DNA of 64,000 nucleotides. It comes from Actinomycetota bacterium. Its GTDB lineage: Bacteria; Actinomycetota; Acidimicrobiia; Acidimicrobiales; VFJN01. Under the pieces are notes generated by a model. It made no database searches. It worked only from the letters and a program-made list of their open reading frames with translations, and was not told the DNA's origin. Location: positions 29,328 through 93,327 of the forward strand of contig JBMOLI010000006.1 of NCBI GenBank assembly GCA_049325515.1, in the 5' to 3' direction. Below, in pieces: positions 1-64,000 of the stretch. A program made the position numbers and the translations under genes. Each line of letters begins with the position of its first letter. Positions within the stretch are counted from its first letter, which is position 1.

Positions 1-627
1 TACGGCATGCGTGAGTACGTACGAGGTGACGATCTCCGCCGCATCGTCTGGCGAGCTTCAGCGCGCACCGGGAAGATCATGGTCCGCGAGGCGGAGCAGG
101 GGATCACCGATCACATCACGATCATCCTCGACACCGATCGTGGCACCCACAGCAACGACGGAGACGGCCTGTCGGAGTCGTTCGAGACGGGTGTGCGCGT
201 CGCCGCGTCGCTCGCCGTCCGTCACCTGCGAGAGGGCTACGAGATCAAGGTCGAGACAAATGGTGGGCCGCTCACCCGCCATCTGCGGGGAGCGACGAGC
301 CAGATGCAGATGCTGGACAGCCTCGCCAAGGTCGACCTCGACCGCGAGCCGCTCAGCAAGGCGATCATGAAGCTGCTGAGCTCGGCCCAGCGCGACGCCC
401 ACAACATCCTGATCACGCCCTTCCTCGGCCAGCGCGAGGCGGCTCAGCTCCGCATGCTCCTGAACACTGGCGTCTCGGTCCTGGTGGTTGCGCTTCTCTG
501 GGACGAGGACAACGCCAACACGATGGGTCTGGCGGCCTCGATGGGCTGTCAGGTCGTGGGTGTTCACCCAGGCCAGGACCTGGCCACCGCACTGTTCAGC
601 GACATCGGCGCCGGGAACCGGGTCTGA
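1..627 (+). CDS. DUF58 domain protein (MoxR-associated, vWA-like), 5' end outside window
   Basis: REYVRGDDLRRIVWRASAR...MVRE is the DUF58 signature; frame is open from base 1; stop overlaps next ATG (TGATG). Confidence 0.9.
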   Translation, partial: YGMREYVRGDDLRRIVWRASARTGKIMVREAEQGITDHITIILDTDRGTHSNDGDGLSESFETGVRVAASLAVRHLREGYEIKVETNGGPLTRHLRGATSQMQMLDSLAKVDLDREPLSKAIMKLLSSAQRDAHNILITPFLGQREAAQLRMLLNTGVSVLVVALLWDEDNANTMGLAASMGCQVVGVHPGQDLATALFSDIGAGNRV

Positions 628-3074
628 TGGGCCCCACCGACCTCGACAGCGACCTGACCCTGCTCGAAGAGCGGGCGCTCGACCATCTCGAGGCTGACTC
701 GCACGGCGCATCGGATCTCGACGCCGCCGTCGACGGGTCTGAAGATGCCGATCTCGATCCGGAGATAGCCGCATCGCGCCTCGCGCTGGCGATGGCGTTC
801 CCGGTGCTCGGCGCGGCGGTGATGGTCGGTGGGGTGTTCAGCGGAGTGTCGGCGCGGCCTCTCGCCGCTCTGGCCGGCCTGCTCGGCATGGGCCTCGCCC
901 TCGTCGCCCGACGGGTGCGCAAGCCGCTGCTCGGCAACGCCATGATCGCGGTGGGCCTCTTCTTGATCGGGCTCGTGCTCGTCGGCACCTCCGGCATCGG
1001 CAACATCGCCAACGCCCGCTCCCTGGCGCAAGAGGCGGCGGCGAGCGGAGACGTGCTGCGCCCGCCGGTCGAGCTCACTGCGGGGTGGCACGCGATCGTC
1101 GGCTGGCTGATGGGCATCGTCGGCTTCGTCACCTGCTGGGTGGCGACGGTGGTGCGACGTCAGAGCATCGCTCTGCTCGTGCCGTTGCCGTTCGCAGCCA
1201 TCGCAGGAATCTCGGTCCCCGAGACCGCGCAGGTCCCAGGCGGGATCGCCGTGCTGGTGCTGTTCGCGATCGGGCTCGGCCTCGTGTCGAGCGCCAACTC
1301 CTTCGAAGGCAGCCAGCGCCCGCCGCTTTCCTACGAGATCCGCAAGACGGCCAAGAGCCTGCCGGTCATCGCGCTCATCACGGTCGCGCTGATCGCGCTG
1401 GCCCAGACCAGCTTCCTCTTCCCCGACCCGCAGATCGACCCTGCGCAGGAACCGCAGAAGCCGAAGACGGTTCCCCTCGAGGAGGTCGAGGATCGCGTCC
1501 TGTTCGAGGTCACCGACCCCAGCGGCGGCGACCCGGTGAGCGGCCCGTTCAGGCTTGGCACGCTCGACGTCTACGACGGCACCGACTGGCGCCTGCCCGC
1601 CTTCAGCGAGAACGAGCTCGAGGACGTTCCAACGAACGGTCACGTCGATGACGAGCTCTTCGGCACACGCGACACGCAGGCGCGCTTCCGAGTGCAGGGT
1701 CTCGGGGGCACGGTGCTACCGGGCCTACCGAACACGGTCGGCATCAACGCGCAAGGTCCGCAGCTCGCCTACGACTCGCGCAGCGGCAACATCCGCGTCG
1801 CCTCCGGGCAGGTGAAGGTGGGCCTGACATACGAGGTTGCGGCGGCGGCGCGCTTCACGGAGGACGAGCTCCGGGCCAGCACCGGGAAGGTGCCGCGCGA
1901 GGTCGAGCGCTTCCTCGAGATCCCCGCCCCACCCCCTGCTGTCGTGACCTTGGTCGACGACGCTGTCTCGAGGTTCGACAACGGCTTCGACCGCTTCAAC
2001 TTCCTGCGCAACCATGTGCTCGACGAAGTGACCGCCTCCGGGCTCGGCACGCCGGTCAGCATCACCCCGGAGCGCGCACAGGAGATCCTCGGGGACACCC
2101 TCGAGGCCACGCCGTATGAGATCGTCGCACTCCAGGCGATGCTGGCACGGTGGGTGGGGCTGCCCGGCCGCATCGGCTACGGCTTCGACTGCGGCGGCAC
2201 TGCCTGCGACCTGAACGGCAAGACGCTCGAGGTGCGCCCGCGCAACGGCGCCGCCTTTCCCGAGGTGTACTTCCCGGGGTTCAAGTGGGTGCCCGTCATC
2301 GGCCAGCCGAAGAAGGCCAAGCCCACGGTCGGCACCGACCCGAGCCTCCAGAGCGTCGACCCCAGCATCCTGCCCAGCGACGACATCGCGGTGAGCTTCC
2401 TGCTCCCCAAGCTGGTGCCACCGCCCAGCACGCTCACAGACCAGATCCGCCTGAGCCTGCTGATCGCGCTCGGGATCGGGCTGATCGGGGGAGCGGGCTA
2501 CGTGGCTGCACCTGCGGTTCGCAAGGGCATCATCAGGTCGCGTCGCCGTGCGGCGGCTCGCCAGGCAGGACCCCGAGCACGGGTCGCGCTCGCCTACGCC
2601 GAGTGGCGTGACCACGCCACCGACTACGGCTATCGCCACCCGACCGACACGCCCCTCATGTTCCTCGAGCGATTCATCGACGACCCCGAGCACAATGAGC
2701 TTGCCTGGCTCACCACCCGGGCTCTCTGGGGGGACCTGCGCGACGAGTGCGACGACGAGGTGGCCGGGGCGGCCGAGGAGTTGTCACGCGCACTGCGCCG
2801 GCGTCTTTCGCAGGCGCAGCCGGCGACTCTGCGCTTCGTGGCGACTGTCTCACGCCTGTCGCTGAGGTCGCCCTTCGCGCCGGACACCGACCTCACCTCC
2901 GGGCGACGCCGCACCGGTGCCTCCAGGGCCTCTCGCTCGTCTCGCGCCTCTCGCGACCGAGTGCTCGAGGGAGCCCCGGCCCTTCGCAGCGACCGGGTGC
3001 TCGCCGCCGCGGATGCGGGCCAGCCAGATGGATCGATCGGAAAGGAGCGGGAGCATGTCTCGACATCGCTCTAG
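627..3074 (+). CDS. Membrane protein with transglutaminase-like domain (TgpA/DUF3488-like), catalytic residues degenerate
   Basis: About 8 N-terminal TM segments; LDVYDGTDW; MLARWVGLPGRIGYGF and PEVYFPGFKWVP transglutaminase-core segments; follows DUF58 as in MoxR-DUF58-TGase operons. Confidence 0.8.
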   Translation: MGPTDLDSDLTLLEERALDHLEADSHGASDLDAAVDGSEDADLDPEIAASRLALAMAFPVLGAAVMVGGVFSGVSARPLAALAGLLGMGLALVARRVRKPLLGNAMIAVGLFLIGLVLVGTSGIGNIANARSLAQEAAASGDVLRPPVELTAGWHAIVGWLMGIVGFVTCWVATVVRRQSIALLVPLPFAAIAGISVPETAQVPGGIAVLVLFAIGLGLVSSANSFEGSQRPPLSYEIRKTAKSLPVIALITVALIALAQTSFLFPDPQIDPAQEPQKPKTVPLEEVEDRVLFEVTDPSGGDPVSGPFRLGTLDVYDGTDWRLPAFSENELEDVPTNGHVDDELFGTRDTQARFRVQGLGGTVLPGLPNTVGINAQGPQLAYDSRSGNIRVASGQVKVGLTYEVAAAARFTEDELRASTGKVPREVERFLEIPAPPPAVVTLVDDAVSRFDNGFDRFNFLRNHVLDEVTASGLGTPVSITPERAQEILGDTLEATPYEIVALQAMLARWVGLPGRIGYGFDCGGTACDLNGKTLEVRPRNGAAFPEVYFPGFKWVPVIGQPKKAKPTVGTDPSLQSVDPSILPSDDIAVSFLLPKLVPPPSTLTDQIRLSLLIALGIGLIGGAGYVAAPAVRKGIIRSRRRAAARQAGPRARVALAYAEWRDHATDYGYRHPTDTPLMFLERFIDDPEHNELAWLTTRALWGDLRDECDDEVAGAAEELSRALRRRLSQAQPATLRFVATVSRLSLRSPFAPDTDLTSGRRRTGASRASRSSRASRDRVLEGAPALRSDRVLAAADAGQPDGSIGKEREHVSTSL

Positions 3075-4113
3075 GGCCCTGCTCGCCGTTGTCCTCGCCG
3101 CCGTCGTGTCTGCGTGCGTGTCCCCGGGTGAGCCCGGCGTGAACGTGGACACCGTCCAGGCAGACATCGTCTTCGGGGTCGAGCAACCACCGGTTGGCGA
3201 GGTTCCGCCGCCCACCGCCACGGGCGGCCCGCCATCCAACGGTGGTCTCGCGCCCGAGCTGCGCGTTCCCTTCTTCAACCGGGTCGGCAGCCGCTTCAGC
3301 AACGTGCAGTACACCGTGCCGTCCTCCGACGCTGACTGCCCCACCGCGTCGCCAACGGAGGCACCCGACGTTGTCGCACCGGACAACGCGTCAGAGCCTC
3401 CCGCCGCCGGCCTCTACGTGTGGCAGCGGAGCGGAGAGCAGACCGTCGTCGTCGAAGGTGCCAGCTACAAGAGCACGATCAGCGGGTACGAGAACCGCCT
3501 CGTACGTGCGGTCGACAAGATCAGTGAGACGCGCTGGACCTTCGAGCTGGTCCAGCCTGATCTGAGTGGCGCCACCCTGGTGACGACCTATGCGGTCAAC
3601 ACCGACCCCACCGAGGTCGAGAACCCCACAACCGGGAACAGAGGTGTTGCGGCGCCCTACGTGGGGCAGACGACGCGGGCGGGCGAGCCGTTGCGCGGGC
3701 TCACGCTCGAACGCCAGGAGTACTACGACGGAAACGGGATCCTGGTTGGGGAGTTCGATCCGGCAGACCCGGTGCTATTGGCGCCGCTGCCCGTGCTGAG
3801 CGGCGAGACCTGGACATCGGTGGGCGTCGACCCGCGGTCCGGCCAGACCATCCGAGTCGACGGGATCATGTCTAGGCGCGAGTCGGTGGACGCCTGCGGG
3901 TCGCGGCTCGACGCATGGCTCTCCGACATGACCGTCACCTACTCGGGCGACTCCGAGACCGTCCGCCAGCTCGATCTGTACGTCAGCACCGAGCTGGGCG
4001 GGATGCCGATCGGAGAGCGCATCTCGGAGTCGTCGAACGACGGTGGGAAGCTCGACGCCTTCTTCGAGATCGGCCAGCGAGACCCTGACCCTGCGCCGGA
4101 GGAGGAGTCGTGA
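3055..4113 (+). CDS. Putative lipoprotein, unknown function
   Basis: RBS AAAGGAG before ATG 3055; signal peptide with lipobox VSAC; GTGA overlap with next gene. Confidence 0.75.
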   Translation: MSRHRSRALLAVVLAAVVSACVSPGEPGVNVDTVQADIVFGVEQPPVGEVPPPTATGGPPSNGGLAPELRVPFFNRVGSRFSNVQYTVPSSDADCPTASPTEAPDVVAPDNASEPPAAGLYVWQRSGEQTVVVEGASYKSTISGYENRLVRAVDKISETRWTFELVQPDLSGATLVTTYAVNTDPTEVENPTTGNRGVAAPYVGQTTRAGEPLRGLTLERQEYYDGNGILVGEFDPADPVLLAPLPVLSGETWTSVGVDPRSGQTIRVDGIMSRRESVDACGSRLDAWLSDMTVTYSGDSETVRQLDLYVSTELGGMPIGERISESSNDGGKLDAFFEIGQRDPDPAPEEES

Positions 4114-6374
4114 ACCTCCGTCGCCACCTTCCGGAGAACGCAACGGCGCGCTCGGCTCTGCTCGGAGCGATCTCGTTCGCCGCGCTGCTGCTCGTCACCC
4201 AGGTGGTCCTGCCTGGCTCGCCTGGCACAGCGGGCCGCGGCACCCCGCCCGGGATCCTCTTCGACGGGGTCGTGAGCGGGCTCGTCATCTCGCTGACCGC
4301 CGCCGGAGTGGTGCTCGTCTACCGCGCCATGAGGATCCTGAACTTCGCCCAGACCGCCCTCGGCGTGATGGGGGCGAACCTCATCTTCGGCCTCGTGCAG
4401 TTCACCGAGGTGCCGTTCCCGATCAGCATGGCGCTGGGGCTCGCGCTCGCCACCGCGATCGGCGCCGGCGCCGGACTGGTCACCCTCCGCTTCTTCCGCG
4501 CCTCCCGCCTCGTGCTCACAGTCGTGTCGATCGTGGCGGCCGGGTTCATCGTCAGCTTCTCCTACGAGATCTACAAGCTCCCGTTCTTCCCCGACTACGA
4601 CAGCCTCACAGCGGAACAGCAGACCGGCTCTGCCCCGATCCAGGAGATGCTGCCCTTCCCCGGCTGGCACTTCGATGTCGGCATCGTGCGCGACTTCGGG
4701 TTCGTTCACGTGTTCGCCATCGAGGCAGCGGTCATCTGCCTGCTCGGCCTCATGGCGTTCTTCCGCTACACGCGTGCGGGCGTCGCCGTGCGCGCCCTCG
4801 CCGAGAACCCCGAGCGCGCCTCGCTGCTCGGCATCGGCGTCGGAGGCCTCACGATCATCACCTGGGCGATAGCAGGGTTCTTGAGCGGCGTCAGCACGAG
4901 CTTGAACGGCATGCTCACCGTGCCCGCTGCGGCCGGCGGGTTTGCGCCATCGCTGCTCTTGGTCGCCTTCGCCGCCGCCGTGATCGGCCGCATGGAGAGC
5001 ATTCCGGTCACGGTGATGGCGGCTGTCGGCATAGCCACCCTCAACCGGGCCTTCACGTGGAGCTACCCCGGCGACCGAGGGCTAGTGCCGGTGATCCTCT
5101 TCTTCGTGCTCGGAGCGGCACTCCTGGTGCAGCGGAGCTCGATCAGCCGCGCCGAGTCATCTGCGGTCGGCTGGGCAGCCACGGAGGAGCAGCGGGCGAT
5201 CCCCAAGGTGCTCGCCGACCTCGGAGCCGTGCGCGGCGTCCGCTACGGCCTCTACCTGCTGGGCCTCATCGCCGTCACGGTGGTCCCCTTCGTCGGGTCG
5301 ACCGGTGTGGTCAACCTCTCCAGCGTCATCGCACTGAGCGCTGTGGTGGTGGTGTCGATCGTGGTGCTGACCGGCTGGGGCGGACAGGTCAGCCTCGGAC
5401 AGTGGGCCTTCGCGGCCGTCGGAGCCGTCGTGGCGGGTGCGCTGACAGCCACTGCTGGCCTCAGCTTCTGGCTGGCCGTACCCGCCGCCGCCGCCGTGTC
5501 GGGCGCGGTCGCGATTGCGGTTGGGCTGCCAGCGCTGCGCATCAAGGGTCTGTTCCTGCTCGTGATCACGATGTCGTTCGCGTTCGCGATCGAGAGCGCG
5601 CTCTTCCAGGATCGCTACTTCGGTTGGTTGCTGCCGGACAGCGCAATCGAGCGGCCCAGCCTGTTCTTCTTCGACTTCGTGGACGAGACGAGCATGTACT
5701 TCCTCTGCGTGGCGACGCTCGTGCTGTCGATCGTCATCGTGGGCAACCTGCGGAGATCGAGGACTGGTCGGATCCTCATCGCGCTCCGCGAGAACGACGC
5801 CAACGTGCAGTCCTTCGGGGTGGCAGTCCTTCGAACCAAGCTCGTCGCGTTCGCGATCTCCGGTGCGCTCGCAGGCATGGCGGGTGCGGTCTTCGTGCAC
5901 CAGCAACAAGGTCTCAACGTCCAGTCCTTCACGTCGCAGAAGAGCATCGATGCGTTCGTGACCGCCGTCTTCGGCGGCGTCGGATCGGTTGCCGGGGCGC
6001 TGCTCGGCGCGACGTACTTCGCTCTGGTGCGGTACTTCTTCAGCAGCGCCCTGTTCCTCGCTGTCGTGGTGAGCGGTGGCGCGCTCTACATCCTCATCGC
6101 TTTCCCAGGTGGCTTGATCTCCTTGCTCAACGCTGCGCGCGACTCGGTGCTCCGTGTCATCGCTCAGCGCCGACAGATCCCGGTGCCCAGCCTCTTCGCC
6201 GACTACGACGCCGAGGCGCTGGAGCGCAGGCTCATACCGCTGGCTGAGCCCGACACCGGCGCCGGCCTCGGCGCCCTGCCTCCCGGAGAGGGCTACGTGC
6301 TCGGGTCCGCTCTCTACCGCGGCCGCGGCCGGAGATTGGCTCCGAGCTCGCCCGCATCGAGGGAGGCCGGATGA
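4110..6374 (+). CDS. Fused double branched-chain-amino-acid-type ABC permease (LivH+LivM)
   Basis: LNFAQ and TRAGVAVRALAENPERASLLGI (LivH half); GQVSLGQ, PALRIKG, SRTGRILIALREND (LivM half). Confidence 0.9.
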   Translation: MNLRRHLPENATARSALLGAISFAALLLVTQVVLPGSPGTAGRGTPPGILFDGVVSGLVISLTAAGVVLVYRAMRILNFAQTALGVMGANLIFGLVQFTEVPFPISMALGLALATAIGAGAGLVTLRFFRASRLVLTVVSIVAAGFIVSFSYEIYKLPFFPDYDSLTAEQQTGSAPIQEMLPFPGWHFDVGIVRDFGFVHVFAIEAAVICLLGLMAFFRYTRAGVAVRALAENPERASLLGIGVGGLTIITWAIAGFLSGVSTSLNGMLTVPAAAGGFAPSLLLVAFAAAVIGRMESIPVTVMAAVGIATLNRAFTWSYPGDRGLVPVILFFVLGAALLVQRSSISRAESSAVGWAATEEQRAIPKVLADLGAVRGVRYGLYLLGLIAVTVVPFVGSTGVVNLSSVIALSAVVVVSIVVLTGWGGQVSLGQWAFAAVGAVVAGALTATAGLSFWLAVPAAAAVSGAVAIAVGLPALRIKGLFLLVITMSFAFAIESALFQDRYFGWLLPDSAIERPSLFFFDFVDETSMYFLCVATLVLSIVIVGNLRRSRTGRILIALRENDANVQSFGVAVLRTKLVAFAISGALAGMAGAVFVHQQQGLNVQSFTSQKSIDAFVTAVFGGVGSVAGALLGATYFALVRYFFSSALFLAVVVSGGALYILIAFPGGLISLLNAARDSVLRVIAQRRQIPVPSLFADYDAEALERRLIPLAEPDTGAGLGALPPGEGYVLGSALYRGRGRRLAPSSPASREAG

Positions 6375-9300
6375 GCGAGTCAGCCACCCCTGGAGGCCGG
6401 AGCTCCGGCCACGCGCGCCGAGCAGCGACGGCGCCGCCCGCCGCCACGAACGGTGCCCAAGCCACCAGTACCGCTCTGCTCGACCCGAGGCCGCGCAACG
6501 ACCGCGATCCAGTCGCGCCGAACGGAGATCACGCCGATCAGCCCGCGGCCGCCCGGCGGAGGCCGGGAGAGGGAAAGCCGACGCTGGCCGACGACGATCG
6601 TCCCGGTGGCTGGCGCGGGTTCATGTGGGATGTTCGCCAGTACCGAGTTGTGGCGGGCACTCACTACGGGCTGACCCCCTTGCTCGTGTTCGGGTTCATC
6701 GGCTTCTTCCAGCGCTTCGACTCCAGGGCCTTCTCGCTCGCCTCTCCGGACATCGCGCGGGATCTCAACATCAGCGTCGGCGACATCATCGGCATCCAAG
6801 CGCTGGTCGGCACCGTGGCGACCATCGCCCTGCTCTTTGCCGGCTACTACGCGGATCGGCATCGTCGCGTGCCGTTCGTGAGCATCGGGACGCTCATCTC
6901 GGGGTTCTTCTCAGCGGTCACCGGTCGAGCGCAGAGCTTCGCCGGTGCGGCCACACCGAGGGTTCTCGACGATGTAGCGGACGCTGCTTCGGGCGTACCC
7001 CAGTTCTCGCTGACCACCGACTACTACCCGCCGGCGGTGCGGGGCCGGGTGTTCGCGCTGCTCGGCATGTTCTCCAAGGTGGCGGAGCTGCTGTCGCCGG
7101 TGATAGTCGGCCTCTGCGTGGTCGGGCTGGGCTGGCGCACCTCGTTCCTCGTCTTTGCAGTGCCGCTGATGCTCCTGGGCGTCGCCGCCCACTTCCTGCT
7201 CAAGGAACCCATCCGGGGTTACCAAGAGCGCAAGGCGATGGGCGCAAGCGAGGAGGTGGCTCGCCAGGAGGAGGAGCCGCTCTCGTTCGCCGAGGGATGC
7301 CGAGCCACGTGGTCGGTCCGCACAGTCCGGCGCACGGTCGTAGCCGACGTGTTCACGTTCGGCGCCGACGCCATTCTCTCGCTGTACTTCGTGTTCTTCC
7401 TGGCGGAGGTCTACGGCCTCGACGCGCTGGAGCGCGGGATCGTCTTCCTCCCTGCCGTGGTGGCCCGCCTTGCCGGTGGGTTCATCGGCGGCGCGGTCGT
7501 CGATCGCCTCACCCGCCGCAACCCGAGCCGTGTGCTGCTCGTGCTGGGCGTCTACGGCCTCATGCTCGTCCCCGCTCCGCTCGTCTACCTGCTCCAGCCA
7601 CCGCTGTGGATCATCGTCGGCATCAGCCTGCTCACTGGCTTCGGCGGGTCACTGATCGGTCCCGCCACCCAGGTCGTCTACAGCCAGGTGATCCCGCCCG
7701 GCATCCGCACTCAGGGACTCAGCATCACCGCGCTCGCCGGGATCCCCACCACGGCCATGTTCATCCCGATCGCGCGCGGCGTCTTCTCGGAGTACGGCTA
7801 CGACGGGATCTGGGTGATGAGCATCCCCTTGGGAGTCGTCGGCGCTCTCATCTACCTCACCGCCGCCGGCTTCTTCGAGCTCGACATGCGCAACAACCTG
7901 GCTGCGTCGATGGCGGCCGAGGAGTGGCGCCGGACGCGCGCAGCGGGGAAGGGCAAGCTCCTCGTCTGCCGCAACATCGATGTCGCCTACGACGGCGTGC
8001 AGGTTCTCTTCGACGTCGACTTCGACGTGGACGACGGGGAGATCATTGCCCTCCTGGGCACCAACGGAGCCGGCAAGTCCACGCTCCTGCGTGCCATCAG
8101 CGGCATCCAAGAGGCGTCGAGCGGGGCCATCGTCTTCGACGGGCGCGACATCACGCACATGCCGCCCCACGAGACAGCAGGGCGTGGCGTCGTCCAGATG
8201 CCAGGTGGCAAGGGCGTGTTCCCGAACCTGTCCGTGAAGGAGAACCTCGTCCTCGGCAGCTGGATGAACGAGGATCAGGCCGACGTATCCGCACGACTGG
8301 CTGAGGTCTTCGAGATCTTCCCTGCGCTGCGTGACCGCATCGACACCCCAGCCGGGCAGCTCTCGGGCGGGGAGCAGCAGCAGCTCTCGCTCGCCCAGGC
8401 GTTCCTTTGCCGCCCCCGGTTGCTCCTGATCGATGAGCTCTCGCTCGGCCTCGCACCCACGGTGGTCGGGCAGCTCGTGGAGATCGTCAAGGAGATCAAC
8501 CGTCGAGGCGTCACCGTGATCGTGGTGGAGCAGTCCGTGAACGTAGCCCTCACGATCGCCACCAGAGCGGTCTTCATGGAAAAGGGCGAGGTCCGCTTCG
8601 ACGGTCCAGCTCAGGAGCTGCTCGCTCGTCCCGACATCCTCAGGGCCGTCTACGTGAAGGGCACCGGTGCGCTCACGGACGGTGTGCCAGCAGCAGCCCG
8701 GCGCGACGAGCGCCAGGTCAGGTCGCTCGGTCTGGCTGAGGCCCGGCCAGTGCTCGAGGTGAGCGGGCTGCTCAAGACATACGGCGGCATCACTGCGGTG
8801 GACGACGTGAGCTTCCAGCTCCGTGAGGGCGAAGTGCTCGGCCTGATCGGTCCCAACGGAGCGGGCAAGACGACGATCTTCGATCTGATCAGCGGCCACC
8901 AGCCCCTGGACGGCGGCCGGGTGGTCCTCGAGGGTGCCGATGTGACGAAGTGGGCCCCGGAGATGCGTGCGAGGGCCGGACTGGTCCGCCGCTTCCAAGA
9001 CGCCCGCCTCTTCCCCTCGCTCACGGTCTTCGAGACCCTGCTCGTCTCGCTCGAGCAACGACTCGAGGTGAAGAGCGCGTTCCTCAACGCAGTGGCTGCT
9101 CCCCAGGCTCGCAAGGCCGAGCGGCGCGTGAGAGCGAGGGCTGAAAAGCTCATCGAGCTGCTTGATCTGGACGCCTACCGGGACAAGTTCGTCAAGGAGC
9201 TCTCCACGGGCCTGCGTCGAATCGTCGATCTCGCCTGCGTCCTTGCCGCTGAGCCGAAGGTGCTGCTGCTCGATGAGCCTTCCTCCGGGATAGCGCAGGC

Positions 9301-9541
9301 GGAAGCGGAGGGTCTGGCACCCCTGCTCACCCGCGTGCGGTTCGAGACCGGCTGCAGCATCCTCATCATCGAGCACGACATGCCACTCATCTCGGCGGTG
9401 TCCGATGAGCTCATCGCGCTCGACCTCGGTGCGGTCGTCAGGCGAGGACGTCCAGAGGACGTCCTCGTGGACGAGCGCGTGGTCGAGTCGTACCTCGGCA
9501 CATCCGAAGCCGCCATCAACCGTTCCGGGAGCACGATCTGA
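6371..9541 (+). CDS. Fusion of an MFS domain and two ABC ATPases (LivF-like then LivG-like)
   Basis: About 12 TM with MFS loop motifs GYYADRHRR and GAVVDRLTRR, plus DYYPPAVRGR; GTNGAGKST/LSGGEQQ/LLLIDE; GPNGAGKTT/LSTG/LLLDEP/VVESYLG. Confidence 0.9.
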   Translation: MSESATPGGRSSGHARRAATAPPAATNGAQATSTALLDPRPRNDRDPVAPNGDHADQPAAARRRPGEGKPTLADDDRPGGWRGFMWDVRQYRVVAGTHYGLTPLLVFGFIGFFQRFDSRAFSLASPDIARDLNISVGDIIGIQALVGTVATIALLFAGYYADRHRRVPFVSIGTLISGFFSAVTGRAQSFAGAATPRVLDDVADAASGVPQFSLTTDYYPPAVRGRVFALLGMFSKVAELLSPVIVGLCVVGLGWRTSFLVFAVPLMLLGVAAHFLLKEPIRGYQERKAMGASEEVARQEEEPLSFAEGCRATWSVRTVRRTVVADVFTFGADAILSLYFVFFLAEVYGLDALERGIVFLPAVVARLAGGFIGGAVVDRLTRRNPSRVLLVLGVYGLMLVPAPLVYLLQPPLWIIVGISLLTGFGGSLIGPATQVVYSQVIPPGIRTQGLSITALAGIPTTAMFIPIARGVFSEYGYDGIWVMSIPLGVVGALIYLTAAGFFELDMRNNLAASMAAEEWRRTRAAGKGKLLVCRNIDVAYDGVQVLFDVDFDVDDGEIIALLGTNGAGKSTLLRAISGIQEASSGAIVFDGRDITHMPPHETAGRGVVQMPGGKGVFPNLSVKENLVLGSWMNEDQADVSARLAEVFEIFPALRDRIDTPAGQLSGGEQQQLSLAQAFLCRPRLLLIDELSLGLAPTVVGQLVEIVKEINRRGVTVIVVEQSVNVALTIATRAVFMEKGEVRFDGPAQELLARPDILRAVYVKGTGALTDGVPAAARRDERQVRSLGLAEARPVLEVSGLLKTYGGITAVDDVSFQLREGEVLGLIGPNGAGKTTIFDLISGHQPLDGGRVVLEGADVTKWAPEMRARAGLVRRFQDARLFPSLTVFETLLVSLEQRLEVKSAFLNAVAAPQARKAERRVRARAEKLIELLDLDAYRDKFVKELSTGLRRIVDLACVLAAEPKVLLLDEPSSGIAQAEAEGLAPLLTRVRFETGCSILIIEHDMPLISAVSDELIALDLGAVVRRGRPEDVLVDERVVESYLGTSEAAINRSGSTI

Positions 9542-10065
9542 TGTACTCAACCCGTCGCGCGCGCACCACCGCTCTCGCCCTTCTCCTGGCGCTCGCCCCG
9601 CTCGCTGCGTGCGGCGGCGAGGACAAGGTGGGCGACGACGACCTGCTGGCCTTCGACCAAGAGCAGGCGAACCAGCTCGGCGCCAGCAGCACCACCGAGA
9701 CCACCGCCAGCCCGATCGACGATGGTGGGGCTGAGACGACTGCGGCCCCGACCCAGACCACTGCGGCACCCCAGACCACGCTGCCACCCGAACAGCAGCA
9801 GGTCACCGTCGAGGTGGTGATCCAGGACGACGAACAAGGAGCGCCATTCACACCGAACGTCGTCCGCGTAGCAGTTGGCGGGCGGGTTCGCTTCCTGAAC
9901 AAGGGCACGCGCGCCTACTCGATCGTCGCTCAGAACGGAGCCTTCGCGTCACCGTCGATCGCGCCGGGTCAGGCATGGATCTACGAGGCGACCACACCCG
10001 GCAACTTCAACTACAGCGACGATGTGCGCACCTACAGCCAAGGCACCATCCAGGTGGTCGCTTGA
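9541..10065 (+). CDS. Lipoprotein with cupredoxin-like C-terminal domain lacking Cu ligands
   Basis: Lipobox LAAC; Thr-rich linker; FTPNVVRVAVGGRVRFLN...PGNFNY...GTIQV cupredoxin pattern. Confidence 0.75.
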   Translation: MYSTRRARTTALALLLALAPLAACGGEDKVGDDDLLAFDQEQANQLGASSTTETTASPIDDGGAETTAAPTQTTAAPQTTLPPEQQQVTVEVVIQDDEQGAPFTPNVVRVAVGGRVRFLNKGTRAYSIVAQNGAFASPSIAPGQAWIYEATTPGNFNYSDDVRTYSQGTIQVVA

Positions 10066-10577
10066 GCTCCCTGCACCTGCTGCGTTGCCTTGTTGCTGTC
10101 GTCACCGTCGTCGGTGTTACGGCGTGCGGTGAGGAAGACCCGGCCACCAGGGCCGCCTCCGAGCGCGTCATCGTGCCTCTCGAAGCCTCGCCAGTCCCGC
10201 CGACGCTCAACGGCCTGAAGGTCGCCGAGGAGGACATCGCCGACGTGCTGGAGGGAGCTGACCGGCCATATCTCGAGGCCGCCACGCTCTACAGCCTGCG
10301 CGAGGGCGAAGCCCTTCAGGCCACGCTCCAGGTCGGCCGCTTCGCCGCCGACGCCAAGTTCGCCGACCCGGACTTCCGCAGCTCGCTCGTGAACCGCATC
10401 GGCAACGGCGGCGCCAACGACTTCCGGATGGGTGACGACACCGTCTGGCTCACTGCCGGCGACCGCCAGTCCATCGCTGTCTGGTTCAACGAGGACCACA
10501 TCTTCGTGCTCTCAGCCCGTGAGGAGTACCCGGGCGCCCGGGCGCTGCTGCGCGAGGCCTTGGGGATCGAGCCGTGA
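10062..10577 (+). CDS. Putative lipoprotein
   Basis: TTG start in TTGA overlap with upstream stop; lipobox VTAC. Confidence 0.65.
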   Translation: MSSLHLLRCLVAVVTVVGVTACGEEDPATRAASERVIVPLEASPVPPTLNGLKVAEEDIADVLEGADRPYLEAATLYSLREGEALQATLQVGRFAADAKFADPDFRSSLVNRIGNGGANDFRMGDDTVWLTAGDRQSIAVWFNEDHIFVLSAREEYPGARALLREALGIEP

Positions 10578-11722
10578 AGCGGACCAGGGCGTTCGCAGTC
10601 GCTCTCGCTGTGCTCCTGGCGCTGACGGCGTGCGGCAAGCAAGAGAAGGACAGCGAGGAGGTCCGGGAGTTCATCGATGCCAGTGACACCCTGGCGCGCC
10701 GCTTCGTCTACACGGAGGAGACGAAGGAGCGCACGATCGTCGTCCAGGGTCTCGTCGAGGACGACTTCCGCTACAAGACGAAGGTCGTTCAGGATGGCTC
10801 GGACGTCCTTGAAGCCGTGGTGAGCGACGACTCCGTCGCTGTGCGATTCCTCGACCCTGAGCTGATCGGCGCCTGGATGGACGAAGAGGTCGCCTCGGAG
10901 GTGGATCAGGCGACCGACCTGGAGGGCATCGGCGTCCTCGACGCTCTGCGCGCTCGTCGATGGGTGCTCGACGCCGGGGGAGCACCGCCAGTGGCTCGAA
11001 GCGCCGAGCAGCTGGAGACTCAGGGCGACGACCCTCTTCTCGATGCCCTGACCGCGCTCAGCTATGTGCGAGACATCGCCGAGGCCAAGGACCTCACCCC
11101 GATGATCAAGTACAACCCTGAGGCGATCTCGCCGACCTACCGGGCCGATGAGGACCCGTTCCCGGTGCCTGAGGAGGGCTCGGGTGTGGAGCGCTACGAC
11201 GTCTACCAGCCGAAGCTCCCGTCGGCCGCGCAAGCGACGTCCGGCTCCCAGGCGGTGCTCCCGAGTGCGCTCAACTTCAGGAAGCTGGCCGTCTACGTCA
11301 AGGACGGCAGGGTCATCCAGGTGAGCGAGCACATCGGGCTGACGCCGCGGCTGCTCGATGACCTCGGCAGCTACATGCTTCAGCTCATCGACACGACGGC
11401 GCCCGAGAACATCCGGCGCGACTTTCGCGCGAGGGTCGACCGCCTGCGCGGCGAAGAGCTGGGTGAGTTCCTTCTGCAGGGCCTGAACGCAATCATCGAG
11501 ATCGCCGGAGACGAGCCGATCCGCTTCCGGAGCATGACCCTCGAGCTGCGCGACCTGGGAGCCGACGACATCGACGTGGAGCTGCCGGGGGAGACCATCC
11601 GGGGCAGCCTCGCTGTGCTCAAGAACCTGGGTCGCAAGCCGTCGATCGATGACGACGCTCCTGCCACCGGCACAGGCCCGGGAACGGGCTCAGGCACGAC
11701 AACGACGCTCGTCGATGGCTGA
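10574..11722 (+). CDS. Putative lipoprotein
   Basis: GTGA overlap; MKRTRAFAVALAVLLALTAC lipoprotein signal. Confidence 0.75.
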   Translation: MKRTRAFAVALAVLLALTACGKQEKDSEEVREFIDASDTLARRFVYTEETKERTIVVQGLVEDDFRYKTKVVQDGSDVLEAVVSDDSVAVRFLDPELIGAWMDEEVASEVDQATDLEGIGVLDALRARRWVLDAGGAPPVARSAEQLETQGDDPLLDALTALSYVRDIAEAKDLTPMIKYNPEAISPTYRADEDPFPVPEEGSGVERYDVYQPKLPSAAQATSGSQAVLPSALNFRKLAVYVKDGRVIQVSEHIGLTPRLLDDLGSYMLQLIDTTAPENIRRDFRARVDRLRGEELGEFLLQGLNAIIEIAGDEPIRFRSMTLELRDLGADDIDVELPGETIRGSLAVLKNLGRKPSIDDDAPATGTGPGTGSGTTTTLVDG

Positions 11723-12254
11723 GCCGAGCCGCCTCGCCTGCGCAGCATCTGCCGCCCTCTCGGTGATGCTGCTCGTAGCCGCTTGCAGCGGCGGCGCTAC
11801 GTCATCCGGACCGACGACGGCCGTTCCGCTGGATGGCACGCCGAGGTATCCCGATGCTGAAGGGATCGTGGTCGACATCGCGGACGACTTCTCCACCATC
11901 ACCCTCGACGGCGACCGGACCTTCGAGATCAACGAGGACGTGCAGAGCTTCTCGACGGTCGACGGCTCGGTTCAGCAGCTGCTCCGCCGCAAGGGTCAGT
12001 ACGTGCAGGTCGGTCTGAAGGAAGGCTACGTCCGCTGGATAGCGGGGATCGCCGCAGTGGTCCGTGCTCCCGGCCAGCCGCCCGTCGTGTACTACTCGGG
12101 CAACCTCGTCGAGGTGCGCGGCGAGCACGCAGTGTTCGAGGACGGGACCGTGCTGACGCTCTCCGAGGAGCTCGATGCTCCTCCTACCGGTGCCCGGTAC
12201 ACCGCAACCATCAGCGCAGACGAGCACGTCGTGATCTCGCTCTCGCGGGCCTGA
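11715..12254 (+). CDS. Putative lipoprotein
   Basis: Overlaps upstream stop; lipobox VAAC; beta-rich body. Confidence 0.65.
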   Translation: MAEPSRLACAASAALSVMLLVAACSGGATSSGPTTAVPLDGTPRYPDAEGIVVDIADDFSTITLDGDRTFEINEDVQSFSTVDGSVQQLLRRKGQYVQVGLKEGYVRWIAGIAAVVRAPGQPPVVYYSGNLVEVRGEHAVFEDGTVLTLSEELDAPPTGARYTATISADEHVVISLSRA

Positions 12255-12673
12255 TGCCTCTCTGGGGGCGAACAGTGCTCAGGTCGGTCGTCGCTGGCCT
12301 GGTTACGTTCGGCGCGGTGTACCTCGGCGTCACCAGCATGCGCGGTGATCCAAAGGTCAGCACCGCTGAAGCCGATGAAGACGCCCTCGGCGTGGCCGAT
12401 GCGATCGCGATGGACCGAGGCTCGAGGGTCGCGGTGCGTGGGTTCGTGTTCATCGACGCGAACGTCGGGGAGCTGCTCTGCTCGGCTCGCCGCAACGACG
12501 ACCCCCCGACGTGTGACGGGGTTGCCCTGACCCTCATCAACCTCGACACGAACCGTCTCGACCTCGATGTGCCTGACGACACCGAGGGCAGCTACGACGC
12601 CTGGAGCCGCGACATCGTGACCCTGATCGGGCGAGCCGACCGAACGACGTTCGTGGTCGACGACATCCTCTAG
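12254..12673 (+). CDS. Membrane-anchored small protein, possibly OB-fold
   Basis: TGATG coupling; N-terminal TM; VAVRGFVF...LC...PPTC pattern. Confidence 0.65.
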   Translation: MPLWGRTVLRSVVAGLVTFGAVYLGVTSMRGDPKVSTAEADEDALGVADAIAMDRGSRVAVRGFVFIDANVGELLCSARRNDDPPTCDGVALTLINLDTNRLDLDVPDDTEGSYDAWSRDIVTLIGRADRTTFVVDDIL

Positions 12674-12736
12674 CAACCAACGTCTGTGAACCCCCGCGTC
12701 CGCATGTCGGCCGCCCGGGTTCACAGACGTTGGTTG
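12674..12736. repeat. 63-bp palindromic extragenic element, family A copy 1
   Basis: CAACCAACGTCTGTGAAC-N27-GTTCACAGACGTTGGTTG, directly after a TAG stop. Confidence 0.95.
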
Positions 12737-12817
12737 GTGGACTGGTGGCTGGCGAGATGGGCGGCCAGACTGACGCCCACGCCAGACAGGACCAGAACCC
12801 ATCGAGGAGGGGCTCGC

Positions 12818-14017
12818 ATGCCCGAAGCCGTCATCGTCTCGACCGCCCGCACGCCGATCGGCCGGGCCAACAAGGGCAGCCTCACCGAGTGCCGGCCCGA
12901 TGACCTTGCGGGGTTCATCATCAAGGACGTCCTCGCCAAGACGCCGCAGCTCGACCCCCAGCAGGTCGAAGACGTGATCCTCGGGTGCGGCCAACCCGGT
13001 GGTGAGGCTGGCTACAACGTGGGTCGGGTGGCAGCGCTGCTCGCCGGCCTGCCCGATGTCCCGGGCGTCACCGTCAACCGCTACTGCTCGTCGTCGCTCC
13101 AGACGATCCGCATGGCCGCACACGCCATCAAGGCCGGCGAGGGCGATGTCTTCGTGGCCGCGGGGGTCGAGACGGTCAGCCGCTACATGCACGGCGCTTC
13201 GGACACCGGACCGCACAACCCGCTGTTCGCTGACGCTGAGGCCCGCACGAGCGAGCGCACGGGCGGCGCCGACAGCTGGGAGCCCCCGGCAGGGCTGCCC
13301 GACATCTACATCGCGATGGGCCAGACGGCCGAGAACGTCGTGCTGGCGGAGAACGTCTCGCGCGAGGAGATGGACGAGTGGGGTGCCCGCTCGCAGCAGC
13401 GTGCGGTGGCAGCGCAGGAGCGCGGCTTCTTCGAGCGCGAGATCACGCCTGTGACGCTGTCGGACGGCACCGTCGTGTCCAAGGACGACGGGCCTCGTGC
13501 CGGCACCACGGTCGAGAAGCTGGCCGAGCTGAAGCCGGTCTTCCGCCCAGACGGCAAGGTCACTGCCGGCAACGCATGCCCGCTGAACGATGGCGCCGCC
13601 GCTGTCGTCGTGATGAGCGACACCAAGGCGGCTGAGCTGGGCATCACGCCCCTCGCTCGCATCGTGTCGTCGGGTGTGACGGGCCTCAACCCGGAGATCA
13701 TGGGGATGGGCCCGGTCGAGGCATGCCGCATGGCGCTGAAGCGTGCCGGCCTCACGATCGACGACATCGACCTCGTGGAGATCAACGAGGCGTTCGCGGC
13801 GCAGGTCCTGCCGTCGATGAAGCACCTCGGCATCGACCCTGAGAAGCTCAACGTGAACGGTGGAGCCATCGCGCTGGGCCACCCCTTCGGCATGACCGGT
13901 GCGCGCATCATGACCACCTTGATCAACGGCCTTCAGGACTCCGGCGGTCGCTACGGCCTCGAGTCGATGTGCGTCGGTGGTGGCCAGGGCATGGCCATGG
14001 TGATCGAGCGCCTCTGA
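12818..14017 (+). CDS. Acetyl-CoA C-acyltransferase (thiolase)
   Basis: RBS GAGGAGG; NRYCSSS, NEAFA, GHPFGMTG, CVGGGQG. Confidence 0.95.
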   Translation: MPEAVIVSTARTPIGRANKGSLTECRPDDLAGFIIKDVLAKTPQLDPQQVEDVILGCGQPGGEAGYNVGRVAALLAGLPDVPGVTVNRYCSSSLQTIRMAAHAIKAGEGDVFVAAGVETVSRYMHGASDTGPHNPLFADAEARTSERTGGADSWEPPAGLPDIYIAMGQTAENVVLAENVSREEMDEWGARSQQRAVAAQERGFFEREITPVTLSDGTVVSKDDGPRAGTTVEKLAELKPVFRPDGKVTAGNACPLNDGAAAVVVMSDTKAAELGITPLARIVSSGVTGLNPEIMGMGPVEACRMALKRAGLTIDDIDLVEINEAFAAQVLPSMKHLGIDPEKLNVNGGAIALGHPFGMTGARIMTTLINGLQDSGGRYGLESMCVGGGQGMAMVIERL

Positions 14018-14042
14018 CATCGACGTGACGCCACCCAGTCGC

Positions 14043-16349
14043 TCAATCGGGCGGCTGGGTGGTCGTAGTCGTGGTGGTGGTCGTCGTCGACGACGACGAT
14101 GTCGTGGTCGGCTTCCCACCGCCTTTGCCTGTGGTGATGGTGGTCTGCAGCGGGCCGCTCGTCGTCGTCGGCCCGCGAACGACGATCGACGTCTCCGCGC
14201 CGTATCTCGACCCCGCCCCGCTGTCGCAGCGGGCGATGACGCGGTAGGAGCCGGGAGCCAGGTCCGCAGGGATCACCAGTGTGGCTGTCCGCTCATCTGC
14301 GGTGGAGCCGGTGTCGGGAGGGCTGGCCACCGGCGTGCCGTCCAGTACCACCCACCACGACGCACGGCAGAAGCTGAAACCCACACCGCGCACCGTGATG
14401 GTGGCGCCGGGGTCGACCTCGCTGGGCTCTGCTGTCAGCGTGGCCGGCTGGTCCTCCTCGAGGAGCTCGGCCGGCGGGGCCGGGAAGTCCACCGCCTCCC
14501 GATCACGGAGCGCCTCGGCCATGAACTTGGCCCATATCTGGGCCGGGAACGATCCGCCTGTCACGGCGCGACCCTGCACGTCATCCATCGGAGTGGAGGC
14601 CTCGGGGTGACCCATCCAGACCACCGCTGCGTAGCCAGGTACGTAGCCCGCGAACCAGGCGTCCACGTTGTCCTGGGTGGTGCCCGTCTTGCCGGCTGCG
14701 GGCCGGCCGATCTCGGCGCCGCGCCCTGTGCCGCTCTCGATGACACCGCGCAGGGCGTGGGTGACCGCCCTTGCCACGTCGGGCTCGATCGCCTCAGCCT
14801 CTGGCTCGCGTCGGTCTGGCTCCCAGATGACCCGCCCGTCGCCGTCCTCGATGCGCGCGATGGCATACGGCTCGAGCCTGGTGCCGTCATCCGCCAGCGT
14901 CAGGTAGGCGCTCGCCAGGTCGAGCGGTGACACCTCCTCCACGCCGAGCGCGATCGATGCGACCGGTTCGAGCTCGGCATCGATCCCCATGGCCTCGGCG
15001 GCAGCTGCGACAGCGTCGGGCCCGACCTTCTCCAGCAGCTGCGCGTAGACCGTGTTCACCGACCGGGCGGTCGCCTCGGCCAACGTGAGGTCGCCGTAGC
15101 CTTCGCCCCCGTAGTTGCTCACCTTCCAGGTCTCGCCGCCGAGCTCGAGCTCGATCCGGGGCGGGGCGGCGAACCGCTCACCCAGCTTGATGCCATCCTC
15201 TAGGGCGGCTTCGAGCACGAAGGGCTTGAAGGCCGAGCCCGGCTGGCGCCCAGAGCCCCCGCCGTCCTGCCCCCGAGCCAGGTCAACCTGGAGCTCCTCG
15301 AAGTCGCGCCCGCCGACGTGCGCCCTGATGGCCCCGTCCATGTCGAGCGCTACGAGTGCCGCTTGCGGGCCGGCAGGATCCGTGAGGACCTCGGCGACGG
15401 CCGCCTCGGCGGCCGCCTGGGCGTCGAGGTCGAGCGTCGTCACGACGCGCAGGCCCTTGCCGTAGACGGCGTCCTCGCCCACCGCATGGATCGTCTGCTC
15501 GCGGATCCACTCGACGAAGTGCGGCGCCAGGCCAGCCGTCAGGGTGATGGGTCGAGTGCGCGGGGTGGCGACGATCGGCTTCGAGCGCGCTGCCTCGGCC
15601 TCGGCCTGGCTGATCTCGCCGACCTCGACGAGGTCGTCCAACACGGTCGAGCGGCGGCGCTCGGCCTCCTTCATGTCCTCAGCTGGGTCCGCCGCCTCGG
15701 GCGACTTCAGCAGGCCGACCAGCAGCGCCGCCTGGCCCAGGTCGAGATCCTTGGCGCTCGAGTCGAAGTACGAGCGCGCGGCGGCCTCGATGCCGTAGGC
15801 GCCCCTTCCGAAGTACACCGTGTTGAGGTAGCGCTCGAGGATCTCGTCCTTGTCGGCGGTGCGCTCGAGCTTCACGGACAGCACGGCCTCGCGAGCCTTG
15901 CGCCACAGCGACCGCTCACCGTTGAGGTACTCGTTCTTGACGAGCTGCTGCGTCAGCGTCGAGCCGCCTTGCACGTCATCGCTCGTCAGATTGACCCAGA
16001 GCGCCCGCGAGACGCCGACAGGGTCGACGCCGTCATGGTCGAAGAAGCGGCGATCCTCGGCGGCTATCAGCGCGTCGACCACGACCGGTGCGACCTCGTC
16101 CAGCGACACCTCGAAGCGCTGCCCGTCCTGAGACAGGACGGCCAGCTCGCGGCCCTTGGCGTCGACCACCAGGGCTGAGCGGATCTTCGGTGGGTCCGCG
16201 GGGAGCTCGACCGCCTGCCACAGCACCGCCAGCCCCGCGACTCCGAGGGCACCGAGACCTCCAAGGGCAAGAGCCGGCCATCGGACCCAACGCGGCAGCC
16301 CGCGCCAGCGATGGCGCGCGCGCCTCAACAGCTCCGATGGACGTGCCAC
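14043..16349 (-). CDS. Class A penicillin-binding protein (transglycosylase/transpeptidase) with C-terminal Ig-like domain and Thr-rich tail
   Basis: EDRRFFDHDG, GGSTLTQQLVKN, KDEILERYLN; SAFK, SVN and KTG motifs. Confidence 0.95.
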   Translation of the reverse strand: MARPSELLRRARHRWRGLPRWVRWPALALGGLGALGVAGLAVLWQAVELPADPPKIRSALVVDAKGRELAVLSQDGQRFEVSLDEVAPVVVDALIAAEDRRFFDHDGVDPVGVSRALWVNLTSDDVQGGSTLTQQLVKNEYLNGERSLWRKAREAVLSVKLERTADKDEILERYLNTVYFGRGAYGIEAAARSYFDSSAKDLDLGQAALLVGLLKSPEAADPAEDMKEAERRRSTVLDDLVEVGEISQAEAEAARSKPIVATPRTRPITLTAGLAPHFVEWIREQTIHAVGEDAVYGKGLRVVTTLDLDAQAAAEAAVAEVLTDPAGPQAALVALDMDGAIRAHVGGRDFEELQVDLARGQDGGGSGRQPGSAFKPFVLEAALEDGIKLGERFAAPPRIELELGGETWKVSNYGGEGYGDLTLAEATARSVNTVYAQLLEKVGPDAVAAAAEAMGIDAELEPVASIALGVEEVSPLDLASAYLTLADDGTRLEPYAIARIEDGDGRVIWEPDRREPEAEAIEPDVARAVTHALRGVIESGTGRGAEIGRPAAGKTGTTQDNVDAWFAGYVPGYAAVVWMGHPEASTPMDDVQGRAVTGGSFPAQIWAKFMAEALRDREAVDFPAPPAELLEEDQPATLTAEPSEVDPGATITVRGVGFSFCRASWWVVLDGTPVASPPDTGSTADERTATLVIPADLAPGSYRVIARCDSGAGSRYGAETSIVVRGPTTTSGPLQTTITTGKGGGKPTTTSSSSTTTTTTTTTTQPPD

Positions 16350-16482
16350 GCTTCGTGACCTACCCAGGAACAGCGGCTGACAGACTCTCGGCGCGGGTTG
16401 AAGCGCGGCCCTAGCGGCGCTTGCCGCGTGTCGGACAGTGGTGGTGACGCCGGGGTGGGTGGTGCAGGCTACCCGGGCCTGC

Positions 16483-17397
16483 TCAGGCGGTGCCGTAGAC
16501 GGGAGCCGGCGCGGGAGCGTCAGCGAGCAGGCGGTCGATGACCGGGCCGAGCTCGTCTGCGTCCCAACGGTCGCCCTTGTCAGCAGTGGGGCCGTGCTGC
16601 CACCCCGTGGCGAGCCCCACCTTGCCGCCCTCGACCTCGAACACGCGGCCGCTCACGTGCGCCGAGGCGCTCGACGCGAGCCAGGCGACCAGCGGCGACA
16701 CGTTCTCCGGCGCCATCGCGTCGAAGGCGTCGGGCTCGTCGGGCGTCGCCATCATCTCGGTGAAGACGCCCTCGGTCATGCGGGTGCGAGCGGCGGGGCA
16801 GAGCGCGTTGGCGGTCACCCCGTAGCGGCCCAGCTCGACAGCTTGGACGAGGGTGAGCGTGGCGATGCCTGCCTTGGCAGCCGAGTAGGCGGCTTGCCCG
16901 ACCGAGCCGAGGATGCCGGCGCCCGAGCTCGTGTTGATGATTCGAGCGTCAACTGGCTGACCCGCCTTCGCAAGATCGCGCCAGTGGGCCGCGGCATGCC
17001 TGGCTACCGCGAAGTGACCCTTGAGGTGCACGCGCACCACCGCGTCCCACTCATCTTCGGCGATGTTGGCGAACATGCGGTCGCGCACGAACCCAGCGTT
17101 GTTGACCACGACGTCTAGACCGCCCAGCTCGTCGAGCGCCGCCCGCACCATGCGTGCGGCTCCATCGAAGTCGGCCACGTCGTCACCGTTGGCGATGGCC
17201 TCACCTCCGGCGGCTCGGATCTCGGCCACCACCTCGCCGGCCGGACCGCTGCCACCACCGGTGCCGTCGAGCTCGCAGCCCAGATCGTTGACGACGACGC
17301 GCGCTCCCTGGCGAGCCAGCTCGAGCGCGTGTGCGCGACCGAGCCCGCGGCCCGCGCCTGTGACGAGCACCCTTCGTCCCTCGCAGATGCGACCCAT
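16483..17397 (-). CDS. SDR oxidoreductase, Rv3548c-like (HIP/steroid catabolism)
   Basis: TGAGRGLG, YSAAK; VRDRMFAN, FDAMAPENVSPLV and C-terminal PVYG closely resemble Rv3548c; start taken at ATG 17397. Confidence 0.88.
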   Translation of the reverse strand: MGRICEGRRVLVTGAGRGLGRAHALELARQGARVVVNDLGCELDGTGGGSGPAGEVVAEIRAAGGEAIANGDDVADFDGAARMVRAALDELGGLDVVVNNAGFVRDRMFANIAEDEWDAVVRVHLKGHFAVARHAAAHWRDLAKAGQPVDARIINTSSGAGILGSVGQAAYSAAKAGIATLTLVQAVELGRYGVTANALCPAARTRMTEGVFTEMMATPDEPDAFDAMAPENVSPLVAWLASSASAHVSGRVFEVEGGKVGLATGWQHGPTADKGDRWDADELGPVIDRLLADAPAPAPVYGTA

Positions 17398-17416
17398 GGC
17401 GGGCAGTCTGTCAGGA

Positions 17417-17433
17417 TCTGACGGCTCGTCAGA
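17417..17433. promoter_or_regulatory. Palindromic operator candidate TCTGACGGCTCGTCAGA
   Basis: CTGAC-N5-GTCAG, 20 bp upstream of the SDR start; same motif at 25913, 35251 and 38831. Confidence 0.75.
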
Positions 17434-17439
17434 CACCAC

Positions 17440-17495
17440 CAACCAACGTCTGTGAACCCCCATGGCCGGCATGCGGACGTACGGGTTCACAGACG
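17440..17495. repeat. Family A palindromic element copy 2 (right arm shortened)
   Basis: CAACCAACGTCTGTGAAC-N27-GTTCACAGACG. Confidence 0.93.
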
Positions 17496-17507
17496 CCAGG
17501 AGCGACC

Positions 17508-18368
17508 GTGCGATACGGGATCACGATGTTCGCAACCGACCTCAGCTGCGATGTGGTCGAGCTGGCGCGCGAAGCCGAGGCGCGCGGCCTGGAGTCGCTT
17601 TGGCTGCCGGAGCACACGCACATACCGGTGAGCCGGCGCACCCCTCCGCCCACGGGGGACGCGGAGCTGGCCGAGGAGTACAGGCGCTGCCTCGACCCGC
17701 TCGTGGCGCTGGCCGCCGCGGCTTCGGTGACGACGAGCCTGCGACTCGGCACGGGCATCCTGCTGGCGGCGCAGCGTGACCCGATCGTCACCGCCAAGGC
17801 CGTCGCGACGCTCGATCACCTGAGCGGAGGGCGGGCCGCCCTCGGGGTGGGCTTCGGGTGGAACGAGGACGAGATCGCGCAGCACGGCGTTGCGATGGCC
17901 GACCGGCGTGACGTGGCGCGCGAGCACCTGCTCGCCATGCAGGCGCTGTGGGCCGAGGACGAAGCGTCGTTCGTCGGGCGCCACGTCCAGCTCGCCCCGT
18001 CCTGGTCCTGGCCGAAGCCCACCCAGCGCTCGGTGGACGGTCGCCCTGCTGTTCCCGTGCTGCACGGCGGGGCGGCCGGGCCCAAGCTCTTCTCCCACAT
18101 CGCCGAGTACGGCGACGGCTGGATCCCGATCGGCGGGGCCGGGCTGACTGATGCGATACCCAGGTTGCGTGAGGTCGTGGCGGAGGCGGGCCGCGACCCC
18201 TCGACCCTCGAGATCATCCCGTTCGGGTCGCTGCCCGACCCAGGCAAGCTCGACCACTTCGACCAGATCGGGGTGACCGAGTGCGTCTTCCGCCTGCCGA
18301 GCGCACCTCGCGACGTCGTGCTGCCGCTGCTGGACGAGCAGGCCGCGCTGGTGGCGTCGCGCCGCTGA
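17508..18368 (+). CDS. LLM-class, probably F420-dependent oxidoreductase
   Basis: WLPEHTHIP, DPLVALAAAA, ATLDHLSGGR, GFGWN, PKP. Confidence 0.9.
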   Translation: MRYGITMFATDLSCDVVELAREAEARGLESLWLPEHTHIPVSRRTPPPTGDAELAEEYRRCLDPLVALAAAASVTTSLRLGTGILLAAQRDPIVTAKAVATLDHLSGGRAALGVGFGWNEDEIAQHGVAMADRRDVAREHLLAMQALWAEDEASFVGRHVQLAPSWSWPKPTQRSVDGRPAVPVLHGGAAGPKLFSHIAEYGDGWIPIGGAGLTDAIPRLREVVAEAGRDPSTLEIIPFGSLPDPGKLDHFDQIGVTECVFRLPSAPRDVVLPLLDEQAALVASRR

Positions 18369-18381
18369 GGACGAGCGCAAC

Positions 18382-18444
18382 CAACCAACGTCTGTGAACC
18401 GCCACGGCCGCCATGCGGACGCAGGTGTTCACAGACGTTGTTTG
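18382..18444. repeat. Family A palindromic element copy 3
   Basis: CAACCAACGTCTGTGAAC-N27-GTTCACAGACGTTGTTTG between convergent genes. Confidence 0.95.
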
Positions 18445-18455
18445 GTGGGGCGCCT

Positions 18456-19427
18456 CTAGGGCACCAGCACGACCTTGCCGGCGATCTTGCGCGACTGCAG
18501 GTCGGTGAGCACGCTGACGACGTCGTCCAGCGGGTGCTCGGTCGGTTCCACCGGGGAGATCTCGCTCGAGCCGGCCAGGCTCACAAGCTCGGCCATCAGC
18601 TCCTGGTTGCCAGCGGGATCTCTCATGGTCCATGCGCCCCAGTCGATGCCCACCACCGTGCGGTTGCTCAGCAGGATCTGGTTGGCCGGGAGCGCCGGGA
18701 TCCCTCCGCCCGCGAAGCCGATCACGATGAAGCGACCCATCCAACCGAGCGCTCGCAGTGCCGGCTCGGCGAAGCGGTCACCGACGGGATCGACTACCAC
18801 GTCCACACCGCCGCCTGCGATCTCGCGGGCTCGGGTCTTCAGATCCTCTGTCTCATAGCTGATGGTGGCTTCGGCGCCCGCCGCGACCGCAGCCGCCAGC
18901 TTGTCGTCTGACGACGCCGCGGCGATGACGCGCGCGCCGAGGTGGCGTGCGAGGTCGACCGCCGCCAGGCCGATTCCGCCCCCCGCGCCGAGCACGAGCA
19001 CCCACTCGCCGGCACGGACCTGCGTGCGGCGGGTCATGGCGAAGAGCATGGTTCCGTAGCTCTGCACCAGTGCCGCGGCCTGCCCGTAGCTCAACGTGCC
19101 GGGAATGGGGATCACCGCGCTGGCTGCCAGCTCCACGTGCGACGCGAAGCCCCCGAGCCAGGGCATGGCCAGCACCCGATCGCCGACCGCGAGGCTCGTG
19201 ACGCCGTCGCCGACCGCGACGACGTCGCCGGCCACCTCTCCGCCCGGCGTGAACGGCAGGGGCGGCTTGATCTGGTACTTGCCCTGCACGAACAGCCCGT
19301 CGACGAAGTTCACGCCGGCGGCCTTGACCGCAACGACGACGCGACCCGGTCCGGGCTCTGGGTCAGGCCTCTCTTCGATCACGAGGCGGTCGATGGGGGC
19401 GAACTCGTGGCAGACGACAGCGCGCAT
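18456..19427 (-). CDS. NADPH:quinone oxidoreductase (MDR family)
   Basis: GVNFVD, PFTPGGEVAG, LGAGGGIG, GKVVL. Confidence 0.92.
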   Translation of the reverse strand: MRAVVCHEFAPIDRLVIEERPDPEPGPGRVVVAVKAAGVNFVDGLFVQGKYQIKPPLPFTPGGEVAGDVVAVGDGVTSLAVGDRVLAMPWLGGFASHVELAASAVIPIPGTLSYGQAAALVQSYGTMLFAMTRRTQVRAGEWVLVLGAGGGIGLAAVDLARHLGARVIAAASSDDKLAAAVAAGAEATISYETEDLKTRAREIAGGGVDVVVDPVGDRFAEPALRALGWMGRFIVIGFAGGGIPALPANQILLSNRTVVGIDWGAWTMRDPAGNQELMAELVSLAGSSEISPVEPTEHPLDDVVSVLTDLQSRKIAGKVVLVP

Positions 19428-19464
19428 CCCGGGAGCATGGCACGCCTGCGCGAGGCTGCGTGTC

Positions 19465-20277
19465 GTGCCCATCGTCCGCGTCGAAGACCTCGATGATCCG
19501 CGTCTGGCGGACTACGCGCACCTGCGGGCACCGTCGCGGCGCATGGCGCTCGAGCGCGAGCGCGGCATCTTCACGGTGGAGGGTCGGCTGTCGATCGAGG
19601 CGCTGCTCGAATCGCCGTACGAGGTGCGGTCGTTGTTCGTTGCCGAGGAGCACGTCGCTCGCGTTGCCTCGCTCGTGCACACCGAGGCTCCGATCTTCAC
19701 GATGTCAGCCGCTCAGATGGCGGAGGTCACGGGCGTGCACTTCCACCGCGGAGTGCTGGCCGTGGCCGAGCGGCCACAGCTCCCGCCGGTGGCCGACCTC
19801 CTGCGTGACGCGAAGGTGGTCGTCGTGCTCGAGGCGGTCAACGACCACGAGAACATCGGGGCGCTGTTCCGCAACGCAGCCGCCTTTGGAGTCGACGCCG
19901 TCGTGCTGGATCCCACCGCCACGGATCCGCTCTACAGGCGCTCGACACGAGTGTCACTCGGACACGTGCTGCGCGTTCCGTTCGCACGGGTCGACGAAGG
20001 CGAGTGGCCCGCGGCTCTCGGCGGAATGCGCGACCAAGGCTTCACGACGGTGGCGCTCACCCCATCACACGACGCCGAGACGCTGGGAGCGCTGCTCGCA
20101 GATCGTCCGGACCGGGTGGCCCTCGTTCTTGGAGCGGAGGGCCCCGGGCTCAGCACGGCGGCCCTCGATGCGACCGACCGCCGGGTGCGGATCCCCATGG
20201 CGCCCGGCGTCGACTCCGTCAACGTCGCGACTGCCGCAGCGATCGTCCTCTCTGCCCTTTACAACCAACATCTGTGA
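19465..20277 (+). CDS. TrmH/SpoU family RNA methyltransferase
   Basis: ENIGALFRNAAAFG, LGAEGPGL, IPMAPGVDSVNVA; stop TGA lies inside family A copy 4. Confidence 0.92.
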   Translation: MPIVRVEDLDDPRLADYAHLRAPSRRMALERERGIFTVEGRLSIEALLESPYEVRSLFVAEEHVARVASLVHTEAPIFTMSAAQMAEVTGVHFHRGVLAVAERPQLPPVADLLRDAKVVVVLEAVNDHENIGALFRNAAAFGVDAVVLDPTATDPLYRRSTRVSLGHVLRVPFARVDEGEWPAALGGMRDQGFTTVALTPSHDAETLGALLADRPDRVALVLGAEGPGLSTAALDATDRRVRIPMAPGVDSVNVATAAAIVLSALYNQHL

Positions 20278-20324
20278 ACCCCCATGGCCGCATACCGGCC
20301 AACCGAGTTCACAGACCTTGGTTG
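20262..20324. repeat. Family A palindromic element copy 4; overlaps the 3' ends of both convergent genes
   Basis: CAACCAACATCTGTGAAC-N27-GTTCACAGACCTTGGTTG. Confidence 0.93.
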
Positions 20325-21547
20325 GTGAGGGCTTCGATGCGCTGCTCGAGGAAGCGGCGCTCCGGGTCGCTCGGTCGGCAGGCCAGCGCCTTCTCGTATG
20401 CCGTGACCGCCTCGGCGCGGCGGTCGAGGCGGCGCAGCAGATCGGCCCGAGCGGCATGCCATAGGTGGAACCCGTCGAGACTGCTGATGGCGTCGACGGC
20501 GGCCAACCCGTCAGCAGGGCCGTCGCGCTCTGCCAGCGCCACTGCACGGTTCAGAGCCACGACTGGCGTTGGCAGCACCTTCGCCAACAGGTCGTAGAGG
20601 GCCACGAGCTCGTCCCAATCGGTCGCGTCCCACGTCGGTGCCTCAGCGTGAACAGCAGCGATCGCGGCCTGGAGCGCGTAGGGGCCTGGCGCGCCAGCGG
20701 CGCGCCGGAGGGCGACCTCGAGCAGCGTGATCCCGTCGTCGATCTGCGTGTGATCCCAAGCGGAGCGGTCTTGGTCTGCCAGAAGGATGAGATCCCCGGA
20801 TGCGTCGACGCGCGTCGACCGGCGAGCATCGCTGAGCAGCAGCAGAGAGAGCAGGCCGAGCACCTCGGTCTCGTCGGGCAGCACCTCGGCGAGGAGCCGA
20901 GCGAGTCTCAGCGCCTCGCTGCAGAGATCGAATCGCACGAGAGAGCCGCCGGCGCTTGCGGTGTGCCCCTCGGTGAAGATGAGGTAGACGACCGCCAGCA
21001 CAGCGGGAAGGCGTTCGGGCAGCTCGTGATCGGCTGGCACCCGATAGGGGATGTTGGCGCCTGCGATCTTGCGCTTGGCCCTGACCAAGCGCTGCGCCAT
21101 CGTCGCTTCCGGCACGAGGAAGGAGCGGGCGATCTCGGCGGTGGTGAGCCCGCCGAGCGTTCGCAGGCTGAGAGCGATCCGCGCCTCGGGCGCCAGTGCT
21201 GGATGGCAGCACGTGAAGATCAACCGCAGCAGATCGTCACGCACGGCAGAGTCGGGCACTGGATCGTCGTTCGAGCCCTCGAGCATCCGCATGGCCCGCT
21301 CCTCCTTGTCGCCGCGCCGCTGCTCCCGCCTGAGGCGATCGAGCGCCTTGTTGCGGGCGGCGGTCGTGAGCCAGGCGGCCGGCTTGGCCGGCATGCCGTG
21401 GCGCGGCCAGTGCTCGAGCGCCGCGAGAGCCGCCTCTTGCACCGCATCCTCGGCCAGGTCGAGGTCGCCGAGGATCCGGGCGAGGGTGGCGACGACGCGC
21501 CCTCCCTCGATCCGGATGACCTCGGCGAGCTCGTCCGAGTCGACCAA
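20309..21547 (-). CDS. ECF sigma factor, ECF42 type (C-terminal TPR/DUF6596 extension)
   Basis: [53 protein letters not shown]; adjacent DGPF gene; start approximate (TTG). Confidence 0.9.
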
Positions 21548-21569
21548 CCTGCGGCTCAGTGCGCTGGCG

Positions 21570-21932
21570 CTAGTCGAAGACGACCACTGGGCGCACCTCG
21601 ACCTTGCCGTGCCAGGCACCCGGGATCTGCGCCGCCCACTTGATGGCTTCGTCGAGGTCGGCGCAATCGAGCAGGTAGTAGCCCCCGAGGACCTCCTTCG
21701 TCTCCGCGAAGGGCCCGTCGGTGGTGACGATCTCGCCACCCTTGCCGCCGAGCACGCTGACTGTCGTGGCGGTGTCGGTGGACTGGAGCGCGTTGCCTCC
21801 GACGATCACGCCCGCTGCGCCGGCTGCTTCTCCGAAGGCCATGTAGTCGGCCATGACGTCGCCCTGGAAGTCCTCCGGAGCGGCGGCCTGCTGGTCAGCG
21901 GGGCCGTAGATGAGAGCAAGGTACTGGGGCAT
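21570..21932 (-). CDS. YciI/DGPF family protein
   Basis: [16 protein letters not shown]...VEVRPV; RBS GGAGG. Confidence 0.92.
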
Positions 21933-21983
21933 GGGATGTCCTCCTGGTGGTCGCGGGCGCGGTTCGCCCGCTGTCTCCAAGAC

Positions 21984-22010
21984 GACGAACGACATGTGCC
22001 CAGATCGACA
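21984..22010 (-). promoter_or_regulatory. ECF42-type promoter upstream of the DGPF-sigma operon
   Basis: Minus strand TGTCGA-N17-CGTC matches the ECF42 -35 TGTCGA / -10 CGWC consensus. Confidence 0.7.
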
Positions 22011-22054
22011 GCATCGCGAAGATCTGTCACCCAGGCCTCCGCCGACCCCCGCCG

Positions 22055-23488
22055 CTAGCCGAACGCTTCGATCACCTTGCTGAATCGCTCGATCTGCTCA
22101 GTCGTGCCGTCCTCGTGGAGCGCGACGAAGACCTGGCGCACCCCTGCGTCGGCGAGGGAGCGGAACCGCCCGATCTGCTCATCGACCGTGCCGACGACGT
22201 CCGCGTAGCGATCGCCACCTGCGTCGATGACGGCGGCCTCCGAGAGGTGCGTGACGGTGATCTCGGCGGGATCACGGCCCTCTGCGTCACAGTGGTGCCG
22301 GAGGACATCTACCTTGTGCCGGACGACGTCGGGCTCGCCAAAGAGGTTGCACGCGTCGGCGTGCCGAGCCGCCAGTCGCAGCGTGCGGCGCTCACCCGAT
22401 CCACCGACGAGCAGCGGGACGCGCTCCTGGATCGGGCGGGGGTAGCAGATGGCCTCCGGGACGGTGACCGTGCGCCCTTCGAAGTGTGGCGAGCCCGGCC
22501 CCCAGAGCAGGGGCAGCAGCTCGAGGGCATCCTCGAGGAGCGCGTATCGACGGCTCAACGGCGGGAACTCCCAGCCGTACAGAGCGTGCTCGCGATCGTG
22601 CCAGGCGACTCCGAGCCCGCAGAAGGCGCGACCGCCTGAGAGCACGTCAAGGGTGGCGACCTGCTTCCCAAGCTGTGCGATGTTCCGATAGGTCACGCCA
22701 TTGACCAGCGCGCCGAGGCGCACACGGGTGGTGCACGCGGCGAGAAAGGCGAGCGCGGTCGTGCTCTCGGGGATGTCCTCCCACTCGGGACCGACGACCG
22801 GGATCTGCACGACGTGGTCCATGACCGAGATCGAGTCGAAGCCAGCCTCTTCGGCGGCACTTCCCACGCGCCGCAAGTTGTCCCGTAGCTGGGGTCCTCC
22901 GCCAGGCCAAGCGAATCGTCCAATGTGCAGCGCGAAGCTGAGGGGCACGGGATCCTCCTGCTGTAGGAGTGCTGCCGAGGGCGCCGACAGGAACCTGGGT
23001 GGGACGAGCGCGACCGGGGTGGCTTCGTCGACGTGGTGCACCCCGTCGAAGTCCTCCGTTGGGAGCGAGGGGATGGTTGCGGCGAGGGCACGTAGCTGCG
23101 AGGTGACAGTGGCCGACGGCACCGGCTGATCCCGAGCGCGGTTGCGCTCGCGTGTTGCACGCTCACCGACGTCGAGCACGACAGCGTGAACGGGCAGGCC
23201 GTGTTTGCGGGCGATCGCTGTCCATGTGCTCCGCAGCTTGGTGTCGAGACCGGAGGTGTCGAGAACGGTGGTGAGGCCCCTTCGAAGGCGAGCGTCGGCG
23301 ATGCGTGCAAGCAGGTCGAAGGCGTCCTTGGATGCGCGCTGGTCGTGCTCGTGCAGGCCGACGACGGCGCGCAGCGCATCCGATGACACGATCTGCCGAG
23401 CGTCGAAGCGGTCCGCTGCCCAAGTGCTCTTCCCGGCGCCAGCGGCGCCCACCAGCACCACGAGGCAAGGATCGGGCAGGCGGATCAT
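22055..23488 (-). CDS. Fusion of an AAA_33/polynucleotide-kinase-like P-loop domain and an LLM (F420-type) oxidoreductase
   Basis: VVLVGAAGAGKSTW, SSDALR; C-terminal MDHVVQIP, ATLDVLSGGR, GGSGERRTLR. Confidence 0.85.
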   Translation of the reverse strand: MIRLPDPCLVVLVGAAGAGKSTWAADRFDARQIVSSDALRAVVGLHEHDQRASKDAFDLLARIADARLRRGLTTVLDTSGLDTKLRSTWTAIARKHGLPVHAVVLDVGERATRERNRARDQPVPSATVTSQLRALAATIPSLPTEDFDGVHHVDEATPVALVPPRFLSAPSAALLQQEDPVPLSFALHIGRFAWPGGGPQLRDNLRRVGSAAEEAGFDSISVMDHVVQIPVVGPEWEDIPESTTALAFLAACTTRVRLGALVNGVTYRNIAQLGKQVATLDVLSGGRAFCGLGVAWHDREHALYGWEFPPLSRRYALLEDALELLPLLWGPGSPHFEGRTVTVPEAICYPRPIQERVPLLVGGSGERRTLRLAARHADACNLFGEPDVVRHKVDVLRHHCDAEGRDPAEITVTHLSEAAVIDAGGDRYADVVGTVDEQIGRFRSLADAGVRQVFVALHEDGTTEQIERFSKVIEAFG

Positions 23489-23552
23489 CGCCAGAAGGCT
23501 ACGTAGGGAGCGCGCCCGGCATCCGGTTGGATGTGTGACCTGTGGCGGCCCG

Positions 23553-23999
23553 TCAGGCGCGGCCGGTGACGTCGACGACCCAGGAGAGGTCGGCGTCATC
23601 GAGGCGCTTGTGCCAGGCGGCGGGCGCCGCGCCCATCAGCGTCTGGAAGTCCCAGTAGTCCTTCCAGAGCACGATCACCCCGTCGACGATCCTCTGCACG
23701 GACACGAATGGCAGGGCGACGGTCTCGCCCGACTCCCAGGTCCACACCTCGGTGTGCTCCGTGACGACCACGCCGTCGGGCCCGTCGGCCACGACGCCGG
23801 GGATGTGCTCGTAGCCGGTTAGCCCTTCGAGGCCGAGTCGCAAGCGGGCTTCGATGCTGTCGGGACCGACGCCGGCAGAAGACGGTCCGGTGGGAACGTC
23901 GTAGTAGATCGACTCGGGCCCGAAGAACGATCGGATGCGGGGCCAGTCACGGTCGTAGAGCGCCGCCCAGAACGCCGCGGCAGTCTCGAGCGGCGTCAC
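23553..23999 (-). CDS. Limonene-1,2-epoxide hydrolase-like (NTF2/SnoaL fold) protein
   Basis: YYDVP...GPDSI...TEHTE...LPFVSV...WKDYWD. Confidence 0.8.
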   Translation of the reverse strand: MTPLETAAAFWAALYDRDWPRIRSFFGPESIYYDVPTGPSSAGVGPDSIEARLRLGLEGLTGYEHIPGVVADGPDGVVVTEHTEVWTWESGETVALPFVSVQRIVDGVIVLWKDYWDFQTLMGAAPAAWHKRLDDADLSWVVDVTGRA

Positions 24000-24043
24000 G
24001 AGAGCGCCGCCCGTGTGAGGTTCGCGGCATCCGGGGCCGTCCG

Positions 24044-24128
24044 AGGGCTACTGATGCCCCCAACCTCCGGGCCCGCCGATGTTCGGGGCAGGGAGGGCCC
24101 GCGCAGGGCTACTGATGCCCCCAGCCTC
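24044..24128. repeat. 24-bp direct repeat pair AGGGCTACTGATGCCCCCA(A/G)CCTC with 37-bp spacer
   Basis: Copies at 24044-24067 and 24105-24128, one mismatch; second copy overlaps the amidohydrolase stop. Confidence 0.85.
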
Positions 24129-25851
24129 ATCGGGCACCTCGCAGGAGCACGCCGGGGCGGGCTCCGGTGTCCTCTCCGGACTCGAAGGTGATCTCCCCGG
24201 ACTTGATCGTCTGCAGGTAGCCGTCGGCCTGCTGGACGAGCCGACTGGCTCCGCCCGGAAGGTCGGCCACCAGAGCGGGGCGGCGCAGCTGCAGGCGCTC
24301 GAAGTCGATCACGTTGCAGTCGCCGACGTAGCCCGGAGCGAGCACGCCGCGGTCGCCCAGGCCGTAGAGCGTGGCGGTCGCCTGAGTCATCTTGTGAACT
24401 GCCTCCTCGACGGTCAGCCTGCCGTGATCGCGATCGCGGGCCCAGTGCGAGAGCAGGAACGTCGTGGTGGACGCGTCGCACGTCTGGCCGGCGTGTGCGC
24501 CACCGTCGCCCAGACCGAAGGCCGAGGTGGGATGCCGCAGCATCTCGCCCACGGCGTCGAGGTTGCCGTCGGTGTAGTTGAGGACCGGAGCGTTCAGCAG
24601 CTCGCGGCCGCCATCGATGAGGAAGAGCTCGAGCAGCAGCTCCCACACGTCGGCGCCCTGCGCGGCTGCCAACGAGGTCGCGCTGTCACCCGCACGTGGT
24701 TCGTACTGGGGCGGGTCGCCCAGCGGGAAGATCCGGTCGGGGTGCATGAACCCGCTCACGATCGGGTCGCCTTCGAGAGCGTGTGCATCGGCGATCAGGC
24801 GCGCCTTCAGATCTGGGTCGGCCTCGATGCGGGCCACCTGCTCGTGCCAGGGGAGCAGGCCGAGTCCGGCGGCTGTCCAGGCTGCGGTGAAGGCAAAGGG
24901 GTGGAAGGTCTGGAAGCCGAGGAGCAGCGACACCGTGCGGCCGTGCACCTGGGGACGGACGGGCGCGCCCTCGGCGGCTGCATGGCCGGCCATGTCAAGC
25001 ATCCGCTTCCAGGAGCCGGGGTCGGCGTTGTTCTGGTTGAGAGCGAAGGTGACGGGCCGCCCGATCGCCGCGGCGAGCCGGCGCATCCAGTCCATCTCCC
25101 GCTCCGGCGCAGCTAGGTCCTCGCCGAGCGCACCGGCCGGAGCCAGCTCGAACACACCGGTGCCGAGCTCACCCAGGACGCGACCGATGCCAAACAGCTC
25201 GTCCTCCGCCGCGAACGTCCCAGGGACCGGTTCGCCGTCGATGGCGCGGTGCGCCAGCGTGCGGCTCGTCGAGAAGCCGAGGGCGCCCGCCTCGATGCCT
25301 GCGCGCACGATGGCGGCCATCTGCTCGATGTCCTCCGGCGTGGCCGGCTCGTTGCAAGCGCCGCGGTCACCCATGACGTAGCCGCGCACGGCACCGTGAG
25401 GCACCTGCGTGCCGAGATCCATCACGTGCTTGCGCTGATCAAGAGCGTCGAGGAACTCGGGGAAGCTCTCCCAGCCCCAGCGGATGCCGGCCGACAGCGC
25501 CGCGCCGGGGATGTCCTCCACGCCTTCCATCAGGCCGATGAGCCACTCGTGCCGGTCGGGCGCGACGGGGGCGAAGCCGACCCCGCAGTTGCCCATCACC
25601 ACCGTGGTCACGCCGTGCCAGCACGACGGCGTCAGCTGCTCATCCCAGGTGGCCTGGCCGTCGTAGTGCGTGTGGATGTCGACGAAGCCAGGGGTGACGA
25701 GCGCACCGTCCGCGTCGATCTCGCGGGAGCCCTTGCCGTCCACGTGCCCCACCGCGGTGACGACGCCGTCGCTGATGGCGACGTCCGCCGTGACCGCGGG
25801 CGCACCCGTGCCGTCTACGACGGTTCCACCTCGGATCACCAGGTCGTGCAT
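24127..25851 (-). CDS. N-acyl-D-amino-acid deacylase family amidohydrolase
   Basis: [40 protein letters not shown]. Confidence 0.92.
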
Positions 25852-25912
25852 GCGTCCCCCCGGACTCGTGCGCGGTGCTTGTGCGCTGTGCGTGGGCCGC
25901 ATCTTCGCAGAC

Positions 25913-25931
25913 ACCTGACGGCCCGTCAGGT
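25913..25931. promoter_or_regulatory. Palindromic operator candidate ACCTGACGGCCCGTCAGGT
   Basis: CTGAC-N5-GTCAG in the divergent amidohydrolase/thioesterase intergenic region. Confidence 0.75.
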
Positions 25932-25936
25932 TGGTC

Positions 25937-25999
25937 CCCTGTCGTTCTCGGGCGATCTCTCCGTTGCCCAGGCGGAATCTTCGCCCGAGAACGACAGGG
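25937..25999. repeat. Palindromic element family B copy 1
   Basis: CCCTGTCGTTCTCGGGCGA-N25-TCGCCCGAGAACGACAGGG; related copy at 53903. Confidence 0.85.
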
Positions 26000-26053
26000 A
26001 GCCCGCGTCGAATCGGTTGGCGGCAACCAAGGTCGGGGCGGCAGCCTGGGCCG

Positions 26054-26890
26054 ATGGGTGATCTGGGGATCGATACTGCGGTCGAGGACTGTGGCGAGGG
26101 GCGCTACCGCGCCACGCTGAGCCAGGACTGGGAGATATGGGGGCCGATGGGTGGCTACGTGGCAGCCGTCGCTCTGCGAGCGGCCGGCGCGGCCAGCGAG
26201 CATCCGCATCCGGTGGCGTTCTCGTGCCACTACTTCGCCGCTGCACGCTTCGAGCCCGTCGACATCAGCGTCGAGGCCCGCAAGACCGGCCGGTCGGCGA
26301 GCGCGCAACGGGTCGAGATCAGCCAGGACGGCCGGGCGATCCTGGACGCGATGGTCTGGAGCGCGGCCGACAACGAGGGTCTCGAGCACGACGAGACGAC
26401 CGCTCCCGAGGTGGCCGACCCGTCCGAGCTGCCGAGCATCGAGGAGCTGCTGCCGCCTGACGCAGAGTCGCCCTTCCCGTTCTGGCTCAACTTCGACGCC
26501 AAGCCGATCCACTTCGAGGTCGACTGGCCGCCCGAGGGCCCTCGCCCGGCCCGCTGGCAGGAGTGGCTCAAGTTCCTTCCCAGCGCCACCTTCGACGACC
26601 CCTGGCTCGACGCCGCTCGCTCGGTGATCCTCGTCGACCTGCCCAGCTGGCCCTCAGCACACCGCCCTCACGCCTGGCAGCAACCTCCCTACATGGCCCC
26701 CACGCTCGACCTCAACGTGGCCTTCCACCAGCCGACGGTCGATGAGGCGTGGCTGCTCTGCGACGGCGCTGCACCGCTGTCGACGCGCGGCCTGTTCGGC
26801 TGGACTGCACGCGTCTGGTCGCCCGGCGGCAAGCTCCACGCCTCCGGCGGCGGCCAGTGCCTCTACCGCAAGCTGCGCCCGCAGCAGTAG
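26054..26890 (+). CDS. TesB-like double hot-dog acyl-CoA thioesterase
   Basis: WEIWGPMGGYVAA, RKTGRS, APTLDLNVAFH, VWSPGGKLHA. Confidence 0.85.
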   Translation: MGDLGIDTAVEDCGEGRYRATLSQDWEIWGPMGGYVAAVALRAAGAASEHPHPVAFSCHYFAAARFEPVDISVEARKTGRSASAQRVEISQDGRAILDAMVWSAADNEGLEHDETTAPEVADPSELPSIEELLPPDAESPFPFWLNFDAKPIHFEVDWPPEGPRPARWQEWLKFLPSATFDDPWLDAARSVILVDLPSWPSAHRPHAWQQPPYMAPTLDLNVAFHQPTVDEAWLLCDGAAPLSTRGLFGWTARVWSPGGKLHASGGGQCLYRKLRPQQ

Positions 26891-27004
26891 CTCCCTGGTC
26901 GATGAAGGTCGACGAGTGCTACGCGTCTCGTCGCCGCATGGGCGCAACGCAGCCGGGACCAGCAGCGTCACACGGTTCACGCGCATGGCTGGAAGGATGG
27001 CGCC

Positions 27005-27220
27005 ATGAACGATCGGGGACGGGTGGTGTTAGTCGTAGCCCGGGGCACCGTCGCTTCAATCGTCGCGGTTCTCGTGAACCGGCTTCTTGCCGATGGCGAT
27101 GCTGGTTGGTTCGCGTACGCGCCGAACACGGGAGCCACGTTCTCGCCCAATCGGACTTCGACGATTTGGCGCGAGGCGTTGGTGTGGTCCTCGGTCACCG
27201 CGGTGTGGACGGGCCGCTGA
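27005..27220 (+). CDS. Small membrane protein with GWFAYAP motif (possibly degenerate at C-terminus)
   Basis: Hydrophobic N-terminus, GWFAYAPN, RBS-like GGAAGG. Confidence 0.45.
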   Translation: MNDRGRVVLVVARGTVASIVAVLVNRLLADGDAGWFAYAPNTGATFSPNRTSTIWREALVWSSVTAVWTGR

Positions 27221-27237
27221 CTGAGACAGATCGGCAG

Positions 27238-27471
27238 CTATGCCCGCGGATCGCTAAGCACCCGACGGACCCAGACGGCCACTGCCCAAGCCGAGAACGC
27301 GGCTCCGGCCACCGCGAGGTAGTCACTGGCGCTCTCGGACAGCCGCCTGTTCCCACCGAGCTCGAACTCGTAGTCGGTCAGCAGAACGACGACGAAGAAG
27401 ACGGCCGCGGCAAGCCAGAGAAGGGTGAACCCGACCGCCTTCCGTCGGGCGGGTTCACCTGACGGTGGCAT
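27238..27471 (-). CDS. Small two-TM membrane protein
   Basis: Two hydrophobic helices; purine-rich RBS GGAGGATGAGG. Confidence 0.55.
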   Translation of the reverse strand: MPPSGEPARRKAVGFTLLWLAAAVFFVVVLLTDYEFELGGNRRLSESASDYLAVAGAAFSAWAVAVWVRRVLSDPRA

Positions 27472-27531
27472 GCCTCATCCTCCCCCGCGGACACCCGCGA
27501 TGTGTCGTGTTCGGCAGGAAGGGGCCCACGC

Positions 27532-28296
27532 CTAGCTGCACTGATGGTGCTTAGCGAGCAGCCAGGACGCGCCCCGCAGCGGAACGGAGGTGGCGGTGAT
27601 CGTCGGAATGCGATCGTCTGCCGGGGACACGAACTCGATCGACACGATGACACCACCAACATCGAGCTTGGTGTTCGCTCCGTCGTCCGAGATCACCCAG
27701 AGCGTGACCCCTTCGGCCAGCGACGACACCGCCAAAGGTGCCTCTTTCGGCGGGTCAACCTGTTGCACGACCGCCGCCGCCCGGTAGATCCCGAGGGCTT
27801 GGTTGCGGCCCATCGGTGCCGTAACGGGTTTGAAGCCGAGCCGGGTGAGAAGTTGCTCCGATGCCTGGTTGCCGGCTGTGACCCAGGCCGCGAGATGCGG
27901 CTCAGCGCGCTCGGCGAGCTCCCGCATCGAGGCGCCTAGCAGGCGCAGCGCAACTCCTGTCCGCCGGTGCGATGCAGAGGTGGCGATCTCGTAGAGGAAT
28001 GGTGCCCCGAGTTCTCGGCCGATCATCGACGCCCCGATGAGTCGGTCGCCCTCGACCTGGACCAAGCTGGCATCGTCGTCAGCGAAGTCGACCTCACGCC
28101 ATGTTCGAACCTCGTCGGCGTGGTCAGCGGCGCCGTCGAAGTCGATAGTGCCTTCGTATGACTCGTCCAGCAGCGCGGCGAGCGCGCTGTCATCGGCCGG
28201 CGTGGTGCTGCGGACGCCGATCTCCCGCGTAGGCGTGATGTCTGTTGCCGGGATGGGGGCGACGACCCATCGTCGACGTAAGCGCTCCACCCGCAC
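27532..28296 (-). CDS. GNAT family acetyltransferase
   Basis: TSASHRRTGVA (motif A), VTAGNQASEQLLTRLGF; start uncertain. Confidence 0.75.
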   Translation of the reverse strand: MRVERLRRRWVVAPIPATDITPTREIGVRSTTPADDSALAALLDESYEGTIDFDGAADHADEVRTWREVDFADDDASLVQVEGDRLIGASMIGRELGAPFLYEIATSASHRRTGVALRLLGASMRELAERAEPHLAAWVTAGNQASEQLLTRLGFKPVTAPMGRNQALGIYRAAAVVQQVDPPKEAPLAVSSLAEGVTLWVISDDGANTKLDVGGVIVSIEFVSPADDRIPTITATSVPLRGASWLLAKHHQCS

Positions 28297-28403
28297 AGAT
28301 TGCCGGATCTGGACGCGTCGAGCGCGGCGGTGTCGCCCACGGCGAAATTCCCTACTGCCCGCGATGCCCGCTCACCGCGTCGATGATCGGCAGAAGTGGG
28401 ACG

Positions 28404-28499
28404 CGAGGCAATGAGTCCCACTTGGCCCAGTCGGAGGCGATAGGTCCCACATGTGGGACTGATGACCTCGAGAGTGCAGTCGTGGGACCTATTGCCTCG
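28404..28499. repeat. 96-bp composite palindrome, family C copy 1 (four 18-bp units, two direct and two inverted)
   Basis: CGAGGCAATGAGTCCCAC-N11-GGAGGCGATAGGTCCCAC-AT-GTGGGACTGATGACCTCG-N11-GTGGGACCTATTGCCTCG. Confidence 0.88.
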
Positions 28500-28596
28500 T
28501 GGGTCGTGTCTGCCCGTCGTGGGGCGCAGGTGCGAGTGAGGGCGCTGCCTCGTGGTAGTAGGACGGGTGGGTTCGTGGAGACTGAGGACTGATCTG

Positions 28597-29130
28597 ATGG
28601 TGCTTGATCGGCAGCCGATGCTGGAGGGGGAGCTGGTCAGCGTTCGCCCGCTCCGAGCGGACGACTTCGACGCGTTGTGGGCGATCTCGTCGGATCCGCT
28701 GCTGTGGGAGCAGCACCCCGCCAAGGAGCGAGCGACCGCCGAAGGGTTCCAGCAGTGGTTTGCCGATGCGATGGAGTCGGGTGGCGCCCTGACGGTGATC
28801 AACCGCGCCGACGGAGGAATCATCGGGACGTCTCGCTATGACAACTACGACCCCGACGCGCGGGAGGCGGAGATCGGTTGGACGTTCATCGCCCGTTCCC
28901 TGTGGGGCACGTCGTACAACGCGGACCTGAAGCGCGTGATGCTCGACCACGCCTTCGGCTCGGTGGACACCGTCGTGTTCCGCGTCAACGGCGGGAACCT
29001 GCGGTCACAGCGCGCAGTCGAGAAGCTCGGAGCGGTCAGGTCTGCAACGGAGATCGACGCGCGCGGCTTCGGCGAGGTCGTCGTGTTCCGTCTGGAGCGC
29101 ACCGTGCCGAGGGCAGGTTGGGACGGATGA
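28597..29130 (+). CDS. RimJ/RimL-type GNAT acetyltransferase
   Basis: DPLLWEQHP, EIGWTF, WGTSYN, NLRSQRAVEKLGA. Confidence 0.88.
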   Translation: MVLDRQPMLEGELVSVRPLRADDFDALWAISSDPLLWEQHPAKERATAEGFQQWFADAMESGGALTVINRADGGIIGTSRYDNYDPDAREAEIGWTFIARSLWGTSYNADLKRVMLDHAFGSVDTVVFRVNGGNLRSQRAVEKLGAVRSATEIDARGFGEVVVFRLERTVPRAGWDG

Positions 29131-29795
29131 ACGGCGAACCCTCTGTCGACCGCGGCGTCCACTTCGAGCGACTCGAGCTCGGGGCTGGCGCGTGGGTCGA
29201 CCTGGCTCGTGGGTGGATGGCACGAGCCGAGGAGCTGTACGAGCACCTGCTCACCGAGGTGCCTTGGCAGACGAGCCGGCTGTTCCGCTACGACCACGAG
29301 GTGGAGGAACGGCGGCTCGGCGCGTCGTGGCGATCGGGCACCCCACTGCCGCACCCTGCGCTGGCCGAGGCGACCCGTGTGCTCCAGCATCGGTATCGGG
29401 TCGAGTTCGCGGGCTTCGGAATGATCCAGTACCGCGACGGCGCCGACGGCCAGGCCTTCCACCGCGACACCGACATGCGCTGGCTCGACGACACGATCAT
29501 CGCCATCCTGAGCCTCGGGGCGCAGCGCCCCTGGCTGCTGCGGCCGAGAAGCGCGCGCCACACGGACGCGCCCGGCAAGGGAGCGACGCACGACCTCGCC
29601 CCGGCCGCGGGAGACCTGCTGGTGATGGGCGGCCGCTGCCAGGCCGACTGGGAGCACTCCGTCCCCTACCTGCGCGGTGGCACGCCCGTCGGCCCGCGCA
29701 TCTCGATCCAGTGGCGCTTCGCCCGCCGCACCGGCCGCCCCTTCCAAGGTGCCGGCTACCGCGCGCCGCTCTACTACAGCCGCGAGCGCCGCTAG
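29127..29795 (+). CDS. AlkB-family 2OG-Fe(II) dioxygenase
   Basis: YRDGADGQAFHRD, LSLGA, GDLLVMGG..Q..WEHSVP, RISIQWR; ATGA coupling. Confidence 0.9.
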   Translation: MNGEPSVDRGVHFERLELGAGAWVDLARGWMARAEELYEHLLTEVPWQTSRLFRYDHEVEERRLGASWRSGTPLPHPALAEATRVLQHRYRVEFAGFGMIQYRDGADGQAFHRDTDMRWLDDTIIAILSLGAQRPWLLRPRSARHTDAPGKGATHDLAPAAGDLLVMGGRCQADWEHSVPYLRGGTPVGPRISIQWRFARRTGRPFQGAGYRAPLYYSRERR

Positions 29796-29830
29796 CCCCA
29801 CGGCTCACGGGTCTCGGGCAGGCTGGGGCG

Positions 29831-30688
29831 ATGGACGACGTGAGCAGGTCGAAGTTCGCGGGCGGCGACCAGATGTACCTGCGAGATGAGCAGTATCGGG
29901 ACGGCAGCCGTCTGGAGCGAAGGACGAACCTGCACGTTCGATACGGCACGGCAACCATTCCGTGGTTCGAGTGGGTCGCGTCACGGATCGACCTGCGTGC
30001 GGGGCAGCGGGTGCTCGAGGTGGGCTGCGGGTCGGGCGCTCTATGGGACCAGCGCGCGGTTCCCATCCCCGAAGGCGTCGAGCTCAGCCTGTGCGATCTC
30101 TCACCGGGCATGGTGGCGGCTGCCACGGAGCGAGCGACGGCTCGCGCCGAGTTCGCCTCCGTCGTCGGCCGCGAAGCGGATCTGCAGTCGCTGCCGTTCG
30201 ATGACCACTGCTTCGACCGGGTGATCGCGAACCACATGCTGTACCACCTGCCCGACCCGTCGCTCGGAGTCGCAGAGCTGGCGCGGGTCGTTCGCCCCGG
30301 TGGAGCCGTGATCGTCGCCACCAACGGCTTCCAGCACATGCGCGAGCTGCATGAGCTCGAGTCAGAGGTGTTCGGCACGAACCTCGTCGACCCCACCATC
30401 GAGGCCTTCGGCACCGAGGTGGGCTTCGGCCTGCTCCGACAGCGCTTCGGAGATGTGCGGTGGGTGCAGTACGAGGACGAGCTCCGCTGCTCCGACCCGG
30501 CCGATGTTCTCGCCTACGTCTGCTCCAGCCCGCCGGGCGAAGACGCCACACCCGACGAGCGAGCGAGACTCGAGGCCGCCATAACGGAGCGCTTCGCTGT
30601 GGGAGGTGGCGTTATGACGATCACGAAGGATGTCGGGTGCTTCGTGTGCAGCTCGCCTCGCCGTGGAGCTGGTGCCGCGGGGCCATGA
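29831..30688 (+). CDS. Class I SAM-dependent methyltransferase
   Basis: VLEVGCGSG, DLSPGM, FDRVIANHMLYH. Confidence 0.9.
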   Translation: MDDVSRSKFAGGDQMYLRDEQYRDGSRLERRTNLHVRYGTATIPWFEWVASRIDLRAGQRVLEVGCGSGALWDQRAVPIPEGVELSLCDLSPGMVAAATERATARAEFASVVGREADLQSLPFDDHCFDRVIANHMLYHLPDPSLGVAELARVVRPGGAVIVATNGFQHMRELHELESEVFGTNLVDPTIEAFGTEVGFGLLRQRFGDVRWVQYEDELRCSDPADVLAYVCSSPPGEDATPDERARLEAAITERFAVGGGVMTITKDVGCFVCSSPRRGAGAAGP

Positions 30689-30740
30689 CCCTCTTTCGTG
30701 GGTGGCGCGGCAAGTCAGATGTGCGGCTCCCCTCGGGGGG

Positions 30741-31889
30741 CTAGAGGCGTTCGATGATGGTGACGTTGGCCTGGCCGCCGCCCTCGCACATGGTCTGAAG
30801 GCCGTAGCGGCCGCCGGTGCGCTCCAGCTCGTGCAGCAGGGTCGTCATGAGTCGTGCTCCCGTGGCGCCGAGCGGGTGGCCGAGGGCGATGGCGCCGCCG
30901 TTCACGTTCACCTTGGCGAGGTCGACGTCGAGCTCCTTCTGCCAAGCGAGCACAACGGAGGCGAACGCCTCGTTGATCTCCACCAGGTCGATGTCGTCCA
31001 TCGTCATGCCTGTCTTCTCGAAGGCGTAGCGCGTGGCCGGGATCGGAGCGGTGAGCATGTATATCGGGTCGTCGGCCCGCACGCTCATGTGGTGGATGCG
31101 TGCGCGCGGCGTGAGGCCGTGGTCGCGGAGCGCTTGCTCGCTGACGACGAGCAGCGCTGACGACGCGTCGGAGATCTGCGACGCCACGGCTGCGGTCACC
31201 CGGCCGCCCTCGACCAGGGTGGGCAGCGATCGGATCTTCTCCCAGTTCGGCTCGCGTGGGCCCTCGTCGACGGCAGCGTCGCCGAGAGGCACGATCTCGT
31301 GCTCGAAGCGCCCTTCGGCGCGCGCCCGCAGCGCGCGCTCGTGGCTCTCGACGGCGAACTCCTCCATCTGCTCGCGGCTGATGTCCCACTTGGTGGCGAT
31401 CATCTCGGCGCTGTTGAACTGGCTCACCTCGCCGGCGCCGTAGCGCTTCACCCAACCCTCGGAGCCGGTGAACGGGTCGGTGAAGCCGAGCGGCTCGGCC
31501 AGCGTCATGGCGGAGCTGATGGGGATCATCGACATCTGCTGCACACCGCCGGTCACCACGACGTCGTTGACGCCGGCCATCACGGCTTGAGCCGCGAAGT
31601 GGATGGCCTGCTGCGCCGAGCCGCACTGCCGGTCGACCGTGGTACCGGGCACGTGCTCAGGGAGGCCCGCCGCCAGCCAGCAGGTGCGGGCGATGTCGCC
31701 CGCCTGCCCGCCAACCGTGTCGACGCAGCCGAAGATCACGTCGTCGACGGCGGCCGGGTCGATGCCGGTGCGGTCGATGAGAGCACTGATCGAGTGGGCG
31801 CCCAGGTCGGCCGGGTGGACCTGGCTCAGACCTCCGCCGCGGCGCCCGACCGGCGTGCGCACTGCGTCGACGATGAATGCCTCAGGCAT
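30741..31889 (-). CDS. fadA6: Thiolase, FadA6-like (HIP catabolism)
   Basis: DRQCGSAQQA, IPISSAM, SQFNSAEMIA.KW, CEGGGQAN; resembles Rv3556c; cluster context. Confidence 0.85.
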   Translation of the reverse strand: MPEAFIVDAVRTPVGRRGGGLSQVHPADLGAHSISALIDRTGIDPAAVDDVIFGCVDTVGGQAGDIARTCWLAAGLPEHVPGTTVDRQCGSAQQAIHFAAQAVMAGVNDVVVTGGVQQMSMIPISSAMTLAEPLGFTDPFTGSEGWVKRYGAGEVSQFNSAEMIATKWDISREQMEEFAVESHERALRARAEGRFEHEIVPLGDAAVDEGPREPNWEKIRSLPTLVEGGRVTAAVASQISDASSALLVVSEQALRDHGLTPRARIHHMSVRADDPIYMLTAPIPATRYAFEKTGMTMDDIDLVEINEAFASVVLAWQKELDVDLAKVNVNGGAIALGHPLGATGARLMTTLLHELERTGGRYGLQTMCEGGGQANVTIIERL

Positions 31890-31898
31890 GGCTGTCTC

Positions 31899-32978
31899 CT
31901 AGGTCGAGAGCGCTGACGCGACTCTGCGTGTGTGGTGGGCGGTGTCGCCCCACGAGCGGCTGAGCGCCCACGTGCGCTTCATGTAGAGGTGCAGGTCGGC
32001 CTCGACGGTGTAGCCGATGGCGCCGTGGCACTGCAGGGCCTTGCGCCCGGCCAGCTCGGCCGCGTCATTCGCCAGGGCCTTGGCCATCGAGACGTCGCGT
32101 GCTCTGGTCGAGGTGTCGTGCGCCACCGACCAGGCCGCCCTCCACACGGCCGGGCGCGCGAACTCGAGCGCCAGGGCGACGTCCGCGAGGTGGTGCTTGA
32201 CGGCCTGGAAAGAGCCGACGGGCACGCCGAACTGGTGGCGTTCCCGCACGTAGCCGACGGTGAGGTCGAGCATCGCCTGGCCCAGCCCGACAAGAATCGC
32301 GGCGGTGCCGAGGGCACCCCGGTCGATGGCGAGGTCGACGATGTGAGGGTCGTCGGCGACGATTTGCATGTCGGTCCCGGCGGTGGCCTCGTCGTCGCGG
32401 CCGGCCTTGTCGGCCGCGGCCCCGGCGGTGACCTTGTCGTCGGCCCCGTGAACTTGCGACATGTCGCCATCCGTCGCATGTCGCTGTGTCGCCGGCTCCG
32501 TCGAGTGGACACGCCCGGCGCGTCGGGCCCGGTCGACGGTGTCGACGGCGGTCAGCTCAGCATCAGATGGTGCGACGCAGACGATCGCGTCGCCGTGACG
32601 CAGCAGCAGAGTGTCGGCGTCGGCCGCGCACGGGACGTGTGGCCCGCCGAGGTCGGTGCTGACCATCCCCTTCCTGACGCCTATGAGCGGCGCAGCGACC
32701 ATCGCGGTCTCGACGATCGGATGCGGCAGCGCCACCCGTCCGCACTCCTCGAGGATCGGCACGAGGTAGGTCTCGTCGAGGCCCATGCCGCCATCAGATT
32801 CGGCCACCAGCAGGCCCAGCACGCCCATCGCGTCGAGGCTGTCCCACACGCCGCGGTCGAGCTCGCCAACTGGTGCGGCCCAGGCTGCTCTCACCGCGGC
32901 CGGCGGGCACTCCTTCGCGAGGAGCTCGCGCACGGCATCGCGGAAGGCGACCTGGTCGTCGGTGCGCGCGAACCTCAT
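31899..32978 (-). CDS. fadE32: Acyl-CoA dehydrogenase subunit, FadE32-like
   Basis: QFGVPVGSFQAVKH, ALQCHGAIGYTVEADL; ATGA-coupled to fadE31-like gene; internal insertion of about 45 aa. Confidence 0.75.
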   Translation of the reverse strand: MRFARTDDQVAFRDAVRELLAKECPPAAVRAAWAAPVGELDRGVWDSLDAMGVLGLLVAESDGGMGLDETYLVPILEECGRVALPHPIVETAMVAAPLIGVRKGMVSTDLGGPHVPCAADADTLLLRHGDAIVCVAPSDAELTAVDTVDRARRAGRVHSTEPATQRHATDGDMSQVHGADDKVTAGAAADKAGRDDEATAGTDMQIVADDPHIVDLAIDRGALGTAAILVGLGQAMLDLTVGYVRERHQFGVPVGSFQAVKHHLADVALALEFARPAVWRAAWSVAHDTSTRARDVSMAKALANDAAELAGRKALQCHGAIGYTVEADLHLYMKRTWALSRSWGDTAHHTRRVASALST

Positions 32979-34129
32979 CGCGGAAGCCCCAGGAGTCGCT
33001 CGGCTGCGATGTTGCGCTGGATCTCGTTGGTGCCGGCGTAGATCGGGCCGGAGAGCGCGAACTGCCAGCCCTTGCTCCATGGTCCGTCGAGCTCCGCCGC
33101 AGGTCCGAGCAGGTCGAGGGCGATCTGGTGCAGCTCGATGTCGAGCTCGGACCACCACAGCTTGGTGAGGCTCGCCTCGGCACCGAGCTTGGCGCCGCTC
33201 GCCAGCTTCGTGACGGTGGCCAGCGTCTGCAGCTGGTATGCCTCGGCTCGCATCCACGCTCGGGCAGCGCGCAGGCGCAGCGCCTCGTCGGCACGCTCGT
33301 CGCAGAGAGCGAGCAGGCGCTCGGCCGTTGCGAGGAAGCGCCCCGGCGAGCGCAGCGTGAGACCGCGCTCGGAGCCGGCCGTCGCCATGGCGACGGCCCA
33401 GCCACTGCCTGGCTCGCCGAGCACCACTCCGCCGTCGACGGCGTCGTCGGCCAGGAGCGCGTCGTCGAAGAAGACCTCGGCGAAGCCCTCGTCGCCGTCG
33501 AGCCGGCCAAACCCGCGCACGGTCACGCCCGGCGTGTCGAGCGGCACGAGGAGATAGGTGAGGCCCTTGTGGCGAACGCTGTCGGGGTCGGAGCGGAACA
33601 GGCCGAACAGGTGGGTGCAGAACGCGCCGCGAGTGGTCCAGGTCTTCTGGCCGTCGAGCACCCAGCCGCCGTCGACGCGGCGCGCCCGGCTCGTGACGCC
33701 GGCCAGATCGCTTCCGGCGTTGGGTTCCGACCAGCCCTGGCACCACAGGTCGTCGGCCGCCGCCATGCGACGCAGGATGCCGGTCTGCTGGGCCGGCGTG
33801 CCGAACTCGAAGACGCTCGGCGCCAGGAGGAAGATCCCGTTCTGTGTGACCCGCGGGGGACAACCTGCGCGGTAGTACTCCTCCTCGAACAGCAGCCACT
33901 CCCAGAGGGAGGCACCACGCCCGCCGTGCTCCTCAGGCCAGGACACGGCTGCCCAGCCGTCCGCGAAGAGCCGCCGCTCCCACAGCAGGTGCTGCGCGAA
34001 GCCGTCACGCGTGTCGCCAGAGGCGGGGTCGCCCCCGCATTCGTCGCGCCACTCGGACAGGTTCGCTTCGAGCCAGGCGCGTGCCTCCGCCCGGAAGGCC
34101 TCCTCGGCCGCCGACCAGGTCAGGTCCAC
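32975..34129 (-). CDS. fadE31: Acyl-CoA dehydrogenase, FadE31-like
   Basis: WSEPNAGSDLA, ERGLTLRSPGRFLA, GPIYAGTNEIQRN; resembles Rv3562. Confidence 0.85.
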   Translation of the reverse strand: MDLTWSAAEEAFRAEARAWLEANLSEWRDECGGDPASGDTRDGFAQHLLWERRLFADGWAAVSWPEEHGGRGASLWEWLLFEEEYYRAGCPPRVTQNGIFLLAPSVFEFGTPAQQTGILRRMAAADDLWCQGWSEPNAGSDLAGVTSRARRVDGGWVLDGQKTWTTRGAFCTHLFGLFRSDPDSVRHKGLTYLLVPLDTPGVTVRGFGRLDGDEGFAEVFFDDALLADDAVDGGVVLGEPGSGWAVAMATAGSERGLTLRSPGRFLATAERLLALCDERADEALRLRAARAWMRAEAYQLQTLATVTKLASGAKLGAEASLTKLWWSELDIELHQIALDLLGPAAELDGPWSKGWQFALSGPIYAGTNEIQRNIAAERLLGLPR

Positions 34130-34137
34130 GAGATCAC

Positions 34138-34192
34138 CAACCAGCGTCTGTGAACCCCTACGTCCGCATGGCGGCCGTGGCGGTTCACAGAC
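34138..34192. repeat. Family A palindromic element copy 5; contains the ipdC stop codon
   Basis: CAACCAGCGTCTGTGAAC-N27-GTTCACAGAC. Confidence 0.92.
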
Positions 34193-35258
34193 CGAGGCCC
34201 TTCAGAGCAGCAGCGGCTTCGCTCTCGATGCGAGAAAGGAGGTCGGCCACCGTCGGCAGGTCGTCGACCACTCCCGTCACCTGACCGGTGGGCAGGATCC
34301 CGACCTCGGGCTTGCCGTCGACCATCGTCGCCTTGATGAGCATCGGAGCGTTGGCGGCGAGGGCGACCTGGCTCCAAGTGAGATCTTGGTTGCGCTTCAT
34401 GGCGAGGCCCTCACGCAGCAGATCGGCGAGCGACGTGCCGGTCTCCCTGCGGAAGCGCAGCGCAGCGGCGGCCGCGCGGGGGAAGCGAAGGAGCTTCGGT
34501 GAGCGCTCGATGCGCTCGACGACATCAGTGCGGATGACGCGCTGAGGCGCGCCGTCGATCGCGGTGGTGACGACCGTGTCGAAGACGGTCGCCGCCGTGT
34601 AGCGATCCTTCACTCGGTCGGGCACCCGGCTCTCGGCCGTGAGGAGGAAGCGGGTGCCCATCGCGATGCCGTCGGCCCCATAGGCGAGAGCAGCGACGAG
34701 ACCTCGGCCGTCGTGGAAGCCGCCGGCGCCCAGCACCGGGATCGTGGCGCCCACGGCGTCCACGACCTGTGGCAGCAGCAGAGAGGTGGGCACCGAGCCG
34801 GTGTGGCCACCGCCCTCCGCTCCCTGCGCGATCACGGCGTCGACGCCCATGTCGAGCACCTTCTCGGCGTGCCTGCGCGCCCCCACGGTCGGCATCACCA
34901 CCACCCCAGCGTCGTGGCAGCGGGCCACCGCGGCTGCGGTGGGCGCCCCCGCGAAGGACACGAGTCGCACGCCTTCCGATACGACGAATGCCACGAGCTC
35001 GTCGAGGCCTGGTTGATCCGCACGGAAGTTGACGCCAAAGGGCGCATCGGTGCGTTCGCGCACCGACCGGACTGCGCCCCGCAGCTGCTCGGGTGTCATG
35101 GTCACAGCGGCGAGGATCCCGAAGCCGCCGGCAGCGCTCGTCGCCGCCGTCAGGCTGGCGCCCGACACCCATCCCATCCCGGTCTGCACGATGGGCAGCC
35201 GGCACCCCACCAGATCGCAGAACCTCGTCTGGAGCACGGGGTGGACAGAACCTGACAC
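34185..35258 (-). CDS. ipdC: Nitronate-monooxygenase-family enoyl-CoA reductase, IpdC-like
   Basis: PIVQTGMGWV, GAEGGGHTG, MGTRFLLT, TWSQV...ANAPML; resembles Rv3553. Confidence 0.85.
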   Translation of the reverse strand: MSGSVHPVLQTRFCDLVGCRLPIVQTGMGWVSGASLTAATSAAGGFGILAAVTMTPEQLRGAVRSVRERTDAPFGVNFRADQPGLDELVAFVVSEGVRLVSFAGAPTAAAVARCHDAGVVVMPTVGARRHAEKVLDMGVDAVIAQGAEGGGHTGSVPTSLLLPQVVDAVGATIPVLGAGGFHDGRGLVAALAYGADGIAMGTRFLLTAESRVPDRVKDRYTAATVFDTVVTTAIDGAPQRVIRTDVVERIERSPKLLRFPRAAAAALRFRRETGTSLADLLREGLAMKRNQDLTWSQVALAANAPMLIKATMVDGKPEVGILPTGQVTGVVDDLPTVADLLSRIESEAAAALKGLGL

Positions 35259-35267
35259 TCCGTCAGA
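35251..35267. promoter_or_regulatory. Operator candidate CCTGACACTCCGTCAGA overlapping the ipdC start
   Basis: CTGAC-N5-GTCAG. Confidence 0.7.
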
Positions 35268-35298
35268 TTAGTGACGGGCTTCTGAGACCGGCGAAAGC

Positions 35299-36315
35299 TC
35301 AGTCGAGGCTGCCGCAGGCGGCGGTTGCCGCGGCGGCACCGCTACCGGCGTTGTTGAGCACGCAGACCAGCCAGCTGCGCACGACGGGTATGTCGACTCT
35401 CTGGTAGCCGCCTAGGTAACGACAGTTGCTGGTGTACCCGTAGCTCGTGTCGCCGACGATGTAGCCGCCGTGGAAGGCGGGACCGCCCGAGTCGCCGAAG
35501 CAGGTGCCGCCTCCACCAAACGGGTCCCGTTCGTTGCCGTTCATCTGCAGGATCTGCGATGTGAGCTTCTGTGGCTTCTCGTCGGTGAGCTGCCGCCGGA
35601 TCGGGAAGCTCATCGGGGTCGGGGCCTGTGGACCGGTGTCTGCCTGGCGCACCTCGGTGCCGTACCCGACGGTGCGGATCAGCTCCTTCACGAGAGCCTT
35701 CTGGGGGATCCCGTCGAGGTACCCCTCCGGCGGGAGAGCTGCAGTCGCCACACCCGTGATCGCCTCGTCGAGGATGACCACGCCCGTGTCGTTCCAGTTC
35801 TTGATGTCCGTGAAGTCGCTGTAGTCAGGGTGGGTGAGTGCCGTCCCGGTGACCCACACGGGGCTGCCGTCGGCCGTCCCGTCGGCGAAGCCGGTGTTGT
35901 CATAGGGGTAGTGGGGCAGCGGGTTTCCGTCCGCATCGAGCTCGACGATCCACAGGCCGTCGTCGAAGCCCGAGCCCTCCTCGCCGAAGCCGAGGTCGTC
36001 CAGTGCTCGCGGGATCACCCGGCGGCCGGCGGCGGCATCGGGCGCGACCTCCGTGTCGAAGGAGACGGCGACCTTGCCGACGTCGCCGAAGGTGCAGTGC
36101 GCCGCTGTGACCACGACTCGGGGGTGGACGAGCGTGCCGGAGCACCGGAAGCGTCCGTCTGGCTGGTAGAAGACCACGATCCCGACGTTCGGGTGCGTCG
36201 GATCGACGGGGTCGTCGTCGGCGCCACCGGTGATGGCTCCGGCCACCGTTGTGGCAGCGATGAGAGCACCGGCCGCGACCACGATGGCTGCGGTGGTACG
36301 CCGAATGGTGCGCAT
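35299..36315 (-). CDS. Secreted trypsin-like (S1) serine protease
   Basis: Signal peptide then ITGG; CSGTLV..VVTAAHC, NDTGVVIL and TCFGDSGGP; triad intact. Confidence 0.9.
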   Translation of the reverse strand: MRTIRRTTAAIVVAAGALIAATTVAGAITGGADDDPVDPTHPNVGIVVFYQPDGRFRCSGTLVHPRVVVTAAHCTFGDVGKVAVSFDTEVAPDAAAGRRVIPRALDDLGFGEEGSGFDDGLWIVELDADGNPLPHYPYDNTGFADGTADGSPVWVTGTALTHPDYSDFTDIKNWNDTGVVILDEAITGVATAALPPEGYLDGIPQKALVKELIRTVGYGTEVRQADTGPQAPTPMSFPIRRQLTDEKPQKLTSQILQMNGNERDPFGGGGTCFGDSGGPAFHGGYIVGDTSYGYTSNCRYLGGYQRVDIPVVRSWLVCVLNNAGSGAAAATAACGSLD

Positions 36316-36392
36316 GTGACGATCCTCCGAGAGGTCGCGTGCGACGGCCCCGCCCTGGTTCCGTCCTCCGCGACGGTAGCGCGGACTTGGGA

Positions 36393-37169
36393 TCAGGGGT
36401 TCGGCACCTCGGAGTGACGCAGGCCGGTCGGGTCTATCACGGTGGCGATCAGCTCGATCTCCTCCGGGGTCGGCAGCCTCGACGTCGGAACGTCCTCCTC
36501 CACCACGAGCTCGAAGCCCGTTGCCGCGCGCACCTCGTCGACGGTCACACCCGGGTGCACCGAGCGCAGCCGCATCGAGTGGTCGGGGGTCTCGAAGTCG
36601 AGGACGCAGAGGTTGGTGACGACGCGGCGGATCTCGTGGAAGCGCGCAGCCCGCGGCCCTAGCGCGGCGGCACGGTCGTACCCGATGCCGCAGACCGTGT
36701 CGACCGCATCGCACACGACCGCAGGCGAGTGGTTGGGCACCCAGTACGAGGTGACGTCGTTGATGGTGTTCCCAGGGGCTCCCCTGTAGCCGAGCAGCTG
36801 CACCTTGGGCTGCTGGTACTGGCCGATGGCGGCGATGTTCTGGTTGCCGAACCGGTCGACCTGTGTGGCACCCATCATCACGTGGCGGCGCCCGTTCCAC
36901 ACCCAGTTGAACATCTGGCGGTACGGATTGAAGTGCTCGACGACGGCGCCGGAGGGCCATGCGAACGCCTCGTCGTTGGCGATGAGGCGTGCCTCGCCGT
37001 CGGTCATCGCCAGGTCGGGCTCGAACGTGGCGCGGGCCAGCCGGCCACCGATCATGGGGACGGTGCCGATCGGGTTGGCGAGGATCTCGCCGTCGCCGCG
37101 GAAGCACTCGGCCACGGCGACCACGCACACGTCAGCGCGGTCGACGAGGCCGTCGAGCTGTGCTGTCAC
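36393..37169 (-). CDS. ipdB: Ring-cleaving hydrolase beta subunit (CoA-transferase fold), IpdB
   Basis: TDGEA, GRRHVMMGATQVDRFGNQNI, RGAPGNTIN; GTGA-coupled to ipdA. Confidence 0.88.
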   Translation of the reverse strand: MTAQLDGLVDRADVCVVAVAECFRGDGEILANPIGTVPMIGGRLARATFEPDLAMTDGEARLIANDEAFAWPSGAVVEHFNPYRQMFNWVWNGRRHVMMGATQVDRFGNQNIAAIGQYQQPKVQLLGYRGAPGNTINDVTSYWVPNHSPAVVCDAVDTVCGIGYDRAAALGPRAARFHEIRRVVTNLCVLDFETPDHSMRLRSVHPGVTVDEVRAATGFELVVEEDVPTSRLPTPEEIELIATVIDPTGLRHSEVPNP

Positions 37170-38035
37170 CTGGCACCTCCGTCGGCGCGGAGCTTTGCCT
37201 GGTAGTCGGCCTCGCTCAGCTGGAGCCAGGCCTCCCGGAACTCGGCCCACGCCTCGGGTGACTTGGCGGACGCCGCGTACGCCTTCTGGAAGGCCTCATC
37301 GCGGTCGTAGTCGGGCACGCAGGACGTGAAGTGCGCGCCGTTGGGCGCCTCGATCACGCCGTCGACCAGCAGCCGGCTGATGAGCAGCGACTGCGGTGGC
37401 CCCTCCTTGGCGAGGTCCTCGGTGGCCACGACCTTCTCCGTGGAGAGGAAGCGCTTCGAGGCGGCGCCGAGGAACAGGTCGTCGAAGTACGGGTCAGGGC
37501 CGAGGTACTGACCGTTGCCGCGTGCGTCCGCGCGGTTCATGTGCACGAATGCTGCGTCCATCGTCAGCGCCGGCGCGGCTACGAGCTCCTCGCCATCGTC
37601 ATAGGGAGAGGTGATGGTGCGCAGCCGTGGGTTGTCACGAAGGAGGTCAGAACCGAGCCCCACGCGCGTTGGCAGGAAGGGGACGCGCCATGCGGCGGCC
37701 TGAAGCCCGAGGAGGAACATGCCCTCGTCGTAGGGCTCGTCCTCGATGCGACCACCCTGGCGGGCGGCGCGGAAGTGTGGCTCGAGTGGGATCGAGTCGA
37801 GCGACACGAAGGCGTAGACCAGGCGCTTCACCTTCCCCGCTGCGCAGAGCAGACCCACGTCAGGCCCGCCCCAGCTCACCACCGTGAGGTCGGTGAGATC
37901 CGACCGGAGGATGGCGCGCACGACGGACATCGGCTTGCGCCGTGAGCCCCATCCGCCGAATCCGATGGTCATGCCGGACGACAGCTCCGCCACGGCGTCG
38001 TCCTCACTGCAGCGCTTGTCGCGAGGTGCGGTCAT
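37166..38035 (-). CDS. ipdA: Ring-cleaving hydrolase alpha subunit, IpdA
   Basis: GGWGSRRKPM, FVSLDS, DEGM, GPDPYFDDLF. Confidence 0.9.
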   Translation of the reverse strand: MTAPRDKRCSEDDAVAELSSGMTIGFGGWGSRRKPMSVVRAILRSDLTDLTVVSWGGPDVGLLCAAGKVKRLVYAFVSLDSIPLEPHFRAARQGGRIEDEPYDEGMFLLGLQAAAWRVPFLPTRVGLGSDLLRDNPRLRTITSPYDDGEELVAAPALTMDAAFVHMNRADARGNGQYLGPDPYFDDLFLGAASKRFLSTEKVVATEDLAKEGPPQSLLISRLLVDGVIEAPNGAHFTSCVPDYDRDEAFQKAYAASAKSPEAWAEFREAWLQLSEADYQAKLRADGGAR

Positions 38036-38048
38036 CGTGAGAGGCGCG

Positions 38049-38810
38049 TCATCGTGTGGTGTCGGTGTCGCGCTTTGCGACGAACGCGTCGCGGTGCTCG
38101 TCGGCCACGCCTGACAGGTTGAGCTCGAAGGTGAAGCCCTGCTCGAACCGGTACGAGCGCTTGACGTCCCACAGGTCGATGCCGTTGAGGCTCTCCTTGG
38201 CGGCGCGGATCACGGTCGGTGACTTGGCGGCGATCTGGCCGGCCACCTCCATGGCCGCTGCACGCAGCTCCTGCAGCGGCACCACGCGGAGGACGGAGCC
38301 GAAGTGGTGCAGCTCCTGCGCTGTCGCGGTCGCCGACGTGTACACCATGGCGCGCATCTTGTGCTGGGGGACGAGTCGCGACAGGTGGGTGGCCGCGCCG
38401 AGCGCACCACGGTCGACCTCGGGCAAGCCGAACGTGGCGTCGTCGGCCGCGACGATGATGTCGGCGTTGCCGACCAGGCCGACGCCACCTCCCAAGCAGA
38501 AGCCGTTGACGGCCGCGATCACCGGCACCGGGCACTCGTAGACGGCAGCGAAGGCGGCGAAGCACCCGCGGTTGGCGCCGATCAGCGCCTCGAAGCCCTC
38601 GGTCGCCTGCATCTCCTTGATGTCGACGCCAGCGTTGAAGCCACGGCCCTCCGCGCGCAGGACGACGACGCGCACGTTCGAGTCGCTGCCCAGCGAGCTG
38701 AGCAGCTCCGCCAGGTCGAACCAGCCGGCAACCGTGAGCGCGTTGACCGGGGGGTTGTCCATGACGACCTCGGCGACGCCGTCGTCGTGGATGATGTGGC
38801 TGGTCCCCAT
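38049..38810 (-). CDS. echA20: Enoyl-CoA hydratase, EchA20-like
   Basis: FNAGVDIKEMQ, LPEVDRGALGAATHLSRLVP, SYRFEQGFTFELN. Confidence 0.9.
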   Translation of the reverse strand: MGTSHIIHDDGVAEVVMDNPPVNALTVAGWFDLAELLSSLGSDSNVRVVVLRAEGRGFNAGVDIKEMQATEGFEALIGANRGCFAAFAAVYECPVPVIAAVNGFCLGGGVGLVGNADIIVAADDATFGLPEVDRGALGAATHLSRLVPQHKMRAMVYTSATATAQELHHFGSVLRVVPLQELRAAAMEVAGQIAAKSPTVIRAAKESLNGIDLWDVKRSYRFEQGFTFELNLSGVADEHRDAFVAKRDTDTTR

Positions 38811-38830
38811 GGGCGACGCCTCGCGTTAGG

Positions 38831-38849
38831 TTCTGACGGACCGTCAGAA
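38831..38849. promoter_or_regulatory. Operator candidate TTCTGACGGACCGTCAGAA
   Basis: Perfect 9-1-9 palindrome about 20 bp upstream of echA20. Confidence 0.8.
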
Positions 38850-38904
38850 ACCTAGGCCAAGCCCTCAGAGGCCACCAACCAACTCCAGCCGACCCACACC
38901 GAGC

Positions 38905-39000
38905 CGAGGCAATGGGTCCCGTCCACGCCAGGTCGAGGCGATGAGTCCCGCATGTGGGAGTCATGACCTCGGGCTCGCAGCAGTGGGACCCATCGCCTCG
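38905..39000. repeat. 96-bp composite palindrome, family C copy 2
   Basis: CGAGGCAATGGGTCCCGT-N11-CGAGGCGATGAGTCCCGC-AT-GTGGGAGTCATGACCTCG-N11-GTGGGACCCATCGCCTCG. Confidence 0.88.
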
Positions 39001-39020
39001 GGTGACGAGGTGAGCGAGAC

Positions 39021-39776
39021 ATGCCGATCACTATCGATCTGTCGGGGCAGGTGGCGCTCGTCACCGGCGGCACGAAGGGGATCGGTGCGGGCATCGCCGA
39101 GCGCCTGGCCGAAGCGGGCGCGACGGTCGTGGTGTGCGGCCGCAGCGAGCCGGCACAGACGACCACACATCAGTTCAAGGCATGTGACGTGCGCGAGCCA
39201 GCGCAGGTCGACGCGCTCATCGAGTCGATCGTCGCCGAGCACGGCCGGCTCGACGTCGCCGTCAACAACGCCGGCGGGTCGCCGAGTGCGGAAGCGGCCG
39301 ATGCGTCGCCCCGGTTCAGCGAGGCCATCATCCGGCTCAACCTGCTGGCGCCGCTGCACGTCGCGCAGGCAGCCAATCGGGTGATGCAGGGCCAGGCGGG
39401 CGGCGGGTCGATCGTCAACATCGCGAGCGTCAGCGGCCTGCGCCCGTCGCCGGGCACAGCCGCCTATGGCGCTGCCAAGGCCGGGCTGCTGAGCCTCACG
39501 CAGACGCTCGCGATCGAGTGGGCCCCAAACGTGCGCGTCAATGCTGTGTCGGCTGGTCTCGTCGCCACCGACGACAGCCTCGAGCACTACGGCGGTGAGG
39601 AGGGGCTGGCGCGGGTCGCCGCCACGGTTCCCGCCGGCCGCTTCGGCACTCCGTGCGATGTGGCGGACGCCGTCGTCTTCTTGGCGAGCCCGCTGGCCGC
39701 CTACGTCACCGGCAGCAACCTGCTCCTTCACGGTGGTGGAGAGTGGCCCGCCTTCCTGCGGGCCGCGCAGGGCTGA
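39021..39776 (+). CDS. SDR oxidoreductase, Rv3549c-like
   Basis: TGGTKGIG, NNAGGSP, YGAAKAG, HGGGE; divergent from echA20 as in mycobacteria. Confidence 0.88.
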   Translation: MPITIDLSGQVALVTGGTKGIGAGIAERLAEAGATVVVCGRSEPAQTTTHQFKACDVREPAQVDALIESIVAEHGRLDVAVNNAGGSPSAEAADASPRFSEAIIRLNLLAPLHVAQAANRVMQGQAGGGSIVNIASVSGLRPSPGTAAYGAAKAGLLSLTQTLAIEWAPNVRVNAVSAGLVATDDSLEHYGGEEGLARVAATVPAGRFGTPCDVADAVVFLASPLAAYVTGSNLLLHGGGEWPAFLRAAQG

Positions 39777-39789
39777 AGGTCCTGTTTGC

Positions 39790-40521
39790 TCAGGGCAGGT
39801 GCTGTGCGAAGAAGGCTTCGCTTGCGTCGATCTCCTCGACGGGCACAGCTGAGTGCGCGCCGGGATGGGCGTGGAGGCGCTTGTCCTTCGAACCGACCGA
39901 TCGGAACAGTGAGATCGCGGTGTCGACCGGGACGAGCTCGTCGTCGGTCTGCACCAAGAACAGCACCGGGCAGGTGATCGAGGTGGCTGCCGCTCCCCAG
40001 GGGTTGCCCTCGGCGAACGTGCCCATGAGGCCGAGGACTGCGCAGCGGACGTCGGACGTGGCTGCCACGAACGGCAAGCCGAACATCGTGCCCATCGAGA
40101 GTCCCCAATAGCCGAGTGGGCCCTCGCCCACGTCGGGCAAGGCACGCAGCGATCGCAGCGTGGCGGTCCAGTCGGCGGTCATCTGCTCGGAGGCTGCCGT
40201 CACGTGGTCGAGGAACCCGCGGGGGATGCCAGCGGTCTCTGAGCCCTCGCGTGTGAGCGTCGCACCCTGGCGATCGCCGTGACCAGGTCCGTCGATCGAA
40301 GCCACCGCATACCCGGCGTGGCGCACGAGGCGGCGTGCGAGCGAGAGCACGTAGGGCATGCGCTTGTGCCCTCCGCCGCCGTGGCCGACGAGGACGAGCG
40401 GCCGTGCACCGCCTGCCCCCTCCGGGGTCCACAGGATCCCCGGCACCACCCCTGAGTGGCCCTCGACGTCGAAGCGCCGCTCGGTCACACCGTGACTTGT
40501 CGTCTCCCCCGAGATGTGCAT
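39790..40521 (-). CDS. Alpha/beta hydrolase (dienelactone-hydrolase-like)
   Basis: GHGGG, GLSMG nucleophile elbow, DELVP, PGAH. Confidence 0.85.
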   Translation of the reverse strand: MHISGETTSHGVTERRFDVEGHSGVVPGILWTPEGAGGARPLVLVGHGGGGHKRMPYVLSLARRLVRHAGYAVASIDGPGHGDRQGATLTREGSETAGIPRGFLDHVTAASEQMTADWTATLRSLRALPDVGEGPLGYWGLSMGTMFGLPFVAATSDVRCAVLGLMGTFAEGNPWGAAATSITCPVLFLVQTDDELVPVDTAISLFRSVGSKDKRLHAHPGAHSAVPVEEIDASEAFFAQHLP

Positions 40522-40557
40522 CCCGGGAGCGTAGGCCGACCGGTGATGCATGCGAGA

Positions 40558-40581
40558 GGGCCCCGGCCGCAGCCGGGGCCC
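40558..40581 (-). terminator. GC-rich hairpin downstream of hppA (probable intrinsic terminator)
   Basis: GGGCCCCGGC-CGCA-GCCGGGGCCC perfect 10-bp stem; no U tract. Confidence 0.55.
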
Positions 40582-40610
40582 AGCTCAGTCCGTGACGGAG
40601 ACGGATCGCG

Positions 40611-43024
<2,414 letters not shown>

Positions 43025-43028
<4 letters not shown>

Positions 43029-43759
43029 GCATGCTTCCTCTGGGTCGTGTGAGCAATGGTGTGCTCACCGGTCTCTGGGGACAGGTCGGCCGCGGCGAGC
43101 CCGCGGCGGGTTACGTAGATCTGACGCGCGACTCGCTCGCCCAGCGTGCGGTCCTGCCCGTCGACCTTGACGACGAGCGGGCCATCGAACGGGTGCTTCT
43201 CGACGACGGCGACCTCGACGCCGGGCACGAGCCCGAGCGTGCCGAGGAAGGTCACGAGCTCAGGGTCGGTCGATCCCGACAGCGCGACCTCGGCGACCTC
43301 GCCGGGCTCTAGCGCGTAGAGCGTCGGTGTTGCGGGCAGCTCGCGGTCATCCGCGGTGGGGATGGGAAAGCCGTGCGGGCAGGTGGCCGGGCGGTGCAGC
43401 GCTATGTAGAGGCGCTCGAGGACCTCGTCGGGCAGCTCGTGCTCGAATCCCACTGCGAGCTTGTCGGCCTCGTTCCACGCGTAGCCGAGCATGTCGGCGA
43501 GGAAGCGCTCGACGATGCGGTGCCGCCGGATGGCGGCGATGGCGGTCTTGCGGCCCGCGGCTGTGAAGCTCACGCCTTGGTAGGGGCGGTGGTCGACGAG
43601 CTCACGATCGGCGAGGCGCTTCACGGTCGTGGTGACCGTGCCGGGGGAGAGCCCGAGCACGTCCGCGAGCGCGCCAGTGTGCGCCTCTGACCCGTCGCGG
43701 GTGAGGCGGTATATCGCCTTCAGGGCCTCTCGTTCGGACTTCGTGAGGGAGTCGTCCAC
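43025..43759 (-). CDS. DtxR/MntR-family metal-dependent regulator with FeoA-like domain
   Basis: HTH, RRHRIVERFL, FEHEL, TCPHGFPIP, LGLVPG..PFDGP; stop overlaps hppA ATG (ATGA); start inferred at GTG 43759. Confidence 0.88.
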
Positions 43760-43946
43760 CGGCTCGATCTGGTCAGTTGTTTGGTCCGCCCAAAACTGGA
43801 CTTTGAACTGGGCGCGCTCAGAGCGCGCACATACCACCAGACGAGCACGGTCAGGGGCAAAACGGCTGCGGCGCGGGGCTTGCGATGCCAACGCGTGCTA
43901 GACGATGGCGATCATCCTCAGGCTGGTCGAGCGAGGTGCACGGAGC

Positions 43947-44696
43947 ATGGAAGCAGCGCCAGCGCGAGACCCCCACGGGCCGCTCTTCTTCGTGCACGTG
44001 ATGAAGACGGGCGGCTCGACCTTCGCGGTGCGGCTGAAGAGGGAGCTGGGGCGCGAGTCCGTCTTCCCGTACTTCGGGATCGACCCGGTCGAAGTGATGA
44101 CGAACCTGAGCGTCGGCTATCTGACCTCGCAGCCACTCGAGAGGCTCAACCAAGTCCGTGCGTTCGCCGGTCACTACCCCTTCTTCGCGGCGCGGCTCGT
44201 CCCCACGCCTTCCCTGGTGCTCACCATCCTGCGCGACCCGGTGGAGCGCGCCATCTCCCATCTGAAGCAGCACCGCCGCGAGAAGGGCCAAGAGAGCCGC
44301 TCGCTCGAGGACATCTACGAGCGCGGCTTCGCAAGGCCCCTCTACATCGACAACTTCCAGGTGCGCGTCTTCGCGCTCACCGAGGCGGACGGAGCCGATG
44401 ACGTCCAGCAGCCGATCGAGATCGACGACCGGCGCATGTCGATCGCCAAGGAGCACCTCGAGGAGGTCGACATCCTTGGGCTGACTGATCACCACGCAGA
44501 GTTCGTTGCCGAGGTCGTCAGGCGACTGGGCTGGTCGAACCGGGGCGTGGGCAACCAGCGCGTGTCGGAGCCCGTTGAGGTGCCGAGCTCGTTGCGCCAG
44601 AAGCTGATCCAGGACAACGAAGCCGACAGGGAGTTCTACGCCTTCGCCCGAGACCTGTATGAGCGGAGGCGCCGCAGGGGCTCAGTGGTCGTGTGA
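43947..44696 (+). CDS. Sulfotransferase (family 2-like)
   Basis: HVMKTGGST (5'-PSB loop), TILRDPVERAIS (3'-PB), N..D..FY. Confidence 0.8.
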   Translation: MEAAPARDPHGPLFFVHVMKTGGSTFAVRLKRELGRESVFPYFGIDPVEVMTNLSVGYLTSQPLERLNQVRAFAGHYPFFAARLVPTPSLVLTILRDPVERAISHLKQHRREKGQESRSLEDIYERGFARPLYIDNFQVRVFALTEADGADDVQQPIEIDDRRMSIAKEHLEEVDILGLTDHHAEFVAEVVRRLGWSNRGVGNQRVSEPVEVPSSLRQKLIQDNEADREFYAFARDLYERRRRRGSVVV

Positions 44697-44850
44697 GCGG
44701 TCGAGGCGGCACCGCCCCCGGGCCGGCCGCACGGTCGGCCGGCGCTACGGCGTAGCCTGCATCCACCTCCGGCCGTTTGTGGGCGCCCGGCGGGCCAGAC
44801 CTTGGGCACTCGCGTCACTCGGACGGGAGTCAGGAACAGGGAGCGTGTGC

Positions 44851-45294
44851 ATGTCCACCACTGCGGTGCCGGCCGTCGAGGGCTGGTTCACCACCGATGC
44901 CGAACCGAGGCTGCTCGGCACCCGCTGCACGTCTTGCGGCACGGTGTTCTTCCCGAAGGCGAGCGGCTTCTGCCGCAACCCCGAGTGCCGGGGACGTTCA
45001 TTCGAAGACGTCGAGCTGTCCCGTGTCGGCAAGGTGTGGAGCTACACCGATGCCCAGTACCAGCCGCCGCCGCCGTACATCCCGCCCGCAGACACCCACG
45101 AGCCGTTCGCCATCGCGGCGGTCGAGCTGGCCGAGGAGCAGGTCGTGATCCTCGGCCAGGTGGCCAAGGGGTTCGGAGTGGACGACCTGCGAGTCGGGGC
45201 AGAGGTGGAGCTGGTCGTGGAACCGCTCTACGAGGTCGACGGCGTGGACCACCTCATCTACAGATGGAAGCCGGTCGCCGGGAGCGGGTCATGA
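44851..45294 (+). CDS. Zn-ribbon OB-fold (DUF35) protein, Rv1628c-like
   Basis: CTSC..FFP...CRNPEC, GKVWSYT; ATGA-coupled to Ltp. Confidence 0.9.
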   Translation: MSTTAVPAVEGWFTTDAEPRLLGTRCTSCGTVFFPKASGFCRNPECRGRSFEDVELSRVGKVWSYTDAQYQPPPPYIPPADTHEPFAIAAVELAEEQVVILGQVAKGFGVDDLRVGAEVELVVEPLYEVDGVDHLIYRWKPVAGSGS

Positions 45295-46490
45295 GCGCGC
45301 CAGAGTCAGTCGCCGTCCTCGGGGTCGGCATGCACGAGTGGGGCAAGTGGGGCCGGCCATTCCATGAGTACGGCATCGACGCGGCGCTTGCCGCCCTCGA
45401 CGACGCCGGCATCGACTGGGCCGATGTGCAGTTCGTCGCCGGCGGCGAGACGGTCCGCAACGGCTACCCGGGCTACGTCGCCGCCGCCACGATCACGCAG
45501 GCACTGGGCTGGAACGGTGCCCGGGTTGCCACCTGCTACGCCGCGTGCGCCTCGGGCGTGACCGCTCTCGACGCGGCACGAGCGCGGATCCTCGCCGGTC
45601 TGTGCGACGTCGCTCTCGTGGTTGGGGCAGACACCACGCCCAAGGGCTTCCTCGCGCCGGTCGCGGGCGAGCGCTGGGACGATCCCGACTGGCTGCGGTT
45701 CCGCCTGCTCGGTGCCACCAACCCCACCTACTTCGCGCTGTACGCCCGCCGCCGCGTCGACCTCTACGGTGCCACCGACGCCGACTTCGCCAAGGTGAAG
45801 GTGAAGAACGCGCGCCACGGGCTTCACAACCCCAACGCGAGGTACCGCAAGGAGGTGACCGTCGACGAGGTGCTCGCCTCGCCGATGGTGGCCGACCCGC
45901 TACGCCTGCTCGAGATCTGCGCCACCTCCGACGGTGCGGCCGCGGTCGTGCTCACGTCGATGGACTACGCCCGCAAGCGCGCCGGAGTCGCCTCACCCGT
46001 GCGCATCCGGGCCGTCTCGACCGTCACGCCGCGCTTCCCGAACACGGTGATCGAGATGCCCAACTTCTCGACCGACTCGGCTGCCGCGCTGGCGCCACCC
46101 GAGCTCACCTTCCGCGACTCGATCGCTGCCGGCGCCTACGAGGAGGCCGGCATCGGCCCCGACGAGCTCAGCCTGGCCGAGGTCTACGACCTGTCGACCG
46201 CTCTCGAGCTCGACTGGTACGAGAACATCGGCCTCTGCAAGCCGGGCGAAGCCGAGAAGCTGCTCAACGACGGCGACACGACGATCGGTGGGCGCATCCC
46301 CGTCAACCCGAGCGGCGGGCTCGCCTGCTTCGGCGAGGCGGTTCCCGCGCAGGCGATCGCCCAGGTCTGCGAGGTCACGTGGCAGCTGCGCGGCCAGGCC
46401 GCCGGCCGCCAGGTCGAGGGTGCCAGCGCCGGGCTCACGGTCAACCAGGGCCTCTTCGGCCACGGCAGCGCCGTCCTGCTGACGAGCTGA
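45291..46490 (+). CDS. Thiolase-like lipid-transfer protein (SCP2-thiolase), Rv1627c-like
   Basis: GMHEWGKWG, RNGYPG, ICATSDGAAA, EVYDLS, NPSGGL. Confidence 0.9.
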   Translation: MSAPESVAVLGVGMHEWGKWGRPFHEYGIDAALAALDDAGIDWADVQFVAGGETVRNGYPGYVAAATITQALGWNGARVATCYAACASGVTALDAARARILAGLCDVALVVGADTTPKGFLAPVAGERWDDPDWLRFRLLGATNPTYFALYARRRVDLYGATDADFAKVKVKNARHGLHNPNARYRKEVTVDEVLASPMVADPLRLLEICATSDGAAAVVLTSMDYARKRAGVASPVRIRAVSTVTPRFPNTVIEMPNFSTDSAAALAPPELTFRDSIAAGAYEEAGIGPDELSLAEVYDLSTALELDWYENIGLCKPGEAEKLLNDGDTTIGGRIPVNPSGGLACFGEAVPAQAIAQVCEVTWQLRGQAAGRQVEGASAGLTVNQGLFGHGSAVLLTS

Positions 46491-46494
46491 CCAA

Positions 46495-46556
46495 CAACCA
46501 ACGTCTGTGAACCCCGGCGGCCGCATGGCGGACGCGGCGGTTCACAGACGTGGTGG
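46495..46556. repeat. Family A palindromic element copy 6
   Basis: CAACCAACGTCTGTGAAC-N27-GTTCACAGACGTGGTGG. Confidence 0.93.
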
Positions 46557-46565
46557 ACTTGGGCC

Positions 46566-46949
46566 ATGACCGTGAACTTGAACCACACGATCGTGCACGC
46601 CCGCGACGCCGAGGCGTCGGCGGCCTTCCTGTCCGAGATGCTGGGCCTGGCAGCGCCGCGCCGCTTCGGTCCGTTCGTGATCGTCGACGTCGACAACGGA
46701 GTGTCGCTCGACTTCATGACGACGGGCCCGGAGTGGGACATCACGATCGAGCACTACGCGTTCCTGGTCAGCGAGCCCGAGTTCGACGAGATCTTCGGGC
46801 GCATCGAGGAGCGAGGTCTGCCGTACTGGGCCGACCCGCACGGCAACGAGCCCGGCGAGATCAACCATCACGACGGCGGCCGGGGCGTCTACTGGCACGA
46901 CCCGGACGGCCACATGCTCGAGATCATCACCGTTCCCTACGGCGGCTGA
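46566..46949 (+). CDS. VOC/glyoxalase family protein
   Basis: LNHTIV, HYAFLVSE, GGRGVYW.DPDGH.LE. Confidence 0.92.
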   Translation: MTVNLNHTIVHARDAEASAAFLSEMLGLAAPRRFGPFVIVDVDNGVSLDFMTTGPEWDITIEHYAFLVSEPEFDEIFGRIEERGLPYWADPHGNEPGEINHHDGGRGVYWHDPDGHMLEIITVPYGG

Positions 46950-46957
46950 CCCACCAA

Positions 46958-47012
46958 CAACCAACGTCTGTGAACCCTGACGGCCGCATGGCGGACATGG
47001 GGGTTCACAGAC
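46958..47012. repeat. Family A palindromic element copy 7
   Basis: CAACCAACGTCTGTGAAC-N27-GTTCACAGAC. Confidence 0.93.
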
Positions 47013-47230
47013 CGCTGTCCAGCAACTCGACCTGCCCGCCCGCGGGTCGTGTCCGCTGCGGCTTCGCTCGTTGGCTCTGTGGAGTCCCGAGGGTGGACGA
47101 AATCGGAAAAATCAGATATTAATCCCAGAGCCCTTTGGAGGGTGTTGGGCGGTTCAGGCCGGTTGAGGTGTAGCGCAAGCGCGCATCTGCGCCTTCGCAT
47201 CGTCGCCGTCCGCCGCAAGGAGGACGGGTC

Positions 47231-50200
47231 ATGCAGAGCGTCGGGCGGTCCGGGAGCGTTGTGCAGAGGAGTTCACGCACCCGCCGGAGGCTCGGCCGCC
47301 GGCTCGCGGTCGTGGCCGCCGGGACGTCGACCCTCCTCCTGACACCGCTGGCCCTCGAGACGTCTCCGGTTCGTGCAGCGCCGACATCAGCCACGCTCGA
47401 GCAGTGTGCGAACGGATCAGCGCAGGCGCCGAACGAACCCGCCTGCGACCCCGAATCGTGGGTCTCCGGGAACCTCGGCGCCAGCAAGTCCCACTACCTC
47501 GAGGGCGACTCGATCCCTTATCGGATGCGGTTCGGCGGATTGGCCCCCGGAAGCACTCACGCGGTCGACATCGAGTGGGACACCACCAAGGCCGGCAAGC
47601 ACGCCCTCGACTACCTGACGACCTTCGACCGCACCGTGACCACCGCCAACCCGTGCGCGCTGTCGGCGTCGAAGTCGGTCCCGGGATGCAGCCCCGGGTC
47701 CTACTCGAGCTACGCGATTCCGTCCGACCCTCAGGTGGCAAGTGCCGGTGTCTCACAGGTCCCCGGCGAGTTCCGCCTCTATGGGGGCACGATCACTGCG
47801 ATTGGCGCCGTGCGGCCGGGCGCAGGGCCCTACTCCTATGACGAGCCCGGGTTCGAGGGCGACCGCAGCGCGTCCATTCGTGTCACCTTCACCGCCGGCT
47901 CAGCCGAGCCGGTGCTGGCATGGGGCGGCCACATCGCGGCGCGCGCCGATTGGGGCTCGTTGGAGTCGGCTGTAGCTATCAATGGCTCGCCATACCACAT
48001 GCGCTTGCTGGGCCTTGACGGATCCGGCGGCAACCAGGACCGGTCTCTCAGCGCAGAGGCGGTCATCTTCCCCAGCTCGCTGAAGGTCATCAAGGACGCT
48101 GCCCCCGACCACTCGCAGGACTTCGCGTTCACCGCTTCCGATCTCTCACCAACCAGCTTCAGCCTGGACGACGACTCGGACGCGACCTTGAGCAACGAGC
48201 AGATCTTCAGCGACATCACCTCCTTCGGGACGAAGTCGGTGACAGAGGGAGCCGTCAACGGGTGGGCTCTCAGCTCGATCAGCTGCACCTTCACGGGGGA
48301 CGGCTCCGACGGGTCATCTTCGAACCTCACCACGCGCACGCTGTCGATCGAGATGGAGGAGGGTCAGGACTACGTCTGCACCTTCACCAACACGCGACAG
48401 ACGGGTTTGCTGCGCGTGATCAAGCAGTCATCACCGGCGTCGCCATCACAGTTCTCGCTGCACGTGACGCAGGGTGGCAGCGATGTGGCGGGAAGCCCGG
48501 AGCCTGGCTCGGCGTCGGGAACGGACTACACCCTTCCCGTCGGCACCTACCTGGTCTCTGAGTCCGGCGGTCCTGCCGGGTACACAGCCGACTTCAGCGG
48601 TTGCGGCGACACGGGCTCCGTCTTGGTTCTCGACGGACAGACCACCACATGCACGATCGTCAACCGCCCGGCGGCGCTGGGGCTGGTGGTCGCCAAGTCG
48701 GCGAGTCCCACGGCGATCGCAGAGCCCGGGGGCACGATCACCTTCACCGTCGACGTGACGAACAGCTCCGCGGTCGCGGTGACCATCGTGTCTCTCGTCG
48801 ACGATCCCTACGGTCCGCTCTCCGGAGATGCGGACTGCCAGGTGGGCACCGCGCTGGAGGCTGGCGCATCGTGCTCGTTCGACTTCACGGCCACCGTCAC
48901 GGGCAACGCCGGCACTGAGCACACCGACACCGTCACGGTCGTGGCGAAGGACGCCGAAGATCGTGAGACCACGGGCTCCGCCTCCGCCACGGTGACGATC
49001 ACCGACGAGCCACCGTCGATAGACGTGGCCAAGTCCGCTGACGTCGTCTCGGTCTCCGAGAACGCCGGAGGTCAGGCGACCTACACGGTTCGGGTGTCGA
49101 ACTCGTCGATCGAGAGCGTCACGATCACGGCCATTGCCGACGATCCGTTCGGTGCACAGGCCGGTGGTGAGGACTGTCAGGTGGGCACGGTGTTGGCGGC
49201 GGGGGCGTCGTGTGAGTTCAGCTACACGGGCGCGGTGCCGGCGGGTGATGCGAGTGGTGAGCCGTTCGTGAACACGGTGTCTGTCACGGCTCAGGACAAC
49301 GACGGCAACGAGGCCGGCGACGACGGTTCGGCCATCGTCGACTACACCGATGATCTGCCCAGCCTGGCGGTCGACAAGTCGGCCGCTCCCGACTCGGTGC
49401 CGGAGAACACCGGCGGGTCGGTCACCTACACGGTGAGGGTGTCGAACCTGTCGGGTGAGTCGGTGGCGGTCAGCTCGATCGCGGATGATCGCTTCCCTCA
49501 TGCGGTGGGTGATGAGGACTGTCAGGTGGGCACGGTGTTGGCGGCGGGGGCGTCGTGTGAGTTCAGCTACACGGGCGCGGTGCCGCCGGGTGATGCGAGT
49601 GGTGAGCCGTTCGTGAACACGGTGTCTGTCACGGCTCAGGACAACGACGGCAACGAGGCCGGCGACGACGGTTCGGCCATCGTCGACTACACCGATGATC
49701 TGCCCAGCCTGGCGGTCGACAAGTCGGCCGCTCCCGACTCGGTGCCGGAGAACACCGGCGGGTCGGTCACCTACACGGTGAGGGTGTCGAACCTGTCGGG
49801 TGAGTCGGTGGCGGTCAGCTCGATCGCGGATGATCGCTTCCCTCATGCGGTGGGTGATGAGGACTGTCAGGTGGGCACGGTGTTGGCGGCGGGGGCGTCG
49901 TGTGAGTTCAGCTACACGGGCGCGGTGCCGCCGGGTGACGCGAGTGGTGAGCCGTTCGTGAACACGGTGACTGTGACGGCTCAGGACAACGACGGCAACG
50001 AGGCCGGCGACGACGGCAGCGCCAGCGTCGACTATGACGACGATCTGCCCAGCCTGGCGGTCGACAAGTCGGCCGCTCCCGACTCGGTGCCCGAGAACAC
50101 GGGTGGGTCGGTGACCTACACGGTGACGGTGACGAACCTGTCGGGTGAGTCGGTGACCGTCACCTCGATCGCGGACGATCCGTTCGGTGCACAGGCCGGT

Positions 50201-51940
50201 GACGAGGACTGTCAGGTGGGCACCGTGCTGGCGGCCGGGGCCTCGTGCGAGTTCAGCTACACGGGTACCGTCACGGCCGGGTCGTTCGGTGCCGCGCACG
50301 TGAACACGGTGACTGTCACCGCCGAGGACAACGACGGCAACGAGACCGGCGACGACGGTTCGGCCATCGTCGAGTACAGCCCGGTGGCCAACCTGGTCGT
50401 GTCGAAGGTGGCATGTCCCAGTCCCGTGGCCCCTGGTGGCGAGCTCACCTACACGATCACGGCCAGCAACGATGGCAATGCCGCTTCGGCGCAAGACACC
50501 ACGCTGGTGGACACTCTGCCGAGCGGCACCTCGCTACTCGATGCGGATGACGGCGCCGTGGGTGAGAGCAACGGTCTCGTCACGATCTCGTGGAGCCTCG
50601 GGCCCATCGATGTCGACGAGTCGGTGACCCGCACCGTGGTCGTGCTCGTGACAGCGCCCAGCGGGACGACCCTTCAGAACTCAGTGACGTTGACGGCGTC
50701 GTCAGTGGCTCCCGCTACGGCAACCACGGACACGCTCGTGTCCGACGCCGGCGCAGCCACTCGAGGGTCGGCGTTCGGCGCCGATCTCCAGGTGCTGGGC
50801 GTTCCCCTCGTCGACCGCTACGGGAACGTCAGCTCTGAGGCACCTTCCTCCCCGGACGGCGACGCCAGCGAGCTGGCGGGCGCGAACCAGCCCGGCCTGT
50901 CGGCGGGCCTCTTGCGTCAGAGCACGGCCTCGACAGTCGACACGACGGCGCAGAGCACCGCGTCATCGACGGTTGCCGGGGTGAGCGTCCTCGACGGTCT
51001 TATCACCGCCGATGTCGTGAAGGGCGTCTCGCAGTCGATCGCAGGGCCGATGTCGGCATCCCACAACGTGGTCGGGTCGACCTTCACCAACCTGAAGGTC
51101 AACGGTGCCGCCGTGACCAACGTCAACCCCAACACGACGGTCAACCTGAAGGTGGTCGGTCTGACGGTCGCCCGAGCTGTCCTCCTCGAACAGACGGGCA
51201 ACGTGTCGGCCACCGACCTCCATTCGGCGGAGGGCGCGGTGAACATGATCCACGTCACGATGCTGGCCCCCTTCGCCGGCCTGCCCGCCGGTGCGGAGAT
51301 CATCGTGGCTCACGCAGACAGCGAGGCCACCTACCCGTCAGGCACGGCGTGCGGACGCGAGCTGGGCTTCGTGACTGGTGAGGCGTTCTCCGTGTTCGCT
51401 CATGGAGCTGTGGGTGGCCAGCCCATCGATCTGGTGAAGCAGGGCGACGCCGTGCTGCCAGCGCTGGGCGGCTCGGACAGCGACGAGGTCAACGAGCTGA
51501 CGCTCGACGGCGTCGTGAGCGCGACCTCCGCACGCAACAGCACGTCCGGGGCCATTTCGACCAGCCCGAACAGCACCAGTCGATCCCAGATCTTCGGTCT
51601 TGATCTGCTCGACGGCCTGATCACTGCTGATGTGCTCGACGTCATGTCGACGAGCTCCACGTCTGGCGCGCCGACGACAGCGCTCGCGTCGACCTTCACC
51701 GGCCTGCGCGTGGGTGGCGTGCCGATCGTGGTGCCTGTCGCGCCCAACACCACGATCCAGATCCCGCAATCGGACGGAAGCGTGCTGCTCGTCGTTCTGA
51801 ACGAGCAGGTGACGACCAGCTCCACGTCGCACACCGAGGGGACCGTCAACGCCGTCCACATCTATGTGCTGAAGGGCGGAGAGATGACAGCAGAGGTGGT
51901 CGTCGCCTCCGCTCACAGCGGTGCACATCTCGGTTTCTGA
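47231..51940 (+). CDS. Large secreted/surface protein: prealbumin-like domains, DUF11-like Ig repeats, two C-terminal choice-of-anchor-P-like domains
   Basis: Arg-rich signal peptide; CTFTN domains; repeated LAVDKS..VTYTV.VSN..CQVGTVLAAGASCEF..NTV units; paired GLITADV..STFT.L.V.G..PNTT..IHV..A domains. Confidence 0.85.
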   Translation: MQSVGRSGSVVQRSSRTRRRLGRRLAVVAAGTSTLLLTPLALETSPVRAAPTSATLEQCANGSAQAPNEPACDPESWVSGNLGASKSHYLEGDSIPYRMRFGGLAPGSTHAVDIEWDTTKAGKHALDYLTTFDRTVTTANPCALSASKSVPGCSPGSYSSYAIPSDPQVASAGVSQVPGEFRLYGGTITAIGAVRPGAGPYSYDEPGFEGDRSASIRVTFTAGSAEPVLAWGGHIAARADWGSLESAVAINGSPYHMRLLGLDGSGGNQDRSLSAEAVIFPSSLKVIKDAAPDHSQDFAFTASDLSPTSFSLDDDSDATLSNEQIFSDITSFGTKSVTEGAVNGWALSSISCTFTGDGSDGSSSNLTTRTLSIEMEEGQDYVCTFTNTRQTGLLRVIKQSSPASPSQFSLHVTQGGSDVAGSPEPGSASGTDYTLPVGTYLVSESGGPAGYTADFSGCGDTGSVLVLDGQTTTCTIVNRPAALGLVVAKSASPTAIAEPGGTITFTVDVTNSSAVAVTIVSLVDDPYGPLSGDADCQVGTALEAGASCSFDFTATVTGNAGTEHTDTVTVVAKDAEDRETTGSASATVTITDEPPSIDVAKSADVVSVSENAGGQATYTVRVSNSSIESVTITAIADDPFGAQAGGEDCQVGTVLAAGASCEFSYTGAVPAGDASGEPFVNTVSVTAQDNDGNEAGDDGSAIVDYTDDLPSLAVDKSAAPDSVPENTGGSVTYTVRVSNLSGESVAVSSIADDRFPHAVGDEDCQVGTVLAAGASCEFSYTGAVPPGDASGEPFVNTVSVTAQDNDGNEAGDDGSAIVDYTDDLPSLAVDKSAAPDSVPENTGGSVTYTVRVSNLSGESVAVSSIADDRFPHAVGDEDCQVGTVLAAGASCEFSYTGAVPPGDASGEPFVNTVTVTAQDNDGNEAGDDGSASVDYDDDLPSLAVDKSAAPDSVPENTGGSVTYTVTVTNLSGESVTVTSIADDPFGAQAGDEDCQVGTVLAAGASCEFSYTGTVTAGSFGAAHVNTVTVTAEDNDGNETGDDGSAIVEYSPVANLVVSKVACPSPVAPGGELTYTITASNDGNAASAQDTTLVDTLPSGTSLLDADDGAVGESNGLVTISWSLGPIDVDESVTRTVVVLVTAPSGTTLQNSVTLTASSVAPATATTDTLVSDAGAATRGSAFGADLQVLGVPLVDRYGNVSSEAPSSPDGDASELAGANQPGLSAGLLRQSTASTVDTTAQSTASSTVAGVSVLDGLITADVVKGVSQSIAGPMSASHNVVGSTFTNLKVNGAAVTNVNPNTTVNLKVVGLTVARAVLLEQTGNVSATDLHSAEGAVNMIHVTMLAPFAGLPAGAEIIVAHADSEATYPSGTACGRELGFVTGEAFSVFAHGAVGGQPIDLVKQGDAVLPALGGSDSDEVNELTLDGVVSATSARNSTSGAISTSPNSTSRSQIFGLDLLDGLITADVLDVMSTSSTSGAPTTALASTFTGLRVGGVPIVVPVAPNTTIQIPQSDGSVLLVVLNEQVTTSSTSHTEGTVNAVHIYVLKGGEMTAEVVVASAHSGAHLGF
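49169..50264 (+). repeat. Intragenic 345-bp (115-aa) tandem repeat
   Basis: GAGGACTGTCAGGTGGGCAC starts at 49169, 49514, 49859 and 50204; the first two periods appear to differ by one base. Confidence 0.95.
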
Positions 51941-51995
51941 ACGTGGTGTCGGCGCCGTCGTCACCAAGGAGATGGGATCTGGCCGGCTGGGCCGG

Positions 51996-52547
51996 TCACC
52001 GTGGACCGCATGACCACCGTGCAGTGCCATGCAGCTCATCGCCCGTTGGGGCTCGCAGCCCCTCGAAGACCAGCTCGCCGCTCCCGTCGGCGGACAGTTC
52101 CAGGCTCGCGGTGGTGCCGCTGACCGCTGCGTAGTCCATGGCCGGCGCTTCGGGATCGGCGATGACGGTCACCTTGAACGTTGTCAGGTCTGTGAGGTCG
52201 TAGGTATCCGCGCCGCGCAACGCCGCAACGGCCGCCTGCCATTGGAGGCGAAGCGGATCGAGGCGTCCGGGGAGCGGGATCACGTAGCTCGCCGCGGAGA
52301 CCAGGTCTTCGCACGCGGTGAGGGTCGAGCTGTATTGGATCTCGTAGACCCCGGAGCTGCTCACTGCGCCCGTCAAGGTCGCGGTGCCCTTCGCTGCCAA
52401 TGGTCCGCCCACTGACGTGGGGGAGGTGGTGGCGAGAGCTGTGGTCGTCGGATCAGCCTCACCTGTGGCGGGCTCATCGTTGCCGCTGCAGGCGGCGCAC
52501 CCCATCAAGACGGCGCCGATGATCAGAGATCGCCAGATCCTCCCCAT
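51996..52547 (-). CDS. Putative lipoprotein
   Basis: MGRIWRSLIIGAVLMGCAACSG signal/lipobox; Thr-rich linker. Confidence 0.65.
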   Translation of the reverse strand: MGRIWRSLIIGAVLMGCAACSGNDEPATGEADPTTTALATTSPTSVGGPLAAKGTATLTGAVSSSGVYEIQYSSTLTACEDLVSAASYVIPLPGRLDPLRLQWQAAVAALRGADTYDLTDLTTFKVTVIADPEAPAMDYAAVSGTTASLELSADGSGELVFEGLRAPTGDELHGTARWSCGPR

Positions 52548-52575
52548 TGGGCGGGAGCATACGACTGGCAAGGAA

Positions 52576-52638
52576 CAACCAACGTCTGTGAACCCTGGCG
52601 GCCGCATGGCGGACGTGGCGGTTCACAGACGTTGGTTG
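52576..52638. repeat. Family A palindromic element copy 8
   Basis: CAACCAACGTCTGTGAAC-N27-GTTCACAGACGTTGGTTG, directly abutting the MaoC TAG. Confidence 0.95.
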
Positions 52639-53103
52639 CTAGGCGAGCCAGCGGCTGAGCGACTCGATCACGCAGGCAGGCTTGGGGTTCCCCTCGACCT
52701 CGATGGTGATGACGATCGTGCTCTGCACGCCGCCGGAGATCTCCTCGACGGAGGCGATCTCCGCTCCGGCTCGCACGCGGCTGCCGACTGGCACCGGTGC
52801 GGGGAAGCGCACCTTGCCGGTGCCGTAGTTGACGCCCGCGGAGGCTCCGGGCACCTGGAGCAGCTGCGGCAGGAAGTAGTTGGACAGCGCGAGTGTGAGG
52901 TAGCCGTGGGCGATCGGGCCGCCGAACGGGCTCTCAGCGGCGGCCCGCTCCACGTCGACGTGGATCCACTGGTGGTCGCCGGTGGCGTCGGCGAACAGGT
53001 TGACGCGGTCCTGGGTGATCTCGATCCAGTCGGTCCAGCCGAGGTGAGCTCCGGCTGCGGCGCGCAGGTCGTCGATCGACTCGTAGGTGGTCGGCGCAGT
53101 CAT
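52639..53103 (-). CDS. MaoC-family (R)-enoyl-CoA hydratase
   Basis: FADATGDHQWIHVD, IAHGYLTL, NYG..KVRFPAPV. Confidence 0.92.
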   Translation of the reverse strand: MTAPTTYESIDDLRAAAGAHLGWTDWIEITQDRVNLFADATGDHQWIHVDVERAAAESPFGGPIAHGYLTLALSNYFLPQLLQVPGASAGVNYGTGKVRFPAPVPVGSRVRAGAEIASVEEISGGVQSTIVITIEVEGNPKPACVIESLSRWLA

Positions 53104-53105
53104 GA

Positions 53106-53888
53106 TCAGGCCCGCTGCGACGACACGGACACGACCTCGCCGGTCATGTAGGTGGAGTAGTCGCTTGCCAGGAACGCGATCACCGTGGCGATCTCCCATG
53201 GCTCTGCCGCTCGACCGAAGGCCTCGCGCTGGGTGAGCTCGTCGAGCAGCTCGTCGGTGGTGACCTTGGCGAGGAACGGGTGCATCGCTAGCGAAGGTGC
53301 GACAGCGTTGATGCGGACGCCGTGCGACGCCGCCTCGATCGCCGCGCAGCGGGTGAGGGCCATCACGCCGGCCTTGGCGGCCGCGTAGTGGGCCTGACCG
53401 TGCTGCGCTCGCCAGCCGAGCACCGAAGCGTTGTTGACGATCACCCCACCCCCGCGCTCGTACATGTGGCGCAGCGCTGCTCGCGTGCAGCGCATCGTGC
53501 CTGTGAGCGTGATGTCGAGCACCTTGTGCCACTGCTCGTCCGTCATGTCGACCAGCTCGGCTGTCCCGCCGAGACCTGCGTTGTTGACGAGCACGTCGAC
53601 GCGGCCGTGGGCACTGATGGCGCCGTCGACCATGGCCTGCACCTGGTCCTCGACCGTGACGTCACAGGGGATCGCGAGTGGACGCGCGCCGGCCAGGTCG
53701 GCCAGCTCGTCGGCGGTCTCACCAAGACGTCGCTCGTGCGCATCGCTCAGTACGACCGTCGCCCCCTCTTGGAGGCAGCGGCGAGCCGTGGCGTTGCCGA
53801 TGCCAGTGCCGGCCGCTGCCGTCACCAGCACGATCTTGCCCGCAAGCAGGTCGCGCCCGGGCGGGGGAGTGGGCGCGGCGTCGATCAT
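53106..53888 (-). CDS. ipdF: SDR oxidoreductase IpdF-like (Rv3559c)
   Basis: TAAAGTGIG, HERRLGET, NNASVLGWRAQ, EAFGRAAEPWE. Confidence 0.88.
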   Translation of the reverse strand: MIDAAPTPPPGRDLLAGKIVLVTAAAGTGIGNATARRCLQEGATVVLSDAHERRLGETADELADLAGARPLAIPCDVTVEDQVQAMVDGAISAHGRVDVLVNNAGLGGTAELVDMTDEQWHKVLDITLTGTMRCTRAALRHMYERGGGVIVNNASVLGWRAQHGQAHYAAAKAGVMALTRCAAIEAASHGVRINAVAPSLAMHPFLAKVTTDELLDELTQREAFGRAAEPWEIATVIAFLASDYSTYMTGEVVSVSSQRA

Positions 53889-53902
53889 CGTGCGTCCTTC
53901 GG

Positions 53903-53953
53903 CGTTCTCGGGCGATCCTGCCGTCCAGGAGACGGAGGAATCGCCCGAGAACG
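53903..53953. repeat. Palindromic element family B copy 2
   Basis: CGTTCTCGGGCGA-N25-TCGCCCGAGAACG between ipdE1 and ipdF. Confidence 0.85.
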
Positions 53954-53979
53954 GCTGTGGAGTGGCGCGGGGGTCGAGG

Positions 53980-55164
53980 TCATGTGGGTTCCTTGGGGAG
54001 GCCGAGGGCGCGCTCGCCGATGATGTTGCGCTGGATCTGGTTCGTGCCGGCGTAGATCGTGTCACTGCGACTGAAGAGGAACAGCCGCTGGAGGCGCGAG
54101 TAGTCCGGCGAGCCGTCCGGGAGGGCGGCCGTGCGAAGGGTGGCCTCCGGGCCCGACACGTCCATCGCGAGCTCGCCCAGGTCGCGGTGCAGCGTCGCCC
54201 AGAACAGCTTGGTGACCATCGCGGCTGGTGGCGCCTCGTGAGTGGAGGACATGATCCGCATCGCGTTGAGCCGCATCAAGCGCAGTCGCAGCCACGTGTC
54301 CGCAAGGCGCTGGCGAACCACCGGATCGTGCACCGTTCCGTTCTGGCGAGCGACATCGACGATGGAGTCCCACTCGTTGAGGAACATCAGGTTCTGGCCC
54401 AGGGTCGAGGCGCCACGCTCGAAGGCGAGCGTGCCCATGGCGACGCGCCAGCCGCCGTTCACCTCTCCGACGACGTTGGCGCCATCCGTGCGGGCCGCGG
54501 TGAAGAACACCTCGTTGAACTCCGAGTCGCCCGTGAGTTGGTGGATGGGGCGGGTCTCCACCCCTGACTGCCGCATGGGGACGAGCAGGTAGGAGATGTC
54601 CTTGTGCTTGGGCGCATCCCGGTCGGTGCGGGCCAGCACGAAGCACCAGTCGGCCCAGTGCGCCTGGCTGGTCCAGACCTTCTGGCCGTCGATCACCCAC
54701 TCGCCATCGATCAGCTCGGCGCGGGTCTGGATGTTGGCGAGGTCCGAGCCGGCGCCGGGTTCGCTGTAGCCCTGGCACCACAGCTCGGTGCCGGCGACTA
54801 TGCCTGGTAGGAACCGCTCGCGCTGCTCGTCGGTACCGAAGGCGATGAGGGTCGGCCCGAGCAGCGTCTCGCCGATGTGGCCGATCCGGCCGGGAGCCCG
54901 GGCTCGTGCGTACTCCTCGAAGTAGATGACCTGCTGGTGGAGCGACAGCCCGCGTCCGCCGTGCTCCTTGGGCCAGGCGACGCAGGTCCAGCCGTGCGCC
55001 CCGAGGTGGCGCTCCCAGGCCAAGCGCTCCTCGAACAGGCAGTCGTCATCACCGGGACCACCGCGCCCCCGCGTCACCGCGAAGTCGCTGAGGAGGCTCT
55101 CCTCGAGGAAGGTCCGCACCTCGTCGCGGAACGCCTCGTCCTCGGCGCTGAACCTCAGGTCCAT
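53980..55164 (-). CDS. ipdE1: Acyl-CoA dehydrogenase IpdE1 (FadE30)-like
   Basis: GRGGPG..FEER.AW, LLGPTLIAFGT, YSEPGAGSDLA, FERGASTLGQ, DTIYAGTNQIQRN; adjacent to ipdF. Confidence 0.85.
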   Translation of the reverse strand: MDLRFSAEDEAFRDEVRTFLEESLLSDFAVTRGRGGPGDDDCLFEERLAWERHLGAHGWTCVAWPKEHGGRGLSLHQQVIYFEEYARARAPGRIGHIGETLLGPTLIAFGTDEQRERFLPGIVAGTELWCQGYSEPGAGSDLANIQTRAELIDGEWVIDGQKVWTSQAHWADWCFVLARTDRDAPKHKDISYLLVPMRQSGVETRPIHQLTGDSEFNEVFFTAARTDGANVVGEVNGGWRVAMGTLAFERGASTLGQNLMFLNEWDSIVDVARQNGTVHDPVVRQRLADTWLRLRLMRLNAMRIMSSTHEAPPAAMVTKLFWATLHRDLGELAMDVSGPEATLRTAALPDGSPDYSRLQRLFLFSRSDTIYAGTNQIQRNIIGERALGLPKEPT

Positions 55165-55223
55165 CGGGCGGACGCTAGACGACGGCTGCTCGAAGGCCCG
55201 CCGTCGGAATGCGTTCGTGCGCC

Positions 55224-57128
55224 TCAGACATCGGGTGCGACAGCGGTGGCTGCAGCCTCGGCCCGCACGAGGGTGCGGTACAGATCTGAGTAGAGACCAC
55301 CGGCGCTCATCAGCTGCTCGTGAGTTCCGCGTTGCACGATCCGCCCTTCGTCCAGCACCAGGATGCAGTCAGCTGCCGTGATGGTGGAGAGCCGATGAGC
55401 GATGACGACGCTCGTTCGGCCCGCCAGGGCGGAGGCGAGCGCGCGCTGCACCAGGGCCTCGTTCTCAGAGTCGAGATGGCTCGTCGCCTCGTCGAGGATC
55501 ACGATCGCCGGGTTCTTCAGCAGCATCCGCGCGATGGCGAGCCGCTGCTTCTCGCCGCCCGACAACCGATACCCGCGCTCGCCCACCAGGGTGTCGAGCC
55601 CCTCAGGAAGCGAATCGACGAGGTCATCGATCTGGGCGGCCCTCACCGCAGCCATCACCTCCGGGAGCGTCGCGGAGGGTCGGGCGTAGCGGAGGTTGTT
55701 GCCGATGGTGTCATGGAACATGTGGCTGTCCTGGCTGACCACACCGATGGCCGCTCGCAGGCTGTCCTGGGTCAGGTCGCGCACATCGATGCCATCGATC
55801 CGCACAGCACCACCGGTGACGTCGTAGATCCGCGGGATCAGCTGCGACAGGGTCGTCTTCCCAGCCCCAGACGGTCCGATCAGCGCCACCATCTGGCCCG
55901 GCTCGATCGTGGCCGTCACGCCTTGTAGCACTGCTGCTGGAGCGCTCTGCTGAGCCCACACCTGGTCGGACGCGGGAGAGACCGCGGGCACGGGCTCGAG
56001 GCTCGCGACGATCGGCTCCGTCGGATAGGTGAAGCGGACATCGTCGAGCTCGATCCGGCCGCGAGGCGCCACCAGGTCGACCGCACCTGGCCTGTCCTCC
56101 AGGTCGTTCGGAGCGTCGAGCACCTCGAAGACCCGTTCAAAGCTGACGAAGGCCGTCATCACATCGACGCGGGCGTTGGTGAGCTGGGTCAGCGGACCGT
56201 AGATCCGGGTGACGAAGGTGGCCAGCGCCACGAGCGTGCCAGCGCTCAGCGCGCCGTCGATGGCGAGCAGTCCTCCGAACCAGTACACCGCGGCGGCGGC
56301 CAGCGAGCCGACGAGCCCGAGGGCGACGAAGAACGTGCGCCCGTAGACGGCAGAGCGCACGCCAACTGCGCGCACCGCGTCGGCGCGGGATGCGAAGTCG
56401 CGGGTCTCGTGGCCGAGGTGGCCGAACAGCTTCACGAGCAGGGCACCGGCCACGTTGAAGCGCTCGGTCATCGTCGTGTTCATCGACGCGTTGAGGTCCA
56501 TCTGCTCGCGGGTGAGAGCTTGCAGGCGCCGACCGACCCGCTTGGCCGGGACGATGAACACGGGGAGGATCACGAGGGTGATCACGGCGAACCGCCACTC
56601 CAGCAGGACGATGGCTGTGCCGTTGGCGCCCAGCGTCACGAGGTTGGAGACGACCGATCCGAGGGTGCCTGTGACGGCCCGTTGAGCACCGAGCACGTCG
56701 TTGTTGAGGCGGCTGGTCAGCGCGCCGGTCTGGGCTCGGGTGAAGAACGCGATGGGCATACGCTGCACACGGTCGAACAGCGCCACCCGCAGGTCGTAGA
56801 TCACACCTTCCCCGATCCGGGAGGACAAGTAGCGCTCGCCCAGAGCCAGGCCCGCGTCGGCGAGCGCGGCGGCGACGATCAGCGCGGCGAGCGCATGGAG
56901 CAACCCGCGGTCGCCCTCCGGGATGGCTTCGTCGAGGATCTGGCGGAACAGCAGCGGCGGGACCAGGCTGACGAGCGCCGTCACGATGATGGTGGCGACG
57001 AACCCAGCGATGAGGGCGTGGTAGGGCCGCGCAAAGCGCCATACCCGAAGAAGCACCGTGCGCGACAGCTGGGCCCCCTCGACGCCGGCAGGGTCGGCGC
57101 CCAGCATCATGTGTGGGCCTTGTCGCAT
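55224..57128 (-). CDS. ABC exporter, fused permease and ATPase
   Basis: 6-TM domain; GPSGAGKTT, LSGGEKQR, ILDEAT, IAHRLST. Confidence 0.93.
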   Translation of the reverse strand: MRQGPHMMLGADPAGVEGAQLSRTVLLRVWRFARPYHALIAGFVATIIVTALVSLVPPLLFRQILDEAIPEGDRGLLHALAALIVAAALADAGLALGERYLSSRIGEGVIYDLRVALFDRVQRMPIAFFTRAQTGALTSRLNNDVLGAQRAVTGTLGSVVSNLVTLGANGTAIVLLEWRFAVITLVILPVFIVPAKRVGRRLQALTREQMDLNASMNTTMTERFNVAGALLVKLFGHLGHETRDFASRADAVRAVGVRSAVYGRTFFVALGLVGSLAAAAVYWFGGLLAIDGALSAGTLVALATFVTRIYGPLTQLTNARVDVMTAFVSFERVFEVLDAPNDLEDRPGAVDLVAPRGRIELDDVRFTYPTEPIVASLEPVPAVSPASDQVWAQQSAPAAVLQGVTATIEPGQMVALIGPSGAGKTTLSQLIPRIYDVTGGAVRIDGIDVRDLTQDSLRAAIGVVSQDSHMFHDTIGNNLRYARPSATLPEVMAAVRAAQIDDLVDSLPEGLDTLVGERGYRLSGGEKQRLAIARMLLKNPAIVILDEATSHLDSENEALVQRALASALAGRTSVVIAHRLSTITAADCILVLDEGRIVQRGTHEQLMSAGGLYSDLYRTLVRAEAAATAVAPDV

Positions 57129-57218
57129 GCGGCGAGCGTACGGGCGGTCGCCTCTGCTTCGTGTGCGCCGGTAGCTGAGCGGCGCGATCTCAGCGAGCGG
57201 CCCCGTGAGCGGTCAGCG

Positions 57219-58553
57219 TCATCGGGAGGTGGGCTCAGGCTTCCGGGTGGCTGGGTCCCTCAGCAGGATGAGCGCGCCGATCGCCGCGGCCACGAGGGAC
57301 GCGACCAGCACGCCGATCTTCGCCTCGTCGGTCGTGGCCGCGTCGTCGAACGCGAGCCCCGCTACGAAGATCGACACCGTGAAGCCGATGCCGGCGATCC
57401 CTGCCATCCCGAGTATGTGGCGCAAGGTGATTCCCGCCGGAAGGCGTCCAACTCCGAGCCTGGTCGCCAGCGAGATGGCCCCCGCCACGCCGGCCAGCTT
57501 GCCGATCACCAGCCCTACGACCACGCCGATGGTGACAGGCGAGCCTGCGGCGTCCCTCAGTGATTCACCCGTCACCGCCACGCCCGCGTTCGCCAGCGCG
57601 AAGACTGGCACGATCAGGTAGCTGGTCCACGGGTGCAGGAAGTCCTGGAGGCGCTCCGTCACAGGGATCGACTCGCGCAGGCGAAACGAGATGTCGCGCA
57701 CCTCAGCGGCCGTGACGTGCTGGTCCGCCGAGAGCTTGTCGGCGATGCGGTCTGCGTCGACCTCGGGCATGAAAGCTCGGGCGGGCGCGAGGAGCCCGAG
57801 CGCCACGCCCGCGATGGTGGCGTGGACGCCTGACTCGAAGGTGGCGAGCCAGATCCCGCAACCGAGCGCGACGTACACCGGCAGGTAGCGGACCCTCGCC
57901 TGACGCAGGATCGCGACGACCAGAAGGCCGGCCCCGGCTAGCGCCAGCCACTGTCCGTCAAGGCCGCCTGAGTAGAAGGCGGCGATCACGATGATGGCGC
58001 CGACGTCATCAACGATGGCCAAGCCGAGCAGCAACACCTTCAGCTCTGGCGGCACCCTGCTGCCGAGCAGCGCCAGCACTCCGACGGCGAACGCGACATC
58101 GGTGGCCATGGGGATTCCCCACCCACCGATGGCGTCGCCGCCGATGTTGAACGCTGCGTACAGCAGAGCAGGAACGACCATTCCTCCCAGCGCTCCAGCC
58201 GCTGGCACGGCCGCTTCGCGCGGCGAGTTGAGCTGACCGTTGGTGAGCTCCTGCTTGATCTCGAGACCGATGACGAAGAAGAACAGCGTCATCAGCCCGT
58301 CGTTGATCCAGTGGCGCAGATCCTCCGTGATCGCGTGCCCACCGAGGTCGATGGTCAGCTCGGTGGACCACAGATCCCGGTAGGCGGCCGACCACGGCGA
58401 GTTGGCCCAGATGAGAGCGATGACCGCCGCGCCTGCGAGCAGTAGGCCGCCGGAGGCCTCGATGTGAAGGAAGCGGTTCAGCGGTCGAGCGACAGATCGC
58501 GCGAGGAACCGATCGCTGCGCAGCCAAGTGGCGCGGTCGGTGCTGGGGGCCAT
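57219..58553 (-). CDS. nhaA: Na+/H+ antiporter NhaA
   Basis: WINDGLM, GWGIPMATD, AIVDD, GIGFTVSIF. Confidence 0.95.
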   Translation of the reverse strand: MAPSTDRATWLRSDRFLARSVARPLNRFLHIEASGGLLLAGAAVIALIWANSPWSAAYRDLWSTELTIDLGGHAITEDLRHWINDGLMTLFFFVIGLEIKQELTNGQLNSPREAAVPAAGALGGMVVPALLYAAFNIGGDAIGGWGIPMATDVAFAVGVLALLGSRVPPELKVLLLGLAIVDDVGAIIVIAAFYSGGLDGQWLALAGAGLLVVAILRQARVRYLPVYVALGCGIWLATFESGVHATIAGVALGLLAPARAFMPEVDADRIADKLSADQHVTAAEVRDISFRLRESIPVTERLQDFLHPWTSYLIVPVFALANAGVAVTGESLRDAAGSPVTIGVVVGLVIGKLAGVAGAISLATRLGVGRLPAGITLRHILGMAGIAGIGFTVSIFVAGLAFDDAATTDEAKIGVLVASLVAAAIGALILLRDPATRKPEPTSR

Positions 58554-58586
58554 CGTGCCTGCTCCTCAGGGTCGCAAAGTGGAATC

Positions 58587-58610
58587 GCCGACCAGGCTTC
58601 CCGGCACACC
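58587..58610 (-). promoter_or_regulatory. Candidate cis-regulatory RNA in the nhaA leader (GGUGUGCCGGGAAGCCUGGUCGGC)
   Basis: Starts about 7 nt after a TACTCT -10 element (58618-58623) and ends 33 nt before the nhaA ATG; can form a hairpin. Confidence 0.45.
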
Positions 58611-58707
58611 AGCGCCCAGAGTAACCCGCTGACCAACCCAGCCTGCTCGAGCGGAGACGGTGACGGGCGCGGCATGTCCTTGGCCTCCCTCAGTGCGTCA
58701 GATGCAC

Positions 58708-58756
58708 GTAAGGAAGCCGTGAGGATCTGGCAACGCCGGGACAACGGGCGGGAAAC
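58708..58756 (+). promoter_or_regulatory. GlnR-like box array upstream of amt
   Basis: GTAAG/GTGAG/GCAAC/ACAAC/GAAAC at 11-bp period (GlnR gTnAc-n6-GaAAc), followed by -10 TACGTT at 58767. Confidence 0.65.
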
Positions 58757-58884
58757 GTCGCGCTCTTACGTTGCTCCCATTCGGTGGAGCAGCAGGCCTC
58801 GCCGACCTCCCGGCGCCTCTGGGCGCGTCCCACTCGGTCCGACCCCGCGGCACGGACGACGCAAACCACCAAGGAGAACAGACA

Positions 58885-60330
58885 ATGCATGCTCCGCCCG
58901 ACGCTCACCGCCATCGCCGGCGCCTGACCAGGTTCGTGGTCGGTCTCGGCGTGGCGACGGCCTCGCTGGTTGCCCTGGCCGGGCCCGCCATGGCTCAGGA
59001 CGAAGTCGACCCCGTGCAGGTCAACCTCGACAACGTCTGGGTCCTGTTGGCCGCCGTGCTCGTCATCTTCATGCAGGCCGGCTTCGCTCTCGTCGAGGCG
59101 GGCCTGACCAGGGCGAAGAGCGTCGCCAACATCATGATGAAGAACCTGATCGACTTCTGCGCAGGGGCGGTCGCCTTCTTCGCCGTCGGCTTCGCGATCG
59201 CGTATGGCGGGTCCTTCGACGGCTCGGGCAAGTTCTTCGGCGGGGACGGCTTCTTCCTCGGCGACGGTGCGTTCACGTACGGCAACCTGACGGTGCCCGT
59301 CTTCTTCATGTTTCAGGTCGCCTTCGCCGCTACCGCTGCGACGATCGTGTCCGGCGCGATGGCCGAACGGACCAAGTTCAAGGCGTATCTGCTCTACAGC
59401 TTCATAATCAGCCTCATCATCTACCCGGTGGTCGTCCGCTGGCAGTGGGGCGGAGGCTGGCTGTTCCAGGGCGAGTACCTGCCCACTGGCTTCCATGACT
59501 TCGCTGGTTCGAGCATCGTGCACATGGTCGGTGGCATCACGGCCTTCTGGGGCGCACGTGCGCTCGGACCGCGCATCGGCAAGTTTGGGCCCGACGGCAA
59601 GCCGCGCCCCATCCTCGGGCACAGCATCCCGTTCGCCATCTTGGGCTGCTTCATCCTCCTGGTGGGCTGGTACGGCTTCAACCCTGGCTCCGAGCTGGCG
59701 GCGGATGCCGCCATCGGTGGCATCGCGGTGACCACGACCTTGGCTGGAGCCATGGGAGCGCTCACGGCGATGACGACGGTTTGGATCCAGACCGGCAAGC
59801 CCGATGTCGGCATGACCGGCAACGGCTTGCTGGCGGGGCTCGTCGCCATCACCGCTGGCACCGCCGCGGTCACGCCGCAGGGCGCACTGATCATCGGCGG
59901 TCTCGCCGGGGTGATCGTGGTGCTGGCCGTCAGCTTCGTCGAGCGAGTGCTCAAGGTGGACGATCCCGTCGGAGCGGTCGCCGTGCACGGCGTGTGCGGC
60001 GCCTTCGGCACGATCTGCGTCGGCCTCTTCGCTCGGACAGACGCGGAGGGCTTCTGGAAGCAGGGCCTCTTCTATGGCGGCGGCACCGACCAGCTCGTGG
60101 CTCAGGTGATCGGCGTGCTGGCGATCGCCGCTTGGGTCTCGGTCACTGCGATCCTGTGCTTCGCGATCATCAAGGCGACGGTCGGCCTGCGCGTCACCGA
60201 GGAGGAAGAGCTCATGGGGCTCGACATCTTCGAGCACGGCTCCGCCGGCTACGGCGCAGACACCATGGCCGGAGTATCAGTGCCGGGCGCCAGCGCCATC
60301 ACTGCCCACGCCCCGTCGACGACGGGCTGA
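58885..60330 (+). CDS. amtB: Ammonium transporter Amt
   Basis: RBS AAGGAG; FMQAGF, GAMAER, DFAGSSIVH, GWYGFN, DDPVGAVAVHG. Confidence 0.95.
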   Translation: MHAPPDAHRHRRRLTRFVVGLGVATASLVALAGPAMAQDEVDPVQVNLDNVWVLLAAVLVIFMQAGFALVEAGLTRAKSVANIMMKNLIDFCAGAVAFFAVGFAIAYGGSFDGSGKFFGGDGFFLGDGAFTYGNLTVPVFFMFQVAFAATAATIVSGAMAERTKFKAYLLYSFIISLIIYPVVVRWQWGGGWLFQGEYLPTGFHDFAGSSIVHMVGGITAFWGARALGPRIGKFGPDGKPRPILGHSIPFAILGCFILLVGWYGFNPGSELAADAAIGGIAVTTTLAGAMGALTAMTTVWIQTGKPDVGMTGNGLLAGLVAITAGTAAVTPQGALIIGGLAGVIVVLAVSFVERVLKVDDPVGAVAVHGVCGAFGTICVGLFARTDAEGFWKQGLFYGGGTDQLVAQVIGVLAIAAWVSVTAILCFAIIKATVGLRVTEEEELMGLDIFEHGSAGYGADTMAGVSVPGASAITAHAPSTTG

Positions 60331-60345
60331 GAGAGGAGAACGAAG

Positions 60346-60687
60346 ATGCTCAGCCTTGTCACGGCTGTCGTGAAGCCCTACGTGCTCGACTCGGTGAAGG
60401 AGGCCCTCAAGGGGGCTGGCGTCACGGGCATGACGATCACGGAGGTGAAGGGGTTCGGCCGCCAGGGTGGCCACACCGAGACCTACCGAGGGGCCGAGTA
60501 CTCGGTCGACTTCGTGCCGAAGATCAAGCTCGAGGCCGTCGTGCCGACGAGCGAGGCGGAATCTGTGGCCGGGGTCATCGCCTCAGCGGCCAACACCGGG
60601 AAGATCGGCGACGGGAAGATCTGGATCACGTCCGTCGACCGCGTCATCCGGATCCGCACCGGCGAGATGGGCGCAGACGCCATCTGA
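60346..60687 (+). CDS. glnK: PII nitrogen regulatory protein
   Basis: [29 protein letters not shown]. Confidence 0.95.
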
Positions 60688-60694
60688 TCGGTGA

Positions 60695-60732
60695 CAGGGG
60701 TGGGAGCCGCCAGTGGTCGGCTCCCACCCCTG
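60695..60732 (+). terminator. Hairpin after glnK
   Basis: CAGGGGTGGGAGCCG-N8-CGGCTCCCACCCCTG perfect 15-bp stem. Confidence 0.65.
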
Positions 60733-60797
60733 CCCGCTGGTTCCCGACCCGCTCGCACTGGCCACACGGTCAGCCCCGGGACACTGCGTGGAGAGAG

Positions 60798-61130
60798 ATG
60801 CACGACACGATCCCGACTGATGAGGGTGCGCCGGTGCTCGACGAGGACGGGCTGCTCCGAGTCGGCGCGCGATGGGTCGCCATCCCGGACGCGCAGATCC
60901 CGGTCGTCAAGCTCCTGGTGGAACGCTTCGGAAGGGTCGTGAGGCGCGACGCTCTCGTCGGGGCCTATGTGGGCGCCGGGCACAGCGGCAACGAAGCCTC
61001 GGTGAGATCGCTTCTTGCGCGAGTGGCCCGCCGCATCGAACCGGTGGGGCTGACGCTCCACACCATCAGGGGGCGTGGCGTGATCCTGAGCCAGCAACAG
61101 AGCGATGTGGTGCGTGGTGATGCGCCGTGA
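60798..61130 (+). CDS. Stand-alone OmpR-type winged-helix DNA-binding protein
   Basis: LDEDGLLRVG.RWVAI, LVERFGRVVRRDAL, RVARRIEPVGLTLHTIRGRG; no receiver domain. Confidence 0.7.
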   Translation: MHDTIPTDEGAPVLDEDGLLRVGARWVAIPDAQIPVVKLLVERFGRVVRRDALVGAYVGAGHSGNEASVRSLLARVARRIEPVGLTLHTIRGRGVILSQQQSDVVRGDAP

Positions 61131-61152
61131 GGTCTTGTCGTGAGGTCCTGCC

Positions 61153-62601
61153 GTGAGTGACGGGATGCCCGTGCGCCGAACCTGGAGCGAGTCGCAGCGC
61201 TTCGTGCCGCGCACGATGGTCCAGCCGTTGCAAGAGGTGCTCCGCCACGAGGCCGCGGGTGGGCTGATCATGCTGGCCGCGGCGGTCGTGGCGATCGTGT
61301 GGGCGAACTCACCCGCTTCACAGAGCTACTTCGACCTGTGGGCGACGCCCTTGCGGATCGAGCTGGGCGAGCTGATCCACATCGACCACCTCACGCTCCA
61401 GGCGTGGGTCAACGATGCGCTGATGGCCGTGTTCTTCCTCCTCGTCGGCGTCGAGATCAAGCGCGAAGCAGTGCACGGCGACTTGCGCGAGCTGCGGTCG
61501 GTGGCTCTGCCGATCGTGGCGGCCCTCGGCGGGATGGTGGTCCCTGCTGCGATCTACGCCTCTGTCACAGCTGGTCATGCTGGTGGCGAGGGTTGGGGCA
61601 TCCCGATGGCCACCGACATCGCCTTCGCCGTGGGTGTCGTGTCCCTGCTCGGCCGCCGCGTGCCGCTGGCGGCAAAGATCTTCCTGCTGACGCTCGCCGT
61701 CGCCGACGACATCGGCGCGATCATCGTGATCGCGGTCTTCTACACCGGCGACCTGGCCTTCGGGTGGTTGGCAGCCGCCGCCGCCTCCCTGGTCGTCATC
61801 TTCCTCATGAGGCGCGGCGATGTTCAGTCACTCGCGCCCTACCTCGCAGTCGGAGCCCTTGCCTGGTTCGCCCTCCTCGAGTCCGGGGTGCACGCCACGC
61901 TTGCCGGCGTTGCGTTGGGTCTGCTCACGCCCGCTTGGCCGTTGCACTCACCGCGGCGCTACCCGGCGGAGGTGCGCCAGCTCGTCGACAAGATCGAGCG
62001 CGCCTACTACGACAGGGTGCTCACTCAGGAGGAGTTCGAGCACAACGAGCACCTGATCGCCGAGGTCTCGCGCCTGTCCGTGTACTCGACGAGCCCGCTG
62101 GCGCGTCTCGAGCGCGCGCTCTCGCCCTGGGTCGCGTACGTCATCGTGCCCACCTTCGCCCTTGCCAACGCAGGGGTCGTCATCTCCGCCGACACGCTTG
62201 GCGGCCTGCTGTCCAACCCCGTGACCCTCGGAGTCGGGCTAGGGCTGGTCGTCGGGAAGACGGTCGGGGTGTTCGGTGCGAGCTTCGTCGCCGTGAAGCT
62301 CGGCGTCGGCCGCCTGCCGACAGACACGACGTGGCGCCACCTGTTCGGCTTGTCGCTGTGCGCCGGCATCGGCTTCACCGTGGCCCTCTTCGTGGCGAGC
62401 ATCTCCTTGACCGATCCCGCACTGGCCGACTCGGCCAAGGTTGGCATCCTCCTCGGCAGCCTCGCCGCCGGCCTGCTGGGCTACGCCTTCCTCCGCGCGC
62501 TGCCCGCGCCCCATGACGACCTCGTGGGGTCGAACGATGTTGATCCAGATGTCGAGGCCGGTGACCCAGCGAGCCTTGGAGCTGTAGTCGCGATGCAGTG
62601 A
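61153..62601 (+). CDS. nhaA: Na+/H+ antiporter NhaA (second paralog)
   Basis: WVNDALM, GWGIPMATDIAF, AVADD, GIGFTVALF. Confidence 0.95.
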   Translation: MSDGMPVRRTWSESQRFVPRTMVQPLQEVLRHEAAGGLIMLAAAVVAIVWANSPASQSYFDLWATPLRIELGELIHIDHLTLQAWVNDALMAVFFLLVGVEIKREAVHGDLRELRSVALPIVAALGGMVVPAAIYASVTAGHAGGEGWGIPMATDIAFAVGVVSLLGRRVPLAAKIFLLTLAVADDIGAIIVIAVFYTGDLAFGWLAAAAASLVVIFLMRRGDVQSLAPYLAVGALAWFALLESGVHATLAGVALGLLTPAWPLHSPRRYPAEVRQLVDKIERAYYDRVLTQEEFEHNEHLIAEVSRLSVYSTSPLARLERALSPWVAYVIVPTFALANAGVVISADTLGGLLSNPVTLGVGLGLVVGKTVGVFGASFVAVKLGVGRLPTDTTWRHLFGLSLCAGIGFTVALFVASISLTDPALADSAKVGILLGSLAAGLLGYAFLRALPAPHDDLVGSNDVDPDVEAGDPASLGAVVAMQ

Positions 62602-62679
62602 TGCTCTGCGCCGCATCGGAACGACGGCCGATGCCGGCGACAGGCCACCCAGCCTGTTGAGCGAGGTCTGGGTGAAGGA

Positions 62680-63141
62680 TCAGGCACCCGGTCGGAAGAC
62701 CATCACTGCTACTGCGAGGACGAGGATCGACAGATCGACGCGCGCCACGAGGAAGCGGCGCCGGGTCCTGTCGCGGAGCTCGCCCGGATCGTGATCGGGC
62801 TGAAGTGCCAGCTGGGCCAGGCGTCGCCCTTCGGGGATGAGAAACGCTCCGCCGATGGTCCCGGCGATCGCAAGCGCCCCGACGCCAAGCAGTATCCATG
62901 GCTCCGTCCACCCGATCTGCTGGCGCTCGACGAGGGCCACTCCCGTGAGGAGGAGCACGACGGCCGCGGGGCCGAAGAGTCGCTTGCCAATGACTTCCGC
63001 ATCGACGGCGAACACGTCGACCACCGCGTCCGGTGTCGACGGGCGCACGCGTGCCGCCAACACCTGAAGTGCCAGAGCCGCGCCGATCCACGTGGCGCTG
63101 GCGAGGATGTGGAGTGTCAACAGGACCTCATTGATGCGCAT
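62680..63141 (-). CDS. DUF2269-like membrane protein
   Basis: LHILA..WIG, LLLTG, four TM segments, MVFRP C-terminus. Confidence 0.75.
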   Translation of the reverse strand: MRINEVLLTLHILASATWIGAALALQVLAARVRPSTPDAVVDVFAVDAEVIGKRLFGPAAVVLLLTGVALVERQQIGWTEPWILLGVGALAIAGTIGGAFLIPEGRRLAQLALQPDHDPGELRDRTRRRFLVARVDLSILVLAVAVMVFRPGA

Positions 63142-63275
63142 GGCTCGACCGTAACCACGATCGGCCTTCGGACCCGCTTCCCGCGCTTGGCCCGACCGTG
63201 AGCCAGACAGCGGTGATGAGCCATCGATCAGTGCAATTGCCTGCCGAGGGCACGGGGTGCAGCAGACTGACCCGG

Positions 63276-64000
63276 ATGCTGGGTCGTCGCCACCTGCTGC
63301 CCGCCATCGGTCGGGGGCTGCTCTCGATGCCCGACCGAGGCGCCCACGGCCTGATCATCCGGGAGCTCGACTCCTGGATCCGCTTGGAGTTCCTTGGTGT
63401 GATGGTGCACAGCGGTGTCGCGGACGCGCTGGCTCAACCCAGGACGGCCGAGGAGATCATCAGCGAGACCGCGACTGCGGATCATGAGCTCCTCGAGGCG
63501 CTTCTGGCGCTTGGAGTGTCGCTACGTGAGCTGCGGAAGAGCAATGGCCGTTACAGCATTCGCGGCCGACGACTGCGGGCCGTCACGGGCAACTCGTCGG
63601 ATCTGCGGGGCCTCGTGGAAGAGCTGGTCGTCTACGACAATCCGGTCTACAGCGCATTGAGGGCACACCTCCGCGGCCAACCCGCTCAGCCCTATGACGC
63701 CGATCACGGCGCGGTGATCGCCGCAGCATCACGGGTGGCGGAACCGATCTTGGGCCCCACGGTCAGGGCCTTCGCTGGTGAGGTACAGCCGGCGCGGGTG
63801 CTCGACATCGGGTGCGGCAGCGGCGTCTACCTACGACATGTCCTCGAGGTCGAGCGGGCTTCGATCGGTGTCGGCATCGACTTGGACCACGCGGCCGTGG
63901 CGGCTGCGGCTGTCCACCTGGCGGACCTCAGGGAGGACGCTCGCTGCGAGGTGCGCCACGGTGACATCGAGGCAGTCGCGGGGGATCTCGGCGAGTTCGA
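63276..64000 (+). CDS. Class I SAM-dependent methyltransferase with N-terminal HTH-like domain (3' truncated)
   Basis: My translation from ATG 63276 stays open and contains VLDIGCGSGVY and VGIDLD; absent from the ORF track because it runs off the window. Confidence 0.8.
   Translation, partial: MLGRRHLLPAIGRGLLSMPDRGAHGLIIRELDSWIRLEFLGVMVHSGVADALAQPRTAEEIISETATADHELLEALLALGVSLRELRKSNGRYSIRGRRLRAVTGNSSDLRGLVEELVVYDNPVYSALRAHLRGQPAQPYDADHGAVIAAASRVAEPILGPTVRAFAGEVQPARVLDIGCGSGVYLRHVLEVERASIGVGIDLDHAAVAAAAVHLADLREDARCEVRHGDIEAVAGDLGEF

Follow-up and report, generated by a model that had tools for sequence, protein, structure and literature searches.

A conserved gene cluster joining a MoxR/DUF58/TgpA-like module to a fused ABC/MFS transporter and lipoproteins suggests an undescribed envelope transport machine in Acidimicrobiales

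ABC transporters of the LivHMGF/LivJK type (HAAT; TC 3.A.1.4), among them the urea transporter UrtABCDE, are binding-protein-dependent importers in their characterised members. The PFNA cluster of bifidobacteria comprises pkb2, fn3, a gene for a MoxR-type AAA ATPase, duf58 and tgm. In this actinobacterial cluster a surface protein accompanies the MoxR-DUF58-transglutaminase triad (PMC8430577, PMC6803598). The operon PA2875-PA2874-tgpA of Pseudomonas aeruginosa, a MoxR-DUF58/vWA-TgpA arrangement, is co-transcribed, and its TgpA is essential and possesses a periplasmic domain with transglutaminase activity (PMC3507681). In the scheme proposed for MoxR-vWA-TGL operons, substrates brought in by the vWA protein are unfolded by MoxR and then cut by the transglutaminase-like domain (PMC3495828). 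For LivK-type binding proteins of Rhodopseudomonas palustris, the ligands bound were mostly fatty, dicarboxylic and aromatic acids instead of Leu, Ile or Val (PMC3223731). Finally, LprG and the MFS transporter Rv1410 are encoded by a two-gene operon and are reported to act jointly in the transport of triacylglyceride and lipoarabinomannan to the outer envelope (PMC6519032, PMC4709180, 10.1101/2023.01.25.525346).

Here we describe a gene cluster at the start of a window of 64,000 nucleotides (contig JBMOLI010000006.1, positions 29,328 to 93,327) from a genome of the order Acidimicrobiales. The cluster matches the P. aeruginosa operon in three gene families, their order, their common direction and their tight spacing, but none of the sequences examined retains the catalytic transglutaminase residues, and the triad sits inside an operon that also encodes an ABC transporter and lipoproteins. 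With LivHMGF-type importers it shares two BPD_transp_2 permease halves, LivF/UrtE-like and LivG/UrtD-like nucleotide-binding domains (NBDs) and a cognate binding-protein-like gene. It differs from them in that H and M form a single protein, a 12-helix MFS domain precedes F and G in another fusion, the binding protein (sbp621) is about 600 aa long, TM-anchored and too divergent for any Pfam model, and genes for MoxR, DUF58, a TgpA-like protein and lipoproteins are added. The partners of the PFNA triad are a kinase and an FN3 protein, whereas here they are a transporter and lipoproteins. As with LprG-Rv1410 (P55) and LppX of mycobacteria and LolA/LolB of diderms, a half-barrel lipobox lipoprotein is encoded beside an MFS transporter domain, although this lipoprotein has a helical insertion additional to the LprG/LppX fold and the MFS domain is fused to ABC NBDs. 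This likeness may be one of functional analogy, in which a hydrophobic ligand would be shuttled between the membrane and the outer envelope. To our knowledge, Acidimicrobiales have no mycolic-acid outer membrane. A literature search found no description of this system and, in sources including the available portions of PMC3495828 and PMC3507681, no link of a MoxR-DUF58-TgpA triad to an ABC transporter operon.

As the original prediction had described, ten plus-strand genes overlap or abut throughout and end at a palindrome, each junction being read in the sequence. They encode the C-terminal 208 codons of a DUF58 protein (1..627; PF01882, 54.4 bits), a TgpA-like membrane protein of 815 aa (627..3074), lipoprotein 3 (352 aa; 3055..4113), a fused LivH+LivM-type ABC permease (754 aa; 4110..6374), a fusion of an MFS domain with a LivF-like and a LivG-like NBD (1056 aa; 6371..9541), lipoproteins 6 (174 aa; 9541..10065), 7 (171 aa, TTG start; 10062..10577), 8 (382 aa; 10574..11722) and 9 (179 aa; 11715..12254), and a TM-anchored protein of 139 aa (12254..12673). 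Start and stop codons overlap at nine junctions, reading TGATG at 627, 9541 and 12254, GTGA at 4110 and 10574, ATGA at 6371 and TTGA at 10062, with longer overlaps of 20 nt at 3055-3074 and 8 nt at 11715-11722. Five lipoproteins had been claimed and five lipoboxes were found, VSAC, LAAC, VTAC, LTAC and VAAC in lipoproteins 3, 6, 7, 8 and 9, respectively; nearly all orthologue N-termini likewise contain a Cys-containing lipobox.

The window start falls within a conserved system of about 13 genes arranged in two divergent arms, the SBP-like gene and a gene for a 316-aa protein running one way, and moxR through the gene for the small anchored protein running the other. The complete DUF58 gene (450 aa; G000:C6:28602-29954, plus strand; 51.7 bits for the full gene) encodes a protein with a predicted N-terminal TM hairpin of two helices at residues 65-92, and is preceded, outside the window, by the moxR gene that had been expected there (about C6:27575-28576, plus strand; AAA_3, 202.9 bits). 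Divergent from moxR on the minus strand, 1.9 kb upstream of the window start, lies the gene for sbp621, a TM-anchored protein of 621 aa (C6:25518-27383), and on the same strand that for the secreted, C-terminally anchored 316-aa protein (C6:24571-25521). The sbp621 protein itself had no sequence match in Pfam or the PDB, and a Peripla_BP_6 search of the genome gave 18 matches, none of them on contig C6. It is homologous (hhalign probability 100, E 5.7e-65, 543 columns) to a family whose members are encoded next to each of the seven paralogous transporters in the genome. Members of that family reach 39.1 bits against Peripla_BP_6 (cut-off 31.7 bits), and in the genome search the sites adjoining the C4 and C8 transporters scored 57.1 and 40 bits. 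By this chain of homology, sbp621 is the putative cognate binding-protein-like component. The claim that no binding protein is visible thus holds literally for the window but not for the system, since the transporter does have a binding-protein-like component encoded upstream.

The TgpA-like protein (TgpA_N 40.3 bits, Transglut_core 26 bits) is predicted to contain seven N-terminal TM helices (52-265), a transglutaminase-like domain without catalytic residues (266-608), and a single TM helix (609-627) followed by a conserved basic tail (628-815). TM prediction and the positive-inside rule would place the transglutaminase-like domain outside the cytoplasm and the tail within it. The domain had been called dead, and in 45 of 45 aligned TgpA-like sequences, the window's included, the catalytic Cys is indeed Pro and the catalytic His is Ala, Ser or Val. 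The Pro-for-Cys variant is present in every transporter-associated locus. The other TgpA of the same genome retains both Cys and His, matches PDB 6g49 and has no adjacent transporter. Catalysis by the window's domain was considered and is ruled out by these replacements; with its catalytic residues lost, the TgpA-like protein is a putative inactive scaffold. The broader proposal that several enzyme folds of the cluster act as scaffolds applies to two proteins, this one and the cupredoxin-like lipoprotein 6, whose mature form contains 0 His and 0 Cys.

The permease (BPD_transp_2, 180 bits over two stretches) matches LivM, LivH and UrtB/C models, all below their equivalog cut-offs. In the fusion protein (MFS_1 124 bits, ABC_tran 210 bits) the MFS domain occupies residues from about 100-500, the LivF-like NBD about 530-760 and the LivG-like NBD about 790-1050. 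The NBDs score 315 bits with UrtE (above the 285.8 cut-off) and 301 bits with LivG, and both possess Walker A, signature and Walker B motifs. In a PDB search the nearest solved relative of the MFS part was the Spinster homologue 6e8j (E 1.3e-9) and the nearest mycobacterial transporter was EfpA (E 0.0018); no specific similarity to Rv1410 was found. Seven paralogous LivHM/LivFG loci of the same genome occur without the MoxR module, and four of these are MFS-LivFG. Thus the fusion is linked to the module here but represents a lineage-wide transporter type, common without it, for which the module is not needed as such. In an NBD tree, 53 module-associated transporters are separated from 23 plain or MFS-less ones by a branch with a support of 99. 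Since the associated transporters lie on one side of this single branch, the three gene orders in which they are found appear to be rearrangements of one ancestral association and not independent recruitments.

These three gene orders all unite genes for the SBP, MoxR, DUF58, the TgpA-like protein, lipoprotein 3, LivHM, MFS-LivF-LivG and lipoprotein 7, and they extend over 16 GTDB families of Acidimicrobiales and into families outside the order. The window's order is found in 20 of 20 loci around lipoprotein-8 homologues, from 14 GTDB families (19 of them show moxR and 18 the SBP-like gene, the misses being contig ends), and three more orthologous loci agree with it; all such counts include related genomes, which are not independent samples. 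The second order, livHM, mfsFG, moxR, duf58, tgpA and lipoproteins 3 and 7 (6 loci within Acidimicrobiales, 3 outside), is simpler and keeps only these two lipoproteins; lipoprotein 8 is missing from it and is therefore not a core part. The third places an inverted SBP gene between moxR and duf58 (5 loci, all outside Acidimicrobiales). In two of the three orders the transporter genes lie between lipoproteins 3 and 7, and lipoprotein identity across linked loci falls to 23-30%. The co-occurrence anticipated by the original prediction held across genomes: MFS-LivFG is adjacent in 41 of 44 TgpA-like loci, with two cut by contig ends and one lacking a transporter. In a single sample of 401 Acidimicrobiales genomes, 36 have lipoprotein 8 and 40 the TgpA-like protein, and all 36 genomes with the former also have the latter. 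Locus L146 has a truncated DUF58 gene, the TgpA-like gene and lipoprotein 3, with no moxR or transporter match in 17.5 kb, and locus L136 has no moxR or SBP match within 6 kb upstream of its DUF58 gene. The thiolase gene that follows the operon in the window had no match in 23 of 23 loci, and no conserved metabolic neighbour naming a substrate was found among the loci compared (23 searched for thiolase). The joining of the two modules, as first proposed, has persisted across three gene orders and despite deep divergence; these comparisons of gene content strongly support the view that the MoxR/DUF58/TgpA module, the fused ABC/MFS transporter and the lipoproteins form one conserved unit.

Structure modelling, which the original prediction had recommended for the lipoproteins, covered two of them. 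Lipoprotein 8 is modelled as a half-barrel of the LppX/LprG/LolA type into which a helical hairpin is inserted (AF2, pLDDT 88.6), matching LolA 2w7q (Foldseek E 1.1e-4) and, with VIA, LprF 4qa8 (Z 10.8), LprG 3mh9 (Z 10.6) and LppX 2byo (Z 10.5) at 8-16% identity; it has no Pfam match, and so no sequence-level membership in the LprG/LppX/LolA families. Lipoprotein 3, without a Pfam match, is modelled with a disordered linker and, at residues about 100-345, an all-beta YmcC-like barrel (AF2, pLDDT 77), which resembles 4fvs (Foldseek E 8.6e-4; VIA Z 9.1, rmsd 4.0 over 182 residues). Both proteins thus model with lipid-carrier-like folds, but VIA Z values of 9-11 exceed only by a moderate margin the background of 7-8 that the aligner states, and likeness of fold does not reveal function. 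The lipoprotein 3 gene accompanies the TgpA-like gene in three of three gene orders, and its family numbers 984 representatives at E<=0.001. Hints of a hydrophobic ligand come from the folds of lipoproteins 8 and 3, the Spinster-like MFS domain and the ligands of R. palustris LivK-type proteins. Lipoprotein 7, a core member in all three orders, has no Pfam or NCBIfam match; its Atlas neighbours include DUF4367 and PknH_C-like rows (leads only), the remainder being without names. Lipoprotein 6 combines a Thr/Ala/Pro-rich linker with a cupredoxin-like C-terminal domain (Cupredoxin_1 22.1 bits, below the 27-bit cut-off), and 5 of 12 orthologues scanned gave similar sub-threshold matches. Lipoprotein 9 may contain small DUF5666/DUF1344-like beta-barrels, a lead only (best Atlas score 0.87; DUF1344 19.4 bits in one orthologue, below the 23.1-bit cut-off). 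The 139-aa protein has an N-terminal TM helix without a lipobox and is weakly conserved (tblastn match in 4 of 20 type A loci).

We favour, with a probability of about 0.5, the reading that the cluster encodes one envelope transport system whose core is a LivHMGF (HAAT)-type binding-protein-dependent ABC transporter, probably for a hydrophobic substrate. In this reading a MoxR AAA+ ATPase, a membrane-anchored DUF58 (vWA-like) protein and a dead TgpA-like scaffold would be permanent partners of the core. Outside the membrane, the lipoproteins and the dead transglutaminase ectodomain would bind a compound of hydrophobic or amphipathic nature and hand it on to the binding protein and the LivHM channel, with uptake powered by the two NBDs; the fused Spinster-like MFS domain could offer another route, either for this compound or for one moving the opposite way. 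On the cytoplasmic side, MoxR and DUF58 would engage the conserved tail of the TgpA-like protein and so assemble or remodel the scaffold outside. The earlier picture of one cell-surface import or assembly machine stands as regards conserved linkage; from there we infer a single physical complex, the direction of transport (import versus assembly), the substrate class and the role of MoxR.

The same components could operate outward, a possible but doubtful alternative in which the MFS and/or ABC part would draw a lipid, lipoglycan or lipoprotein of the envelope out of the membrane. Delivery of this cargo to the wall by lipoprotein 8 and other lipoproteins, as in LprG-Rv1410, with the MoxR module assembling the outer part, is similarly tentative. 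The ABC part is of a type whose characterised members are importers, the cluster retains a cognate binding-protein-like gene across loci, lipoprotein 8 is not core and is absent from the second gene order, and the MFS domain, for which EfpA was the nearest mycobacterial transporter in the PDB search, lacks specific similarity to Rv1410. Outward transport draws its support from the fold of lipoprotein 8, closest to LprF, LprG and LppX, from the nearness of the MFS domain to a Spinster homologue, from five lipoproteins and an extracytoplasmic scaffold that fit an assembly role, and from the LprG-Rv1410 precedent (PMC6519032, PMC4709180, 10.1101/2023.01.25.525346). It is unlikely that there are instead two independent systems, a MoxR-DUF58-TgpA-like module with its own lipoproteins and an ordinary nutrient ABC importer, which are neighbours by descent only. 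The association is apparently of single origin, so that shared ancestry explains part of the synteny, and MoxR-DUF58(-TgpA) loci without a transporter (contigs C41 and C19), the seven module-free transporter loci and the transporter-free L146 all fit separate systems. Linkage has nevertheless been kept through three gene orders, 16 families and beyond, and lipoprotein divergence to 23-30% identity; transporter genes are interleaved with the module, between lipoproteins 3 and 7 in two orders and, as the SBP gene, between moxR and DUF58 in the third; the distribution is concordant in 36 of 36 genomes; and the Pro-for-Cys replacement accompanies the transporter at every associated locus, whereas the transporter-free TgpA of the genome keeps its Cys. 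Very improbable, in our view, is membrane-proximal protein degradation or quality control acting on the transporter, although this role has been predicted in print for the common three-gene operon (PMC3495828) and the same three genes occur here in the same order. With Cys and His replaced in 45 of 45 sequences, cleavage by the transglutaminase-like domain is excluded, and inactive versions are expected only to bind peptides (PMC3495828). The domain would moreover lie across the membrane from MoxR by the positive-inside rule, and that of P. aeruginosa TgpA is described as periplasmic (PMC3507681).

The palindrome at the operon end (12675..12741; 20-nt perfect arms, predicted fold -55.9 kcal/mol) belongs to a repeat of about 63 bp that recurs across the genome, with 77 sites in the 3.9-Mb genome and 7 in the window, and is not specific to this operon. 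A further copy lies just beyond the other end of the cluster (G000:C6:24501-24563).

The first 12,673 nt of the window are part of a larger gene cluster that continues upstream, and the two portions together form one conserved gene set with what is probably a complete binding-protein-type ABC transporter. All ten plus-strand genes described in the original prediction are present, and the nine junctions at which neighbouring genes were said to overlap or abut all read that way in the sequence. Five of the ten encoded proteins possess a lipobox (lipoproteins 3, 6, 7, 8 and 9, numbered by gene order), and the tenth, tm10 (139 aa), has an N-terminal transmembrane helix alone. The window corresponds to positions 29328-93327 of contig C6 of its genome (G000:C6:29328-93327), and the rest of the DUF58 gene lies upstream of it together with a gene for a MoxR ATPase. 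The moxR gene had been expected there, and its product matches AAA_3 at 202.9 bits and AAA_lid_2 at 72.7 bits, retains a Walker A (GTGKS) and a Walker B (ILLADE) motif, and probably begins at residue 90 of the longest open frame. A gene on the other strand, starting 191 bp from the moxR start, encodes a 621-aa binding-protein-like product with one N-terminal transmembrane helix (sbp621), and the gene after it encodes sec316, a 316-aa protein that has a signal peptide and is anchored at its C-terminus.

The palindrome at which the operon was thought to end is real (12675-12741), and it is not specific to the operon, being one of 77 copies of a repeat of ~63 bp with 20-nt arms that is distributed over 18 contigs of the 3.9-Mb genome. 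Seven copies lie in the window (12674-12742, 17436-17495, 18380-18440, 20262-20327, 46495-46551, 46958-47012 and 52576-52638), and both ends of the cluster are flanked by the repeat, one copy being located just past the far, sec316 end. The element resembles intergenic repeats of the REP or MITE type. Promoter and terminator scans gave no excess over shuffled controls, and the divergent promoter region with its surroundings gave nothing in Rfam at E<=1, so that no riboswitch names a ligand for the transporter. Beyond the operon, window positions 12686-14017 encode a thiolase (acetyl-CoA C-acetyltransferase, 689 bits), whose start is probably the ATG at 12819, preceded by GGAGG, rather than the GTG at 12686, since the alignment to family models begins at residue 45 and the palindromic repeat lies within the first 130 bases. 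No conserved metabolic neighbour emerged from the thiolase query, which gave no match in the 23 loci searched with it.

No binding protein had been seen for the transporter within the window; a candidate is the divergent sbp621, encoded outside it. Searches of Pfam, NCBIfam and PDB sequences returned no match to this protein, and its 17 orthologues are likewise without a Pfam match. Over its full length, even so, it is homologous to a family of transmembrane-anchored proteins of 560-617 aa (by tblastn at E 1e-19 to 1e-21, and by hhalign with a probability of 100 and E 5.7e-65 across 543 columns), members of which adjoin all seven other LivHM/LivFG loci of the genome. Within this family Peripla_BP_6 is matched above its cut-off by one member (39.1 bits), another reaching 27.8 bits, and the Peripla_BP_6 scores beside the transporters of contigs C4 and C8 are 57.1 and 40 bits. 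A profile of the paralogous family searched against the PDB found chance-level or low-complexity matches only. The homology of sbp621 to proteins encoded beside other transporters, together with these Peripla_BP_6 scores, therefore points to a cognate, very divergent binding protein for the cluster transporter. Some orthologous clusters carry two such genes (L069:4-1251 and 2306-4186; L078:2-1762 and 1895-3697; L023:8805-10610 and 11666-13462), and in two of these three sec316 lies between the copies. About 5 kb past the sec316 end of the cluster, a minus-strand gene (L001:3098-5494, equivalent to G000:C6:17425-19821) encodes an MMPL-family transporter (266 bits); MMPL proteins are lipid exporters in mycobacteria.

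The permease of the transporter, LivHM, is a single 754-aa protein that matches PF02653 (BPD_transp_2) in two stretches (180 bits) and scores 83 bits with LivM and 36 bits with LivH, both far under the equivalog cut-offs; its search against PDB sequences yielded chance-level or low-complexity matches only. Its partner is a 1056-aa fusion of an MFS domain with two nucleotide-binding domains (NBDs), one LivF/UrtE-like and one LivG/UrtD-like, both with Walker A, signature and Walker B motifs. The NBD portion scores 315.5 bits with UrtE (cut-off 285.8), 301.5 bits with LivG and 257 bits with LivF. UrtE is the sole equivalog whose cut-off is passed, UrtB, UrtC and UrtD remaining under theirs. The MFS portion shows the family features of an MFS_1 domain (124.1 bits against a cut-off of 33.4) and about 12 helices, and reaches no NCBIfam subfamily cut-off (best 79 bits against 395). 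Its nearest PDB entry is 6e8j (E 1.3e-9, the second best being 3.2e-6), which is HnSPNS, a bacterial homologue of Spinster with a cavity that, as described, would suit an acidic hydrophobic small molecule (PMC10243590). In public data, fused MFS-ABC proteins occur in 111 clusters bearing automatic names only, all with MFS_1 and ABC_tran; the organism, wherever named, is a MAG or metagenome, and one is labelled Candidatus Dormibacteria.

The genes between moxR and the transporter complete a MoxR-DUF58-TgpA triad. The DUF58 gene begins 25 nt after moxR, and its stop overlaps the start of the tgpA-like gene. Its full product matches PF01882 at 51.7 bits (cut-off 23.4; 54 bits for the part in the window) and has a predicted transmembrane hairpin. 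The DxSxS MIDAS motif is missing from this protein and from both other DUF58 paralogues of the genome, and we therefore dropped its absence as a special feature of the cluster. The TgpA-like protein has eight predicted transmembrane helices and matches TgpA_N (40.3 bits, cut-off 30) and, weakly, Transglut_core (26 bits, cut-off 23). Its transglutaminase-like domain had been called dead, and an alignment referenced to the active-looking TgpA of the same genome bears this out: in 45 of 45 aligned sequences Pro stands in for the catalytic Cys, an Ala, Ser or Val takes the place of the His, and a non-acidic residue occupies the third position. The reference paralogue, on contig C41, keeps the Cys and His and matches PDB 6g49 (E 2.7e-21). 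Predicted topology and the positive-inside rule would give the transglutaminase-like domain an extracytoplasmic position and leave a conserved basic tail in the cytoplasm. A predicted complex of this ectodomain (residues 268-606) with lipoprotein 3 (residues 22-352), the one pair tried, with both partners entered as alignments, scored 0.01 against a mark of 0.32 and weighs neither way.

The linkage of the triad to the transporter is maintained over a wide range of genomes. Among 40 relatives, a transporter more than 60% identical occurs in four (G022, G026, G029 and G036), the rest having paralogues of 42-46% identity; the window order is repeated in G022, G026 and G029 as far as the contigs extend, and the G036 matches fall on separate short contigs. 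Among 401 sampled genomes of the order, lipoprotein 8 is present in 36, representing 22 of 216 genera, and a TgpA-like gene (E<=1e-40) in 40, including all 36 with lipoprotein 8. In 20 fetched loci from 14 families, scored by tblastn at E<=1e-4, the genes for the TgpA-like protein, lipoprotein 3, LivHM, the MFS fusion, lipoprotein 7 and lipoprotein 8 are present in window order in every case. moxR was found in 19 and the binding-protein-like gene, divergent from moxR, in 18, the misses falling at contig ends; lipoprotein 6 is present in 18, lipoprotein 9 in 16, sec316 in nine and tm10 in four. Lipoprotein identities in the fetched loci are 26-54%, and the families of the window genome and of G029 bring to 16 the family codes in which the arrangement is represented. 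The 29 named contigs retrieved with the lipoprotein 8 profile are all from MAGs, labelled mostly Acidimicrobiales, Acidimicrobiia, Actinomycetota or Actinomycetes, with one each of Acidimicrobiaceae, Microthrixaceae and Burkholderiales.

More divergent loci reveal two further gene orders. Weaker TgpA-like matches (33-45% identity) led to ten additional loci, of which two are window-like, two lie on contigs that are too short, and six have the order livHM, MFS fusion, moxR, duf58 and tgpA-like gene, followed by genes resembling those for lipoproteins 3 and 7; a binding-protein-like gene is nearby in one of the six. Across the phylum, the lipoprotein 3 profile matched 21 of 401 sampled genomes, including the unpublished G502, and the matches are distributed over families f97 (9 of 10 genomes), f99 (6 of 21), f96 (2 of 19) and three others. 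In a 200-genome sample of the class it matched only the genome studied here and G077. The matching phylum families probably belong to another class, as they are labelled only as sharing the phylum and are missing from the families listed for the class sample. Of 13 loci fetched from these families, three have the window order (one, L136, with no moxR or binding-protein match nearby), five carry an inverted binding-protein gene that separates moxR from duf58, and three are transporter-first. The other two are L146, with a truncated DUF58, a TgpA-like gene and lipoprotein 3 and neither transporter nor moxR in 17.5 kb, and L148, with a weak lipoprotein 3-like match only and no TgpA-like gene. In total, the MFS-LivFG gene adjoins the TgpA-like gene at 41 of 44 loci, two of the remainder being cut by contig ends and one lacking it, and the predicted co-occurrence of the fusion with the triad is thus upheld. 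Some genomes (G173, G174, G029, G082, G200, G284, G043 and G044) carry two clusters, typically one in window order and one transporter-first (e.g., L114 and L115).

One alternative explanation for these several gene orders is that different transporters recruited the triad independently. In a FastTree phylogeny of the two NBDs (76 rows, after removal of 10 duplicate rows), a single branch with a support of 99 separates the 53 triad-associated transporters from 20 plain paralogues (MFS-LivFG transporters without the triad) and three MFS-less transporters. The full-length tree, in which the plain paralogues stand beside the transporter-first group, is compatible with the NBD tree, neither being reliably rooted. 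This one-branch grouping led us to reject independent recruitment; it argues that the association arose once and was kept through later rearrangements of gene order.

The lipoproteins hint at what the cluster might handle. Lipoprotein 8 has a lipobox (LTAC, residues 17-20) whose Cys20 is invariant in 21 sequences, and its AF2 model (pLDDT 88.6) is predicted to be an unclosed beta half-barrel with helices forming a cavity, of the LppX/LprA/LprF/LprG type. VIA aligned 164-166 residues of this model at an rmsd of 4.0-4.3 with LprF (4qa8, Z 10.8), LprG (3mh9, Z 10.6) and LppX (2byo, Z 10.5), and Foldseek returned LolA, RseB, LprG and LppX (best E 1.1e-4), with a probability of 1.00 to LolA and LprG. 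By sequence, lipoprotein 8 matches no Pfam family at E<=0.01 and so has no membership in the LppX/LprG family; a profile of 21 orthologues, searched against the PDB, retrieved no chain of LppX or LprG at E<=10. The AF2 model of lipoprotein 3 (pLDDT 77, good from residue 100) resembles YmcC-like lipoproteins (Foldseek E 8.6e-4, VIA Z 9.1), with DUF1849, LolA and LmcA ranking below these in VIA, and its profile gave chance-level or low-complexity PDB matches only. The proposed fold check thus points to carrier-type folds in the predicted models of these two, and for lipoproteins 7 and 9 there are leads only. Lipoprotein 6 scores 19-25 bits with Cupredoxin_1, always under the 27-bit cut-off, in the window protein and five of 12 orthologues scanned. 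The mature window protein contains no His and no Cys, hence no His/Cys/His/Met copper ligands; the 12 orthologues have 0-4 His, with Cys in only one. In Pfam and NCBIfam, lipoproteins 3, 7, 8 and 9, tm10, sec316 and sbp621 gave sub-threshold rows at most. Lipoprotein 3 is, moreover, matched by 984 cluster representatives at E<=0.001, 410 of them at E<=1e-30, among 1.84 billion.

The cluster thus combines ATPases with their motifs present, lipoprotein models with carrier-type folds, and an inactive transglutaminase-like domain predicted to be extracytoplasmic. The boldest reading, whose probability we put at roughly one in four, is a hitherto unrecognised kind of monoderm envelope machine. In it a cytoplasmic MoxR/vWA pair would act through a dead, membrane-spanning transglutaminase scaffold to drive a chain of lipid-carrier-like lipoproteins outside the cell, which would hand over to, or receive from, an ABC transporter that depends on a binding protein and contains a Spinster-like MFS domain as its own lipid channel. 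On our main reading, the cluster proteins would assemble into one complex, MoxR and DUF58 would assemble or remodel the scaffold from inside, and the lipoproteins and the dead transglutaminase-like domain would bind and hand on a hydrophobic or amphipathic compound. The main rival reverses the flow and gives the cluster an outward role like that reported for LprG-Rv1410. Within the main reading we favour transport inward, because characterised LivHMGF-type systems are importers and the putative binding protein is conserved. In R. palustris the ligands of LivK-type binding proteins were mostly fatty, dicarboxylic and aromatic acids (PMC3223731), so that this transporter type is compatible with a hydrophobic substrate. 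If the envelope-machine reading is true, the cluster would be a functional counterpart, in Acidimicrobiales and related Actinomycetota, of Mce, Lol and LprG-Rv1410 lipid trafficking, and would provide the first concrete client for the widespread MoxR-DUF58-TgpA triad.

Two known systems meet in this cluster. With the LivHMGF (HAAT) importers it shares two permease domains and LivF-like and LivG-like NBDs with their motifs. With the MoxR-vWA/DUF58-TgpA system, which is very common in prokaryotes, it shares a MoxR ATPase, an adjoining DUF58 protein and a polytopic TgpA_N protein, and differs in the loss of the catalytic triad. In published analyses, the MoxR-DUF58-TgpA triad is predicted to be a membrane-proximal degradation system, in which inactive domains are expected only to bind peptides (PMC3495828), and the co-transcribed P. 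aeruginosa triad includes an essential, active periplasmic transglutaminase whose activity is unexplained (PMC3507681). Full-text searches found no description of a link between the triad and an ABC transporter or of this cluster. What appears to be new, on sequence grounds, is the conserved coupling of an inactive form of the triad to a HAAT-type transporter and lipoproteins. Gene linkage here gives the triad a defined client in an ABC transporter accompanied by a putative binding protein and lipoproteins, and the persistence of that linkage across three gene orders and deep divergence makes the role of the triad a testable question. The cluster may also be a case in which a transglutaminase-like ectodomain can act without catalysis. 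It unites several protein families without a Pfam model, lipoprotein 3 among them, and points to an unstudied route by which the organisms of the MAGs concerned, Acidimicrobiales and related Actinomycetota, would move compounds, probably hydrophobic ones, through their envelope.

Within its own genome, the cluster is one of eight loci with a fused LivHM, an unstudied type of transporter architecture whose expansion is specific to the lineage. The partner is an MFS-LivF-LivG fusion at five (contigs C6, C18, C13, C1 and C22) and a LivF-LivG fusion without the MFS domain at three (C4, C8 and C25); MoxR, DUF58 and TgpA accompany LivHM at the C6 locus only. The two other DUF58 loci of the genome (C41 and C19) adjoin no such transporter, and neither the five lipoproteins nor tm10 has a paralogue in the genome at E<=1e-3. 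Each of the eight loci has, besides the LivF-LivG fusion, a gene for a transmembrane-anchored, binding-protein-like product of 560-621 aa, most of which escape Pfam. The seven paralogous loci, on C18, C13, C1, C22, C4, C8 and C25, were fetched as L026-L032. At the last of these (L032:8425-12360, minus strand), one 1311-aa frame seems to join LivH, LivM, LivF and LivG, and would, as assembled, represent a whole ABC transporter in one polypeptide.

Follow-up and report, generated by a model that had tools for sequence, protein, structure and literature searches.

REP-like repeats are common among bacteria. To our knowledge, an enzyme (RAYT) is known only for the GTAG-type REPs, and we know of none for the CGTC REPs or for the mycobacterial TRIT. 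Correia elements, another group of interspersed repeats, are 100-150 bp long, contain promoter elements and are flanked by a duplicated TA target. REPs are described as short extragenic palindromes of about 100 copies located mostly downstream of genes, and the termini of GTAG-tagged REPs can provide stop codons for flanking genes (PMC3733652). CGTC-tagged REPs (Di Nocera et al. 2013), reported mainly from Alphaproteobacteria, are palindromes with 8-9-bp stems, 4-5-nt loops, an unpaired terminal CGTC and a CCA tail; they lie between unidirectional or convergent genes and, in the available text of that report, have 'no dedicated transposase' (PMC3733652). RAYT, in the accounts available, is single-copy, vertically inherited and flanked by its own repeats; the repeat family differs from one paralogue to another, and REP/RAYT systems persist over long times. 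TRIT (Tuberculosis Rho-independent terminator motif) was reported in about 147 palindromic, mostly bidirectional copies at around position -8 of stop codons, and its authors proposed a factor reading the double-stranded motif (PMC3152330); later work suggested that TRIT is processed by RNase III rather than acting in termination (PMC13714241). The Correia elements of Neisseria are described there as interspersed inverted repeats at gene ends whose long transcript hairpins are cut by RNase III (PMC13714241). On the protein side, a PD-(D/E)XK survey grouped DUF559, Vsr and I-Bth0305I together (PMC3424549).

The DNA analysed here (the window) is a 64-kb stretch from G000, the genome of an uncultured member of the Acidimicrobiia (3.9 Mb, 99% complete, a draft of 41 contigs). 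An initial annotation had reported eight copies of a 63-bp palindromic element, family A, and all eight were found at the coordinates it gave:

12674..12736, no strand assigned, family-A copy with both outer arms intact, in tandem context
17440..17502, no strand assigned, family-A copy without the outer right arm, between divergent genes
18382..18444, no strand assigned, family-A copy between convergent genes
20262..20324, no strand assigned, family-A copy between convergent genes
34138..34200, no strand assigned, family-A copy without the outer right arm
46495..46557, no strand assigned, family-A copy without the outer right arm, 4 nt 3' of a thiolase-like gene
46958..47020, no strand assigned, family-A copy without the outer right arm, 8 nt 3' of a glyoxalase-family gene
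52576..52638, no strand assigned, family-A copy with both outer arms perfect

The 27-nt spacer was present in 8 of 8 copies, but the outer right arm was missing from four of them (17440, 34138, 46495 and 46958) and not from three as first counted. The 18-nt arm occurred 12 times in the window with at most 3 mismatches, against 0.02 occurrences expected from shuffles, and family-A density in the window was about 5 times the genome average. As had been noted, there was no transposase among the window genes, which are ordinary metabolic genes. Copies adjoined genes or fell inside their last codons. Copy 12674..12736 began immediately 3' of the TAG stop of the upstream gene, and CTA (a minus-strand stop) immediately followed copy 52576..52638. 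The SpoU-family methylase gene at copy 20262 used the arm's TGA as its stop (C-terminus ...YNQHL), and the downstream minus-strand gene at copy 34138 likewise stopped at the arm's TGA. Copies 46495 and 46958 bracketed a 127-aa glyoxalase-family gene, and the palindrome of copy 18382 continued to about 87 bp (18370-18456). Folded as RNA, copy 12674 reached -49.9 kcal/mol (z -9.6) and the two strands of copy 52576 reached -46.7 and -45.4 kcal/mol.

Across G000 we counted 100 pairs of GTCTGTGAAC/GTTCACAGAC (at most 1 mismatch per arm), spaced by 27 nt in 99 pairs and by 28 nt in 1. Six more arms stood alone, four at contig starts, one beside a run of N and one degenerate. Family A is spread well beyond the window, with about 100 copies genome-wide; the 'hundreds of copies' first projected came down to about 100-105. 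The inner core matched the earlier description. When oriented it read NNNN-R-Y-G-K-CCGCAT-R-S-CGG-M-C-R-Y-NNNN, and the 3-nt loop as well as the entire core occurred in both orientations, as had been claimed (56:43 for the core in G000). Few copies were identical (94 distinct cores among 99), so there was no sign of very recent bursts. The repeat unit is a single long hairpin, 63-71 bp across the superfamily described below and 63 bp in family A. From the outside inwards, an outer stem leads to a TCTGTG/CACAGA box and then to three pairs that co-vary; beyond a small internal loop, the central stem is GC-rich and closed by the 3-nt loop. CGTC/GACG was base-paired on both arms, and the stem was about 30 bp. 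The predicted folds of family A were stable on both strands (-37 to -50 kcal/mol, z -3.6 to -9.6). Its fixed geometry, which had been taken as a hint of recognition by a protein, is accompanied by the TCTGTG/CACAGA box as a conserved recognition box. The Rfam search of the window returned 0 matches at the gathering threshold (the best sub-threshold score was 22 bits, to a miRNA model with a threshold of 80). Neither a catalogued IS end nor an Rfam family corresponded to the element, and it had no match in viral contigs, plasmids or phages.

Family A is a set of REP/REPIN-like, non-coding, hairpin-forming interspersed repeats. The initial annotation had offered 'REP/REPIN- or MITE-like'; the first half of this was borne out and the second fell, for lack of a duplication and of a parent IS. 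Like CGTC REPs, family A is palindromic, intergenic at unidirectional or convergent genes and without RAYT; unlike them, it has its CGTC paired on both arms of a stem of about 30 bp. Whereas REPs are described as 20-40 bp long with an unpaired GTAG or CGTC tag (PMC3733652), family A carries no unpaired tag. It differs from a REPIN in being one 63-71-bp hairpin with a box at fixed distance and not a doublet of two REPs, and from Correia elements in its lack of a target duplication. TRIT and family A are both actinobacterial, strongly conserved in sequence and structure and located at or inside the stop codon, a likeness judged from behaviour; in the available text TRIT is reported from Mycobacterium only and without a partner gene (PMC3152330, PMC13714241).

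Three kinds of classical element were considered as identities for family A: a MITE of a DDE insertion sequence, a RAYT-mobilised REP of the classical kind, and an integron attC-like site. All are very improbable. The element is indeed a short, abundant, terminally inverted repeat, and its outer arm AACCAAC/GTTGGTT is one mismatch from what we take to be the attC R-box consensus. CGTC, which tags one REP superfamily (PMC3733652), is also part of the arm. A MITE is contradicted by the boundaries, since direct repeats of 2-8 bp were no commoner at 16 symmetric boundaries than in re-paired controls, in line with the earlier statement that no target-site duplication is visible; moreover, no pair of arms bounded a longer element, and the small IS-like contigs of the 41-contig draft had other ends. 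A PF01797 gene, the mark of the RAYT/HUH partner first suggested, was found in none of G000, G024 and G009 (the positive control gave matches in 6 of 14 known genomes), and a 63-bp unit with paired CGTC is unlike a 20-40-bp stem-loop with an unpaired tag. As for attC, the copies formed no cassette arrays but were scattered singly in both orientations, often between convergent genes.

The copies in G000 lay among housekeeping genes, and 83 of 100 were between convergent or tandem genes. Intergenic regions with a copy numbered 35 of 545 between convergent genes, 48 of 2421 between tandem genes and 10 of 551 between divergent genes. According to our own gene caller, on which these distances rest, 104 of 122 neighbouring gene 3' ends were within -8..+20 nt of the inner arm, compared with 24 of 77 gene starts. 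The arm's TGA served as the stop codon for 39 genes. Genes bracketed by two family-A copies encoded 29 proteins in G000, which by eye were housekeeping-like and none nuclease-like. Hairpins tight against stop codons in both directions, enriched at convergent gene pairs and very stable on both strands would suit a purely RNA-level element, that is, bidirectional non-canonical terminators, RNase III sites or 3' stabilisers. TRIT offers a precedent, as it is similarly palindromic, bidirectional and stop-codon-placed (PMC3152330) and is currently regarded as a target of RNase III cleavage (PMC13714241). We nevertheless judge this reading, under which the nuclease-gene brackets described below would be incidental, to be unlikely. 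The U-tract is absent, the tail being GUUGGUUG; the downstream outer arm was kept no better than the upstream one (23 vs 27 of 47); the sense strand showed no excess of G-U over C-A (77 vs 63); and there was no orientation bias relative to transcription (18 vs 30). An RNA-level role can, however, coexist with a protein partnership as a secondary, host-level role. A canonical intrinsic terminator was considered separately and rejected, as the tail GTTGGTTG has no U-tract and the downstream arm was not preferentially conserved.

The initial annotation described the family as lineage-specific. This is true of the GAAC arm variant only; 28 of 30 genomes of the genus, and 24 of 151 sampled from the order, carried the TCTGTG-N33-CACAGA architecture. 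Family A is a local variant of an order-wide palindrome superfamily, in which the TCTGTG/CACAGA box is nearly fixed and its halves are 33 nt apart. Counts by model R1, which had been trained on the GAAC variant, contained false zeros (for G008, 0 vs 71 by pattern), so the counts used are those of model R2 and of the pattern. The covariation check proposed earlier supported the stem in a cross-species set of 26 copies from 23 genomes, where 22 of 27 pairs were changed on both sides. Compensated cells numbered 120 vs 39 +/- 5 in shuffles, none of 500 shuffles attained 120, and the signal collapsed in slid registers. Among the G000 paralogues no covariation was detected within the core (z <=0), because the loop and the whole core flip independently and scramble the register.

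Copies persist long at orthologous sites. Of 15 copies sampled in G024, a sister species, 10 occupied the site of a G000 copy, and the orthologous inner arms of the two genomes differed at 3 of 200 positions, with flanking genes 73-89% identical. Copy 12674 had an orthologous hairpin in G024. Copy 17440 had orthologous copies in G024, G009 and G026, the last with compensated arms GTGGAC/GTCCAC, and the G029 site was empty. At the site of copy 18382, G024 carried a hairpin with compensated arms TCTGTGGGC-N27-GCCCACAGA; G009 and G029 had an empty site, with 3 nt between the convergent stops, and in G021 matches to both flanks fell 8 nt apart. Copy 20262 was common to G000 and G024 and absent from G009, where the gene end was different. 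The comparison of orthologous loci for empty sites, also proposed at the outset, thus yielded filled/empty differences between species. In those filled and unfilled alleles that could be compared, the element replaced 12-37 nt of older sequence, with no clean insertion. Contigs of four metagenome runs provided no usable filled/empty joints and were short, noisy pieces often ending at repeats. The filled/empty differences together with the replaced gene ends indicate that new places do acquire copies.

Outside the window we found a DUF559-type nuclease gene with these arms at its flanks, one of the things that the initial annotation had named to look for. In G000 it is located at contig C1:493917/493938-494837 between aspS and rarA. 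The gene is single-copy, syntenic and vertically inherited, and its product of about 300 aa combines an AbiEi-like winged-helix N-terminal part with a DUF559/MTES_1575 (Vsr-like, PD-(D/E)XK) C-terminal part. Pfam matches were MTES_1575 with 46.4 bits (cut-off 38.2), DUF559 with 29.7 bits (cut-off 20.6) and AbiEi_4. In the protein structure model (pLDDT 86), the C-terminal 100 aa superposed on the catalytic domain of the I-Bth0305I homing endonuclease (TM 0.74 on target), Vsr and NGO0050, with fold matches to 3r3p, 1cw0 and 3hrl, and the N-terminal 195 aa superposed on AbiEi (6y8q). Residues D229, E240 and D256 were invariant in 21 sequences and D242 and H247 nearly so; by analogy with the Vsr family, all five are presumably catalytic. 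Judged by its sequence and modelled fold, the candidate partner is a member of the DUF559/MTES_1575 Vsr-like PD-(D/E)XK nucleases. In contrast to I-Bth0305I, Vsr and AbiEi, its gene does not lie within an intron, adjoins no cytosine methyltransferase gene and has no AbiEii toxin partner at the locus, where aspS and rarA are the neighbours. In the open full-text literature searched, no paper tied DUF559/MTES_1575 to palindromic repeats.

R2 hairpins stood on both sides of the orthologue in 15 of the 19 species keeping the nuclease part, and in 17 of 19 once G000 and G007 were added to the R2 tally; species of one genus are not independent, and this arrangement could stem from one ancestral event. 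G000 has one strong and one short bracket, both off-type (GGAC/GGAG, not GAAC), of which the 5' one overlaps the nuclease start codon; in G007 both brackets have an altered box (TCTGAR), and its orthologue is the most divergent one. The bracketing hairpins were of the genome's dominant family in G024, G011, G020, G008 and G029. The same two neighbour genes were present at the locus in 21 of 21 other species compared. The gene was also considered as a recently moving element, and this was rejected because the paralogues in G305/G373 are far diverged and the genus orthologue is syntenic.

Nuclease integrity matches hairpin abundance across the genus. Of 18 genomes with an intact gene, 16 had 15-150 R2 matches. 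G003 had an intact orthologue but no bracketing hairpins and only 9 matches, and the variant family of G007 has only 3 copies. Where the locus was assembled without the nuclease, the gene was truncated (G027, G017, G025), deleted (G021) or replaced by another gene (G006), and R2 matches numbered 2, 2, 2, 12 and 0, respectively; these five genomes represent perhaps three events. Many hairpins and no orthologue were found in G009, G012, G002 and G013; in G002 and G013 an assembly gap covers the locus, and the entire region is absent from the MAGs of G009 and G012, which are 81-82% complete.

The protein might instead be a regulator, a defence nuclease or a toxin-antitoxin-like module, with the palindromes as operators or as binding or cutting sites that are not mobilised; autoregulation, nucleoid organisation and RNA hairpin processing by a Vsr/RAP-like domain are examples. 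The AbiEi antitoxin-like N-terminal half (6y8q; AbiEi_4) and the operator-like overlap of the G000 5' bracket with the start codon are in keeping with this, as is one DUF559 paralogue whose palindrome was present as its two bracketing copies only, with no dispersed copies. Vsr-like domains acting on RNA have been published (PMC11879112). A regulon of about 100 nearly identical sites, placed at the 3' ends of metabolic genes unrelated to one another, would, however, be odd. Covariation across all 63 bp calls for folding, beyond two half-sites, and the filled/empty differences and gene-end replacement indicate copies arising at new places. We consider a purely regulatory or defensive role, in any of these forms, improbable.

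The association with palindromes extended to other DUF559 genes. In G000 all three DUF559 genes adjoined palindromes, from three different families, and TCTGTG-type hairpins bracketed DUF559 genes in two other families of the order. An exact word of at least 14 nt was shared from flank to flank by 17 of 28 paralogues (five genomes, five other families), compared with 20 of 1981 control genes (1%), all of them genes of G000 rather than of the five genomes under test. The association at the flanks weakened beyond the order (6 of 23 in a sample of the phylum; 1 of 9 in one genome and 4 of 9 in another). Among 201 genomes sampled from the phylum, 62 had DUF559, frequently with 5-10 copies, and many of the paralogue hairpin families began with a (G)TTCTG/TTCTC-like tag. 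A purely RNA-level element leaves unexplained why DUF559 paralogues carry their own palindrome family on both sides, why hairpins lie at the 5' end of the nuclease gene and overlap its start, and why hairpins are lost where the nuclease is lost.

We think it probable that the two form a REPIN/RAYT-like partnership, in which the hairpins are the non-autonomous half and the AbiEi-HTH/DUF559 nuclease is the protein half. As in REP/REPIN-RAYT systems, family A is abundant, placed at 3' ends and accompanied by a single-copy, vertically inherited, repeat-flanked candidate partner; its long persistence and the separate palindrome families of the paralogues are further points in common. Unlike RAYT, a Y1 HUH protein, this candidate is a PD-(D/E)XK Vsr-like nuclease with an AbiEi-like HTH. 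Their genomic association suggests the link, and binding, cleavage and mobilisation by the nuclease would follow from such a partnership. The HTH part would recognise the box, whether the element is folded or in duplex form, the nuclease would nick the element, and repair or replication would then copy or homogenise the elements. Most surviving copies would be those at the 3' ends of genes. There, a strong bidirectional hairpin may be tolerated or may be useful as a transcript 3'-end structure. More tentatively, AbiEi-HTH/DUF559 proteins may be a second class of domesticated 'repeat-keeping' nucleases, RAYT-like in working and chemically unrelated to it, with each paralogue recognising and nicking its own hairpin family for copying or homogenising by the host.

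If this is true, a large, widespread domain of unknown function would gain a role, and these proteins might supply the enzyme that REP-like repeats without RAYT are missing; CGTC REPs are one such case and mycobacterial TRIT is perhaps another. A new enzyme class for hairpin repeats would be defined, should the link to DUF559 hold. A 300-aa protein and a 63-bp DNA would then be a tractable pair for studying how repeats spread and persist and how they shape mRNA 3' ends, and structural work would gain a clean substrate in the conserved box, whose distance from the loop is constant.

Each of the eight family A hairpins reported in the window by the initial annotation was found at its coordinate (12674, 17440, 18382, 20262, 34138, 46495, 46958 and 52576), and the 27-nt spacer was present in all eight. 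The outer right arm was absent from four copies (17440, 34138, 46495 and 46958), not from three as first described. At up to 3 mismatches, the 18-nt arm matched 12 times in the window against 0.02 expected. The source genome, G000, in which the window spans C6:29328-93327, is a 3.9-Mb draft of 41 contigs with about 69% G+C, and the named records nearest to a window protein were uncultured Acidimicrobiia/Ilumatobacteraceae MAGs. Across this genome we counted 100 inner-arm pairs GTCTGTGAAC/GTTCACAGAC, 99 spaced by 27 nt and one by 28 nt, and 6 further solo arms, four of them at contig starts. The family is thus not confined to the window, where its density is unusually high for G000, and the earlier estimate of hundreds of copies was too large. 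Perfect 9-mer inverted repeats numbered 185 at 27-nt spacing, including 91 of family A, versus about 60–70 at each even spacing. Contigs C5, C18, C38 and C39 start within a family A copy. Since the repeats break short-read assemblies, counts from MAGs are to be read as minimum values.

It is the inner 47 bp that are conserved as a unit; only about 55–60% of G000 copies retain a complete outer arm CAACCAAC/GTTGGTTG, and in many copies the palindrome extends some bases beyond it. The oriented core consensus is NNNN-R-Y-G-K-CCGCAT-R-S-CGG-M-C-R-Y-NNNN. The entire core, as first noted, and its 3-nt loop (CAT/ATG) occur either way round, and a pair of species can even differ in this respect at orthologous copies. 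Because of these flips, no covariation of pairs was detected among the paralogous copies of G000. Predicted RNA folds of five copies ranged from −37 to −50 kcal/mol (z −3.6 to −9.6). The copies showed no strand asymmetry of G-U versus C-A (77 vs 63) and did not favour one orientation over the other with respect to transcription (18 vs 30), and the downstream 'tail' was conserved no better than the upstream side.

Genes of G000 were called with a purpose-written codon-statistics caller (3558 genes). Family A copies lay in 35 convergent, 48 tandem and 10 divergent gaps, within predicted genes (6) and at a contig edge (1); the background comprised 545 convergent, 2421 tandem and 551 divergent intergenic regions. 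Among adjoining gene 3' ends, 104 of 122 fell at −8 to +20 nt from the inner arm, against only 24 of 77 adjoining gene starts. The TGA within GTCTGTGAAC is the stop codon of 39 of these 122 genes. Reading frames that enter the arm and stop at this TGA give 13 predicted G000 proteins an arm-encoded ...QRL C-terminus and others ...QHL or ...RRL (e.g. window 19465–20277), so that the element rewrites C-termini. The window genes have ordinary metabolic and transport functions. One called 1056-aa ORF (window 6371–9538), with an MFS transporter domain and two ABC ATPase domains, could be an unusual fusion or else an artefact of merged calling.

Several known identities were examined. The suggested MITE-like origin was not borne out: target-site duplications were lacking at 16 of 16 boundaries, as first noted, and no longer element with family A ends was found in G000, whose small IS-like contigs have other ends. 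Family A matched no Rfam family and no viral contig, plasmid or phage. Membership tests also failed for attC sites and canonical terminators. The proposal of a REP/REPIN-like family held in so far as the hairpins behave like REPs and REPINs; family A failed the test for REP-RAYT membership, and a RAYT/HUH nuclease as recogniser was rejected, as no Y1/RAYT gene (REP-associated tyrosine transposase) occurs in G000, its sister species G024 or the relative G009. At gene ends the closest behavioural analogue is the mycobacterial terminator-like motif TRIT.

A first covariance model (R1), built from 27 copies, had hits in 25 of the genus's 30 genomes. The best match per species retained (G/T/A)TCTGTG-NNN-N27-N'N'N'-CACAGA(C/A/T), with compensated changes in the triplet, the first base, the outer arms and the central stem. 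In 26 copies from 23 genomes, picked by a structure-aware model, 88% of pairing cells were paired versus 70% in shuffles, and both sides had changed at 22 of 27 pairs (120 cells versus 39 ± 5); none of these values was reached in 500 shuffles. Shifting the register by 1–3 columns lowered pairing to 29–40%. This covariation across species carries the caveat that the copies were picked by a structure-aware model. The scarcity of one-sided wobble changes is consistent with both strands being under constraint. Of the 30 genomes of the genus, 28 had matches to a second model (R2) trained across species; with at most 33 candidates scored per genome and stricter filters, at least 24 of 151 sampled genomes of the order also had matches. 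Matches in other families retained TTCTGTG-N33-CACAGAA, again adjoining gene 3' ends.

The family had been called lineage-specific. This is true of the exact-arm variant, with 77 copies in G000, 80 in G024, 6 in G009 and one each in G018 and G022; of 61 relatives searched, the remaining 56 had none. It is not true of the box superfamily, which is present in nearly the whole genus (28 of 30 genomes) and in other families. Both empty and filled states were found at orthologous loci. Neither G009 nor G029 has a copy at the 18382 site; their convergent stop codons are separated by 3 nt. In G021 the flanks align at a distance of 8 nt, and in G024 the site is occupied by a hairpin with compensated arms. 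At 17440, four species have a hairpin and G029 has none. Just left of the 17440 copy (window ~17405–17432) lies a small palindrome, CTGACG-N3-CGTCAG, which is kept in 5 of 5 aligned species, including the one that lacks the hairpin, and may be an operator of the divergent promoter region. The 20262 copy is common to G000 and G024 and takes the place of last codons present in G009. Where filled and unfilled alleles could be aligned, the element had replaced 12–37 nt of older sequence. Of 15 G024 copies sampled from 84, 10 lay at a G000 family A site, and an eleventh coincided with a G000 copy whose arms are compensated. Between orthologous copies, 3 of 200 inner-arm positions differed, while flanking genes were 73–89% identical and the cores diverged widely.

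ORFs flanking low-copy hairpin matches were searched at 15 loci in other families. At two of them an AbiEi_4 plus DUF559/MTES_1575 gene lay directly beside the hairpin, and both had a second hairpin across the gene. G000 has three DUF559 genes.

DUF559 genes of G000 and associated palindromes
C1:493938-494837, DUF559 gene; full TCTGTG hairpin at the stop (56 bits), short-spacer TTCTGTGGAC...GTCCACAGAC over the start
C12:22571-23500, DUF559 gene; flanked left and right by paired copies of a further palindrome (next row)
C12:22328-22450 and 23530-23650, tandem pairs of the low-copy 45-bp palindrome GCCTGCGAC...GTCGCAGGC flanking the C12 gene; about six genome copies
C18:194870-195805, DUF559 gene; two copies of the second window family (arms CGTTCTCGGGCGA) just upstream

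Full-length orthologues of the C1 protein were found in 17 other genomes of the genus (54–71% identity) and fragments in three; G027, G017 and G025 had only the N-terminal ~172 residues, and six further genomes had only ~35% paralogues. By translation, the neighbours were the same pair, aspS and rarA, in 21 of 21 compared loci. R2 hairpins bracketed the gene in 15 of the 19 species whose orthologue retains the nuclease part. Among the rest, G000 has a strong hairpin and a short one, G022 has a single hairpin (the other side is off the contig) and G003 has no R2 hairpin at its orthologue. G007, with the most divergent orthologue, has brackets with an altered box, TCTGAR. No R2 hairpin occurs at the three truncated orthologues. 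A DUF559-type nuclease gene flanked by family A arms, as the initial annotation had proposed to look for, exists in G024, where both brackets are ordinary copies bearing the CAACCAAC/GTTGGTTG arms; the bracketing pair and the genome-wide family likewise match in G008, which has 71 copies, and in G029, which has 64.

Counted on both strands up to a ceiling of 150 per genome, R2 matches in genomes with an intact gene numbered at least 150, 130, at least 150, 111, 88, 134, 86, 86, 146, 108, 93, 58, 9, 52, 60, 28 (the unpublished G004), 15 and 0. At assembled loci without the nuclease they numbered 2, 2 and 2 (truncated genes), 12 in G021, where the gene is deleted and a relic arm is present, and 0 in G006, which has a different gene between aspS and rarA. 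The genomes with and without the nuclease are related, so these counts represent few independent events. Four hairpin-rich MAGs had no detected orthologue: the assembly breaks at the locus in G002 and G013, and G009 and G012 are without the entire region.

The C1 protein contains AbiEi_4 (residues 2–47) and MTES_1575/DUF559 (228–291) domains. Among 21 sequences D229, E240 and D256 were invariant and D242, H247, R257, Q260 and N261 nearly so. No solved structure was found for any sequence relative. In the AlphaFold model (pLDDT 86), the N-terminal ~195 residues resemble AbiEi (6y8q) and Rv2827c (1zel), and the C-terminal ~100 residues the I-Bth0305I homing-endonuclease core (3r3p), Vsr (1cw0) and NGO0050 (3hrl).

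Flanks were compared in five genomes, each from a different other family of the order: 17 of 28 DUF559 paralogues had an exact word of at least 14 nt in common between the two sides, compared with 20 of 1981 control genes of similar size in G000. The word was mostly a whole palindrome, distinct for each paralogue; one had 8 further dispersed copies and another only the bracketing pair. The protein family occurred in 62 of 201 genomes of a phylum-wide sample, in which 6 of 23 best loci of published genomes had shared flank words; two multi-copy genomes gave 1/9 and 4/9. Paralogues within these two genomes are far diverged, and thus the gene itself is not hopping. The window also holds a second family of ~63 bp, arms CGTTCTCGGGCGA...TCGCCCGAGAACG (25937–25999 and 53903–53953; about 17 full genome copies), an isolated imperfect palindrome with 29-nt arms containing GGGTGAACCCG...CGGGTTCACC (27409–27474), and two adjacent palindromes with arms GAGGCNATNRGTCCCAC (28404–28498), for which no partner gene was seen in G000. 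A palindrome resembling the last two, GTTCTCGAGGCAATGAC..., brackets a DUF559 paralogue at L222, in a genome of another taxonomic family. Many otherwise unrelated palindromes bracketing DUF559 paralogues start with (G)TTCTG, TTCTC or CTTTG (L203–L230, L249, L241, L252; G000 families A and B), a possible common tag akin to GTAG/CGTC in REPs.

Full-text searches, with supplements and subscription journals outside their scope, returned no literature tying DUF559 or MTES_1575 to palindromic repeats. The best-supported reading pairs the repeats with a Vsr-like nuclease in a partnership like that of REPINs and RAYTs; this enzyme would bind the hairpins, cut them and cause their copying. It is likely that the hairpins additionally serve the host at transcript 3' ends.

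Follow-up and report, generated by a model that had tools for sequence, protein, structure and literature searches.

The four CTGAC-N5-GTCAG palindromes in the window, by which we mean the whole 64-kb stretch of DNA analysed here, are likely operators of a dimeric repressor of the TetR_C_38 (PF19352) subfamily, which would be a non-orthologous functional replacement of KstR2.

A sequence-only reading of the window had reported four palindromes with a common spacing. All four stood up, i.e. the window contains four exact matches (Table 1), compared with an average of 0.13 over 100 dinucleotide-preserving shuffles, none of which contained four or more. When two mismatches were allowed, the signal vanished (31 matches found in the window versus 52 expected) and, therefore, the exact or near-exact palindrome is the only meaningful form of the motif. 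The gene context described in the same reading, i.e. an Rv3548c-like SDR gene, an amidohydrolase gene and a thioesterase gene, the start of ipdC, and echA20, was borne out by profile matches and coordinates. All four copies are intergenic and upstream of genes, and three of them are in divergent promoter regions. With gene calls from a GC3-based caller made for this analysis, for which start-codon distances are approximate, operator 1 ends 20 bp before the ATG of the Rv3548c-like SDR gene and operator 4 ends 22 bp before that of echA20; operator 3 shares bases with the called GTG start of ipdC and sits 14 bp upstream of an alternative GTG; and operator 2, which has the lowest PWM score of the four (24.2), has the amidohydrolase ATG 63 bp and the thioesterase ATG 124 bp downstream. 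The spacer of operator 1 (GGCTC/GAGCC) recurs among the motif matches of the genomes G024, G033 and G144.

Table 1. Candidate operators and neighbouring genes, in window coordinates
Feature	Position	Strand	Basis and context
Operator 1, TCTGACGGCTCGTCAGA	17417..17433		exact match; between divergent Rv3548c-like SDR and F420-type LLM oxidoreductase genes
Operator 2, ACCTGACGGCCCGTCAGGT	25913..25931		exact match; between Amidohydro_3 gene and acyl-CoA thioesterase gene
Operator 3, CCTGACACTCCGTCAGA	35251..35267		exact match; at ipdC start, downstream of inserted trypsin-like gene
Operator 4, TTCTGACGGACCGTCAGAA	38831..38849		exact match; between divergent echA20-ipdAB and Rv3549c-like SDR genes
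SDR, Rv3548c-like	16483..17397	-	NF005861 PRK07791, 477.5 bits (cut-off 373)
F420-dependent LLM-class oxidoreductase	17508..18368	+	TIGR03619, 234.5 bits (cut-off 166.9)
Amidohydro_3 (D-aminoacylase-like) metallohydrolase	24127..25851	-	PF07969, 3.4e-47
Acyl-CoA thioesterase II-like	26054..26890	+	PF13622 and PF20789; TIGR00189 49 bits, under cut-off
FadA6-like thiolase, last in ipdC operon	30741..31889	-	NF005865 PRK07801, 696 bits (cut-off 591)
Acyl-CoA dehydrogenase subunit (IpdE2/PimD-like)	31899..32978	-	NF050027 IpdE2 106.7 bits, under cut-off 450; TIGR03203 107 bits
Acyl-CoA dehydrogenase subunit (PimC-like), overlaps next gene	32975..34129	-	TIGR03204 158.6 bits, under cut-off
ipdC-like FabK/NMO-family reductase	34185..35258	-	PF03060 NMO 4.4e-73; TIGR03151 231.6 bits, under cut-off
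Trypsin-like serine protease between ipdB and ipdC	35299..36282	-	PF00089, 1.5e-13; no NCBIfam match
ipdB-like CoA-transferase beta subunit, overlaps ipdA	36393..37169	-	PF01144, 1.7e-6
ipdA-like CoA-transferase alpha subunit	37166..38035	-	PF01144, 9e-28; orthologues in 28/41 relatives
echA20-like enoyl-CoA hydratase	38049..38810	-	NF005925 PRK07938, 432.4 bits (cut-off 260)
SDR, Rv3549c-like	39021..39776	+	NF005893 PRK07856, 383.4 bits (cut-off 255)

In the 3.9-Mb source genome, exact CTGAC-N5-GTCAG was found 20 times, and 15 of the 20 matches are outside the gene calls (coverage, 85.5% of the genome). Control patterns were found 7 times with N4 spacing, 10 times with N6 spacing, and 5 and 2 times with swapped or reversed half-sites. 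The fuller motif is approximately ATCTGACGG-N-CCGTCAGAT, and strong sites are almost all intergenic, in many cases with a start codon 20-24 bp away. In total, the palindromes are real conserved sites that mark promoters, and we infer that they are bound by a protein.

A genome-wide search for enrichment of the motif at lipid and steroid genes, proposed as a check in the earlier reading, yielded ~16 promoters that belong to genes for the catabolism of acyl-CoA, lipids and steroids. The targets in the window are the Rv3548c-like SDR gene, echA20-ipdAB and ipdC-ACAD-ACAD-fadA6; beyond the window, the motif is found at around twelve further transcription units for acyl-CoA catabolism, and motif-headed genes include four or five genes for CoA ligases as well as genes for acyl-CoA dehydrogenases and family III CoA-transferases, an ADH-ChsH-Ltp operon and a P450 gene. 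HIP ring C/D genes of the kind that make up a KstR2 regulon are well represented, with sites before the SDR gene, echA20-ipdAB, the ipdC operon and an operon containing a fadD3-family gene. Thus, the proposal that the palindrome controls the HIP pathway held in that sites precede HIP genes, but the motif is not HIP-specific, since the promoters also include those of CoA ligases, Ltp/ChsH-type genes and the P450. The predicted targets form a coherent set that is wider than the HIP (steroid C/D-ring) genes. This set would take in the amidohydrolase and the thioesterase, as had been suggested, given that operator 2 lies between their genes and that a gene of the same Amidohydro_3 orthologue type in a genome of another family (G032, locus L021) likewise has a site in front.

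The site before echA20-ipdA was kept in 24 of 24 loci of relatives from six families (usable loci being those for which 900 bp or more were available upstream), in 18 cases as an exact match and in six with one half-site substitution. Among these loci, the half-sites were held constant and the spacer was variable. Moreover, a counterpart of operator 3 was detected 1.7-2.3 kb downstream of ipdA in eight relatives' loci. Altogether, both the position and the half-sites of the candidate operator motif are retained throughout an order of Acidimicrobiia and outside it.

The KstR2 operator, the consensus of which we take to be AnCAAGnnCTTGnT, was found neither in the window with up to one mismatch nor as an exact match in the 3.9-Mb genome, in agreement with the earlier failure to see this box between the genes. 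That observation needed a refinement, because the canonical KstR box is present in the genome, as is a KstR-like regulator. The KstR-like protein matches KstR in the PDB at 6.7e-26 and NF033703 with 150 bits (cut-off 280); it was rejected as the regulator of the palindromes on account of its own canonical box TAGAACGTGTTCTA, which has 27 pattern matches in the genome, 15 of them intergenic, and none within the window. At two promoters (C1:324532/324549 and C1:300841/300863), a KstR box and a palindrome are located side by side.

It had also been proposed that the HIP genes are controlled by a different regulator whose gene is not in the window. Our results point in the same direction: the genome has 36 TetR_N matches, all of them outside the window, and the candidate TetR gene is located on contig C18 (G000:C18:27063-27767). 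Its product, P0001 (235 aa), matches TetR_C_38 (PF19352) with 147.6 bits (cut-off 23.9; 2.9e-43) and TetR_N (PF00440) with 32.2 bits (cut-off 24). All 120 homologues listed for P0001 have PF19352, with 246 bits for the Streptomyces orthologue. The AF2 model of P0001 is all-helical (pLDDT 90.9), and its top structural matches in Foldseek are TetR repressors. The TetR gene is the last in an inferred operon that begins with a site at 23942 and continues with genes for an FA_hydroxylase, an isochorismatase-like protein and a CoA ligase of the FadD3 family (754.7 bits; cut-off 657), the gaps between the genes being 66, 8 and 35 bp. A further proposed check was for a transcription factor gene with the motif in its own promoter. 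There is no site directly before the TetR_C_38 gene in the source genome; the only one is 3.1 kb upstream, where the inferred operon begins and, thus, a site heads the regulator's own transcription unit, as in an autoregulated pair.

Among relatives, 12 of 30 TetR_C_38 loci have a site within 1.5 kb of the gene. Across loci of GTDB species, TGAC-N5-GTCA was present within 4 kb of the TetR_C_38 gene in 69 of 80, i.e. in 37 of 42 uncultured actinobacterial loci (mostly Acidimicrobiia) and in 32 of 38 Streptomyces loci. The region of the DNA-reading helix (...AGTSPATFYQYF...) is near-invariant among 14 orthologues from Acidimicrobiia to Streptomyces; this invariance matches that of the half-sites, and we count it as support for TetR_C_38 as the regulator. 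Moreover, a TetR_C_38 orthologue is present in 29 of 41 relatives, each of which has at least two motif matches, and of the 12 relatives without an orthologue, 10 have no motif, G031 has one match and G039 has two atypical ones, counts that come from related genomes and not from independent samples. In Streptomyces, the flank of one half-site differs (CGTCATAT) and the neighbouring fadD3 is absent beside the TetR_C_38 loci; because of these two observations, the ancestral role of TetR_C_38 was probably not specific to steroids.

The same data could be read differently, in that the motif may be a genuine operator of another DNA-binding protein, with TetR_C_38 merely a regulated member of the regulon that has a different target. 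We consider this unlikely. It would account for the data to the extent that any regulon gene would give equal co-occurrence and nearby sites, and the candidates were enumerated from the TetR family only. The same-genus relatives G011 and G021 lack the motif, the regulator and also ipdA and, therefore, the regulon genes, the motif and the regulator may have been lost together, and the co-occurrence is not fully specific. In G031 (92% complete), a variant site precedes echA20-ipdA and there is one exact match, and TetR_C_38 was not found. However, TetR_C_38 is the only DNA-binding protein that is repeatedly found beside sites across families, its linkage to the sites holds in Streptomyces despite different neighbouring genes, its helix-turn-helix is as invariant as the half-sites, and two other TetR genes near sites were excluded. 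We therefore favour the TetR_C_38 protein as the regulator over another DNA-binding protein.

It is very unlikely that the sites are recognised by a diverged KstR2 orthologue with drifted DNA specificity, even though the targets correspond to mycobacterial KstR2 regulon genes as given in Table 1 of PMC5380842. A TetR gene on contig C7 that adjoins one of the sites encodes a protein with 2ibd as its best PDB match (2.9e-11) and a match to KstR2 (4w1u) at 1.1e-6; we rejected this protein as the regulator because true orthologues are present in only ~7 of 41 genomes, and most motif-bearing genomes lack it. Among five TetR proteins compared, of the 36 in the genome, no KstR2 orthologue was found; the best match to KstR2 was 1.8e-8 and covered part of the length only. 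The top match in the genome to PF17932, which is presumably the C-terminal domain of KstR2, had only 29.8 bits. P0001 itself was ruled out as KstR2: the KstR2 chains (4w97 and 4w1u) are absent from its 33 PDB matches at E<=0.01, and its model is nearest to EthR, followed by FadR and FasR. Least probable of all is that the palindromes bind no protein and either match by chance or form terminator stems or small RNA hairpins, which we regard as barely credible for the four sites in the window, all upstream of genes and mostly in divergent promoter regions. Three of the 20 genome-wide matches (C10:97083, C11:62836 and C36:56148), which are located where convergent genes meet and have neither the flanking T/A nor the CG core, are probably of such a kind, and scaling the window shuffle rate to the genome gives ~8 of the 20 as the chance expectation. 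Yet, a 5-bp stem closing a 5-nt loop lacks the strength of a terminator, and conservation concerns the half-site sequence and not pairing, given that single substitutions (CTGAT, ATCAG) are uncompensated. Moreover, the extended form TCTGAC-N5-GTCAGA is present in nine copies in the source genome, and its reversed control had no match in any of the 41 genomes searched.

The TetR_C_38 candidate and KstR2 (Rv3557c of Mycobacterium and Rhodococcus) are both TetR-family proteins with palindromic operators in promoters (predicted ones for the candidate), and both are genetically linked to fadD3. Their common targets, with those of KstR2 as listed in Table 1 of PMC5380842, are genes for Rv3548c- and Rv3549c-like SDRs, echA20, ipdAB, ipdC, fadA6, the ACAD genes and fadD3; according to the same paper, the FadD3 product HIP-CoA serves as KstR2's effector. 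By contrast, the candidate has PF19352 as its C-terminal domain, its predicted operator is CTGAC-N5-GTCAG and not the KstR2 box, its gene lies outside the ipd cluster, and its predicted regulon is much wider. Like KstR (Rv3574), the candidate would be a TetR repressor that acts on steroid and lipid catabolism through numerous operators in one genome, predicted in its case; however, it is distinct from KstR both as a protein and in its motif.

The closest solved structure to the P0001 model is that of EthR (Rv3855) from Mycobacterium tuberculosis (Foldseek TM-score 0.86, target-normalised; rmsd 2.8 Å), which is also the best PDB sequence match (1.2e-7), with an identity of only 20% and no sign of orthology. 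EthR controls ethA, unlike the lipid-catabolic targets of the candidate, and the EthR operator is a long multi-dimer site. FadR of Bacillus and Thermus and FasR of M. tuberculosis have the same fold as P0001 and follow in the Foldseek ranking; the titles of their PDB entries refer to control of fatty-acid metabolism and to release or modulation by acyl-CoA, but they are 15-19% identical to P0001 and their operators differ. The Streptomyces orthologues are 53-57% identical to P0001 and have an AfsK-like PQQ-repeat Ser/Thr kinase gene two genes away. In Streptomyces coelicolor, SCO4421 is a developmentally regulated TetR gene near afsK (SCO4423), the deletion of which had no phenotype (PMC3878966); that paper reports no operator, regulon or ligand for it. 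By synteny, SCO4421 may be the S. coelicolor counterpart of the TetR_C_38 orthologues.

Altogether, we suggest a mechanism in which P0001 would bind the palindrome as a dimer through two 5-bp half-sites with centres 10 bp apart and, when on the operator, would block RNA polymerase. The repressor would be released by a CoA thioester that the co-transcribed ligase makes, either HIP-CoA or another acyl-CoA of similar kind, cyclic or branched, as suggested by the placement of the regulator gene in one operon with a FadD3-family ligase gene. The TetR_C_38 regulon would be a broad lipid-catabolic one that operates beside the canonical KstR regulon. Such a switch is of an ordinary kind; the pair of regulator and operator is new, and the TetR_C_38 subfamily is uncharacterised. 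More tentatively, and with some doubt, TetR_C_38 (SCO4421-like) proteins could be widespread actinobacterial sensors of cyclic or branched acyl-CoA with a conserved TGACGG-N-CCGTCA core from Acidimicrobiia to Streptomyces, which in Acidimicrobiales would gate HIP catabolism instead of KstR2 via the product of the FadD3-type ligase. If true, this would be a non-orthologous displacement of the regulator in a pathway that has so far been described with KstR2 only.

Four exact matches to CTGAC-N5-GTCAG were detected in the window, while 100 dinucleotide-preserving shuffles gave a mean of 0.13 and none of them gave four. When two mismatches were allowed, the pattern was not in excess in the window (31 observed, 52 expected). 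The sequence-only reading had written out four palindromes, and re-reading all four confirmed these sequences; moreover, all four sites are intergenic by GC3-based gene calls. In mycobacteria, ipdABC forms one unit, whereas here it is broken by an inserted gene for a trypsin-like serine protease; this arrangement fits with ipdC-ACAD-ACAD-fadA6 requiring its own promoter and operator.

Positions of sites, genes and other features (window, the stretch analysed; C, contigs and L, loci of the source genome)
Feature	Position	Strand	Context or evidence
Site 1	window 17417-17433 (exact match from 17418)		between Rv3548c-like SDR and F420-type LLM oxidoreductase genes (NCBIfam, Pfam)
Site 2	window 25913-25931 (exact match from 25915)		between Amidohydro_3 and acyl-CoA thioesterase genes (NCBIfam, Pfam)
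Site 3	window 35251-35267 (exact match from 35252)		at start of ipdC-like gene (NCBIfam, Pfam)
Site 4	window 38831-38849 (exact match from 38833)		between echA20-ipdA-ipdB and Rv3549c-like SDR gene (NCBIfam, Pfam)
GTCAG half-site	window 17400-17414		4 bp from operator 1
477-aa ORF	window 22055-23488	-	PNK-phosphatase kinase-like N-terminus (TIGR04075, residues 2-159) and F420-type LLM oxidoreductase domain
66-nt hairpin element	window 25937-26002		thioesterase gene leader, just past operator 2
Trypsin-like serine protease gene	window 35299-36282	-	between ipdB and ipdC (PF00089, 1.5e-13)
Candidate regulator gene	L006:18994-19770 (P0001 at C18:27063-27767)		TetR_C_38 (PF19352; 2.9e-43); 235-aa P0001 in public annotation
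C7 TetR gene	L005:4851-5516		two genes upstream of a site
KstR-like TetR gene	C1:321833-322420 (L003:11833-12420)		match to solved KstR, 6.7e-26
KstR boxes, examples	C1:320569, C1:324549, C18:28624, C18:36175, C18:42395, C18:47905, C6:194682
Operator/KstR box pairs	C1:324532/324549, C1:300841/300863		17-22 bp apart
KshA_C-containing gene	C1:330569-331162		~6 kb from site C1:324532
Fused 738-aa acyl-CoA dehydrogenase gene	C18:62265-64481 (L007:10265-12481)	-	two ACAD units
Exact motif match	C18:62223		3' end of fused ACAD gene

The further GTCAG next to operator 1 (CAGTCTGTCAG) may be a third half-site or a chance occurrence. The hairpin element past operator 2 is a perfect 19-bp inverted repeat, and partial copies of it are present on contigs C13, C5 (twice) and C4. 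The window also contains a 477-aa ORF in which two dissimilar domains are joined.

The source genome (3.9 Mb, 41 contigs, 69% G+C), in which the window corresponds to C6:29328-93327, contains 20 exact matches to CTGAC-N5-GTCAG. Genes were called by a simple GC3-based script (3325 genes, 85.5% of the genome), and start coordinates are therefore approximate; 15 of the 20 matches lie outside the gene calls, most of them 10-40 bp from a start codon. Control arrangements were less frequent genome-wide, i.e. seven matches with N4, ten with N6, five with swapped half-sites and two with reversed half-sites. The ten copies of CTGAC-N6-GTCAG may represent a second, related operator class in this genome. 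Three of the 20 matches are located between convergent genes without the extended consensus and were therefore excluded as likely hairpins or chance occurrences. A weight matrix built from 16 seed sites gave the consensus (g/a)ATCTGACGG-N-CCGTCAGAT(c/t). The distance from the end of the palindrome to the predicted start codon downstream is 20-24 bp at seven promoters, a spacing that would place the palindrome on the core promoter of transcripts with a short leader or none; the sequences were inspected for -10 and -35 elements by eye only, with none firmly assigned.

Ten loci around the sites of the source genome were annotated. The genes directly behind the sites encode CoA ligases (a PRK07798-type, a FadD4-like, a 517-aa and a FadD3-family ligase), acyl-CoA dehydrogenases including a fused 738-aa form, family III CoA-transferases, a P450, an Amidohydro_2 protein, a CurA-like reductase, an aminotransferase and an ABC-transporter binding protein, as well as an ADH-ChsH-Ltp operon. 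We conclude that the motif marks a regulon for the catabolism of lipid and steroid acyl-CoA compounds, of which the steroid C/D-ring catabolic (HIP) genes in the window are one part. The gene for the fused acyl-CoA dehydrogenase is divergent from a family III CoA-transferase gene, and the operator that separates the two is among the strongest; a second exact match is located at the 3' end of the fused gene.

The extended palindrome TCTGAC-N5-GTCAGA was present in 31 of 41 related genomes, which are non-independent samples, while its reversed control was present in none of the 41. Within the genus, 22 of the 24 other genomes carry the extended palindrome, and so do eight of 16 other families in the order. 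The site neighbours in three genomes from other families again encode acyl-CoA dehydrogenases, CoA ligases and CoA-transferases, among them an IpdA-like CoA-transferase, as well as Amidohydro_2, Amidohydro_3 and LLM oxidoreductase proteins. The counts of motif, TetR_C_38, ipdA and C7 TetR among the 41 relatives include the unpublished genome G004, and the unpublished genome G121 entered one other count; no claim depends on either genome alone.

Relatives were also searched with IpdA, and the loci were scanned for the relaxed pattern TGA[CT]-N5-[AG]TCA. All 24 loci in which the upstream sequence extends to 900 bp or more (a further three were too short) have a site 770-1053 bp upstream of ipdA, before echA20, or, in the relative G032, 75 bp upstream. 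Of these sites, 18 are exact and six have one half-site substitution. The half-sites are kept and the five spacer bases vary freely, which is how a protein-binding site, rather than an RNA stem, should behave. Moreover, eight of the ipdA loci have a second site at the position equivalent to site 3 of the window.

The passages of PMC5380842 drawn on here describe KstR2 as the regulator of steroid ring C/D catabolism in mycolic-acid actinobacteria; its regulon there contains Rv3548c, Rv3549c, echA20, ipdAB, ipdC, fadA6, kstR2, ipdF, fadE30-33 and fadD3, and HIP-CoA is the product of FadD3 as well as the effector of KstR2. The sequence-only reading had noted that the KstR2 box is missing near the HIP genes, and this held true, with no box in the window at up to one mismatch and no exact box in the genome. 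Similarly, no KstR2 orthologue was found among the five of 36 TetR proteins that were compared with the PDB. A search for an orthologue by way of PF17932, which we take to be the KstR2 domain, gave weak matches only (best 29.8 bits), the two best being DarR/FadR-like in the PDB.

Candidate regulators were enumerated in the TetR family only. None of the 36 TetR_N matches of the genome lies in the window, and only three TetR genes, i.e. a KstR-like gene, the C7 gene and a TetR_C_38 gene, are located near sites in the source genome. The KstR-like protein, which scored 150 bits on NF033703 and thus under the cut-off of 280, was rejected as regulator of the palindromes because it has a canonical KstR box of its own in the genome: of the 27 matches to T..AAC..GTT..A, 15 are intergenic, and most read TAGAACGTGTTCTA. 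At two promoters, such a box adjoins a CTGAC-N5-GTCAG operator, which suggests dual control. One of these operators lies near a KshA_C-containing gene, making ring-opening steroid catabolism plausible in this organism. The C7 TetR was rejected because orthologues are present in only ~7 of 41 relatives (57-80% identity, plus one at 44%) and the motif is present in 31; it can therefore not be the conserved partner.

Four lines of evidence from sequence comparison point to the TetR_C_38 gene as encoding the probable regulator of the palindromes. The gene is the last in a same-strand string that starts from the site at C18:23942 and continues with genes for an FA_hydroxylase, an isochorismatase-like protein and the FadD3-family CoA ligase; this ligase was the sole one among five tested to pass NF005801 (754.7 bits, cut-off 657). 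The 39 site-flanking proteins scanned in the relatives G027, G032 and G033 included no TetR by Pfam, and the TetR_C_38 gene in relatives was then located by protein search. Of the 41 genomes, 29 have an orthologue, and every one of these carries two or more motif matches. Among the 12 genomes without an orthologue, ten have no motif, G031 has one match and G039 has two with atypical spacers; G037, which has only a 31%-identical TetR_C_38 relative, has no motif. In G011 and G021, ipdA, the motif and the regulator are missing alike, and because ipdA is also lost the joint loss is not specific to the regulator. A site is located within 1.5 kb of the TetR_C_38 gene in 12 of 30 loci from relatives, often directly upstream, and the order site-ligase-TetR in G027 matches that in the source genome, where no site was detected directly upstream of the gene even with two mismatches.

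The HTH segment (...D[IV]A..AGTSPATFYQYF...) is nearly invariant in an alignment of 14 orthologues. The best PDB match of P0001 is EthR (1.2e-7), and none of its 33 PDB matches is a KstR2 chain. The structure nearest to an AlphaFold model from the alignment (pLDDT 90.9, pTM 0.81) is that of EthR, at 20% identity and a target-normalised TM of 0.86, with FadR and FasR next.

Using the same alignment as query, a scan of GTDB with one genome per species gave 80 loci. TGAC-N5-GTCA is present within 4 kb of the TetR_C_38 gene in 69 of these, with chance matches estimated at ~0.07 per locus. The 69 comprise 37 of the 42 loci from uncultured actinobacteria, most of which are Acidimicrobiia, and 32 of the 38 from Streptomyces. 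Upstream of the TetR_C_38 gene and on the same strand, 21 of the 80 loci have a FadD3-like gene (identity of 60% or more) and 32 an isochorismatase-like gene. The Streptomyces site reads approximately ATCTGACGGnCCGTCATAT and lies between a divergent acyl-CoA dehydrogenase/F420H2-quinone-reductase pair and an Ltp-like thiolase gene. In one Streptomyces genome with five exact matches, three lie together no more than 30 kb from the TetR_C_38 gene, where they adjoin SDR, LLM, ChsH2-type and flavin-monooxygenase genes.

In the two Streptomyces loci L166 and L161, the TetR_C_38 gene lies beside genes for a glyoxalase-like protein and an AfsK-like PQQ-repeat Ser/Thr kinase, and the F420H2-dependent quinone reductase gene is co-oriented with that of the regulated acyl-CoA dehydrogenase. 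By synteny with the AfsK-like kinase only, the S. coelicolor member is probably SCO4421, described in the passages of PMC3878966 drawn on here as a developmentally regulated TetR gene without a deletion phenotype and of function not known.

The sites, their conservation, the co-occurrence of the regulator and the operon linkage are direct observations, and by analogy with KstR2, FadR and FasR we infer that TetR_C_38 binds the sites, in which direction it regulates and what kind of ligand it responds to. A TetR_C_38 dimer would bind the palindrome on core promoters and repress transcription, and the CoA thioester produced by the co-transcribed FadD3-type ligase would release the dimer, leading to induction of the HIP genes as well as of the operon of the regulator itself.

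A TetR repressor with palindromic operators before lipid and steroid catabolic genes is a well known kind of system. What is new, as predicted from the genomes compared, is the pairing of the CTGAC-N5-GTCAG operator with the PF19352 subfamily, the apparent reach of this pair from Acidimicrobiia to Streptomyces, and its putative takeover of the KstR2 gene set. As represented by the window, uncultured Acidimicrobiia have the gene set of the KstR2 regulon with a probable regulator of another TetR subfamily and with another operator, beside a canonical KstR system. Searches of the literature found none that names PF19352 or TetR_C_38, none with the CTGAC-N5-GTCAG motif in several written forms (supplementary files aside) and, among the papers listed for CTGACGG, no operator description; in the literature listed on KstR2/HIP-CoA and Acidimicrobiia/ipdAB, no title or start of an abstract described the motif.

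A large family (5268 PF19352 homologues at E<=1e-10), previously without a DNA site or regulon, gains predicted ones. With the operator known, the regulon would become readable from metagenome sequence, which would help in telling which Acidimicrobiia in the environment are degraders of sterol-like compounds. Finally, once its ligand has been found, the putative repressor-operator pair would offer a simple basis for biosensors.
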